A DNA stretch of 61,157 nucleotides, filler included, from Dugesia japonica (taxonomy: Eukaryota): NCBI GenBank assembly GCA_001938525.1. It is 5 parts of 5 records of this genome, joined end to end, with 100 filler letters (N's around TTAATTAATTAA, not from the genome) between each part and the next. Parts side by side here need not be neighbours in the genome. Positions count along the whole stretch, not along the records: positions 1 to 11,545 come from MQRL01318873.1; positions 11,646 to 20,092 come from MQRL01589800.1; positions 20,193 to 30,294 come from MQRL01600829.1; 2 more parts are not named here. The stretch is one strand, 5' to 3'. Position numbers and translations under genes: made by a program. This document shows, one piece after another, positions 1-61,157 of the stretch (the stretch's first letter is position 1; each line of letters starts with the position of its first letter). The notes beneath the pieces are model-generated. The model made no database searches. It was not told the DNA's origin and was given only the letters and a program-made list of their open reading frames with translations.

Positions 1-482
1 TAAAAATTTGCTACTTAGTGAAATAATAATTGAAATACATGAAAAGAAAATCTTAAAATTGTTTTGATTATTTTAAACATTTAATAACATTATTACTTCC
101 TCTCTTATTGCTAACAATGAAAATGCCAATGAAACCTTGAATATTACACTTCAGTTACTTAAATAAGAAACCGTTTCCTGACAAGAAAATAATAATATTA
201 GATTAAATATGTACAGGTAAAATTAATCGTCGTGGTTGTCAATACCTTTCACTACGAAAATTCACATTTAATCATGTTCCGATCTACTGATAAAATTTTT
301 CTGGTTCTCTCGTTTATGATAAACTCACCTAATTTTAATTTCAGAAATGGTCAAACCAAAACTATTCGTTCACTGCCTATGCAGATCATCATGACATACA
401 TATCACTTTCTTTACTCTGACAAAATCTCAAAAAAAAATCAAACAAAAATCTCTCAATCAACAATGTGTCCACGTTTATTTT

Positions 483-898
483 TTACATAACAGATAGATT
501 TGTGACGGAACCGCTCAGGCCCATCAAATCCCTCATAATCGCCATTTCCTCTTCTTCAGCCTGCGATTCAAACATGTCGTTCTGCGAAAGGCTACATTTC
601 ATATCTGCTACTGGCTCAGTGTTATCTACTGCAGTTGCTTCCGGCTCAGTATCCTCAATAATGGCCATTAGCCGATCTCGTTGTGCCGTGAGCAGCTGTA
701 GATTGGCTTCTTTAATTACGAGTTGCAGATTGGTCATATTCAGGTCTGCTCTCAAACTGGACAATTCATTTCATAATGTTTTCTCTCGTTTTTGATCATC
801 TCTTGCACCTCCGACCACTCAATGTAAAAACGACCATTGTCATCTATGTACGGCCAGATGTAACGGGGCCTTCTGCTCGCTTGCCTGGTTTTATGCAT
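483..898 (-). pseudogene. Coiled-coil cassette copy 1: 3' exon with a 1-nt frameshift near 770
   Basis: Acceptor tttcttAG then MHKTRQASRRPRYIWPYIDDNGRFYIEWSEVQEMIKNERKHYE, frameshift, NELSSLRADLNMTNLQLVIKEANLQLLTAQRDRLMAIIEDTE...SVM*. AATAAA at 476-481 (- strand). GC-richer than flanks. Shares CAGGCCGAAGAA (1000-1011, -) with 23761-23772. Confidence 0.55.
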
Positions 899-2327
899 CT
901 AAGAAATTTAATTATTATCAGTTTCGACATTTTTAACCAAATTACAATAAAATGAAATAATAAATAAAATAAATTATAAAAACATATAATTTGTCACTAT
1001 TCTTCGGCCTGCGGCCTAATATGGCTTCGTCCCCATTCCTAGAAGGTTAACCAGAGAAGATGACAGCCAAAACTACCATCTTTCCTCGTTCTCCTTCATC
1101 CGAATTCTCAAAAGATGTCCTTATTATTATCATTTTAGAAACTTATTAACTACATCACCGAATGATCTAAAATTAACACTACACTAATTTTTCAATATTA
1201 CGGAAACAGTTACATCGTACAGAACATTGCTGGTTGTAACAATAACAATTCTCAATTCTATTGAAATAATATATTCCTAAAATTTATGACAAATTTTAAT
1301 TGTTGAATAGCACAAAAGAAAGAAATTTGTTGGTTTAATTATTTATTGAATTCTCTCGTTAAGAACAAAATTAAAATTCATATTACTACAAAAAACCCAG
1401 AAAAAATAAAATTTTTAAAACATAAAGAATATAATCCAATTCTTTCCTAGAAAAATTCTCGAATTTTTCAATTTGACTGAGTCCCCGTATTATATCTACT
1501 CATAATCTTTCTCATAAATTTTCTCCTGACTTCTAGACACCATTTCAAGAATCTCAGTTTCTCATTCTCATTCACCGAGATTCACATTTTAGTCTCATAG
1601 AATTATCGAATTTCTGTTGCGTAATTTCTCATTTCCATATTCATTAAGTTTACGTTTTTTAACTCATAATTCCCCAATTTCAACTTTACCAAAATCTCTC
1701 GTACGATTGGAACTACGATCATCCATCACAAAATGTTGGGACGACACTCAGATAATAATTTTAGATATTTTAATAATAAATGGAGTTTACTTTTTGTCGC
1801 TGTATTCCTCCGGATTTTTCTAGAATATTGAAGGCCAAAACACTCGTTTGTAGTTAGTTAATATATATTTATCGATAACACTTTCGGAATATTGTTTATA
1901 ATTATAATGATTTTATTAGATTCAAGAAATTTTTCAACATAAAATTTTTAAAATTAAACATTGCCGATTTTCGCTGTGCAACTATGTTTTATTTCTTTCT
2001 CGATTGTTGGATTGGGCAGTTCTCATTGCTCGCTCAATCGTTGGTCCTCATTTTGAAATATCTTCGTCCTATTGGCTAATGATGCCTGCCTCTCAGTGAA
2101 TTTGATGATCATCGCACCACAACTTTTGTCTTATTCCTGTCACTGTATGCACTTCTTTATCCTTAAATTGATTGACATCAAATTTGGAAAAACCGAATTC
2201 CTGTCGTCAGGAGAATGTCCTTGTTCTCGCTTTCTGGTTTTTCATCTGAATCATCATTTCGAAAACCAGAATTATCGTTCGATATCGGTGACTGAACCTG
2301 TTTTCATTGTTAATTAACTCGTTAATT

Positions 2328-3093
2328 AACATCAATATTTTATCAAATAAATCAGACATGTCCAAAATACAGCCCTTGTTATGAATTTATGCGAACCTGG
2401 ATTAATTTTTCAATATTAGATATTTACCTTCCAATAATTAGTAGAATAAATTAATAAATGAATATGGCCGTAGAGGTCCTTTATTTTTATTATATTAGTA
2501 GTAGTATCATCCATAGTATACATTTAACTGCACTATTAATCCTTTTAAATCTTTTCTATAAAATATGGGTCTTCCCTGCTCAATTTTCATTTTTTTTCTC
2601 CATTTCCTACACTAGCTGCATAATGATTATAATAACGATAGTGAAATAATAATAATATTAATTATAATAATAACAATATTAATAATTAATGTAATCTCAT
2701 TTCTGGTCCAGCACGGATTTTTATTTATTTTCTGCTCATTTTCGTTTCGATTTTCATTTTATTATTAGTTCGGCAAATTTGGTATTCCATTTCACTTAAA
2801 ATATTTTTTGGCGTTCTAGCCCAACAAATATAATTACCAGTGTAAATGTATTAAAAAAATATTTTTTCGGTCATTTTGGTTTTGAAGTGTTACCCTATAG
2901 TACAGACAAGTATAAAAGTTGTCAATTTTTATAATGGAATCTTTTTAAAAAAATTAAGTAGTATTGAGAATTCATTCTACTAATTATTGGAAGGTAAATA
3001 TCTAATATTGAAAAATAAATCCAGGTTCGCATAAATTCATAACAAGGGCTGTATTTTGGACATGTCTGATTTATTTGATAAAATATTTATGTT
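2328..3093. repeat. Long inverted repeat (foldback/MITE-like), arms about 125 bp
   Basis: 2328-2452 (..atcagacatgtccaaaatacagcccttgttatgaatttatgcgaacctggat..) is the near-perfect reverse complement of 2968-3093. Confidence 0.85.
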
Positions 3094-4125
3094 TTATTAT
3101 GGTTTAAATATAAATATACATATGTTCTTTACAAGTTTAAATTAAATAATATCACTGCCAAAGCCCCAACCAAACCATTACACAAGATTCTGTGAAGGAT
3201 CGCTCAAAACGTTTTTAATTTGATAGATTTCGTTTCGGTTATGCAAATCTTCAAAATCAGAGTCGTGGACACCCTGATGCAGTAGTGGACAATGGAAACT
3301 TGTAGATTCACTTTGAAGGAAATTCACATGCAATAGATCTTAGTGTTAACCCGACAACAGTTGGTTTACATTTGTATTCTTTGTAAAGGTGAAGAACCTG
3401 AATAAATGTGTTCCACGTGTCCTTAATGTTACCTTACTTTTACTCATAGGATATTTTTTCCACCAGACTTTAGTTTTAAAACATCTGGATGATTTCATCA
3501 AGAAAAAAAATTTGTGGACAAAAAATCAGTCGAAAATAACTCGTCTAATCTAAAGCTATAGTTTTTTATTAACGTGGAGTAAATCGGCTTGTATCATGTT
3601 TGCAAAAATTCGTTGAAGCCAATGGTAGTTACTTTAAGGAATTTTTAATCGGAATTAGCTTATGCATCTTAACATCTTTTTATTACAATTTTCAGTAATT
3701 TCGTATAAAACAACCTCAATATAATATGCAATCAATAGTGTCTGTGAAATTCGTGTATTTAAAAGTAATAAATAAACATTAAATTAATAAAGAAGTTAAA
3801 TCACATTAAGTTAAATGTTAAATAATTTTTAAATAAAATATCAGTTAATATTAATAAAAATTTTAAACTATTTAAACTAAAACTGTTAACAAAATTTTAA
3901 ATGTAAAATTTCTTTGTGCCTAAATAATTTTTGGACAAATAAAATTTAAAGAATAGTAAGCTGGGATAAATTTTATTTCAGAAAATAATAATTGTATATC
4001 AATATTTTCACAAAACAAATAAATTATTTTTTGAGATGTTGCTTGTTAAAAAAAGTCAAGAGGTCAAATATGAACCATTCGTATTGAAGAAGATATGATG
4101 ACTAGTAAAAAACAGTAATCTTGAG

Positions 4126-4679
<554 letters not shown>

Positions 4680-5089
4680 ATTTATGTGTATAGTAATTGA
4701 ATTAGTTTTAGTATTATTTAGTTTAAATGTATTTTTTTAAAATATGTTATCAGCCAATGAAAATTTTAATAGATTTTATTTAATTTTTTAGGAAATCCAA
4801 AGTTTAAGGAGTGTTTCGTTGATTCTGTAACATAGCAGTTACGTTTTATACCTGATATTTAAATAAACAAAATTTTTTAATTATTTTTCGATATTTTATT
4901 ATTATCAGCCCAAAAGGATTGAATTGTTTGTTATGGTTATACATAGTTGTATTAAATTACATTTTCTTAAATAAGGCAAGCAAATTTCTGATTATTTTAT
5001 CAAAATCATAATAGAAATAAAAATTTTTACATATAAAAAAAAATTTTTTTTCTTAAGAAAATATTTAAGAATGTTTCAGAAATATTGTT

Positions 5090-7186
5090 AGTCGAATATT
5101 AAAAAAAACGGAATATTTGTTTAAATATTGTTTTTTAAGATTTAGTTATATTTTGAACTTATTGAATAAATCTGTTATAGAAATTAAGACTTTTGATTTA
5201 ACTGGCGATCCAGCCCAGCTGAACCCAATTACTTGAAACCAGGAAACCAAAGCAAAAAGGATCTATGAAGCTTTGTCTAAAGAGTCTAGGAAATTACTAA
5301 CCCCTAAAATTACGAAATTCTCTTGGAATTATGACGAAGACCCAGCAAAATGATTAAATGAAATTTTAATTTTTGCAGAATCAAACAGCTATGATTTATT
5401 ATCAATCTTTCATTTATTATTAGACGGTGATGCAAAATTGCTAGCGAATGGTTTTTAAAGGAAAATTTATAAAATAAAAGTCATTTCTCCGAATTATTGA
5501 AGAATGCAGTGGAATTCGACAAAAAGAAAATGAACGCTTTGAAAACTTTGAATTAAGATCTTTAAGAATAGTCAAAGAAATATTTGAATCAGGATTGACT
5601 GTGCAGGAAATGATTCAACAAATAATCAAGAAAAGAGCTAAGAAAATTATTTGCTCCTAAACCAGAAATTAAGCCGGGTAAAATGAGAAAGTTGGGTCAA
5701 AATTTTGAGAAGAACGATGAAAATTTTGGTGGGTCAAAGATAAATAAGTTGACTTACTCAGAAGTGGCAGCTGCAAGTTGCAGTCCGAGAATTAAGAAAA
5801 TTGATTTAAAAGGTTCTAACTATCATAAACCTACGAATAATGAAATTGAAAAAGCAATTCCAATTGCTGAAGAATTTAATAATTCCAGCAGAGAAGGTCA
5901 ATTTAGAAATATGCCAACAGTTTCCATGAAGTTTATTACAAGGAAATTGTACAATAGATCTGTTTGTTTTTTTTGTTTTCTTCTTCATTTAAAACAACTA
6001 AAATAAGACTTTTGATTCAATTCTTCTTGCTTTTTGAATGCTTCTTCCAACACTTGCCTTTCCAAATTTATGTTTCCAAAATAATAATAAATTTAAACAA
6101 ATTATTTTAAACATTTTAATAAATTATTTAAATTATATAAAATACAAATTTATTTAAAAATAAAACAACTCAAATTTATTAATAATTTTCCAAATTTTCA
6201 ATTAAATTAATGTCAATTTTGTATGCGTCGGAGAATAAGTAGTGAAAAGGTTCAAGAGAAATTTATTCCGCGCCAAGTTAGTAATCCTATGGAACAAATC
6301 GTTATTGATATAGCATATATGGATATTGGTCGATCAAATAAAAGATATATGATTTTTATCATCGATAAATTTAATAAAATGATTAGTCTTACTTCAACAA
6401 ACAATCAAAATGATACCGCTGTATAAAGCACTCTACTAAACCACTGGATTTATAAATTTTGAAAACCACAGAAAATTGTGTCAGACCGTATGAAGTATTT
6501 GAATGGAAATTATTACAAAATCTTGATAGTAAGCTTAATAATTCATGGATCTTTACGTCTCCATATGAACATAAATCTAATTGATTAGCTGAACGAGCGA
6601 TCAGAACAGTTCGAGACCTGATAGTGACTTCAATGGAAGCGGGAGAGGAGGAAAAATCTTGGGACGAGAATCTTCCTAGAGTAGAGTTTGCATTCAATCG
6701 TACTGTATCTAAGTCAATGGGATTCTCACCAATGGAAATCATTTATAGGAGGAAAATAAATATTCACACAAATAAGGAACACAGCTTTGGAGAGGATGAA
6801 ATTATAAATAAAGCTTATGATAATATTAAACAAGCATCACAGACAATGATAAATCAAGGAAAAACTGTGTTAGTCGCGAGTTCGAAGTAGGTGAAAACGT
6901 GTTAGTAAGAAAAGACCCCTAGAAACGGAAGAAGAATGATTTACTCTACGAAAGTTCATATAAAATTACTGAATTTCTAACACCTCATCAAGTTCGGTTA
7001 GAAACTCCACAAGGTTTTAGATTTAGAAGAATCTTATGGTTAAAGAGATGCTGATTCTAAGAGAGGAGGAGAAGTTGAATATTTAAAAATACTGAATGTT
7101 TGTTTAAATATTGTTTTTTAAGATTTAGTTATATTTTGAACTTATTGAATAAATCTGTTATGGAAATTAAGACTTTTGATTTAACT
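5090..7186 (+). mobile_element. Internally deleted Ty3/gypsy LTR element with 114-bp AGT...ACT LTRs
   Basis: LTRs 5090-5203 and 7073-7186 (about 6 mismatches by eye). TSD TTGTT at 5085-5089 and 7187-7191. PBS TGGCGATCCAGCC (tRNA-Arg-like) and PPT AAGAGAGGAGGAGA. Degenerate integrase (PMEQIVIDIAYM..IIDKFNK, AERAIRTVRD, WDENLPRVEFAFN, GFSPMEIIY). No RT/RNaseH seen. Confidence 0.92.
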
Positions 7187-7242
7187 TTGTTGAATCCTAA
7201 ATAATAAATTTTCCTTTGTTAAATGTTGTTAACGTCATAGTA

Positions 7243-7457
7243 CAGCGGTTCCATAACTTTGCAGATCAAGGAACATTTCTCAAAAATAATAATTCTGGGG
7301 ATCATTTTTTCATACAAGGTCCTAATAATAAAATATATCATATACAGGTTAACATTTATTTTATTTATTAATTGGTATTTAGTTTATTTTTCATCGAACA
7401 CATTTTGATCTTCAACGGAGCGCCGATGTTCTGTGGAATATCATTTGGGAACCACTG
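7243..7457. mobile_element. hAT-type MITE
   Basis: Ends CAGCGGTTCCATAA...TTTGGGAACCACTG. Flanks tcaTAGTA / aacTAGTA look like a degenerate 8-bp TSD. Confidence 0.7.
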
Positions 7458-7671
7458 AACTAGTATATAATCAACAAATTCAGATTTAAATTGTCACATA
7501 TAATGTCTAGTTAATTGAATATTAATTTGAAAAGTTTAGTTTTTTGAAATAAAAATTAAAACTTTGAAAACTGTATATAAAAATTACATGATTTTAGTTT
7601 GAAAAATCAAATTAAATCTTCATTGAAAACTTAAAAAAATATGTTAAATATTTTATTAATTTCTAATTAAG

Positions 7672-8163
7672 GTAAAAAGTCAACAGATTTTCGAAACGGA
7701 ACAGTATTTCCTTCATGTCTTTATAGGCGCCGTGTTAGTGACGGTACTTTAAGCAATTTAAAAACCTCAAATAACGATAATTTCATTGGAAGTCTTGATA
7801 TTAGTGATTTGCCCGATATCGATTCTTCATGCATTGATGATTGTCAATCATCATCAGCTAAGAGTAGCAATGATTGCGAAGATTTTTTGGATAATCGATC
7901 AGTTTTGACATCTGTATTAGACACAGATAGTTTAGAACCACCAAACACTTCTCAAAGTGCCAAATATGTCCCGAAATCATTTCACGCTGATGTGTACGAT
8001 ACATTGTTTGCTTTGCAAAGTCTCAATTCGTATACCGCTTCTACTGATGATTATCTTAACAGAGTTCGATCAGTTTATGAAGGGCGTATTTTATCTAAAC
8101 CTTCAGACAAGGCACAAACACCACTTGTCAGACGACAAACGATCAATACCTCAACTACTGAAG
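7672..8163 (+). CDS. Internal phase-1/phase-1 exon of an unidentified Ser/Asp-rich protein
   Basis: taattaAG acceptor, 492-nt open frame (GKKSTDFRNGTVFPSCLYRRRVSDGTLSN...RRQTINTSTTE), donor G|GTAATT. No recognisable domain. Confidence 0.6.
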
Positions 8164-9578
8164 GTAATTATAAGTAATTACTAAAAATAATATTTCATAA
8201 TCCATATAAATTGTCATTATATTAATATTAATTGTATTTTATTTAAAAAATTCATTAATATTTCTGTAATGTGAATATTGTTTACTGAATATAGAAAATC
8301 TTTTTATCTCATTCTGCCCTTGTTAGGATTTTAATGTTTTAAGTATTTTATAATTTTTCTAATATTTTCGAAATCAGAAACATTAGAAAATTTCGCGATC
8401 TGTTATCAATTTGTGAAGATAAAATACATATTTTTGTAATGCAATATTTTCATTTTGTATTTGCTGAAATAAAAATAAATATGTATTGGTATCATAATTT
8501 TTAATTCTGTAATANTTATGTTTTATTTAAATATCGGCCAAGTTGAATATTTCGATTAATTGGAATATATTACATGGTAGTAAAATGATGTCAATAAAAT
8601 TTTTTTCACATTATTATATTTTTAAATCTAAATTACGTTTGTGGCCGTTGTCATGTCTACTGGGAAGAAAAATTTGTGGAATCCTTTGTTACGTACGAAA
8701 GATAAGAATTCGGCTGTGTGTACTACAAAACAATAAAATGCTTTTGTGGCATCACAAGTGGNNNNNNNNNNNNNNNNNNNNNNNNNNNNNNNNNNNNNNN
8801 NNNNNNNNNNNAAAAAAAGTTCAAGATGAAGTACAGCCATGCTGCTCTAAAACTATTTTTAATTTTTCCGAACGAATGACTCAGATTATTGATCTAACAT
8901 TTTTAACTATTTTAATAGCGTAACGAAACAATGTGCAATGCGGAAAATGTCTGGATTCATAAAATCTTCAATAGACTTTTCTGTATTCTTGATTTAGTGT
9001 TCTCGGAATGGATCGAAATTTGTTATCAAATATAATTTCGGCTACACAACCGGTTAAAATCTCAGTAGAAGCTCATTGTTCGATGAACGCGATTCTATAT
9101 ATTTCAGATTTAAATATTAGGTTCGTGTTGTATGAACTAAATAATCAAAATACATTTTAAGTAATGAATTAAAGGAAACTCGACTACTTCAAATAGTTGA
9201 AAGAAGGATATTTATTATTTTCTAGTTGAATCTCGGGAAGTTTTAGACTAATTATGGAGTGTTCAATAAAATTGCTAAAATGGTACATCAAAAAACTAGC
9301 TTGAATAATTAAGAAACTACTGAAGCTGAGGTTGCGACGGTATGTGTATTAGTTCAGTCTAATGAATCTATGATTCCAAAAATTGCAGAAATATTAATGC
9401 CAGTTATTTCGAAAAAGAAAAACCTAATTTATTGTTTCAAAACTAAATGAGCGCTAATGTTGACAAAGAGATTAGTGATTCAATGTCAATACATGGTTTC
9501 TCAAAAAACGCACCGTGGATCAGTAAATAGTAATAAATTTCTAACGCGGACTACCGGTTCAGAAACAGTGCCCTATGG

Positions 9579-10077
9579 TAGTGTTTCTTAGCCGTAAACC
9601 AACCACTGACTAGTAAACTGTAAAACTTTATTATGCGTAATCTTAATGATGGTTATATCTAGTGGTGTTATTCTAAATTTTAGATACAAATATGTTATTT
9701 GTGAAAACGAATTTTACGTGCATTACTGAGTAGAGGGATACGGGTAGGGAACCTCCTCTCCTAGTCGAAGATATGCTTTAGAATTTGATAGTTCGAAGAA
9801 ACATTTAGCATTAGAATTTACAATTTAGTAAGCATTTTTTGGTTAATAAAATTTTTTTAGCAACAGGCACGGAAGGTTTTANTTATGCTACTAAAACATT
9901 AATTTTATTTGTAAAAAAGTACACAAAATATAAATTATTTATAAAAAAACAACTACAAAAACACATAATAAAGCATAACAGCTTCTTTAATTATACTTTT
10001 TGTTTGTTAAGTATAATAATTATATTTTTTCGCGGACCACTAAAATCTTTCTACGGACTACCGGTTGAGAAACACTG
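9579..10077. mobile_element. hAT-type MITE next to the end of a related element
   Basis: TAGTGTTTCTTAGCCG...CCGGTTGAGAAACACTG. A near-identical terminus GGACTACCGGTTCAGAAACAGTG lies just upstream (about 9548-9570). Confidence 0.6.
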
Positions 10078-10592
10078 TTCTAAATAGTAAGAGAATGAAC
10101 TGGCGTACTTTCTTTATTAAAACATTAAAGGAAAATCCTTAAATCAAATTTTTAGAAACATTTTAAATAACGTCGAGTCTAAAAGGAATTTTTCCGCAGC
10201 TGATTTAATCATCACAAAGTATAGATTCAGTTTAAATAATGAAACACTAAGTGTGATGTGCTTTTTGAGAGTATACTTCACCAAAAATTTTATTCTTCAT
10301 GAGTAAACTAGTAAATAAGATCTTGAAAAATTACATTATTATACCATATATATATATTTCACTACTATTTATTATCTCAATTTTATTTAAGTTAAATATT
10401 CTGTATAAATTAGTTTGTAAAAATTTGAGAATAACAGAACCGTTAAAGATTTTTGAATAATATTATAATTAAAACTAAATGTATATGTAAAATTTTGAAA
10501 ACAATTTTCTAATTAACAATTGGACTTCTAACAACAGCTTCCAAATTTTTAAATCTAATTTCTGCTTAAAATTGCTTTTCCGCAATTTTCTC

Positions 10593-11093
10593 AGTTACAA
10601 TATCCTTGTCATCTATTATAATTGAACAATAATTAAATACTTAGAATATTTATTAAATATAAATTATAACGTTAATTTGTATTAATCAAACAACGTTATT
10701 TTTAATTTTCATAACTTTTCCCATCTTTTTAGCCACTCTATTCTCCTGGTTATCAAACCATTTGGAAACTTAATTTATACTTGATGTGTTGATTCAAACC
10801 TCACTATTTGGCATGGCCCTTCATAAAGCAACCCGAAAATATCCAACGATTTGAAATCTTTAATGATAATCCATTCCTTGATATTCTTAAATTATTTTGA
10901 AGCCTCTTATGCATCTTTGGTAGCGCATCTAAATGATGGTTGTCTTGTAACCGCATTCACAATCGCGGGGTGGTTGACAGTTACAATATCCTTGTCATAT
11001 ATCATAACTGAACAGTAATTAAATATTTATTAAGTATAAATTATAACATTAACTCGTATTATTGAAACAGCGTCTTTTTAAATTTCAATAACT
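10593..11093 (-). mobile_element. TRIM-like 501-bp LTR element, AGTT...AACT LTRs
   Basis: Direct repeats 10593-10716 and 10979-11093. TSD TTCTC at 10588-10592 and 11094-11098. PPT AAAAAGATGGGAAA on - strand. Internal remnant LLYEGPCQIVRFESTHQV..RRIEWLKRW is homologous to the pol tail at 6940-7050. Confidence 0.88.
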
Positions 11094-11545
11094 TTCTCTT
11101 TTAATTATTTATTTAAAAATATTACAATAATATGAAATCTTCTAATAAAATTAAAATATCACTTAAAATTAATAATATATATAATACCTATAATTATTAT
11201 AAAATTTACGTAAACATTCATTGAAAACATTAATTTAAATATTGATAAAAAATTTATAAAAACATTGTAAATTTTATATGAACACTGGTTATAAAATCTA
11301 CAAAAATATTTACTTCATGAAAGTTTACTTAAGGAAATTTCTTTAATATTTTGTAAAATTAAAATCTGAACTTTAAAGCAAAATTTAATCCTAATTTTAA
11401 AACATTAAACATGTTTAAATAGTTTATATTATATATTATCCAAATATTTATTCTAGATTTTTCTGTATTTTTTAAAAGTATACAAACCTAATTTAATCTC
11501 TATTTAAAAAGATATTTAAAACAAAAAATATACTAAATAATATTT

Positions 11546-11645
11546 NNNNNNNNNNNNNNNNNNNNNNNNNNNNNNNNNNNNNNNNNNNNTTAATTAATTA
11601 ANNNNNNNNNNNNNNNNNNNNNNNNNNNNNNNNNNNNNNNNNNNN
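11546..11645. other. Artificial scaffold linker (44N-TTAATTAATTAA-44N)
   Basis: Exactly 100 bp with a six-frame stop spacer; the same structure occurs four times. Confidence 0.97.
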
Positions 11646-13502
11646 CTATCAATATATATTTATTATCTAAATTTAATTAATGTACAATATTTCAGTCTAC
11701 AAACTGTTAATGCTAACGAGCTGTGTCTGCACTCATGACTCCTCTATTAGACTAACGTCGTCATGTATTATAAATCGATATCAGATTTTACTGCTAATAA
11801 ATTTCGCTCATCACTGCGTGCCACGATTGACTTGGCATTATCAGTTTGGGCTCAGACTTAAGCATGAATATTTTTGTGCATTGTAATCGGTGACATGATC
11901 ACATTAGAAACAATATAACTCATAATCAAGTATGTGTGTATCCAAGAAATGAGTAACTCTAATATTTCAGTCAGTAACCACCGTGTGGATTATCACTTTT
12001 AAATAACCATGTTATAACTAAAAATTCTTAAGCCAGGTCATTAGTCCAAATGAATCACATTAATCAACTGCTTAGGATATGAATTAGTATTTCGAAGTGT
12101 TTCAATTCCAAAATACATTGGTATCTGTCGATTAATTGTAAAACATACTCTACCTGAATTATACATGGATTACTTCTGGAATATTGGTGTGATGGACTTT
12201 TATTAACTACAAATCTCATTAGTGTCCGACTTGAGCTAAGGAGAATTGTTATGCTCTAAAATACAATCTTGTGTGTGATCTCACTTAGTTACTGGATTAT
12301 AATTATCATCCTCAAGTTCTTTCCCACCTCAACGTTATCTGCTATTGATTCCAACTTTGCTGTTAATGGATAATTTTACTATTGCCATGAAATTATAATT
12401 ATTCTCGTTGAATGCTATTACCATTAATTTCAATGTGGCCACGTATGAGTTATCCTTTTTATATTTAAGTGATGTTATTATGTTTTATTGACTGATATTA
12501 TTAAATCACCTATTATTCTTAGTATTGAGTAAACTTTATCCCTTTTAAATTAATTTTTTATTTAGGGTGGAAACATTGTCAGCATTGTTATAGTACCATG
12601 TTACTGATAAATTTATTAAAATGGTGGGAGTGAGTTATGAATGGCATCTAATATCGCCATTCTCCCAGTTGCAACGCCTATTGATACTGGAATCGACTTT
12701 TTCGGGTAGTGTGATGTTAAATTTGGTAAGAATTCAAAATCTAGAGATATACACCTAATAGGGGATAAACATGGGCAATTCCCACTAACATTATGAGGCG
12801 TGAATAAGAATTCACTCATTTGTACTGATTCGGCCCCAATTATAATTTTTTATTCGTACTAGGATTATTATCAATGATATCAGTAAAATTACGTTTATTA
12901 TTTTTATTATCATTATCAGTATCCTCATCGTTATCAATGCTATTATTATCATTAATATTCTTTGTCTTATTCGTATGGTTGTTCCCCGTTACTACACAAA
13001 AAATAATTGAAGTATAACTGTGTCGATATAAAGTTAACCTTGAATATAATATAACCACTTACATAAGGCTATTTCGCCCAGTATACGCCATAATTTACTG
13101 AATAATTTTACGACTTTATTGGGTCCTGATAATTTTGTTTAGGTAAATGTCTAGGGTATTGAAAGATACTTTAAATTACATATGACAGGAGATAAAGCGA
13201 TCACGACGAAAACAACTGATCGGCCCCCTCCTCTTTCCGCATGCTATCCTCTCACCTGGTGAGTTGGATTTACAATGCTTCGCCGAGATGTTACCGTTAA
13301 ATTATAATGTAGACCTGGATGAAGAAAGTTAATAATATTGTTAAAACATTCTCTAATCATGACAATTTCGTTTAAATAAATAATAATGCAGTTAGGTTGT
13401 TAAATGTTGATCGATTTGTTTTTGTGTGTATACCATATCATGATCTTAACTTAATTATAATAAATCATATTATAGTGGAATTCAAATGGTAAATCTTGAT
13501 AG

Positions 13503-14913
13503 ATCGCCGAACCAGCCGCATCTATGTTAAGTGGCACAAGAACCCGTACAGTCGGGACGCAGGGGTTCTTCTGGACCGTTCTAACTTGTCACCAGAAGAA
13601 GCAAATGAAAAAAGGCACTGGGACACTACAGAGCGCCAGGCCTATTATGACCGGTGCGGTCCTAACCGAGCTCGAGAGGTGTTCCGCGCGGTTGACACTG
13701 TTTCTTCGGATAGCCATGGTGAAACGACTACGACCAGAGAGTAGCGCGATGGCCCATCTGTGATTCCGATCACCACTCCGAACTCACCCCGGTTTTCTGG
13801 GCTAGGTGCCTTCATCGATAATATGTTGGATCGACTTCGTGGCTCAGAAAATTAACTGCGTGTAATTTTGAGTAGTAATAATAAAATTCTTGTATAACTA
13901 GGTCTCGTAGCTGTCTTTTTAAAAAAAATTTTACTTTCATTTTTTTACGTAAATAAGATATTTGTTTAAGTATTAACCCATTAATGACTTGTTGAATTTT
14001 GTATAAATATTGATGATTTTCTCTTTTACAGTTCATTCATCGCTAAATCGGTCCACCACTCCAAACAAAACGTTACGCGACACGAGCGAAGACCAGGAAA
14101 TAACATGGAACTTTACCGCCTTGCAAAACGACTATGGGAGGCCAACACAGCTACTGCAGAATGTAAGGTAAAAAGGTATAAAAAGAAATGCATAGCATTC
14201 CGCCAAGAAGCTGAGGTCTCCCATGCCCAAGAGAGGCTTTGGAAAGCTCAAATCGAATCCTTTGCCGAAATCATCCGGTTCCTCCATGACCGTGAAAATA
14301 AACAGGTGAATGATGTTCTTGAATTAAGGAAAAGATGCTGTTAAAACCATTGATGGTGGATAAGGCCACCCAAACACCACACACTTGACTACTTATTTTA
14401 CTAACTTGTTAAACTATAAATAAATATCTTCTCAGTTCGTTAACATTTGTTTGTCATTCATTCTATTTTTAACTCGTAACTATTTTATCAGCTAATTAAG
14501 TCGTAAATTGTATAAGTTAACTTCCATTCTAATTATTGCTATTTGTTTAGTGCCATGAATTCAGTTACCCACCAGCCAGCGTAGATAACATAGACTTATA
14601 CAAAAGCTTCTCGTTGAACAGCACATCAAAAGACAAACCGAGCGTGCCTTGCTTCATCATCTGACACAGCGCAATAGACTGATTAAAAATCTCAATTTAA
14701 TAGTGAAAAAACAAGGGGAGTTAGTTGAGCAGTCAAAACAGTTACTCCTCCATAAAATCGATTTCCTACAGCGTTATATATCAGATTTGTCTAGCCAGCT
14801 AGGAAATGAAGGACGACAACGATGATGGTGCCACGTTTAATTTTTTGCCTGAAGAGCCTACCCAGTGGTTAGACCCGGGTGCTCTCGATTCCATGTAATT
14901 ACTAAAAAATAAA
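13503..14913 (+). pseudogene. Coiled-coil cassette copy 2: exon 13503-13805 plus two candidate alternative last exons (14032-14344; 14551-about 14900)
   Basis: AG acceptors at 13501-13502, 14030-14031 and 14549-14550. ORFs DRRTSRIYVKW..., ...NNMELYRLAKRLWEAN...FAEIIRFLHDRE...*, and ...KLLVEQHIKRQTERALLHHLTQRNRLIKNLN...*. AATAAA at 14419 and 14908. In-frame stops and phase mismatches indicate decay. Confidence 0.55.
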
Positions 14914-15299
14914 TGTTAATTTTCGAATATTGTTGATTTATTTACTAACGGTATGAGAGGGAAAAATAAGGAACCCTAACCAAAGGTATACGAGTGAGTA
15001 CTCCAAGTAAGTGTTGGGAGTCAGCCGCTCTATACTGATAATCTAGTTGAGGGACACTGGATAAATTCTTGAACGGATCCTTTGCGGGCTGTTTTCTCCG
15101 GCCACATTTTTTTTCTACATCTAAATCAGGTGGGACCCCAACAGATCAAATTTTGGCTTGGTATGTCCGTCAGAGTTATCGTGTTTATTTTGTGGTGCAT
15201 TTTAGAAATTTACAGATAGAAAGTGGTTGTATAAATGAGCAAACTCATAATCGATTGTGCGATGAACATCCGAGTTGATAAATTTAAGATCCCGCAAAG

Positions 15300-15767
15300 G
15301 CTCTTTGGATTTTTGAAAATAAAATTTAATTATATGGTCATTCCTTTGTTTTTCCGATCTGAAATTAATTTAGGTTCGTCATTTTTACTTTCATTAATTA
15401 ATTTAATTAATTCTTTTAAATTTATTTTCTTTCACCAATTATTAGTTCAATATGATTTTCTTAGTTTGCCCAATGAACTAATTGTTATTCATGATTTTCT
15501 TTATCTTTCTGATAGCTTCTATTTCTTCTTTTCTTCCTTTTGGCTTAATTATTTCTGGATTATTTCTTGCTGTAACTTTAGATTTTGCTNNNNNNNNNNN
15601 NNNNNNNNNNNNNNAACCTGGGTTTTTCTTTTGATTATTCCTTTCCTTCAATGAATTGTGACTTTCCTTTGTCTGGGTTCTTTGTTTCGCCATTTGGTAA
15701 CTATGTTTTCATTTTCGCTATACCTACCGCCATTTTTATTTTACATTCCAGGTGTTTCACCCCAACA
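15300..15767 (-). mobile_element. Terminal region of an LTR-like repeat (TGTTGGGGTGAAACACC end)
   Basis: The 17-nt end GGTGTTTCACCCCAACA is identical at 15751-15767 and 37671-37687, with looser similarity extending inward. Confidence 0.6.
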
Positions 15768-15949
15768 GTAATATAATATCGTTAATATAATAAATGATTA
15801 CTTTTACAAAAATTTATTTATATAATCAAAACGTTTAGGCGTATTATTTTTCACTTGAAGTTTTAACCACAGTAGGTTTTAACTTTTCAACAGTGATTTT
15901 AAAAATTGGTAATTAGAGTAAGATAGAATATACTATTTATACTAGTGGC

Positions 15950-16540
15950 TATCTAATGGTCATGTGTGTAAATTAAATAAATTATCAATATTTACAATAA
16001 ATTTACATGATTTTAATAAATAACGAAAGAAAGTAATTCATTAAATGAAAGAATGAAATTAATAATTAACAGGAAAAAAATGAAATAAATTAATTATTGA
16101 AGAAAAATTAAAATTAGATTAAATTTTTGCTTAGAAATGAAAAATGTCAATGTAATTAATAAATTAAAAAGAAAAGAAAAATAAAATTAATTTTTTAAAA
16201 AAAATAAATCAGACGAATCAAAATTTATATGAAAATATGGCAAAACGAGGACTTTCCAGTAAGCTAGAAATTAGTGTTTAAGAAAATTCAAGTCAAGAAA
16301 AAATCAGAGATTTCAAAAATTTAAGTTAGAAAATCGTAGCTAGAGCAAGAAAAAAGTTAAAAATTGAACCCAAACCAAAGGAATGCGAGCATGCACTCGA
16401 ATTACGGGTTACGAATTACCGGCTCCATTCCAAAAATCTAGATTTTTGAGACTCTAGATCAAATTCTTCGCGGGGTTTTAGTAAGCCAGACCATCCTAGA
16501 TTCAACTTAAAATTAAACTAACTCTATGGAACCCCAACAG
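15950..16540 (+). repeat. Inverted fragment of the same LTR-like family
   Basis: aagttagaaaatcgta and its flanks (16260-16360) match the reverse complement of 37050-37160. Ends in ggaaccccaaca. Confidence 0.5.
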
Positions 16541-17169
16541 AATAATTATTTAAATTTACATAAAAATTTCAATAATCCAAATCGATTGATAATATAAACA
16601 TTCCAAATAGAATAATTAAATACATTTTAATCACTACAATTTTCATAAATAAAATAAAAGATTAATTAAAATAATAATCAAATACAATATCTAAAATTGT
16701 CAGATAAAATTGTGCGATATATATCTAATGGATTGATTGGGGCATTTGATGATGAGCTGATTGATCTGAGAAGTGTTTGTAGTTGGATAGATCATTGATT
16801 GGTAAATTCTACTTGTGTTCTGAATGTTTTGTTTGTTGTACTTGTTTGTGTATATTTTAGTATGTATTTCTATTACTTTCCGCAACATTTTAAATAATAA
16901 GCATATCATATCAATTCTTACTCACTATCATTCAGTCTTATTGTCTACTTTTATTATTAAATGTCACTTTTTAAAGATTAGTATAGTGAGATCTATGAAA
17001 ATATGATTTGAAAACATTCATAAAAACCCAATATAAAATAGAGAAAATATGGTTACATACACCTAAATGATTGAAAATGGTAGAATGTAGTGCATATGTA
17101 GTCCTCTGTTTTTTCTGCCCCTGCGTGATATAGAAATCTGTAGATCTCCCATATTTTTTTATCAATCTT

Positions 17170-17640
17170 CTTTAGGTTTAGCCAAGTTTTTGTTTTTTTC
17201 TTCTTTGTCTTCTTCCATCCCTTTCTTCCCTGCTTTGATCTGTGCTACATTAATTTTTAACAATCTAGTCTTGAGTTTTTCTGATTTCGCATCTGTGTGC
17301 TCCATCTGACAATGAGTTCATCTGTCACACTATAATCTGCTTAATGTGTCTGCGTTCCCATGTCACATACCTGTATTCTAAATTGATGTCTAGGTTGCTT
17401 AAGAAGTTAATCCACGTTTGAAATTGTCCTGTTATTGGTAATGATTTAATGGTCTCGATTTTGACTGAGTCCGTTTGTATTCCCATCTCACCAATTATGT
17501 GGCCCAAACGTTTTGTCTTTCCTTTCATAAAATTACACTTTTCCGGATTAATTTTCAAATTCTGAATGTCTCGACATATTTTCCCAATAATTCTTCGTTT
17601 ATCATTCATGTAACCAATCTTTCCTGTTTTCTTTTGTTTA
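17170..17640 (-). mobile_element. Ty3/gypsy RT-thumb/RNaseH remnant
   Basis: LKINPEKCNFMKGKTKRLGHIIGEMGIQTD; WINFLSNLDINLEYR. Confidence 0.75.
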
Positions 17641-18479
17641 CAATATACCTTTTATAAATACTTACTCAAAATTATCGACAGGAAAACCAATTGGTAAGAA
17701 GTAATCCCACTGAAAGAAGTATCCGCATCAAACATTTGAAAAAATATTAAATTAAATTGAATTAAACCTAAAATACTTACAAATGTAAATCAGAATGNGT
17801 TAATATTCGTTTGTTCCATTCCCATCAATAAATTGCTTATTAGTTATCAGTGTTCCCTTAGTAAATAAATATCATAACTAGAAATCTTGTTTCGATTACA
17901 TATCTTAAGAAAACAGATTATTAGCATAATAACTGTAAAACCTCAAATGATAATGTTGCATTCCTAATAATGCTCATTTTTCATGCTTAGTATGTCGCTA
18001 AAATTTAGCCAACCATCACGAGAAGAATTATTACACGAACAGAACCCATGTCATACAAAACTGTAAAAGATCAGAAAGTAGCAACTAGAAAGCCAAGAGC
18101 AGGCTCGACAATTGAAGGACAAAAATAAAATCTTAAGCGACCGAGTATGTGACAGTCACAGGGGGGATGCAGAAAAATCGCATGCTTTTAGACATCAACA
18201 TGAGCTATGCTGATCAAGCGCTCACAGCATTGGTAAATACAACAAGACTGTGGTAGGAATTCAACAAGCATGCAGCGGCGTCATCAGTCATTTCGATAAC
18301 AGAAGACATATTCGGGTATTAAATATCATGACCAATGAAATAAATACTTTTACCGTTTGGTAATTTGTTGAAGAAGTATCAAATATCACTGAGAACAGAA
18401 ACCCTCCTTTAAATTTTTCTTCACAAGACGGGATACAGCAAATTCCCGCATGAATTCGAAGAAAGTAAACCATTGAAAA

Positions 18480-19050
18480 TTATGGAGAAACAAGAAGTCT
18501 ATAAATCCTCGGAGCCCATGTTGGAATGAAGAAAAACTATGAAATATAAATTAGATTTTGCTTTTTGGTCAGAAATGATGAGATATTTAAAATATAATAC
18601 AATGCTAATTTTGCATCCGCAGAAAAATCAGTAGTAAAATGATAAGTTTATTCCACGTGAAGTTTGTAATTCAATCGAACAAATTGTTACGAATATAGCA
18701 TATATGAATATCGGTAGATCAAATAAAATATATATGATTATAATCATCCATCAATACATAAAAATGATTGGTCTTACTGCAACAAACAACCAGAATGAAG
18801 CCATTATAGACCACTGTATATACAAATTTTTAAAACCGAAGAAAATGGTGTGGGTCCTCTGTAGTGTATTTGAGTGTATTCTTACAAAACCTATATATTA
18901 AGCTTAATAATTCTACAAATGAGCATAAATGAAAAATCAGAACATTTCGAAACATGATAGCAGAAGAAAAATCTTGGGATGAGTTTCTTACCAGAATAGA
19001 GATTACATTCAATTGTAAAGTATCAAATGCAACAATAATCACCTATGTAA
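18480..19050 (+). mobile_element. Ty3/gypsy integrase remnant, same family as 5090-7186
   Basis: AHVGMKK; FIPREVCNSIEQIVTNIAYMNIGRSNKIYMII; EEKSWDEFLTRIE, closely parallel to 6260-6690. Confidence 0.75.
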
Positions 19051-20092
19051 TTAATATTACAATTAACGAACACAACTTTGGAAATAGAATTGAATGGAAG
19101 AGGAAATTGGGTTATTAGAGAATTCTTAGTATGTTACATTTTAGTAACATACTGGAATTTAAAAATTTTTGGATGCTAATTAAATTAGAAAATTGAATAA
19201 TGAAATTTAAACGCAACTACAAAAAATTAGTGTTGCTTCGTCTCTATTGAAAAACTTTAATTACCTATCAACATTATTGATAAATTATATTTAATCGTTG
19301 TTTTTATTCAAAAAATTAATTACAGATTTAATTAGATTTATTATATTCAAAGTAATTCGAAACTAAATTACAGAATCAAGTTTTAAATGTGGTTTAATAT
19401 CGTTTAAACAGCAAATTATTTTAAAATAACATCGAATAGAAAAAATTCAAACAGAAGAAAGCAATATTTCTTGGAATATTAATAACATAATTAATGGAAC
19501 TCAGCATACAGTAAATAATGATTTGGTGGTAAACAAAATGAATATTCGACCCCATGAAAAGATAATCCACTGAAATTATGTTATTTGAATTAATTGACCA
19601 ATTAATTATAGCGATACCAGAGTTTAGGATTGAAATTATTAAGATTAATCAAATCTTGGTAATTTTCTAATGTTAGCTGGATTTCGAATAAATTCCCTTA
19701 AAATCACAACTGCATTGTAAATGAAATCATTATTTCTTTTACATTACTCATTGTCGATTAATCTCTAAACTCATACTGCTGCTTTCATAGATTCCTTACA
19801 ATCGTTTAGAAGATTTCTCGAAGGCTGAGTGAATATTAAATTCAGTATTTCATAAAATCCATTAAATTACCTACAAGAATCCATTGTGAATTCAATAAAA
19901 ATCTGATTGGCTACAACTTGAAATGTCTAAAACTGAATGTAAATAACAAAATATTAACAACCCAATGAATTAGTGATTTGGAATATTTTACATTCTTATT
20001 TCATCACTACAGCTGAAATATTTCGATTACTAATTTAGTTCTACATTTCTCTAAAATAGGATTAGCATACATCAAAAGTAAGTCAACAATCA

Positions 20093-20192
20093 NNNNNNNN
20101 NNNNNNNNNNNNNNNNNNNNNNNNNNNNNNNNNNNNTTAATTAATTAANNNNNNNNNNNNNNNNNNNNNNNNNNNNNNNNNNNNNNNNNNNN
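20093..20192. other. Artificial scaffold linker
   Basis: 44N-TTAATTAATTAA-44N. Confidence 0.97.
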
Positions 20193-20803
20193 GTATAAAT
20201 ATATATAATATAAATGTTGTAATTTTTTGTACTGGTACCGTTATTGATTTTCACTTCGAATCGAAACCGTTGCTAACGAGGTGGCCCCAAAATTCTATTT
20301 ATACATTGTCTAGAGTACTTGATGTGAAAAGTGCTTCGTTCTCAATATAAAGGGTAGAAGTGCAGTGTCGCACTTGATCGGTATCGAGCATTTGAGATAA
20401 AATTGTTTCAGTTCTGACATTTATAGTCCAATCAAGACAAATTTGGTATCAACGGATACATAATCGGATGATACACATTTCTATGATTTTTGCAAAGTCA
20501 AGGAAATTAATACTCAATTCAATAATTGGTGAACTTTTTCCAATATAGAAATCGAGGATTTGATACAATTCGATGGAGAATTAAAAACTACTTAAACATT
20601 GCCTAAAGAACTATTTATTTTTTTTAAAAGAACGATTTATTTTGTTTTGATGCAGTAATCTTAAATTTTCTATTTTTATCATATTTTTACAAGTTTATTG
20701 TTTTAATTAACTCAATTAGTATGTATTTTATGTAAACTTGTTATAGTATTTGTAATTCTGATCCGATGGCGACAAGTAAGGTATCGTTGGATATGTAATA
20801 AGG

Positions 20804-21495
20804 CAGGGGTTCCCAACCTTTTTTGTATTTCGCACCCCCATTAAAACTATTATTTTATGGCATGCAATTTATGGAAAAAGATGGTAAGTAGGATAAAAAG
20901 TTGCAAATCAAACAAAATTATTAAAAATTTTATTAAACATATTATGAAATCATATTTAATGACTTTTTTGTTCTTGTTTTTGTTTTATTAATTTTTCGAA
21001 TCTTGGATTTTTTTCGCTAATTGCAATTCGCAGATCTGATTGTGTATTCAAGAGATTTCTATGCTTGACTTTTTTTATGATAGAAAGGAACTAAATTCAG
21101 ATTTGCACAAGAAAGTTGTGACAAATGGAATAAGGAGAGATAGTGATTTCTTCCCAATCCTTGGGTAAAAATTTAAAGTTGAACACCAGAACTTTTCAAC
21201 AGTTTCATTTTTGAATTTTATTTTGAGATTACGATTAGCCCTCAAATCAATTAGTTCATCTTTCAGATGGTCATCATCTGAAATTCTTTCCTAATTGTAC
21301 AAAAAATGGTTTTTAATCCATTTTTCTGAAGATTTTAACTCTCCAAAAATGAATTATTTATTTATTTATTTAATAACATTGTAAAATTTCAATTTCTTTT
21401 AAAAATTACATTTCAAAATATCAATGGATTATATAATTTCATTAAAAAAATGTTTTAAAAATTGATTATTGTTAATTTTACTTCGCACCCCCAAA
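20804..21495 (-). mobile_element. hAT (Buster-like) remnant with transposase C-terminus
   Basis: TIR CAGGGGTTCCCAACCTTTTT. Minus-strand IGKKSLSLLIPFVTTFLCKSEFSS..KHRNLLNTQSDLRIAIS. Subterminal TTCGCACCCCCA is repeated at about 20829 and 21482. Confidence 0.8.
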
Positions 21496-23549
21496 ATTTT
21501 ATTTCGCTGATGGATTTTTCTATGATTGTATGTATGTTTTGAAAAGCGAGTTGAAATTTTTGTGTTCGGAGATCATTTTTCATAAAATCATTTTATTTAA
21601 AAATATTTAAATTTTGGATGAAAATTTAAATAACATGAGTATTTGTTTTAAAATTTTAAATAACAATTTAATAATAAAGTAAAAATTTTGTGTAAAATTT
21701 TAAAAATGATCACCAATTAAAACATGGAATTTTAATTTGTTTGAATAAACAAAAAGTATTGGATATTGTTTTTGTTTTGTGAATACATCTTTTATGGAAA
21801 TGAGTTTTGTCATTAATGATCCGACGAGTACTTAAAACTCNNNNNNNNNNNNNNNNNNNNNNNNNNNNNNNNNNNNNNNNNNNNNNNNNNNNNNNNNNNN
21901 NNNNNNNNNNNNNNNNNNNNNNNNNNNNNNNNNNNNNNNNNNNNNNNNNNNNNNNNNNNNNNNNNNNNNNNNNNNNNNNNNNNNNNNNNNNNNNNNNNNN
22001 NNNNNNTTTTAAAAATAGTTTGTATGCGCATTGCATTCATGTAATATGTATATAGCATGCTTATAAGTATAAATAATAAACATTTTGTACAAGATATAAG
22101 AAGTCCAAAATTTTCAAAACATTTATTAAACGTATAACAACATTGTTTTAATTAATTACGAAATAGATCACAAAATCTTTGCAATCAAGATTTTCTTTTT
22201 GAACATCCTTAATGTTAGCTACAAGTTTTTCAAATTCTTCAACAATTTCTTAAAAATATTCGCGTTTACCGAGAAGTTCAAAAAATATTTGTTAAATCTT
22301 TAATAAATCTAATATTTGTTAAACGATTTCTGCATTGGTCTGATACTATATTCGCGTATGACTTCGTTAAGGTCAATTTCTGTGAAAAGTTTGATGTGAT
22401 TCCAATAAATTTTCGGAGTCCAGTATATACTGAATCTTTTCGTAGGTTTTTGAATTTTTCTTCAAAGATTTCTATAATGATTTCGGAAATAATAATTAAT
22501 TAATTGGATAAATAACCATTATGACTTATAACCATTCCTCCTTTTTGATTCCTATAGTGTCTTCTGCTATTTCGTTTTCAATATCCACATATTCTTGTTT
22601 CACAGGTTTTTCCAATCCATTTTCTATATCATATTTATATTCCGTATTATATTCATTTTCTTCTGTATAATTGTTAATTTTTTAAATTGATACTAAATTG
22701 ATTTAGTTTATATACATTCCATATAGTTAAATTCAATTAATCAAAAGTCATCTTGAATCTAATTGGTTAATTGAATCTAACCTTTTTCAATTATTTGTTC
22801 TTCTGTTCATGTCAGTAAATTTTTTATCCTGATTTTGATTGGATATTATTAAAAACTATTAATATCTGGTTTAAATTTTTTGATTAAAATTTCTTCGTGT
22901 TTTTCTTCTATGGAGTGCTGATATATAGTAGGAATCTAATATTTCCCAATTTATAATATTTTAGTCAGCATGAATATTATTATCATGTATGAAATGTTTA
23001 AAGACTTCACTCTTCTTCTGTTTGATATGTTATTTGATTCTAGTTCTGATTGTTCCAAAGGTTTCACATATGTATGATTTATTGCATATGGTACAAATAA
23101 TTTTATAAGTTATATTTTTATTACATATTGTTAGGTCTCGTGGGTAAGACTAAAACTGAAAATGCTGAAAATTTTGACTGCAAATAAATTAAATGAAAAC
23201 ACATGTAGGTGATTTTAAATATAAATAATAAAATTAATAACTAAGATAACGAATTTATGTTTCTAAAATTTTATTATAAATAAAGTTTACAAATTATTTA
23301 GAAATTATTAAATTTTACAGTTAAATAGGAACCGCGAAATTTTTGGCAGTAGCGTATAACGCTCTATTTAAAATTTTATAGAAGGAGTGAAAACGGTATA
23401 ACACAACTGACCTGATAAAATAAGAAAGGCGGGACTAATGTTTTCTCACCACACTTTAATATTTAAAGAGTTTTAATTTTAGGTGCAGGATTTTGTGAAC
23501 AAGCAAATTACCAATACGTCAATTTTATAATATTTCAATATTGTTAAAA

Positions 23550-24936
23550 ATGGTAAATAAAAAAAGAATAATAGTATTGTTGGGCTGGAACACTAAATCG
23601 GTTAAGAAAATACAGGTCAGGGAAATAATAAGGTGAGATAATGTTGTGGTATGATTTCTGAGATTATTTTTGTGTATAGATTTATTATATGAATTTCGAA
23701 TGCTGTGTACGGATTATGTATGAAAAATAAGATTATCATTACCATTATTATTAACATTAACAGGCCGAAGAAAGGTTCGCTGTTTGTTATTTTTATTCTT
23801 GCCTGCTTGAAATTCTATTTAATATTAATACCAGAAAAATAAATAAATTTTGTTTATAGATAATGACAGCCTACTTTAAGCCGCACATTCCGCTTGTGCT
23901 TTCAAGTGACGGTGATGAGGGAACATTCTGGATTCCACGGAGGAATGCGGTGGAATTGCTGGATGAGCAGAAATTAATCTTTGAAAAGGAAAAAACAGAG
24001 ATCAAGCAGGGACAACAAGTATTGATTCAAAAAATTCGAGATCTGAGAAAACGCCTACAGGAGCTCCAAAACGACAACCAACGTCTAGAAAGTAAAATGG
24101 CTCAAAGGTAAGTAGAGATGCGTGAAATGGCGGAGGATGACCAGCAGTCCGCTCAACTACTCGCGACTCATCGAGCTTTGACGGAGCGTATGAGTTCACG
24201 ATTAAAACTTCGAATAACGGATGAAACTGGGGTTACGACCGAGGTACGAGACACAGTGATTGTCAAAGTGGAATCGATACTAAATAATGTTGAGTGTAAC
24301 AGAATTCTGTTTTTAATTGGGTTCAATGTTAATGAGAGATTGGGTTTGAGTGATATGTAAGTCACCTTGTTAGTGAAAATTTCTTCTTTCTGCAGATGCA
24401 GTATTAGTTTTAAGATATTTCATTTAATTACTATTTATTAATTTATTACGAGGGTAAATGCGAAGTGAATCTTATTTACTTTGGCCATTCAACAAATTTT
24501 ACGTCAATGTGAATCACTGTAACTTACAATTGTTCTTTCTTCAATTCATATTGTTTACATATCTTATAACATTTATTGCAATTAAATTATGTCTAAAATT
24601 TTAGTGAACAAATCTAATAATGAGAAGATATTGAAAAGAGATGTAATAGCAGCGAAGCAAAGGTGGAAGGATGAGAAGCGCAATTTACGCAATGAAATTC
24701 TACAATTAAAAGGACAACTGAATCGGTCCTCATCAAAATTCGACCAGTTAAAGGAGAAGGAGTTGGCTCTTCAGCAGGCCAACCGCCTTATGGCCGATAT
24801 TATTAAGATATATGCCGATCGTGAGTCCACAATGTTTCACACGCTGCGAACATTGTGGTTAAATGCCAGAAGAGTCAACCGAGTTAATAGCGCAAACAGT
24901 AGATCTAGATGCCGAATGACGGAAGGGAAGCTGTAA
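23550..24936 (+). CDS. Coiled-coil cassette copy 3: micro-exon gene model (23550-23552, 23616-23632, 23764-23774, 24605-24936), 120 aa, plus a degenerate proximal last exon from 23860
   Basis: All introns GT-AG. 3+17+11+332=363 nt in frame: MVREIIRPKKVNKSNNEKILKRDVIAAKQRWKDEKRNLRNEILQLKGQLNRSSSKFDQLKEKELALQQANRLMADIIKIYADRE...GKL*. AATAAA at 24944. Confidence 0.5.
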
Positions 24937-27900
24937 TCAGATAAATAAATATTAGTGAACATGGATAGCGTCTTTTAAATTATGATTTTGTTGGGTAAAG
25001 TAAATTAAGAGATTAAATTTTTAACTGAGCAGGTGAGAATTATTGCTGTCAGAGTTCAAAAATCTAAGGAGTAAGACGCGATACCACAAAGTNGCGCTGA
25101 ACCCGTGAAATAGAGGGGCATGTCACAGAAGTGACACAAATGCTTGTGGTTTTTAGGTTGCCCCTAGATATGACCATGATACAGCTAAATGAGAATGAGA
25201 TCGGAGAATTTAGAGGAAATTAAAACATCCAAATCCTAAAACCCCACATAAATATAGATATAATATTCAATAATTAATTTTTTTTGTAACTAAACTCTAT
25301 TATCTCCTTGGCCTAATTTGATTGATTGCACGTGAAGTTTTTCAAAAAAAAATTTTCTCATGGACTGAATCTGGTCTCGATGACCGAAAATCAGGTCGAT
25401 CACAAAGGTCGAACAGCGGATCCATAAAACCGAATGCGATCAAACGAAAAATCAAAAAATTGTTGTTTAAATTTTATCATTGAAAGGTATTTGGATATCA
25501 GAAAATTGTTGTTTAAATTCTAACATTGAAAGGGAAAATTATTATTAAAATTCAATCAATAAAAGGTTTTTTTGGAATTCGGAAAATTTCTATATTAAAA
25601 TTATATTGATTGAAGGTAATGAATTTGATAATTATAAAATTTTTGATAATAATAATTTGATAATAATAAATAAATTTAAATTTTTTGTTAAACAAAATTT
25701 AAATACAGGGTGCCGCAAGTAGAATTGGCGCCATTTTCTAAATGTTAAATCTTATAAAAGAAATGCATTTATATCATTATTTTATTGATAAATTTAATGT
25801 GATCAATGCTTTATTCAAAAATGGAAATATTACAAAATTTCAACAAATTTTAGNNNNNNNNNNNNNNNNNNNNNNNNNNNNNNNNNNNNNNNNNNNNNNN
25901 NNNNNNNNNNNNNNNNNNNNNNNNNNNNNNNNNNNNNNNNNNNNNNNNNNNNNNNGGTTGATTCAGTCTTTAACGTCGAACTGGTTGAAAACAGAAAAAA
26001 TCACGATCCAGCAGAACAGCGAGTTAGAACCATTTTTTGCAATATAAAATTTGAATGTACAATGTTTTTTTTTATTTTTGGATTGCTCTTGATTAACAAG
26101 TTAAAGCAATTCAGTTAAAATAAAGTTAATTGATGACTTTAATTTATTATTTAAAGATAATCTAAATTCAGTTAAATTAAATTATGTAAACTAATTTATT
26201 GATTTTAATTCGGTTGATTTAAAATTAAATTTGATTAATCTAAATTTTAATAAATAATCAAGTTCTTGAAACTAAATTTTTTTTTGTTTAATTAACTTAA
26301 TTCATTTAATTTAATGATTTAATTTCAATTGAGTTTGAATACTTTTGCTTAAATTACATTCTTTGGTTCCAAATATTTAGAAAATTCTCATTAATAGTTC
26401 ATTTTATTTAAAATTTCATTAAATTTGTTTGAATAATAATTTTACTNCGATAATGTAATAAAACAATTTTGCGATTAGGGGCCAAAATAAAGTCATTTCG
26501 TTTTTCTTTCTCGTCTATTTGAATGAAACAATAAGTTTTTACCGACGAATTAATTCACATTCAATAGGACACTAACGAAAATAATTTAAATAACAGATTA
26601 AACTAAAAATGTAGTATCACTGAATTTATTAAAAGGATTTTACTTTAAATGAGAGATTTGTTTTTATGGGAATTAAGATGGACTAACACTCTGGTCCCCT
26701 GGACCCAAATAAAATGGTGAACTCGTGCACTCCTATTAAATGGGGAGTCACCGGAGCGATCCCGAAGATGATCTTAGGGCAATCATTAAAATGCTTGCGG
26801 TTTTCATGAGCATACATCTAAGTGATTATTTTGAATATCAAACTCATGAAAACCCAACAGTATAGCCTCTAAGATATTTACTTATCACTGTAAGAATTAT
26901 TAATATAAATTAATGACTCAAATAACCTTTAAAAGATTTTTGTATAACTCAAAATTAAATTAATGAATTAAATAAGTTTCACCTTTTGAAATGCTAGGTT
27001 CAGCACATATCAATTTAATCAATTCAAATAATTAGCTTTATTGCTATAAATTTATATTTAAAATTTTTGTTGTTTTAACTGATTTTCTGATCCCTTTATA
27101 TATTAAAAAATTATAGGTCGTCCTACATCAAAATAATGAAATAAAATACCACATGATTTTTATCTTACTAATGATAGTAGATTATTTGAACTTAAAATAG
27201 AAGTAACTATAAAATCCTTTTATTTAGAAAATAATATAAATTATTATTACTATTTTTAGTAATATTTTTATAATAATTGATTACATAAATTATAACCTTA
27301 GCAGATTAAAACAACTTTATAATTAAAATTTATTAATTAATTTATTGATTATTTATTATTGTAAGCCTGACTTATAACCCAAACAAATCATCCCAAACAA
27401 TATTTACTTGTTATTATATTTACATTTTGGTACACGTGAGTTATTCTTTGGTTTTTTTAGTTGAATTCCCAAAGGTGTTGTGTTTTGAATATTATCCTAG
27501 GTGAATATGTAATCTTCGATTTGTAAATAATATTATGCATCAATTGACTAAATTTTTCTCTGATATATGGTAGTTAAATAATTGTTTTGTTTCATTTATT
27601 TGAATGATTTTTCATCATTTTGAAATGGTTTGGGGTTTTACTATATTTCATTTCACATAAATATTAATTTGGTAAGTTCCTAACTTTTGTATTATTCCCC
27701 ATTTATGATTGGTTATACCGTATTTTATTCTTTATATTAACCATTTATTATAAATTTATTTGCATTTCAACATCNNNNNNNNNNNNNNNNNNNNNNNNNN
27801 NNNNNNNNNNNNNNNNNNNNNNNNNNNNNNNNNNNNNNNNNNNNNNNNNNNNNNNNNNNNNNNNNNNNNNNNNNNNNNNNNNNNNNNNNNNNNNNNNNNN

Positions 27901-29993
27901 NNNNNNNNNNNNNNNNNNNNNNNNNNNNNNNNNNNNNNNNNNNNNNNNNNNNNNNNNNNNNNNATAGAAAATCCTGAAGACATCAAAGTTAGAATGACGA
28001 CGAGACAATAATGCAGAATTTATAGTGATAACTAACATTAAATACCATGTGTTTAATAATGTATCTCATGCGATTTCCTAAACTTAAAATAGGAATCTCA
28101 ATAAATCTATAAATGTAAATATTGTTATTATATCACATTCCTTTGTGTTATAATTACCTAATTCATGATTCGGTATAAATGCAACTTTTAATTTCGCATC
28201 AAAACACTTGAAAAAATTAGATAATATCATGTGCTATAATTAAAATATACGATGTATCTCTTAATGAAAAGTCTATGAATTTGAAGATAATTATCATGAT
28301 TGTATAATTTAATTACATTAAACTATATTTAATATCAACTTGGCTGTATATTAATCGTATTGTTTTTTCAAAATTATATGTTGCGGAATTTGTTTTTTTA
28401 TAAATAAATTAACTTTTCTTAACTTGCCAACAAATTTTGTATTATTAATAATAAAAGATCAATATTTTTNNNNNNNNNNNNNNNNNNNNNNNNNNNNNNN
28501 NNNNNNNNNNNNNNNNNNNNNNNNNNNNNNNNNNNNNNNNNNNNNNNNNNNNNNNNNNNNNNNNNNNNNNNNNNNNNNNNNNNNNNNNNNNNNNNNNNNN
28601 NNNNNNNNNNNNNNNNNNNNNNNNNNNNNNNNNNNAATACTTAGGTAAAATATTATTATAAAATGATTAACACCAATTTAAAATTAATAAGCAACTGCAA
28701 CATTGATAGATGATTAATTTACAAGCAATTACTAATAGTTCAGTAGAATCATTAACAAGAAATAATTAAACAAATAAAATGGTTAGATTTTATCAAGCTA
28801 AAATTTTTTTGTTGACAAAACAAATTTTATACATTTTAATAATTTAACCGTGAAAGCATTAAAAACACTGGGATTTAAGAAATTTAAAAATAATATTAAT
28901 TAATGAATAATTAATGATTATTATTAATAAATCAAAAAACATTGCCAACTTTTTCAACAAAGTAAGGGAACACCATTTAACTAAATATTTATTTGCAATT
29001 AATTTCAACGTTATAACCGTCATAATCAGGCAACTAAGATTTTATACTATTTATAAAGTCGAATGCTTACATAACTTCAATTATGTAATATTACTATTTC
29101 AACTATTTCGACTATGCTTTTGGATTCTGGTGCCGAGATGAAGGGAAGTCTCTCCCATTATATTTAAATTTATAGACTAGGTTTTAAAATTACTCACTTC
29201 ACAGAGATGGAAATTAATTAACCTTTGAACATTTTTTGGAATTTATAAATTGGATTTCAAATTCTACGTTATGGATTAAGATATAATATAAATCAAGTAT
29301 AAAGAAAAAAATAAACCATGTTAGATTTATGTCGAAAATTGAATAAATTTTTAATTCTGTCTCATGAAAGTTTGAAAATTCTATTATTAAAAATATTTCG
29401 TGTATAAATTTTTTAAAACACGTGTTTTTAAAAACATTGAATTATTTATCAAAAAATAATAAACAAAATAAAGATTATTTGATATCGAAAAAAGTTTATC
29501 GAAAAATATTAAGGTTTGTAAATTTGATAAATGGTTTTATAATGGCTTTATAATTCTGCATCATTTGGGATTCCATTGAAAAATTGTTCTCTATCTTAAA
29601 TAGTTCTCATTTTTCGAAAACTGGTCAATTGAAAACAAATGGTAAATTTCCACTTTTGAAAAATAAGTGATATCAGCGCAATATGAATAAGAGACTAATT
29701 CGTCGTTCTTGATCCTCTTCTACTTTTATCAAAGCAGATAAGAGTCTAAATAAATTAATTGGAGTACTTCATTAAAGTGGGTATTATAAATTGTTTACAG
29801 ACAAATTAGTCTATCAAACTTTGAATAAACTAAATAGTTATTTGCCGTCTGTNAGTGATGTAGAAACAAATCCTAAAAATGTTTTATCAATAACTTATTC
29901 TGAAGGTTTTAAAAAATTTCAATTAAAAATGCACTTATGGATATTTTAAATATAAAAGTTATATTACAATCTCATAATATGCGTTTTTATCTG

Positions 29994-30240
29994 GTCTATC
30001 AATTTAATTGTAATGAGTGTAACTACACATACATTGTAGAGACTTCCACTCATCTCTGCACCAGAGTCGAAGAACATAGTCGAAATAGTTGAAATAGTAA
30101 TATTGTTGAATATTGAAGAAAATGTTTTCTGATTTTAAAATCTTGTGCAGTGGATTTAATAATTATTGGCAGAGTGATGTATGAAGCTTTGTTGATATGG
30201 ACATTCAATCCTAAAATTAATGTTCAGTTGACGAATTAAA
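29994..30240 (+). mobile_element. Penelope-like element GIY-YIG endonuclease remnant
   Basis: VYQFNCNECNYTYIVETSTHLCTRVEEH, then ..RVMYEALLIWTFNPKINVQ. Degenerate upstream sequence to about 29400 probably belongs to it. Confidence 0.75.
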
Positions 30241-30294
30241 CATCGCTCTTAAAATTATTTTATTTATTATTTATTGAGATTGCACAATTGAAGT

Positions 30295-30394
30295 NNNNNN
30301 NNNNNNNNNNNNNNNNNNNNNNNNNNNNNNNNNNNNNNTTAATTAATTAANNNNNNNNNNNNNNNNNNNNNNNNNNNNNNNNNNNNNNNNNNNN
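30295..30394. other. Artificial scaffold linker
   Basis: 44N-TTAATTAATTAA-44N. Confidence 0.97.
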
Positions 30395-30545
30395 ATTTTT
30401 TTTATTTGATAAAATTATTTTTTATTTGATAAAATAATTTCCTTGAAAAAGTATTTTTATTTGAAAAAATATTTTTTTTTGATAAAATAATTTTTTTATT
30501 TGAAAAAAATATTTTTATTTGACAAAGTAATTATTTTATGCGAGA
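30395..30545. repeat. AT-rich minisatellite of about 19-20 bp, reverse orientation of the 39.5-41 kb array
   Basis: Repeated TTTATTTGATAAAA(T/A)TATTTT units. Confidence 0.75.
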
Positions 30546-30574
30546 AAACCCTGAAAAGAGATTATCAATCCACA

Positions 30575-31754
30575 TTATTGCTGGAGAAGTACAATACAAT
30601 ATTCACATCTAAAATTGAGTATAAACACGCTTCAAAGTATAAAATAAAGCATTAAAAAATAAACCAAACAAAATTAAAATAATCCACCAATAAGATAATC
30701 GTAATTAATTCGTAATCAATCAATTGCAAAGTTATAATTTTATTATTATTATTATTATTATTGCGTAATATTTTGGAATCTGAATATTTATCCAAGGCAG
30801 AAATATTTTACTGATTATTCAATCAAAAAGATATCAATCAATCAATCAATCAATCGAATCGACTAACCCCATTTCTCGTCGCATCAAAGTAATTTTCGTA
30901 TTCCCCGATTTAAGATAATTGAAAGTGATACATTTCATCGGTGAGATGCGATTGGATTTCCTGACAACTGGAGATAACAATCTCACAGCATTGAGATTTT
31001 CACTGGAAGAACTAGAACTTTCGACATTCTCCACACTAATACAAATCCCATTAGTTCTAGATTCAGAATTCTTCTCTTTTCGATGATGATTCAACATGTT
31101 CAAATTTGTAACTTTCCAATTGGCGATCCAATTGTTTCCGTCATTGGTCCATTGACAGAAACCAGACTCAAACTGGCAGTCGATATTCCAGGAATTATCT
31201 TGTCCTAGATGAATTCTATTGTTCAGTGGCGGATGAAAAAACGGATGGATTCGGCAGTTTCTTTTTTTATTTATTTAAAATGGAGATTATCAAGTTTTAT
31301 TGATTAAGAAATTATTTAACCTCTTTCGTTATAATTAGAGGATCGTTTTGAATTTCTTTTCATTTGTAAATTACATTTTAATTATATGTTACTGTTTTTT
31401 TCAAATTTGTACAAATAAAATGCTTAGTCATCGTTTATACAAAATATAAATCCGCCACTGAAATACTTTCATATAAAATTAATTATTTAGTATCTTATTT
31501 CGATTAGTATTTTTCATTAGGAATTTCTATTACATCATAGAAATAATTTTATTAGTAATTATTTTCCCGGTAACTTGATACATGAAAGCATTTCCTCAAC
31601 ACTACCCGTATTTTAATTTTTACTAATTAAATCATATTTTATAGTTCCAAGCAACGAGCCTTGTTCTCAGTGCATTAAAAATTTCATATTAAAAATAAAA
31701 CATACCTGTAGCATATCCCATAATACAAAGTAGTAAAATCGTTTTTAGTATCAT
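30575..31754 (-). CDS. Secreted MAM-domain protein (exons 31754-31706, 31204-30868, probable last exon 30608-30575)
   Basis: Phases fit (1, then 2). MILKTILLLCIMGYATG signal peptide; CQFESGFCQWTND..W and RLLSPVV..KCITFNY are MAM hallmarks; last exon GCEYCIVLLQQ* is less certain. Confidence 0.75.
31224..31460. mobile_element. hAT-type MITE in intron 1 of the MAM gene
   Basis: TIRs CAGTGGCGGAT...ATCCGCCACTG. Confidence 0.75.
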
Positions 31755-32879
31755 CTAAACATAAATTGTCTTAAAAATTTTACTAAAATCAAATAAATTA
31801 ATATATAAATATTTCAATTATATAAATAAAATTTGTAAGAAAAATAGTAAACGGTACATAAAGTTCTAAGTAAATTATAATAATAATAAACAATTAAAGA
31901 AAATAAATAAATTTAAAAACGAAATTAAAAGGTTGACACGTATTTTAGATATATATGAAATATTGAAGATAATTTTTAAAATTTTAATTTTAATATCTAC
32001 AGGTTATAAATGAAAACTAACCGTTAACAAAGACAAAATTTTAAATAATTTAGAATGAGTAATAAAAGTTAAATTTCGCAGATAAAATTAATGAATTCTA
32101 ATATATAAAAACAAAGAAGACAAAATTTCGTTAAAATTAAAATATTTTGAATTATATCTCAAAACCTTAATTTTAAGAAAGAAAAACCTTTAAAAAATAG
32201 AATTAAATAATTTACTTTGATGAGATGGGCAAACGAAATTTATAAAATATTTTTTTACAATTGGATGTTTTGAAACGGAATTTATTATATAGCTTTGGTG
32301 AAATAAATTTCAAGATTATGTAATCATTACATTTTTGAATCTTAATCAAATGACAATCAATGTTATCTAATAAAACTGAATGAAAAACGTCAATGAAGCC
32401 ATACAATTTTTAAGTGCATGACAAATGTGGTCTTGCTTTTACAATCTCTGATTCCAGAAATTCGTTCCTTGAAAAATAAGATCCAATAATAGATCAAGCG
32501 TTTTAGATGTATACCATAGAAGATATTTTAAAAAATCTATGTAACTGTTTGATTCTTGAGGATTTTATAAGTTTTTATGAGGTTTTAATTACTTTTTTAT
32601 TCCTTGATTCGATTTTCTTTTCATCCAATATTAATTTATTTCCAAATATTGATTTCCTTCTTGATAAAAGCAGATAGCTTATAAGCCGTTAGTTTTCCAA
32701 CAAATATCGTTTCTCTGGAATCATTGGATATTATTTGCTGTATTGTCTTGATTGATCTAAAAACACTCAAGTATTTCAAGAAACAATATTTTTGAGTTTT
32801 CACAAATTAATTTTATTTATCTACCTTCTTTTCTATTTCAAACTGTTTAAAACCTTGCTTATTACTTGCTAGCAGAGAT

Positions 32880-33220
32880 AATTTTCTTTTAGTGTGCATT
32901 TCATTGATTTCCAACAACAATGTATTTTGGTCGACTTTCAAAACTTTTGATTTTATTTCTTAAGCCTGATCGTTCTGTACCCATAAGAACTACTTCTCCG
33001 CAGACTTTTTTTTATTTCTCGAATTTCGGCTTTTAATTTATTATAATCATCTTTTGTAATTTGATCTATTTGATTGATTTCTTTTGAAACCGGACTAAAT
33101 GTAATATTTTTTGTGGAATTGAAGCTTATGTTTTGGCAAGCCCTTGACAAATGACCATATGACCACAATTGTAACATTGAATGCATTCTTTTCTATTAAT
33201 TGCATCTTTTTCATTGTTTG
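32880..33220 (-). mobile_element. gag zinc-knuckle remnant of an older element interrupted by the 33226-36706 insertion
   Basis: Frameshifted CX2CX4HX4C: QCYNC / WSYGHLSRAC, followed by a coiled-coil-like stretch. Confidence 0.6.
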
Positions 33221-33225
33221 AGTAA

Positions 33226-36200
33226 TGTTAGCCGCTGCTATACTTTCTGCAGTTTCCATCTATAAATATTTATTAATAAGTTACAATTAAGTCTAGTAAA
33301 AAATTTATTCAAACAAAATAGCAATATTAAAATAATTAATTGTTTTAATTATTTTCTTGTTTTTAATTGAAATTTCTTCAATTATTATTAAATAAAATTT
33401 TTATGTATAATATTAAAACATCCACATTCTTTAAGAAATTTCATATTTTCCACAATTCTGTATATTACTCTTTCTTGCTTGTCTTCTAGCTTGTACCTTC
33501 TTTCATGGATCTTTTCCTTTATCTCCTATGGGCCATTGTATCTTACCTTGTCCTTTGATCGTACTTCGATTTTCACCAATACTTTCTGACCAATTTTGAA
33601 AGCTCTGCGGTTTGGGTATAATTTTGCTATTGGTTTCTTTTTTTTTTCATGAAAGTTATCTCCTTATGATCAGTTCGTTGGATGAATCGTCTACTGTATA
33701 GATAATATCGGAAACTATTACAACAGTAGTATATTGCCAACAATTTTTTCTTGATTATGCAATATCCTTTTTCATGCGCGTTCATTGAATGGGACTTGTT
33801 GTAATAGCACAGCCTCGATGCTGTTAAAGCTTGCATCAGTGTCTAATATGAAATCTTTATTTCTGTCTGGAAAACTTAGCACTGCTTTTTTATTTAGGCC
33901 TGTTTCAATTCTTGAAATGCCTCGTTGCATATTGGCGTCCATATTAGCTTGTCTTTGTTTCTGCCACATAATTCTTCTAATGCTTTGACTTTTGTAGAAT
34001 ATCTCTTGATGAATTTTCGGTAGTAGTTACACATACCTAGAAAGCTTCTGACTTGTTTTGTACATTTACGCCTCTCAAAGTTCTGTATACTTTCTATTTT
34101 TGTAGGATCTGTTCGGATCCCATTTTCGTTCAAGATATGTACTAGAAACTTTACCTCTTTCCTAGAACTTTACCTGCGTTTCTTGGGGTTGATACGTAAT
34201 CCAGCTTTTGTTACTTCTTTTAGCACAGTGTCCAGTGTTTTGAAATGGTCTGTGGCATTATCGGAATAAATTAAAATATCATCCATCTACACCATAGCTA
34301 CAGGTGTGCTCCATAGTGCGTTTGTCATCAATTTCTGGAATGTATTTGGCGCTTCTGCAATTCTGAATGGCATCCTTGTGAAACAGTATTGACCTTTTTT
34401 GGTTGAGAACGCTGTTTTTTTCTGTGACGATTCCTCCAATTTAACCTGATAATACTCATTGCCTAGGTCAATTGTGCTAAAAATAATTTGGCTCCATTTA
34501 ATCTATCTAGAAGATCCTCTGTGTTTGTCATTGGATATGCTTGTCTCTCCGATATTTAGTTCAGCTGGCGAATGTCTAAACATAATCTCAGCTTTTTCTT
34601 TTCTTTATTCCATATGCAAACCAGTGGCATATTCCATCTTGAATTACATTTCTTGATGATGCCGTTCTCTTCTAAGCTCTGTAGGGTGATTTTAATTTCG
34701 AATTCTAAGTTCATCGGTTGACGCCATGGCCTTATGTTTTTGGCTATCCTTTCGTTATTATTTTATGCTTCACGAGCATGGTACACCCAATATCTCAATT
34801 GTCAGCAATGAAGGCTCGTCTATTAGCTACTATTATCTTTCGTGCTTCTTTGTATGGTTGAATTATCTTTATGGCCTGCTGCTCCCGTTCTTCGTCCAAT
34901 ATGACTCTTCTAAATTTTGCTTCGAAAACACCAATGTATGTCTCATTCTCTTCGCTTGATCTTCTTTGTAACTCAAAGTCGAATTGCTGTTGTAACTCAT
35001 TTCTTCCTATGATATCTGGACACGCCTGTTTTTCTATTGTATTATTAATCATTTCTCTTTGTTGTCCAATACATGTCTCAACCACAACCTGTCCTAACGT
35101 TTTCAGTATCGTATTGTTAGCACATCGTAATTTTACATCTGCTTTCTGTATTACTATATTGCTCATTTCCTTAAAAACTCTGTCGCTCATCAAGTTAATT
35201 TTTGCTCCTGTGTCCAACAGACAATCGAATGGCTTATCTTGAATTTCCGTCTCGATACTAGGCCTATCTTGCATTCTATCATATGATATCTGTACTCCTT
35301 TCCATTCTTTAACTGTTATTATTTCCGCTTCTCGATTTTTTCCACTGTGTTTCTCTTTCTACTTCTATCTTCCCTTACACTGCCGCTTCCGGGACTCACA
35401 GCGTGGTCTCCGTTGCGAGTAATAATTTTCATTGTGTTTAGTATAAGGCTCCTATCATCTCGTCTTCTGACGGAGCCCTCCCATTTGGGTGCCTATTTTC
35501 ATTGTATTTGCTTCCCGATCTGTCATCTTCGTATTCGTATATTTCTCTGTTAGGTGATTCGTCTCTGACTACTTCTTTGATATTTCGGCCATTGTTTCGT
35601 CTTGATGTATCGTTCTGTGTCAACCTTTTATTGTTTGAATCTCTATTATCATCCCATTTTCCTCTATCATACTTGGCCAGTTTATTTATCTGTTGAATCC
35701 TTCCGTCTGACGTTCTACATTCATTTGCTCGATATCCATTAAGTGTACACTTTTGGAATTTTATCTTCGTGCAAAAACGTCTTATGTGTTCGGTCGATCC
35801 GCAACATTTTTTTATTGATCTTGATGGCAGTCTTTTCTTATATGCCCCAGCTTATTGCAACCGTAACATAATATCTCCTTTTGTTTATTGTCCATCAGCA
35901 TTGGATTTCTGCTTGTCTGGTATTCTTCTCGCCGTTTGAAATTATTTTATTGTTGGTTATTGTTCATTAGGGCTCCTCTGCGACTGGGACGGATTGCATT
36001 TATTGACTCTTTATCCTCAATTCTATCAACGCTTCGTATAAGCGTAATAATGCCGTCCGAATCTTTAATGTTTTGGATTGCTACATTTTTCATAATTTCG
36101 CCGCTATACAACAATGCCTAAGAAGTTATTTCCTAATTTCTTCCTTATCGTTGTATGTCATCAGTAACTCAACCATCTTGTCAATTTCTTCCACAAAGCT

Positions 36201-36706
36201 GTCAACATCCTCTTCTTGTCGTCTCTATGATAATACACTTTCAATATCCTTTACAAATGACTTTTCCTTGACGAATAAACGTCTTAGTCTATCTTCGTAA
36301 CCATGTCCATCATCGGTTTCTTCGAATCTTCTCATTTTATCATCAAGTAGGCCTACAATTACGAGTTCTCTGGTACCTTTAGATACGTTTGCTGCATCGA
36401 ATTACTTTCGGCATTCGATTATAAACTTTTCTCAACGTCATTTCCTTTATGACGTTTTTGGCATCAAAGCTTGTACGAACAGGTCCTTTGTCGCACTTGC
36501 GTGAAATGCCATATTAACCGCTGCTATACTTTCTGCAGTTTCCATCTATAAATATTTATTAATAAGTTATAATTAAGTCTAGTGAAAAATTTATTCTAAC
36601 AAAATAACAATATTAAAACAATTAATTGTTTATTTATTTTTTTTATTGAAATTTCTACAATTATTATTAAATAAAATTTGATGTATAATATTAAAACATC
36701 CTAACA
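33226..36706 (-). mobile_element. Degenerate Ty3/gypsy LTR retrotransposon (gag-PR-RT-RNaseH, integrase absent)
   Basis: LTRs of about 195 bp (33226-33426; about 36513-36706) with TG...CA outer ends. TSD AGTAA at 33221-33225 and 36707-36711. Protease LLDTGA, RT V*MDD and RSFLGMCNYYRKFI, RNaseH FILDTDAS and QRTDHK. Confidence 0.93.
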
Positions 36707-36711
36707 AGTAA

Positions 36712-37687
36712 TATGAGCTGAGCTGTCTATCACTGATTTCATTTCTTTCATTAATATTATTTCAGGAACAACTGTTTATATTATCATATTTACCATTAAT
36801 ATCATGTCGATTTCTATATTTATCATTTGTGCAATTTCTGTTATCATATATATCATCATCAATATCAATAATATTAATTTACCATTCTTTATTTATACTT
36901 CTGTAACTAGACTCAATTCGTCTTGTTTTCATTGTTACTTCATATACATTCTGGTAATACATTCTGGTCAATTATTTAAATTTTGTCACATGATTTCTTT
37001 ATATTGGTGGTTATTTTGGGATTCCAAAATTATTAGTCAATCTTCAAACCCTTGTAACCTCTTTCTGGATCTTGTTACGATTTTCTAACTTGAATTTTCG
37101 AACTCCCCAATTTTTTCTTGTCCAAAATTTTCTTAACTGCTAATTTTAACTCTATCTGAAACCTTCATTTTCTTATTTGTTGATAAATAATTTATTTTCT
37201 GCTTCAAAATAGATCATTTTAATTCAAAGGATTTATTTTATTTAAATAAATAAATTATTTTTGTTATTTTCTTCATAAAATTTAATTTGATGTTCATTTT
37301 TCTTTTTTGATTTAGAATTAATTTAACTTAACTGTTTTTTTCATTTANTAATTTATTTTCCTTTCTTTGATTATTCATTCAATTGACTTTCTTTATTCTT
37401 GACTAATCAACACCTGTTTAGCTGTGAGTATTATTTTCTTTGTTTTGATGGTTACCTTTATTATCGCCTTTCTTCCTTTAACTATCCTTTCTCTTCGTTG
37501 TTCCTATCGTAATTCTACATTCTGCATAAGTTCAACTTCCTGGTCCATTTTCTTTTTTCCATTGTTTCCACTGAACTATATACTTCTCATATCTGAATAC
37601 CACATTTTTGTTACTTATGACAATCTTTAAAATTTTGCGTTTACTTACTCGATTTTATTTTCTGTATTACGGTGTTTCACCCCAACA
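36712..37687 (-). mobile_element. LTR-like terminal region (TGTTGGGGTGAAACACC), same family as 15300-16540
   Basis: Identical 17-nt terminus and internal similarity to 15300-15767 and 16260-16360. Confidence 0.6.
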
Positions 37688-38553
37688 TCTGTATGAATTT
37701 TTAATAAGCATAGGATATACGATATTCGTTCAAATCAAACCATGTAGAATACGCTGTTTACCGATGTATACATTCCATCAAAGCCCAAATCATAATTTTC
37801 GAAGAAATCAAAAGAGTTACTGGACAAATATCACTGAACCCAAATTTTAAGTAAAATTATATCTTAATGAATACATGTAGAAATTATTATATGTATTTGT
37901 ATATGTAACTGAATAAACAATAATTTTTTTCGGAAATATAGATTCGTTTCATTATCATCCTATAATTTGACAATANNNNNNNNNNNNNNNNNNNNNNNNN
38001 NNNNNNNNNNNNNNNNNNNNNNNNNNNNNNNNNNNNNNNNNNNNNNNNNNNNNNNNNNNNNNNNNNNNNNNNNNNNNNNNNNNNNNNNNNNNNNNNNNNN
38101 NNNNNNNNNNNNNNNNNNNNATGATATTTATTCAGTAATATGCTGTAAAATGAATTGGAAAATGCTTTAGTTTTAAATAATCAAAGATTTTTGTAAATCT
38201 TCTGAAAAATTAACTTTTTCTTAAATTTATAAGAAAAAACTATTTATATTAATTGCGTATTTTTTTTAACCGAAATTTCATTTCTTGCATAATAAATAAA
38301 CTGCTCATTGATTAAAAAAATCCTAATAATAAATAAGTGTCCGTATTATTAATACAATTAACCAAAGCGATATAACTAAAATATTAAATTCATTAAAATT
38401 TGCTAGGTCTTAAATATTAAAGTTAAAAATATTCAAATTAATAAAGATCGGAGTTGTTTAAATATGTAAATTATGTTTACTTGTTTTTATTACTTTGTTT
38501 GAATTATTTTTCTTATTCTTTTAATATTTTCTCTAGAAAATGTAAAATAAATT

Positions 38554-41500
38554 ATGGATTCAACCATAAAGGGTTTTCTGCTAATATCAGCAAATATTGG
38601 TTCAACATTTGATTTTGTAAGAACAGTTGTTGAAAGCATGATTTAACTCATAAAATTATATTTAGCCCGATAGAATGTTTACATCGTGGATAGATGGCGT
38701 AGCACTTGTATGTTAAAGTTTTATTTTATATAAATTTGATATAATTCATCTTTTAAAATAATTTTTAAAAAGCGCATACAAGAATTTGAACCAATATTTT
38801 TTGCTATTCACTGTCAGGAAGTTGGTGGCAAAAATTATGAAGAGTCAATGCAGTATGTTGACAATTTCGTCAAGTAAGTGAGAACCTTTGTAAAATTTTT
38901 CACTTTTAATGATGAAAACTTGATAAATAGACAGTGTTACTCAATTATATCTCAACTTAACAATTGATATTTTTGTATTATGATTAGTTTGTAATTTCTA
39001 AACTATTGACATGAGAGAATATATATATATATATATTATTTAGAAAATTCTATATTCTAAAATTCTAAATTTTATAGAAAATATAATAGAAAATCGTTAG
39101 GCATTGTTATAAATAAAATTTGGTATAAAATGCAAAATAAAGGAGTTAAGAAATTTTCAAAATTCTAAGTTCTGATGCTAGATAGTAAAATAAATAATTA
39201 TCGTAAAACGCTCTGAAATCAGGTTAAATTTTAACCTTACAGTTTTATTCAAATTGTTTTTAATTATTGAATCAAATTTGAAGACACTTTAGTGTATTTG
39301 TTATTTGGAATATACAGTGTTTCTCACACGAATTAACTATTTTATCTAGTGATAATTATTTTTTTTCAATAAAATAAAAGCTTCGATCAAAACTTTTTTT
39401 CGTTTTGGATAGTATTTCGAATTTCCGTCTTTGTCTTCGCCAGGAATTGACTTTTTAGGAAGCTTTTATATCAATGAAATCTCAAATACGACCAATGGTT
39501 ATGCCCAACAATTATTCTCGCAATAATTCTTGTAATTGTAAAACAATGAAATGTAAAAAATAATTTTATCAAATAAAACAATTTTATTAAACAAAAAACT
39601 TATTTTATCAAAAATATATTTAATCCAATAAAAAAAATTATTTAATAAAATAAAAGTCCTTGTCAAATAAAAAATTATTTTATTGAATAAAAAATAATTT
39701 TTTTACAATTGCAATTATTACGAGGATAATTGTTAGACGTAAAAAAATAGTTTAATCAAATTAAAAAATATTTTGTCAAATAAATTATTTTATCAAATTA
39801 AAATATGATTTTATCAAATAAAAAATTTAATCAAATTAAAAAATTATTTAATAAAATAAAAATTATTTCATTGAATAAAAAAAATTTTATCAAATTAAAA
39901 AATCATTTTATCTATTAAAAAATTATTTTATCCAATAAAAAATTTAATCAAATAAAATTAATTATTTAATAAAATAAAAAAATTATTTTTTTCAATGAAA
40001 AATGTTTTTATTGAATAAAAAAATAATTTTATCAATTAAAAAAATAATTTTATCAATTAAAAAATTATTTTTTCAAATAAAAAATTTAATCAAATAAAAA
40101 AAGTATTAAATCAAATAAAAAATTATTTAATAAAATAAAAACGATTTCATTGAATTAAAAATAATTTAATCAAATAAAAAAATTATTTAATAAAATAAAA
40201 GTCCTTGTCAAATAAAAAATTATTTTTTTACAATTGCAATTATTACGAGGATAATTGTTGGACGTAAAAAAATAGTTTAATCAAATTAAAAAATATTTTG
40301 TCAAATAAATTATTTTATCAAATTAAAATATGATTTTATCAAATAAAAAATTTAATCAAATTAAAAAATTATTTAATAAAATAAAAATTATTTCATTGAA
40401 TAAAAAAAATTTTATCAAATTAAAAAATCATTTTATCTATTAAAAAATTATTTTATCCAATAAAAAATTTAATCAAATAAAATTAATTATTTAATAAAAT
40501 AAAAAAATTATTTAATAAAATAAAAATTATTTTATTGTATAAAATATAATTTTTTTACAATTGCAATTATTGCGAGAATAATTGTTGGACGTAAAAAATA
40601 ATTTAATCAAATTAAAAAAATTATTTTATCCAATAAAAAATGTTTTTATCGAATAAAAAAATTATTTTATCAATTAAAAAATAATTTTATCAATTAAAAA
40701 ATAATTTTATCAATTAAAAAATTATTTTATCAATTAAAAAATTATTTTATCTAATAAAAAATTTAATCAAATAAAATAATTATTTAATAAAATTAAAATT
40801 ATTTCATTGAATAAAAAAAATTTTATCAAATAAAAAAATTATTTTATCAATTAAAAAATTATTTTATCAATTAAAAAATTATTTTATCCAATAAACAATT
40901 TAATCAAATAAAATAATTATTTAATAAAATTAAAATTATTTCATTGAATAAAAAAATTTTTTATCCAATAAAAAATTTAATCAAAATTATTTCATTGAAT
41001 AAAAAAAATTTTTATCAAATATAAAAATTATTTTATCGAACAAAAAACACTGATTCTTTTTTGGTCGTATAATAATCCTTTGATTTTAGAGTAATTGAAC
41101 AATATTCACTAATCTTTGTTTTGTAAAATTCTCAATATTTTGTTTAGTCCTCGTTTTATAATGGAATTTATCCTTCCAAACATCTTAAACGTGCATATTA
41201 CACTACTAACGGTTTCATATGTAACTAAAATATACATCAATTTATTGAGAATTATTCAACTATGCACACATACATTTATGAATTTATAAGAAATTTGCAT
41301 TATTTTCATTAAAATATACACTAAATTTCGAGTCTAACGTCTGGCGTTGAAGAAACTTAATTCCATCTCATCTTCCAATCAATATTCTGCTTATTCAACT
41401 TAATTCGATTAGTCCGCTCCATTAATCCAATACAGTCAATATACTCAATAAATCCGATACACTAAATCATGGGTGGCCAACCCAAATGATCTTGTGGAAA

Positions 41501-44500
41501 TGCATCATAACTCCGCGGGCCGCATATAAAATTATAACCCCATATTAGATTTAGACTCACTATAGACGTTTTTTTGGAGTGAAAAANTGTAACGTAATGA
41601 GTTATTATTATCGTGTTTACTATTATTCTTACATGTAAACATAGATAATATAATAATAATGATTTTAAATGCACATATAATTCAATCTTATAATTACAAT
41701 TTTTTGAATAAATATGTTCTTAACTTAAAAGAAATTATTCTCGATTTAAATGATTTTACTGGGTTTTAATGATATTCTTAAAAAGAATGATTTTAATGAA
41801 CATTTGATGGTTCATCACACACAAGAACGGACCCACAAGGGGGAAATGGGGGCGTTCGTCCCCCTCCCAATAGTCGAATTTTTATAAAGCTATATAATNN
41901 NNNNNNNNNNNNNNNNNNNNGAATATTGGGATGGTAGCATGAAAAAGTAAAGAAGAAATGAAAAATAGAGAACAATTTCTATTCTAAAAATTAAAAAAAA
42001 CTTTCTCGTAATATATTCAGTAAAATTGTATTCTCGATGACAAAAAGATTAGAATTGGTCAAAAAATCAAAAGGACATCCTATTTAATATTAGGACTATC
42101 ATGTATTTATTTATTTATTAAATTTCGTGGCTGAAAATATTCATTCCAATCAAAAGTTGTATTTTTTTATTGGGGGTGAACAGACTTTTTACGAGTACTG
42201 TATTTAAATAAACTTAATTCAATAAAATACCTAATTATACTACTTAGAATAAATAATTTTTAGGTAGATAAATAACCAGACGAGTGACATACTTACACAT
42301 TTTCAGCAAGTGTCAATAAACAATACATACATACACAAAAAGCTTAAAAAGTCTTAAAAGTGCTTTTTCCTGCATTATTATTGGTGTATACCAAAACTGA
42401 CACAAATACACTGTGGACCGGGAAAAGTTTTTTCAACCAGTCAGATTGTCAGAAAACCAAAACAAAAATTTTCTACTCCTAGTGGGGAGAAGGGAGAGGT
42501 ACTGTTCTCGTGCGTAACTATCTATCTACTACTGGTATGAAATTCAATTAAAAACTTTTTCTTTAAAATATTGTAAAGAGAAAAGTTTGAAATACCATCC
42601 TAACATGGAGAAAAACAATTTATAAGAAAACGTTTATAAGACATAAAATTCATTTAAAATTACTTTAATTATAAATCATTGCTTCATTTACGATATTAAT
42701 TGCAATAAATTGTTATTATTGAACGTCGTTATGTTGTGTCTATGTAATAGGTGTTTTTCAAACTCTCTTTTTCGATCTTCAACTGCATGCAATGCAAGTA
42801 GTTCAAACCCTAAAAAAATTTAGAAAAAGTTAACAAGAGCATTGTAACGATGGATATCAAATAAAGTGATGACAATTAAGAAGATTTAAAATGAGATATT
42901 TTATATTTTCTTCAATAAATCTGCCGCTGAGTATTAAATTGCAGGCAGTAATTATAGAATATTTCATATCAATTTAAATTTCAATTTATGGCAAATAGAT
43001 TTCTCTATTAATGGGAAATTCAATTAAAACCGATCCTTCGCCGTCTGTCTATCTCGTGCTCCAATGAAAATATCAACAAAATGCAAATTGTCAATAAACT
43101 AAAAATCGATTACCAATTTNNNNNNNNNNNNNNNNNNNNNNNNNNNNNNNNNNNNNNNNNNNNNNNNNNNNNNNNNNNNNNNNNNNNNNNNNNNNNNNNN
43201 NNNNNNNNNNNNNNNNNNNNNNNNNNNNNNNNNNNNNNNNNNNNNNNNNNNNNNNNNNNNNNNNNNNNNNNNNNNNNNNNNNNNNNNNNNNNNNNNNNNN
43301 NNNNNNNNNNNNNNNNNNNNNNNNNNNNNNNNNNNNNNNNNNNNNNNNNNNNNNNNNNNNNACTTCAAACTCATCTAACAAAATTAAATGTCACAAGAAA
43401 TGTAAATATATTATAGAATACGTATAATTTTTACGCTATAAAGAGAATATGCTCATGTGTTTTATAATAATTACACAAGATTTTATGATTATTAATATTA
43501 TAATGATATTATAATTATTACTAGGGTGCCACCCGTCAAAAATGACGGTTTGTAAGTGAAATTTTTGTAGTTTAAAATTCTACAAAATGGTCTGAAAAAA
43601 CTACATTAAATTTATATATTTAATTTTTATATATTTCTTATTTCTATATATACACCAAAAATCGTCGCAAGCAAAACGTCGCAACTCGAAATACCTTTTT
43701 ATATGAAAATATACTCAAACATTAATGATCCGTTCTAATGTTAAATTAAAACGGTTTTTTCAAAAGAAAAACAATTTATAGTTTCTAATGAATTTATTTA
43801 TTCTATAAAGTTAAGAAATCATTAAAATTAAAATAAGACGTAACAATTAAATCTTATTTTCCTCAAATTTAATNAAAATCATATATTTATGAAAAATCAG
43901 AATCTAGCGTTATTGGAAAAATTTTTGATTGGACGATGNAACATTTGTTCGATTTTTAAAAACATAATTTTCGTTTACATAACTTTTATCAAACTAAAAT
44001 CAAGTGATGTAAATTCTTACACATAATTGTTAACAAAAATCAAAATAAATTGTACATACATATTTTGGATTTACATTTTTATATAATTTTGTTGTTTGAC
44101 ATTTATACATTGAAGAAATGTTTCAGCTACATACAGTGAAAGTAAAAAAAATCATTTATATAAGATTTCAGTTATATTTTGGTTATTTTTAACGGTATTG
44201 GAAACGACGCAAAACTATTAGCCGATTTTTTTCGTCGCAATGCAAAACGTCGCAAAGTGAGGTATTGGTATATATATATATATATTTATTTATTTAATTT
44301 TTATATATTTAATTATATATTTTATTTATATATTTTTATGTATTTAATTTATTTATTTTTATATAATTAATTTATATATTTTAATTTTTATTTAATCTAT
44401 TAAAATTTGAAAAATTACAATTTTTATTAACCTTTATAATTCAAGCGTTTCTTCAAATTTGCATACAGACTTATGCATTTACATTTTTTTATTCTCCAGC

Positions 44501-46159
44501 TTTATTACTTCTGAAATTCTCAAAGTTTCAAACATTCATAAATATCTTAAATAGAATCATTCTTCTCAATCAAATTATTTTAATCAATTTTTATTGGTTG
44601 ATATATTTCGACAACCCAAACTAAGTTGTTCCATACTGTTATATTTTCCTCTGACCTCGATCAAGAACAGATCACGACACACAGGAGTACTTTTGAAGAA
44701 TTTCACGAAACATATTTTAAAAGCTCGTGAAACTTTTGTATCGAGCTCAGAAAAGGGCTAAAGCTCGTCGAGCTTAGTGATAATATTTCATAAACTCAAA
44801 CTTCTTTTTAAATTCATGGTATTTTTCATTAATATTAAATGTGAAGGCATTATAGTTGCTGCTTTTAAACCTTTTAATCTATTTAATAGTGGCTTGTCAA
44901 ACTTTATTTGTTTTCATCTGCTGAGTTAATTAATGAAATAATAGAAATAGTAATATGTACTGATTAGAATAATGAAAATATCATTATTTATAAAGAATCA
45001 TTTATTGAAAGACTACTTTTAAGGTCGGAATTTTATCGAAGACTTTGAGAAACAGAAAGTAGTGAATCAGAGAAGCTCGGATAACGAAGTATTTGGTAGA
45101 TAATTATTCCGAGATCGATTTATTGTTATTATAAATATTATTATTATTGTTAATATTATTATTACAAATACTATTATTAATAATATAAAATCATTATTAT
45201 TCGTAATGTAGAATAATAATTACTGTTATTGCTATATTATTAGTGTAAATAAGGATAATTTTTTTGTAATAATAATTATTATTATAATTATTACGATGAT
45301 CGTTATTACAATTTATAACACTTAATATACTGGTTGCAATAACGAAGACTTCATATTAAATTAATCATCTATTGAAAGAGTAAAAAGAAAGTAATGTTAA
45401 TGAAGTAATAACAATCGTCACACCGGGAAAAAAATAAACACAACCATATTTTTGGGTTAACATTTTATCGAAGATTACAGCATATCGTGGATGACAAAAT
45501 TCACAGCAGGGGAAGAGGACTTGTTAGAATGATGACTAGACGGTGGTTTAATGTTGGGTAAAATGGAGAGACTCTGTTTATAAAAATGAATATAATTGGT
45601 GTGATATCACATACAATAGAATGTTCATACAGGAAATTAGGTATATTGTCAAGTAAGTATACGAATTAACATTGGTAAACTAAACATCACTACGTGTCAA
45701 TTATTAAATATAAAATTTTATACTGATTAGACTTGAAACGTTGATAAAGAAAAATTAACAGGATATTATTATTTGAAAATCAATGTTCTGATTTGGAAGT
45801 TTTAATTACTTTTGTTATTTTAGAATGAATCATTATTGATTTTACAATTTTACCCTTGAAGTTCAATTTAATTTAACGATCTCATATTCTAATGTCAATG
45901 AAATATAATTTTACATTCAGGAGTATAATTTAAATGATTGTAATTAATTTATCACAGGCTTTTATTGAAAAATCCACTACTCAGTTGCTACAATAAAGCT
46001 CGCATTTACTTAGATGAAGATTTTACTGTTGAAGAAAAATTTACTGTATCTTTTTTTCCACATTTTTTATTTTATTGAAATTGTTCTACTTGCAGGCTCT
46101 GGGAAGCTTTTATTTTATACACGAGTCTATTTCAGATGTTGAGCAATGGGATTTTGTGG
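38554..46159 (+). CDS. INPP5A: Type I inositol 1,4,5-trisphosphate 5-phosphatase, 5' part (exons 38554-38616, 38666-38707, 38773-38873, 45958-46045, 46096-46159)
   Basis: Spliced in frame: MDSTIKGFLLISANIGSTFDFPDRMFTSWIDGVALRIQEFEPIFFAIHCQEVGGKNYEESMQYVDNFVKLLLKNPLLSCYNKARIYLDEDFTVEEKFTALGSFYFIHES..WDF. Matches the INPP5A motifs ANVGS, HCQEFGGKNY, ARVYLDE and FTALGSFYFLHES. Confidence 0.93.
39500..41045. repeat. AT-rich minisatellite array (about 19-21 bp units) with higher-order duplication, in INPP5A intron 3
   Basis: Units like AAAAAATTATTTTATCAA. A block at about 39630-39990 recurs at about 40175-40520. TTTACAATTGCAATTATT(A/G)CGAG..TAATTGTT.GACG occurs three times, plus one inverted copy at about 39505-39545. 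Confidence 0.9.
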
Positions 46160-46421
46160 GTAAGTTTCAACTATTTTTAAGATCATTCTATTATAACATT
46201 TACATATCAATATGTTATGACATAAATAATTGACATAAATTAATAATATTTATTGAAATCGAATAATAAATCACATAGTACTTTAATATAAAATCATTAA
46301 TAGGAAATTAGTTTATAAAACAGTTAAACAAAATATGTAAATTTGCTTGTTTAAAAATTATTTTTTTATTATGATTTTTACGCATGATGAAAATTACATT
46401 TTTATTTTACAAATTTAAACG

Positions 46422-46488
<67 letters not shown>
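46422..46488. repeat. (AAT)n microsatellite at a contig end
   Basis: Pure AAT run up to the gap. Confidence 0.95.
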
Positions 46489-46588
46489 NNNNNNNNNNNN
46501 NNNNNNNNNNNNNNNNNNNNNNNNNNNNNNNNTTAATTAATTAANNNNNNNNNNNNNNNNNNNNNNNNNNNNNNNNNNNNNNNNNNNN
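46489..46588. other. Artificial scaffold linker
   Basis: 44N-TTAATTAATTAA-44N. Confidence 0.97.
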
Positions 46589-47221
46589 ATTACTATTGCT
46601 TATTCAACAATTATTGATTTAATAAAACAAAACAGAAATAAATGGAATTAAATTTAAAATGTGTCCTTAAATTGGAACACCCTGTATAAATTTGGTAAGT
46701 TTTTTAGTAGCTACGTCAAATCTAAAAATTCGTATTACTAAATTTAATAAATTTTAAGTTCGTTACTTGTAATTATTGCGATAATAATTGCAAGTTCTAA
46801 ACAAATTTTGTTTAATATTGTTGAAAAAAGCTGACGATTTATTATTGATAGTAAACTCATTTGTGCAGTGGTGGGCAAAAATTTTAAAAATTACATAAAA
46901 TCTTACACAAAAAATTATATTTTATTTTTATGCTTTCTGTCATTTCATGTTTTTCTAACTTTTTCAAAAAGAATTTAAATAAATGGTTTTGGTACCGCCT
47001 TAAATTTCAAAAAAATAAATTGATATCGAGAAAAAAATTTACTTGATGTNNNNNNNNNNNNNNNNNNNNNNNNNNNNNNNNNNNNNNNNNNNNNNNNNNN
47101 NNNNNNNNNNNNNNNNNNTTATAATAAATTCATTTTAACACATGTTATAACATGAGATTCAATTATATTTCTATTTTAATTTTTGTTTTACATTTACTTT
47201 ATTTTTAATTTTATTCGATAG

Positions 47222-50200
47222 AATATTTTGATTGATTTCAAAGTCCATGATGATATCAGTAACTCAATTACAAAAACTATTGAGAAAGTTATTAAATTAG
47301 ATTCATTTATGGAATATAGAGAAACTTTATCAAATTGTAAAACAACGTTGGATGAATTGATCTCTCAGATTCATGGACAATGGCTAAAAGCAATGGAATT
47401 AAAATGTAAATTGGAATTTATGCCTAAATTTGTAAGTAATTAATTTTACAAGTTATTTTTTTTTGATTATTTACTGTTTTTTATGTAATGCTTTTTTCTT
47501 TTGAATTCTGAGTAGACGGTTGTCGTTATTATCTAATTTTATTTCTTTTTTAATTTTTATAATTTGAACAAATTCTACTTTAAAATGGAATAAAAATTAT
47601 GTCTAAGATTTCTGTGAAAAATATGAAATTTTTATTTCTTTCGTTTACTTTAATATTTATAATCATTTAGTTATTTTTAATTTAATGGATTATAATTTAA
47701 CTTCAGGTAATTAACTTTAATTCCATCACTAAATCCGGAATTTCTTTGGTTGGACCAGAAAGTGGATTTGAATCAGAAATTAGTCCAATGAATCCTATTC
47801 GTGGTTTTCCAACAAATAATCTAAGTTTAATGAAATATATTTCGTCATCAGGTGAATGTTTTGCAGACGATAGCACAACTGATTTACCAATGGGTTATTT
47901 TATGTTTTTTTAAAAATTTTATTAACAAAGTTCTTATGTTTTTAGTATCCTTGTTAATTATCGAATTTGTCGACTATTTATTATTTTTTCATTAGATTAA
48001 AATAAAATTTATTTCATTTAAAAAATATATTTATTGAAATATATATAAATAAAATAAAAATAAAATTACAAAAAAAACAAGGTAATTTTTCACATTATAA
48101 ATGTCCCACATTGAGAATTTAGCAACAAATATATATTATTTTACAAAAGGAATCAGTGCACTTCAAACACAATTTCTTTTCATTTTTATTAATGTTTGTT
48201 TCAAATAAAATTTTCTTAATATGAAACCATAAATCTGACTAGACTGGGAACTTATCACATTATTAACAATTTAACTATTAATTATTACAGATAGAAAACA
48301 CTGAAGACGAAATTTGGGTGCTTTGGCGTTATCGAAATTTATATTACTTGCTAATTAACTTTCTATTGATAATATACTTAGATTTGATAATCGCTCTTGA
48401 CCGCTGGTTGATCGCAAATAATTTTAAATAATTTTAAATTTACTAAAACTCCTTTCTGTTGAAGCCACTGTTGTAGTCATTGTGATAAATATACGTATTG
48501 CTAATTCGATATTTGGATTGGATTCTTGTTAATTCCATCTACCAAGTATATTTAAAATATCAATGTGCTACATACGCAAAACATTTGTAATTGATGTTTA
48601 AAACATTTAAGTTCATATAGAAATTGATCATAATCTATTTCTAAATATTTTTGAGAAAGCGTTATCCCTTCTTTTTCTAAATTTTCTTCAGGTAAAAGCC
48701 CTCACCAGTTAAAACATAAAAGTCTTTTGCCACTTGTTGAATACATAGAAATCTTTCTTGTAATTGCATTAAAATATTATCAATGATATTGTAACATGAT
48801 ATTTTTACTAATTTCTGCGGGCAATTCGTCGGACATCTTTTTACGTTTAGATTTCCTTTTATTTTGATTCGGATTTAAATTAAATTTAGTGAAATGTTCA
48901 GTAACGTTTACGAAAATTTCATCTAAACTATTTCCTCGATAATTCGTCAAATCATTAATGATCCCTTGAATTAATAAAGACGATCTATAAATATCCTGTT
49001 CTTTACTCTGAAGTGCAATGTTAATTTTATTCAATTTGCCAAGTATGAAATTCCAAATATTTCAAAATACAAGAAACTGATAATTGTACGTATAAAATAC
49101 AAAACTTTTAAAAACTTATAAAAACATGAAAATATATAAAAATTCAAAAATTAAAAATTTTTTTATATCTAAAAAATTTAAATCAATTTAGTCGAAAGGA
49201 CTGTCTGTACACTAATGCTTGCATTATGAAATCTAATCATTAACGCCTCATACAACACTCTCTCCCAGTAATTTTTAAATTGCTTAGACAAAATTTTAAA
49301 ATTTGATATTTCAAAATTCGCATTACAATTACTTTTATTTTTATGCTTGAACCCTTGTATAAAGATGACGCGCAGTCTCTCCAATGTATGCGGCATCACA
49401 CGCACTACATTTAAATTGATAAACAAGGTTAGAACACAAACCAATTGGTGTATGGGATTTATTAACAAAGCTTTTAACAATTTTCTATACCACTTTAAAA
49501 AATTTGTTCAAAAAAGAGCACCACTTTTAACTTATTTTTTAAAAATTTTTGAATTTTCATTGTTTTTTTTAAATGTTTGAAATTGTTTGAATTTTAAATG
49601 TTTCATTGTGAACATATATAAATTGATTTATTACACGTATTATAATATATTTAAGCATTTTTGTAAAATCTCATTACTATATTTGTCAATTTTACAATAC
49701 TAATTTATGCCGAGACAGATAAAATATTATTTGAAATTTATATTATAATACTAATTATAAAATCTAATAAATTATGTGTATCGTTGTTTTTATATTGATA
49801 TTATTTCTGAATGTAAAATTTACAATTTTAGTTACTTTTGATTTGTGTGTCATACAATCGTACCAACAATTTATATATATGCGATTGATTTTCTTTAATC
49901 AAATCGATTGTTAGATAAGTTGAAATTATTTCTCATAATCGTTCATTTTAATTTCTCCCAATTAATTTTTCGATTTTAAACTTTTAAAAATAAAATAAAT
50001 ATTTAAAATGTGATAATGATTTATGGACATCGGTCTTAGTAATATTTTTATAATTTAATAAACAAAAAAATTGTGACAAATTCTTGAATAAAGTAAAAAT
50101 AATTATATCAAATTTGAAATTAAAAATATGTAATTATTAAAATTTAGTCACTTACTATTATCAATAGTAGATATCATACATTTATAAAATTTGACTTAGA

Positions 50201-53200
50201 GGGATGCATTGTCAACGATTTCTGTTTCACGTGAGAGTATTAGTAATTGCTTTATGTAGAACAAATACTGAATTTAAGCGCGATTTGTTAGTATCTAATT
50301 ATTCTGCAAAGTGTGCGACTGTGTGTATTGTAGAGACCATGAGAATTGTCTGCTCACCTGACAGGTCTACAAGTGAAACACAACACTAAGCACATTGAAT
50401 AAATAACATATATGTGCAATTTTATTTCTTAGTTTTATCATTTTCTTTTGTATTAGATTCGGAGTCTACTGATTTACCATTGGATTTTGCATATAATAGA
50501 AGCATCAGTTCGTCTTCCTCATTAGTTGAAATAATGTTGGATTTAACACATCAATCCCAAATTTCTAAAAATGATTTTAATTCTCGAAAGAAGCAAAAGC
50601 GATTTAAAAAACGGCGACAGTTTGTTTCAAAAACCACAGGAGTTCATTCTGAAAATTTAACTTTGGAAGAAAGAGAAAAGTATTTACAAATTCGTAATGC
50701 TTTTAGTAGGCCTCCATATTCTTTAAAACGACGAATCAGTGAAACTAGGTAAATTATTTATTTTTAGAAACAATCGATTGCTTTCTTTTATGTTAAATTG
50801 ATTTTCCACTAAGATTTTTTTGATTCTTCAATTTGTTGTAAATTATAATTTATTTATTTTTATTTGCATGAAAAATATTATTTGTTTCGTTAACTTAATG
50901 TTTAAATAATTTTGCTTTATAACAACGATAATTTTCAAGTTTTTTCTAAAAGAATTTTGGTTAGTTTTAGAGAAACTTACGATAAAGTTGGCAATATAAT
51001 TTAGAATCAAACCAAATCTTGAGGATAAAAACTTAGTATTAGTTGTAGGTTTTATAAAACTTAATAAAATGTTCCAATTGTAAATAAACTTGTTAGATAA
51101 CCGCTTATACAAAAATAATATTATTTAAAGAATTTTTATTACTAAGTGTGCTATTTTATAGATATACAGTACTGGTTTGGGGAGATTGCGAGGTGTGGCA
51201 GTGCCAAATGAGCTAGTGGCGTCGAAGGCAGCTTAAGTTACTTAGAATATATTTTTTATATCATATTTAATATTTATACACAAGAAACACATTGTGCGTA
51301 TTACATATTCTGAAATCATACCATATAAAATTAACTTTGTGGTTTAAGCTTGTTCTAGAGTTTATCAAGAAGAATTTTGCGAAATATTTCAAGCATAAGG
51401 GCGCTCAGTTTTTGGCCATAATACCGCACCCATTTCCACACTTTTTAAACAACGAATTGTAACAAAATGAAAGCCAAAAAATGTTATCAATAAAATAATT
51501 TACGACCGTTATGTATTTAATTCTATATTACTGCTATTTTGGAATTAATATCAACTTTAGGGGGAGTCTGAAAAAAATTTGCCCTAGGGTTCTGCAGTGG
51601 CTAAAGTCAGCAATGCTTATGTAGTTAATACATTGAAATATCACATATAAAATTAACCAACAATTCAATAAGTATGTATTTAATTCTGTTAGTGTACTCA
51701 TTACTTCCAATAATCTCATGAAATCATCTCGACATTATAGTTCTAGTTCTATTTTAAATTGACTTATAATAATTCTAATGTGATAGTGCTTGTTACAAAT
51801 CGAAGTGCTTTAACTCAGAATAAGATATTCTTATTTACTTTATTCTTAAAATATTTAAGTAACATCTTTAAATTATGATCATAGTGACAATTATATTATA
51901 CAATACTTATCTAGTTAAATTCACGTAAATATATTGCAAAAATTTTTGTACAGTTTTTCAAATTGGTAAATAAGTAATGCACGTAAAGAATTGACGTTGA
52001 TTAGGCATAAAGGAATATTAAAAAATATGGAAACACTTTCAACACAAACTTAAAATTTCACCAGAACCATATCATATAATATGACATTTCTAAACTTCAC
52101 ACGAAGAAACATTAAGAAATACTAATTAAAAAAGAAAAATCTCAGATCAATGTAATTCATAATAATTTAAATAATGCATCCAATTAAAATTCAATAAAAT
52201 AAAATAAATTCTAAAATTATTTATATTTTTTTAAATATCGTGTATAAATCAAAATTGAATTTCTAAAGAAGACTTGCTAAAAATTTGGATATATAACATG
52301 AAATTAAAGAAAATTTTTTTGATTTTCTCTTTTTAATTTATTTAAAATAATTTGATATTAAGAATTTTTTGAATTTTTTGGAACCGATACATTTCTCAAA
52401 TACAATTAAAACATTTATAAAAATACACATTCTCATATTGGCTTGTTGTGGAAGACTTAAGGCTAATATCAGGTTATTTGAGATATTCCAATGATACGCG
52501 ACCTTGTTTTCAGGTTTATTTTAAACGAGTTCAAACAATTGTAAGTAATTGTATTAATAAATTTATGTATGCAATCTAAAATCATTTGTAAAAATCTCTA
52601 AAAAGAAACTCTTTAAATTTAATTTTAATATTCTGGTTTTCACTAGTGATAAAATTATAAAAGTTTATTGATTTTTTCAGATTTATATTCAAAATTTTTG
52701 AATCTTGAAATTGAGCAGTCTAAAATAACAAATGTTCTGCCAGACTTTTGAGTCAAGCTTCTTTTTTGTAAATTATATATTTGGAAAATATCTCAGAATT
52801 TATTGTCACTTAACTATTGTGAAGAAATTTTCAAAAAACTTTTGAATAATCAAAAATTGAATAATTTCTATAAGGAAATAAATAATTTCAACTAATAGAA
52901 ATGGATTAAAATAATGAATTATATACAATTATTTATATCACCATATATTTATAAAAATTATTAATCTTTGTTAATAATGAATAAAAATTCCTCAAATTAA
53001 TATTTCTGATTTCGAAAATTAATTATCTTTGGAAGATTTACCTAACATGGTGGCAGCGGGAAATACCAATTCAATTACAGATAGGTTATTACCAAATGTG
53101 TTCTGTAAAGGAGATGGCATTGAAAGCGTTGTGAATTGTATTTTGATGCTTAAGCCATTACCCAGAAGAAATAACTGGAAAGATCGGTATCTTGTTATTT

Positions 53201-53805
53201 TGATGACGATTTGCTGGAAGAATTTGTAAAGAAATATGCAAAATCTATGGAAGATTTACCGAACAATATAATTTTTAATTTCTACTCATTACTAAATTTA
53301 AAATTCTTTCAAAAATTTTATAATTATGATTTTTTAAAATTTTTTGAAATTTAAAATTGAAATCTAAAATATTTCTCTTTAATTTTTTTTTAAAATAATC
53401 AGTAAAATAATCCTGGTATTAAATAAACTAAGTCTNCATTACTTTTTTTGAAAAATTAAGATATTACCTTAGAATTTTATTTCTATCAATAATATTAAAA
53501 TATATGGCTACTATTAATGTTAAATATTTAGCGGGCTTGTATTGTATTTGCAAGCCGGAATTGTATAAATCATTTCTGTTAAACTGATGCGTATTTTTAA
53601 ATAAATGTTAGGAGAATATCAAAATATAAAATTATATTGAAATATTGTTTTGATTAATGTAGAAAATTTTATTTCAAATGGAAATCAACAAAACAAGTAA
53701 ATTAATGTTAGCATATTAATCTTTACTATGCAAATTAAAAATTATTTATTTTATGAATAATGAAGTAAGAAGTGAAAAGCATGGAAATTGAAAAAGTAAT
53801 AGTAA

Positions 53806-53849
<44 letters not shown>

Positions 53850-53972
53850 TAATAAATAATAATAATACTATTAATACTATTAATAATAATAATATAATAA
53901 TAAAAATAATATATAATAATAAAAGTAGTAATACTAATAATAATATCACAATAATAATAATAATAATAAAAT

Positions 53973-54004
<32 letters not shown>

Positions 54005-57000
54005 ATAATAATATAATAATCATAATAATAATATATAATAATAAAAGTAGTAATACTAATAATAATAGCACAATAATAATAATAATAATTATAATAATAA
54101 TAATATTAATATTAATATTAATAATAAAAATAATAATAATATTAATATTAATATTAATAATAAAAATAATAATAATAGTAATGAGAATAATTTTTAAATG
54201 AAATATTTAATGTTGATTGTTTAGCATTATTCGAATTTTGGATCGAACTGATGTGACGACAAATAAGATATCAGGTAATTTACATTTTCTTCAAAAAAAT
54301 TTCAAATATCAATTTAACAAGAATTTTATTATTGATTGATTTGAAAATTTTATTAGTATCTTAAAATAATTTATTTTTCCAAAAATTATGTGTTGGTTCT
54401 TAATTTATTTTGTATAGGCAATATTTATTAACATTTGGAAAATATAGTAATAATACTTTTAAAAATATTTGTATAAAAAATCGTTTAATGATTCTAGTTC
54501 AGAAAAATTTTACGAATTTTTAATAATGGTTTTTCAACTGTTTTTTAATTATTATTTTTCTTAGATTTAGCTGCAGCCGCTGAGAAAATCGTTATGCAAA
54601 AAGATTTCAATCGCCACAATGTCTCTTTAAGCGAATCACCGAAGGAATCGGAAATTGAAGATCCATATGGTGTTGTAGCAAGTTCAAATAATGATATAAA
54701 TGTAAAAGATGTTTGGGATAATTATCAGGTTTGAATAATTTATCTTTATTTATGAGTTCTTTATTGACAATAAATATTTCCTACTTGTTTTAAATGAAGT
54801 TTTAGATAAAGTTTTATTAAATAAGATTTCTAACAAATCTAAGTTTGTATTATCTTCTTAAAATGAAAAGGTAAAATTCATTCATCTTTATTGTTAATAA
54901 TATCTCGGAATTATGAAATATTTCAAAAATATCATTTGAATTATTATCTAAATGTTATATTTTAATGGTATTTATTTAAAACTATCATATTGACTGGTGT
55001 GTTTTTCAATTTTTCATTAACCTATGTCTTTCGGCCACATTACGTTCAGTTTATAAGGATATACGACTTAAAAGTAAATTTTGCTTTCTTAACTTTGAAA
55101 AATTCATTTTGCTAATAAGAACTTTGCTTCTCCAGATAGAAACCGGATTTAATTTGAATCTTTGATTGTTAAATTTTTTCAATATTTTCAGTTTTCTGTA
55201 AATAATAAAAAGAAATCATTATGTTTGAATTGCAGTCATTTTTAATTAAAATTTTCCCATGAGTCCTAAATTATTTTTGAAATACTTAATTCGTACTTAT
55301 TACTCAGGCTTATTATTAAAAATCTATTTCTAGATTTGTTACTGCACATCGTGATTGATTTTGTTGATTTTTATCAGTTAATGAACCAAGTAATCCATTT
55401 TAAAGAAAATGGTTCACTAACAGAAATAGATCCTAAAACATTTATAACTTGGGACAAAATTTCTTAAATTAAGGTATTTTCAGGCTAAAATATCAAATAG
55501 CAAGTCGCGAGTTAACCGGCCATTGTCTTATTGATTTTTGGTTACAGATAAATTCTTGTTATTTGTAATGAATTATTTAACATTAGTTTTGAATAAAATA
55601 ATAATTCTTAACATTTTGATTGTGCTTTTCATAATTTGTGATGTAACATTCCATACGCTTTATAGGATTTCATGAAACCGGTGCAGTAAATTCACATTTC
55701 TGTTAATTTGAAAATAATTCGTTTCTTCGTGTGATTAGTATCTGAGATTTTCATTCAGAACTTATTTAATGTTTAGTATTCCCTAGAAAAGAAAGAAAAT
55801 ATTGGTCTTGTGAGCAAGGATAAATTTCACAGGACCGCAGACAGCCTTCATAGGTTTTTTAAAGTACACGTTCAAGTCGTGACTTGGTGCAGTGTCGCTC
55901 TTGACAACATAAACATTGAATACTGAATATGCTGTGGATCGTCTGGTACACACTTTTAAATGGTTCTGTTGATTGAAATCAGTTGGTCGAAGGAAAAAAT
56001 GGATTGTTTTGTTACCCCTCAGTGGATGTGAAGAATGCTTATATTGACCAATAGAAGATTTTTTAATTCTCGTTATCCTAAGAGCACTCTAAGGATAGCG
56101 GGGAAGGTGGTTAGGAAGTTGACAGAAACAGGCCAGTGGGATAAACAAATATATCGGTCAAAACAAAATAAATTGTTATGGTTAAGTTTTATTCTAGCCC
56201 AAAGAAATTTATTCGCAGAAATCTGTGGAAACTGATGTTCCAAAAACTACTATTAATCGCATATTAAAAAAGTAAAATAAAGTATAAACCAGTTTCAAAG
56301 TTTCGAGATGGACGATTGAAGGGTTTTACAATAAATTGGATGAAAAACCATTTTACTTAAGACTGCGTTGTTTAGTGATGAAGCTTTGTTTTACATAAAT
56401 GGTGAGGTTACCGAACAGAATTATCAATGCTGTTTGGAAAACATTGGATCGGGTGGACCCTTCTAAGCATTACGGAGTACAGGAGATAATGGTCTCCTGC
56501 TCCAGGCCTATTTTATCCAATTGAGAGGTCTATTAATGCCTCAAACTTAATTAACTGCCGGAATGGTTCAACTTGAATGGAAACCATATGCATTGCACCA
56601 CGTTTGTAAGTAATTAATTGAATAATATTTTTTTCAACTGAATTTAAATATGTGGTTTTGTGAAATTGTCTTCTCGGTCACTTCACCTTGATTTCCTTAA
56701 CTTCTTTTTCTAGATTATGCTAAATACGAAGTACTGAATGAAAATTTCAGATATTAATCACATGAAGAAACGAATTATGGATTGATGGGCTCAAGTTGGT
56801 AGAAATGTAGAGTTACTGCATTGAGTTCATGTGAATTTGGTATAGATCGTGTAATTTTGTATCACAAATGGTCTAAATAATAATGAAATGTTAATGATTA
56901 ATATTTTAATTAAATAAAATGTTGCAAATTTCATTAAAATGCATTGACAATATGCATTTTGCCTGTGTCCAGGATTTAGAAACACCGAATAATATAAATT

Positions 57001-57496
57001 TTCAAATTTTAATGTTTTGTTAAGTTATAAATATTCATGATTGGAAAAATATTTATATCAATTTTTGAATTTATTTAAGGCTTCGTTGTATTCCAATGAT
57101 GATGGTGATTCTCAGATTCTAGAAGTTGATAAAATTAAAGATTGGGAGCAAGATATAGAAACAGATGATCAAGAGTATGAGTCTTGTTATCATGATAAAA
57201 AAGTAAAATAATTTAAAAAATATTTCGTTTGATCTTAGCATTATAGCTACAGTTTCTCACATCAGGTTATGAAACTTCTATGGAGTCAGATATACATTTT
57301 TGCCACAAAAATTTATTAAGTATACTCAAATTCTCAGCCAATCAATTAGTAGATGTAAATCAACAAATTGATAATATAACCAAGCAATTGAATTCTGCTA
57401 ATTTTTGCAAAATCGATAAAATTAATTCTATTATCAACGAACAATTATCTATTTCAAATATCCATGTCAAACTGCTTAATCAAATTTTGAATAATG
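47222..57496 (+). CDS. Internal 7-exon fragment (about 425 aa) of a Klarsicht/AKAP6-like protein (exons 47222-47431, 47707-47893, 50457-50748, 54225-54274, 54565-54728, 57080-57202, 57247-57496)
   Basis: All GT-AG with exit phases 0,1,2,1,0,0,1 that chain without stops. QIHGQWLKAMELKCKLE and DVWDNYQ resemble motifs I recall from Klarsicht-family proteins. The gene model is stronger than the family call. Confidence 0.7.
48290..49060 (-). mobile_element. hAT (ZMYM1/Tip100-like) transposase C-terminal remnant, intronic
   Basis: PNIELAIRIFITMTTTVASTERSFSKFKII*NYLRSTSGQERLSNLSILSIE; INIALQSKEQDI. Confidence 0.85.
49178..49480 (-). mobile_element. Penelope-like GIY-YIG remnant
   Basis: VYQFKCSACDAAYIGETARHLYTRVQ, frameshift, NFKILSKQFKNYWERVLYEALMIRFH. 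Confidence 0.85.
53795..54190. repeat. Degenerate (AAT)n microsatellite
   Basis: Imperfect AAT array with an internal duplication. Confidence 0.9.
55990..56990 (+). mobile_element. Tc1/mariner superfamily (DD41D/rosa-like) transposase remnant
   Basis: KLTETG; FSDEALFYINGEVTEQNY; a degenerate match to WPxRSPDLxxLDFFxWGY near 56670-56730. Confidence 0.7.
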
Positions 57497-57691
57497 GTAA
57501 GTTCTTTTGGATTATGATGATAAATTGACATTCATTTTCTTCATAATCAAGTTATCAAGATCTTGAGTAACGTAGTATTAAATTTATAAATGATTTGCAA
57601 ATTTTGTTTTAGAAACTTCTGTATTTAGTCCTTTTTTGAAAGTCTCTGAATCGGACAATACATTTCTCAATTGATAATATTTGTATAAATA

Positions 57692-58720
57692 TTAGATTGT
57701 TCGGAAACTAATTTCGGTTTTTTTAGTAAAATTCAATAATAAATTTTTATTGTAAAAAAATTTGAGTCAAATATTCTGCCATTCCAAGAACGATGCAGGG
57801 AGCGAAATAAATGAAAATCGGATGGAGCTAGATAGGGTAAATATTTTGGATGTGGTAAAAATCCAAGATCCAATAGTTTCTGCTGAGTCGCCAAACTGGT
57901 ATGAAGTCTGGCATTGTCATGGTAAAATAAGAGTTTTCTTTGGTTCGTCCAAATGTCCAATTGGTGACAGTAAACCGAGGAAGAATTAGTTTGCTTGCTT
58001 TATAGCAACTCAAAAAGTACTCCTTTCCAGTCCCAAAAAAATAAAAAGCGTCACTTTCTTTTCATGGATTCTATTTTTGGGTATTCTACGAGGTTATTTA
58101 TCCTGCTCAATTACCGCTTGCAGCTGTAGTTGCTTTGGGTAATCCACTTATCATCACCCGTTATGATTCTTTTTAAGAATAGCTAGTTTTCCTCGCGTTT
58201 GCAGCAAATCACAGATGTTGACGCGAGGAATAAGATCCCCTAATGTGAAAAGCGTGGAATGAATATATTGAGCTTTGTGACATAATTAAGCCATTTTAAA
58301 AGGACGTGTACAGTCAAATTAGATAGGATTAATGTTTTCCAATTTCCCGAATTGTTTGAGGCCAATTTTCTTTCAACAAAGACATCAGCGAACGAAATCT
58401 AGAGAACCAAGTTTGACATTGGCGTTCAGTTATCGCATCTTCTCCAGACATCGCACATGATTTCTTCTGTCACATGCGGTATTTAAATATTATCGGTAAA
58501 ACATAATAGAACTTGTCGAAAATGCAATTTTTGTCCTAAATTTCAAATATCCCACCTAAAAATAGTTTGATATATTAAAACAAATTTACAAATAAATCCA
58601 ACTAGATATGTAAATTGTTTTAATGAGTATGGATTTAATTAGTTAAAACTGTATTTGGTCCATTAAATTAAGACTAAAACATAGACACAAAAAACAGAAG
58701 TTACTTTTCGAACAACATAA
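57692..58720 (-). mobile_element. Degenerate mariner element with both TIRs and TA flanks
   Basis: TA|TTAGATTGTTCGGAAACTAATTTCGGTTTTT...AAAAACAGAAGTTACTTTTCGAACAACATAA|TA. FYHDNARLH and HPKYLPYLAPSDFHLFRSL (YSPDLAPSD motif). Confidence 0.9.
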
Positions 58721-58725
58721 TATAT

Positions 58726-59430
58726 TGTTAGATGAGTTTGGAGTATTCGTTGGATCATCAATATCAAAATTCAATTGCATAGAAAGGTTATTAAAACAAA
58801 ACTATACTAACACTATTTGTTTATTCAAACAAATCAAATTGGATAATCATATTTTTAAAATTTATTTTAAGTTGTTTATAAAAATTTTACTTTACTATTC
58901 AATCATCATTATTAATATTTAAAATCGAAGATTTTATTTATTTAAAATCGAATATTTTATTTATTTAAAATTAATTTAATTTAATTTATTTAAAAACATT
59001 TTATTTATTTACTTAATTGTCATTTAAAATTGAAAACATGACGATTGAATAATAAAAATTTTTTAATAAATAAAATTTTTAAAGTGAACAAAAAATTTGT
59101 GTTAAATCGATATTTCGACTTTGTCTTCGTAAAAATTGTCCAGATAAGAAACCACCAAAATGTTTCGGTTGTGATAAAATTGGTCACATCAGAAGGTTCT
59201 GTACGGAGATTTTTTGTGGTAGATGTAAGAAACCTGGACACAGAGCTGAAGAATGTTATACCAACATCAACAAAACTATACAAGAAAATAAAAGACATAA
59301 CTTTGAAAACGGGCATCCAAGAAAAGATGGGTTTCAAAAGACAAAGTTCGTGACAGAAAGCAAAGATGGAAAAAGCTCGAGAAGAAACGTAAAAAAGATC
59401 AAAAAATTTCTTAAAGAAGGGGATGTAATT
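58726..59430 (+). mobile_element. Gypsy-like remnant with two gag zinc knuckles and a PPT
   Basis: CFGCDKIGHIRRFC and RCKKPGHRAEEC at 59160-59260. PPT-like AAAGAAGGGGA then TGTAA at about 59414-59429. Start TGTTAGATGAGTTTG also occurs inverted at 43365-43380. Confidence 0.65.
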
Positions 59431-61157
59431 ATGGTTTTAGACAGTTAAATTTTTTGATAGTTCGACCGAAGTTGTTAACGAAAATAATTGGATAAATAAA
59501 TAAATTAACTTCATGTAATAAAGTTTTAAAAATTTAATTGAAAATATTTTTTAATTATAGAATTTTGTAAAATGGTTAATTTTCGAAATTTAATGGAAAA
59601 TATTATTGTTAAATATTAAATTTTGTAAAATGAATAATTTTTTAAATTTATTGTTCTTTGGAATATTTTAAAATAACTTCGGTCAGAATTAAATAAAAAG
59701 TTTAGCTAGTTTTAAAAATTTGTTTAAAAAATCAAATTGATAGTTGGTGTTTTTTGGTTGTTGTCTTGAATAAATCTTAGAATGAAAAGTATTCCTTTTT
59801 TTAATGCAAATGGATGTAACAGATTCATCTAATATATATGTTNNNNNNNNATTTTAAGTTTGAACTTACATATTTCCTTTTTACCTGATAGTATTATTTA
59901 AATTAAACTATATTTTAAGATTTATTATTAATTCTGTTAAAATTTTAAACGATATGGCTGGGAAATCTGAATCATATGACTATCGATTATAATTTATAAA
60001 TAATAACAATAAACTAATACGTAAACGTTTCTTGCGTTATGAATGTTCTATTTTGTGGTTGTCTATATATTAAGGAGGAGGGAGACTGTATGAAATTTGG
60101 AGATTTAGCTTACGGCCAGGGGTTTCGGCACGCTGGCAGATTATCTTAATTTTGATACACATTTACCGATAGCTATTTTAAAATTTACAAGTGAATAAAA
60201 TATCGTGGAGTTTGTTTGTATTGATTATTTAACCGAGATAATTTAATAAACAGTAATGATGATTTTATAAATTATTTGCATAAATATTAATTTGATAACT
60301 ATTGATATAATTGAATACAAGTAGTTTTAATTATATTTTTTTTAATCTTATAAAATCAGATGGAAAATACTATCAAATACCCATTTCCTAATACAAAGGA
60401 ACTTCTTTCAGATACATAAATTTATGATTAAAATTCTAATAAGGCTACAACAATAAGTTAATATCTTCTAGGGTATAAGTTAAGTTGGGTTTGAACGATA
60501 AGGATATTCCAATACAATAGTAATTACCCGTATTAATAACTGTTGATGTGTTACATATAATAGTTGATTGATATAAATTTATTTTATTATTATTATTATT
60601 AATGTCATATTATAGTCCGGAATTGACGTTCAATTTGTCCGTTAGTGTTGTGATGATATGAGCACGCCAATTGCTAACCAATCTTCAACTTTTTTGCCCA
60701 ATCAATCATATCCAGAGATTCGAAAACCCTATCACAATCAGATCGAAATTCTCTAGGACATCCGAATTTTAAGATCGATCCCTTTCATAGATTCGTTCGA
60801 ATTGTTATTTCATCTTGTTTTGTCAACTCTGCCAGTCTAATATATTTCGTATTTTGATCAATTATACTTAAAATGTATCTCTTCCGCTCTCGTGTTTCCT
60901 TCAAAGATTACCAAACATCTACAAAAACCACNTTGAATAGTTCAAAGTCTTCCGACCAGATCGCCTTTTTTTTCACTCCCTCTGTATTCATCTTCATATC
61001 TTGTCAAAATATAATCTGTTGTTTTATTTACATTGCGTGACACAAAACCTATGTTATTTCTCAATTTCTTCGTCTCTTTCGTCTTTTGTTAACTAAGCTT
61101 TCGTCCCTTTTACTAATTTACTCACATCTCTTAAATCAATTTTAATTCCGAAAACAT

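What the first reader, a model, noticed from the sequence alone, without database searches (positions are those of the whole stretch)
483..24949. Dispersed family of spliced coiled-coil mini-genes (three divergent copies in 25 kb)
Seen: three GC-richer islands (483-1011 -, 13503-14913 +, 23550-24949 +), each on a different contig, encode short heptad-rich ORFs bounded by AG acceptors and AATAAA. They share peptide motifs: RLMADIIKIYADRE (copy 3), SFAEIIRFLHDRE (copy 2) and RLMAIIEDTE (copy 1). DDNGRFYIEWSEVQEMIKNERK (copy 1) resembles DGDEGTFWIPRRNAVELLDEQK (copy 3). DNA landmarks are shared too: CAGGCCGAAGAA about 90-100 nt upstream of the main exon in copies 1 and 3; AAATGGTAAAT and AATATTGTTAAAA in copies 2 and 3; TGAGAGATT downstream in copies 1 and 3. 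I recognise no gag, pol, env or transposase in them. Inference: a high-copy, TE-carried accessory gene family that I cannot match to any described protein.
Basis: partly seen in the sequence, partly recalled or inferred. Interest (0 to 1): 0.8.

Follow-up and report, generated by a model that had tools for sequence, protein, structure and literature searches.

The report
Undescribed small helical transposon accessory gene
The window holds broken copies of a small gene that occurs many times in this animal's DNA and has 20 unnamed relatives in public sequence data; it likely belongs to an LTR retrotransposon, and its predicted coiled-coil protein would most likely help control the element's own RNA.

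Summary

The second ORF of copy 3 (ORF B, 24589-24936) belongs to an undescribed family of ~100-aa proteins with the motif LxQxNRxLxDxxKxYADRE. It has 20 unnamed relatives, no Pfam or PDB match, and is predicted to be one long helix.

Copy 1 is related to copy 3's first ORF (ORF A) by collinear DNA anchors (0 of 500 shuffles reach the score), but it does not carry the family motif. Copy 2 shows no significant link.

Laid contigs show many diverged copies peaking over the two ORFs, with an excess of synonymous differences in ORF B. Copy 3 runs on into a high-copy purine tract plus TGTCAC, which looks like the start of a 3' LTR. The N at 25093 is not a contig join.

Copies 1, 3 and 4 are broken. 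Splicing is inferred, not shown, and one RNA run gave 1 read in 10.5 million.

Verdict: a likely accessory gene of a Gypsy-type retrotransposon, with a regulatory role of the CERV/Rev kind inferred.

The parts
23550..23552 (+). ATG followed directly by a donor-like GTAAAT; possible first coding exon (inferred)
   Evidence: Sequence. ATG plus the two micro-exons joins in frame to exon B; ATG alone joins in frame to exon A; 3 other joins tried hit stops (2 of 5 open).
23616..23632 (+). 17-nt micro-exon candidate (AG before, GTGAGA after)
   Evidence: Sequence only; no RNA support.
23764..23774 (+). 11-nt micro-exon candidate; matches 1008-998 in copy 1
   Evidence: Shared 12-mer, with GT exactly 11 nt after CAG in both copies.
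23860..24360 (+). Copy 3 ORF A: heptad-rich, 166 codons, with an internal stop at 24109-24111
   Evidence: Depth peak at 23861-23963 (1112 against 16-19 in flanking bins, run X1). The stop is not shared by the 3 X1 contigs and 1 X9 contig listed there; run X6 shows no other letter there. No outside homologue.
24589..24936 (+). Copy 3 ORF B: member of the YADRE family; likely acceptor at 24603-24604; frame break near 24864, with the family's TVDLD tail in another frame (about 24896-24916)
   Evidence: 58% identical to P0001; 18 relatives; E=2e-21 against a profile of outside relatives only; depth peak 24685-24890; 8 of 16 listed differences synonymous, 3.5 expected, p=0.009.
25061..25170 (+). 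Very high-copy 3' module: hairpin 25077-25096, purine tract 25106-25120, TGTCAC..GTGACA 25121-25136; likely polypurine tract and start of a 3' LTR
   Evidence: Depth 709 against 3-5 background in X4; one 1122-nt contig (X4 record 29) carries both ORF B and this module. 2 of 88 TGT[ACT]AC sites in the window have a tract of 11 or more purines in 13; only this one has GGGG. No partner 5' LTR in the window.
17992..18310 (+).
   Evidence: Profile E=3.8e-8 among 1626 tiles; second-best of 116,002 positions in the ungapped scan; DNA z=4.65 against ORF B while the upstream intron gives z=-0.46; stops.
18480..19030 (+). Gypsy-type integrase remnant directly 3' of copy 4, same strand
   Evidence: 73% DNA identity to 6209-6544, which hits Pfam rve at E=6.5e-4, below the curated cut-off; the remnant itself has no Pfam hit.
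483..898 (-). Copy 1 main exon: A-type by position and DNA, frame break near 771-773
   Evidence: Collinear anchors; DNA score 234 against shuffle maximum 212 over 1030-371 (region chosen after seeing the anchors); exon alone not significant against ORF A; protein p=0.40 against ORF A and 0.003 against ORF B.
998..1008 (-). Copy 1 11-nt micro-exon candidate, 99-nt GT..AG intron to the main exon
   Evidence: Sequence.
397..456 (-). Copy 1 downstream landmarks, including a donor-like AGTGATATGTA shared with 24349
13484..14913 (+). Copy 2: three short ORFs (13493-13744, 14032-14344, 14589-14825); real GC-richer island, membership not shown
   Evidence: No significant DNA or profile link; weak c2C~ORF A p=0.013; copy number not tested.
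22831..23139 (-). Separate very high-copy repeat upstream of copy 3; reads like a Penelope GIY-YIG end (recalled resemblance)
   Evidence: Depth up to 13,000 in X1; no Pfam support.

Best explanation
The islands of copies 1, 3 and 4 are broken copies of a multicopy two-ORF cassette that likely sits at the 3' end of a Ty3/Gypsy-type LTR retrotransposon, and whose ORF B encodes a ~100-aa soluble protein, predicted to be one long helix, that likely acts as the element's own nuclear regulator. SHOWN: ORF B is a real, conserved protein family; it is multicopy here; in copy 3 it is followed by a purine tract and TGTCAC; copies 1, 3 and 4 are broken. INFERRED, with my odds: carrier is a mobile element (0.85); carrier is an LTR retrotransposon (0.55); the ORFs are made from spliced subgenomic RNA with micro-exon leaders (0.6); the protein self-associates through its heptads (0.6). 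MECHANISM I COMMIT TO (about 0.25): an element with same-strand introns must still export unspliced genomic RNA. The basic helix would bind that RNA or its structured 3' end, and the conserved [TV][VI]xLD tail would dock a host nuclear factor (exportin or SUMO), as CERV does for Cer1 and Rev does for HIV. Copy 2 is probably a different or far older cassette.
For: FAMILY: 5 relatives plus one false hit from 1.84 billion representatives; 18 proteins at E<=1.6e-17; 2 more cluster members; pairwise identity 23-85%, median 44%, with 10 invariant columns. MULTICOPY: 1555 X1 contigs laid on 3.1 kb, 1090 of them under 95% alike; peaks over ORF A start and ORF B; up to 26 contigs differ at one ORF B site. 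CONSTRAINT: synonymous excess in ORF B; exon conserved but intron not between copies 3 and 4; contigs of other copies diverge just upstream of the acceptor-like sites, at 23858 and 24581 (1-2 contigs per run). LTR END: purine tract plus TG, the arrangement described for LTR elements in PMC4558846 (passages); Gypsy integrase beside copy 4. PROTEIN: single helix, pLDDT 91; net charge +4 to +9 before YADRE in 18 of 18; no hydrophobic segment; tail motif in 16 of 18. PRECEDENT: CERV is made from a spliced Cer1 mRNA and is needed to export unspliced RNA (PMC10309623, abstract and passages).
Against: No intact element, 5' LTR or adjoining same-strand pol upstream of the cassette was found. In copy 4 an integrase remnant, not a purine tract and LTR, follows ORF B. 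The AATAAA at 24944 lies before the tract, which a full-length genomic RNA would have to read through. No spliced joint was seen in 8 runs, and the one raw RNA run gave 1 read, under 90% alike, of 10,544,396 read. ORF A has no outside homologue and only a weak synonymous signal (7 of 18, p=0.14). The synonymous test uses only the best-supported listed rows, scored one at a time and not independent. The full SIM-a consensus is met by only 3 of 20 relatives and an export-signal pattern by 6 of 20 others. Short motifs like these arise easily. Nothing here tests RNA binding. The DNA context of all 20 relatives is unknown.
Confidence: 0.5

Rival explanations
1. Same cassette and carrier, but the protein is an anti-silencing or chromatin factor: the helix oligomerises and presents acidic VVDLD tails that bind SUMO and sequester SUMO-dependent silencing machinery.
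For: The tail is kept at the C-terminus whatever the linker length (16 of 18). VVDLD plus acids fits the SIM-a consensus quoted in PMC3631770 (passages): fully in 3 of 20 and as core plus one acid in 9 of 20. Planarian LTR elements are under PIWI-dependent chromatin silencing (PMC8532177, passages); that this genome is planarian is my untested guess.
Against: 11 of 20 relatives, and the window's own TVDLD tail, miss even the loose SIM-a pattern; SIM patterns are short. No binding test was possible.
Confidence: 0.15
2. The cassette belongs to another class of mobile element, such as a tyrosine-recombinase retroelement, a Helitron-like element or a Penelope-like element, and the hairpin-rich 3' module is that element's terminus.
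For: The module folds into nested hairpins; other copies diverge right after 25158-25169; same-strand introns suit DNA-type elements better (established knowledge); a Penelope-like remnant lies 400 nt upstream; giant Penelope-type Terminons carry coiled-coil ORFs (PMC6431247, passages).
Against: No Rfam match, hammerhead included, in the whole window. The Penelope-like piece is on the other strand with about ten times the depth of the ORFs. No recombinase, Rep-helicase or transposase was found next to any copy.
Confidence: 0.2
3. It is a fast-expanding host multigene family whose pseudogenes lie in a repeat-rich region.
For: GT-AG intron-like structure with micro-exons and AATAAA; deep protein conservation.
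Against: None of the 20 relatives carries a name or comes from an annotated genome (5 of the 18 were not looked up separately but have no name in its table). ORF B is linked to a module with far higher depth than itself. Copies 1, 3 and 4 are broken, and RNA is almost absent in X24.
Confidence: 0.1
4. The resemblance among islands is generic coiled-coil and composition noise.
For: True for copy 2 as far as tested; all-against-all BLAST gives best E about 1.5-4 between islands; Pfam, PDB and Atlas hits are generic coiled coils.
Against: Cannot explain ORF B and copy 4 (E 2e-21 and 4e-8 against outside relatives) or the collinear anchors of copies 1 and 3.
Confidence: 0.05

Closest known systems
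CERV of the C. elegans LTR retrotransposon Cer1 (PMC10309623; abstract and passages)
   Same: Accessory protein of an LTR element from a spliced multi-exon mRNA, with coiled-coil helices; the element keeps splice sites in its genomic RNA. This is the functional model I borrow.
   Different: CERV is 517 aa, shares exons with gag and has G and M domains. This protein is about 100 aa, one predicted helix, at the 3' end of the element. No sequence comparison with CERV was run.
sORF1 and sORF2 of Drosophila MDG1-group Gypsy elements (PMC11952523; passages)
   Same: Two small same-strand accessory ORFs per element; sORF2-like proteins are 63-107 aa and sometimes lie downstream of pol.
   Different: sORF2 has a transmembrane segment and an N-myristoylation motif; none of 20 relatives or 6 window ORFs has a hydrophobic segment above 0.96 or Gly at position 2 as called.
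Planarian Burro/GYPSM1 giant Gypsy elements (PMC6431247; passages)
   Same: Invertebrate Gypsy elements with extra domains and accessory ORFs, including an Smc-like motif.
   Different: Burro extras (MATH, BIR, ankyrin, BCL2-like, env) lie mostly within a giant polyprotein; none was detected here.
Coiled-coil ORFs of Terminon Penelope-like elements (PMC6431247; passages)
   Same: Retroelement-borne coiled-coil ORFs of unknown function near a structured 3' end.
   Different: No hammerhead ribozyme; the Penelope-like piece nearby behaves as a separate repeat.
Retroviral Rev, Rex and Rec export proteins (recalled; no call)
   Same: Small, basic, helical proteins from multiply spliced RNA.
   Different: No arginine-rich motif stands out; an export-signal pattern is seen in only 6 of 20 relatives; no Pfam match.

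Membership tests
Ty3/Gypsy LTR retrotransposon (carrier) | Polypurine tract directly before a 3' LTR starting with TG | tested here: met
   25106-25120 then TGTCAC; highest depth of the stretch. Met in copy 3 only; absent after copy 4; beyond the window edge for copy 1.
Ty3/Gypsy LTR retrotransposon (carrier) | Paired 5' and 3' LTRs with target-site duplication | tested here: inconclusive
   No partner repeat in the window; the region is fragmented and no genome is held.
Ty3/Gypsy LTR retrotransposon (carrier) | gag and PR-RT-RH-IN upstream on the same strand | tested here: inconclusive
   No Pfam hit upstream of copies 1 or 3; an integrase remnant lies downstream of copy 4.
Ty3/Gypsy LTR retrotransposon (carrier) | Primer-binding site after the 5' LTR | not testable with these tools
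   No 5' end of the element is in hand.
YADRE family (defined here), copies 3 and 4 | Significant match to a profile of 18 outside relatives | tested here: met
   E=2e-21 and 3.8e-8.
YADRE family (defined here), copies 1 and 2 | Significant match to the same profile or its core | tested here: not met
   Core: 403 and 128 of 1000 shuffles reach the score; whole profile 15 and 71 of 1000; hhalign under 1%.
CERV/Rev-type export factor | Made from a spliced element mRNA | tested here: inconclusive
   In-frame join possible; no junction seen.
CERV/Rev-type export factor | Nuclear, binds the element's RNA, needed for its export | not testable with these tools
   Needs experiment.
Env or sORF2/FAST fusogen | Transmembrane segment | tested here: not met
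   Highest 19-residue hydropathy 0.96 over 26 proteins.
SUMO-interacting motif protein | SIM-a, SIM-b or SIM-r consensus (PMC3631770) | tested here: inconclusive
   SIM-a full in 3 of 20, loose in 9 of 20; SIM-b and SIM-r in 0 of 20.
Penelope-like element or Terminon | Hammerhead ribozyme at the terminal repeat | tested here: not met
   0 Rfam matches at E<=1 in 61,157 bases; a decayed copy could escape.
bZIP transcription factor | Pfam bZIP match with basic region before a leucine zipper | tested here: not met
   1 of 6 members at E=0.049; Atlas feature hit 0.92 with 146 of 256 features shared, weak by the tool's own bar.

The most novel reading that the evidence does not exclude
A widespread lineage of invertebrate Gypsy elements carries a retrovirus-like, multiply spliced regulatory cassette. 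Micro-exon leaders give two small helical proteins, one a 100-aa Rev-like or SUMO-binding factor that acts on a conserved structured 3' RNA element. This would be an independent invention of complex-retrovirus regulation with a new protein family.
Probability: 0.2. Interest if true: 0.8.

Novelty: new variant of a known kind. Interest (0 to 1): 0.5.

Why it matters
Small accessory proteins are how LTR elements export their RNA, spread between cells or escape silencing, and few are known in invertebrates. This one is a tightly conserved family (10 invariant columns at a median 44% identity) with no name, Pfam family or solved relative in the collections searched. It gives a concrete handle: a motif to find intact carriers, and a testable tail motif. 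The value is limited because the copies here are broken, the carrier class is inferred, and the ORF may already sit unnamed in a repeat library that I could not search.

Tried and rejected
GENOME AND DATABASES. No whole genome is held, so no genome-wide count was possible. No listed sequencing holder is on record as RNA; this blank is no evidence on expression. Related loci: none in metagenome contigs with the 2-sequence alignment or with a 22-nt motif. None in viral contigs or prokaryote genomes. ORF A had no homologue among 43 candidates of 91-291 aa; longer forms were not searched. P0004, a repetitive plant protein, was dropped as a false hit. Pfam, PDB and Atlas gave only generic coiled coils. 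Rfam gave nothing. Earlier findings of this scan: 3 look-ups, nothing.

IDEAS DROPPED. A chromodomain reading of copy 2's first ORF and of ORF A's start (recalled pattern) had no support. Exon B downstream of copy 1 and exon A upstream of copy 4 were not found (z -0.1 to -2.1). Copy 2's 3' region does not match copy 3's. The apparent compensatory hairpin in copy 4 (18429-18448, 3' region z=3.6) overlaps codons that read like the integrase linker, so I do not count it. No fold search was run, because a single helix gives no meaningful match.

NOT AVAILABLE. Copy number of copies 1, 2 and 4 was not tested: both read-laying runs went to copy 3.

LITERATURE. 9 searches found no paper describing this family. 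The primary planarian genome paper was not held under the id I tried. No supplements were read, and repeat libraries (Repbase, Dfam) cannot be searched here.

Full report
SETTING. The window is AT-rich (about 25% GC) and full of transposon remnants: integrase, RT, protease and zinc-knuckle pieces hit Pfam. It looks like animal DNA. A planarian is my guess from composition and repeat types; it was not tested, and the run table codes the organism. No genome is held.

CHECK OF THE OBSERVATION. All five peptides and four DNA landmarks are at the stated places. Plain BLAST finds nothing significant between the islands. Copies 1 and 3 share exact words in the same order and spacing: 1011/23761, 456/24333 and 407/24349. 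Their summed length in one diagonal band (51) is reached by 0 of 500 shuffles and 0 of 168 real segments; copy 2 is at chance level against both. Among 21 protein pairs, only c1~ORF B (p=0.003), c1~P0001 (0.006) and c2C~ORF A (0.013) stand out, apart from ORF B~P0001. These are marginal after correction for 21 tests. The claim of separate contigs rests on single Ns; three contigs of related copies run across the N at 25093.

A REAL FAMILY. ORF B of copy 3 found one relative at 58% identity. A two-sequence profile found four more and one false hit among 1.84 billion representatives. A six-sequence profile returned 18 proteins, and two more came as cluster members. All 20 are unnamed records from short ENA, Logan or JGI contigs of at most 2.2 kb. 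They share LxQxNRxLxDxxKxYADRE with 10 invariant columns at 23-85% identity. AlphaFold2 gives one 90-residue helix, pLDDT 91, pTM 0.47. Pfam, PDB and the Atlas give only generic coiled coils. Copy 1 and copy 2 fail the core motif. ORF A matches only as a coiled coil (hhalign 37%) and has no outside homologue. So there are two ORF types: B (copies 3 and 4) and A (copy 3, probably copy 1).

COPY NUMBER AND CONSTRAINT. On 22007-25092, run X1 laid 1555 contigs, 1090 of them under 95% alike. Depth peaks at the start of ORF A (1112) and over ORF B (1208-1646), against 16-19 in bins at 23346-23551. Summed contig depth is not a copy number, but 22 and 26 different contigs differ at single sites in ORF A and ORF B. 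Of the differences listed, 8 of 16 in ORF B are synonymous against 3.5 expected for the same base changes (p=0.009); in ORF A 7 of 18 against 4.5 (p=0.14). I left out the row at the stop, rows past the ORF B frame break and rows outside the ORFs; the tables themselves hide 250 and 58 weaker rows. Between copies 3 and 4 the exon aligns (z=4.65) and the upstream intron does not (z=-0.46).

THE COPIES ARE BROKEN. Copy 1 has a frame break near 771-773. ORF A has a stop at 24109-24111 that the listed X1 and X9 contigs do not share. ORF B leaves the family frame near 24864, and its TVDLD tail lies in another frame. Copy 4 has four stops in the motif frame. Copy 2 was not assessed for breaks against any relative.

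SPLICING. In copies 1 and 3 a GT follows the shared CAG after exactly 11 nt, then an 85-99-nt intron-like stretch ends in TAG. In copy 3, ATG plus 17-nt and 11-nt pieces joins in frame to exon B, and ATG alone to exon A; three other joins hit stops. With a one-in-three chance per join, this is suggestive only. A few contigs of other copies part from the window just upstream of the two acceptor-like sites. But no joint at a predicted intron was listed in eight runs. The seven contig runs cover introns without a break and behave like DNA. The one raw RNA run gave 1 read, under 90% alike, of 10,544,396 read, about 6% of the run. Splicing is therefore inferred.

THE CARRIER. After ORF B, 25061-25158 has far higher depth than the ORF (709 against 31 and a background of 3-5 in X4), and one contig of another copy holds both. 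It contains a purine tract (25106-25120) followed by TGTCAC; only 2 of 88 such hexamers in the window have so purine-rich a front. A purine tract just before an LTR that starts with TG is the standard 3' arrangement (PMC4558846, passages). Against this: no 5' LTR or upstream pol was found, copy 4 is followed by an integrase remnant instead, and the module also folds into nested hairpins that could be another element's end. Rfam finds nothing. I put a mobile carrier at 0.85 and an LTR carrier at 0.55.

HOW IT LIKELY WORKS. The protein has no membrane segment, a basic helix (+4 to +9 before YADRE in 18 of 18) and a short tail [VIST][VI]x[LF]D in 16 of 18. An LTR element with same-strand introns must get unspliced RNA out of the nucleus. 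Cer1 solves this with CERV, made from a spliced mRNA (PMC10309623, abstract and passages). I commit to the same role here at about 0.25: an oligomeric helix on the element's RNA, with the tail docking a host nuclear factor. The close rival is a SUMO-binding anti-silencing factor (0.15): the tail meets the SIM-a consensus of PMC3631770 (passages) fully in 3 of 20 and loosely in 9 of 20, while 6 others fit an export-signal pattern recalled from memory. Neither is tested.

COMPARISON AND NOVELTY. It is not an env or sORF2/FAST protein (PMC11952523, passages; no membrane segment). It shows none of the Burro extra domains and no Terminon hammerhead (PMC6431247, passages). Accessory small ORFs of LTR elements are a known kind; this protein family was not found in Pfam, PDB, three look-ups of earlier findings or nine literature searches. 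I read passages of six papers, no whole texts and no supplements; repeat libraries and the planarian genome paper's supplements, which I could not see, may already hold the element.

VERDICT. Observation partly confirmed; interpretation partly supported. New variant of a known kind; interest 0.5. The boldest reading, a retrovirus-like spliced regulatory cassette in an invertebrate Gypsy lineage, has probability 0.2 and would deserve 0.8.

Noticed in passing
window 5090-7186 (+) and 33225-36701 (-): Two short LTR-bounded elements with complementary content. The first (114-nt repeats, 95% alike) has a gag-like part and integrase but no PR, RT or RH seen. The second (199-nt repeats, 90%) has a zinc knuckle, protease and RT, with an RNase H-like stretch by eye, but no integrase seen. 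Could be plain deletions or partner elements; three literature searches found nothing on such pairs.
   Followed up: partly
window 59042-59448 (+): Zinc-knuckle gag end (Pfam zf-CCHC E=0.007) followed at 59413-59430 by a purine run and TGTAAT, possibly a gag-only element.
   Followed up: no
window 22831-23139 (-) and 49178-49507 (-): Two remnants that read like Penelope GIY-YIG ends (recalled); the first has the highest depth seen, about 13,000 in X1; no Pfam support.
   Followed up: partly
window 2328-2452 and 2969-3093: 125-nt inverted repeat, 97.6% alike, 516 nt apart, upstream of copy 1; possible miniature DNA element.
   Followed up: no
window 25698-25853: Another multicopy repeat beginning near TACAGGGTG, Tc1/mariner-like by recall.
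   Followed up: no
window 14971-15408, 16074-16468 and 37052-37368: An unidentified repeat family present three times, partly inverted, next to copy 2.
   Followed up: no
window 30846-31274 (-): 142-aa open frame with a CQFE-x-G-x-C-x-W pattern that recalls a MAM domain, perhaps a host exon; Pfam gave no hit.
   Followed up: partly
window 39545-41047: AT-rich tandem array with a period near 525 nt and an inverted part.
   Followed up: no
window 57733-57999 (-), 21075-21290 (-), 48780-49061 (-): Fragments that read like mariner and hAT transposases (recalled); no Pfam hit.
   Followed up: no
window 11546-11645, 20093-20192, 30295-30394, 46489-46588: Four identical patterns of 44 N, 12 letters, 44 N, unlike ordinary assembly gaps.
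   Followed up: no
P0005, P0006, P0015-P0017, P0021: These six form one clade (100/99 support) with a shorter tail that fits an export-signal pattern, while most of the longer-tailed members fit a SUMO-binding pattern.
   Followed up: partly
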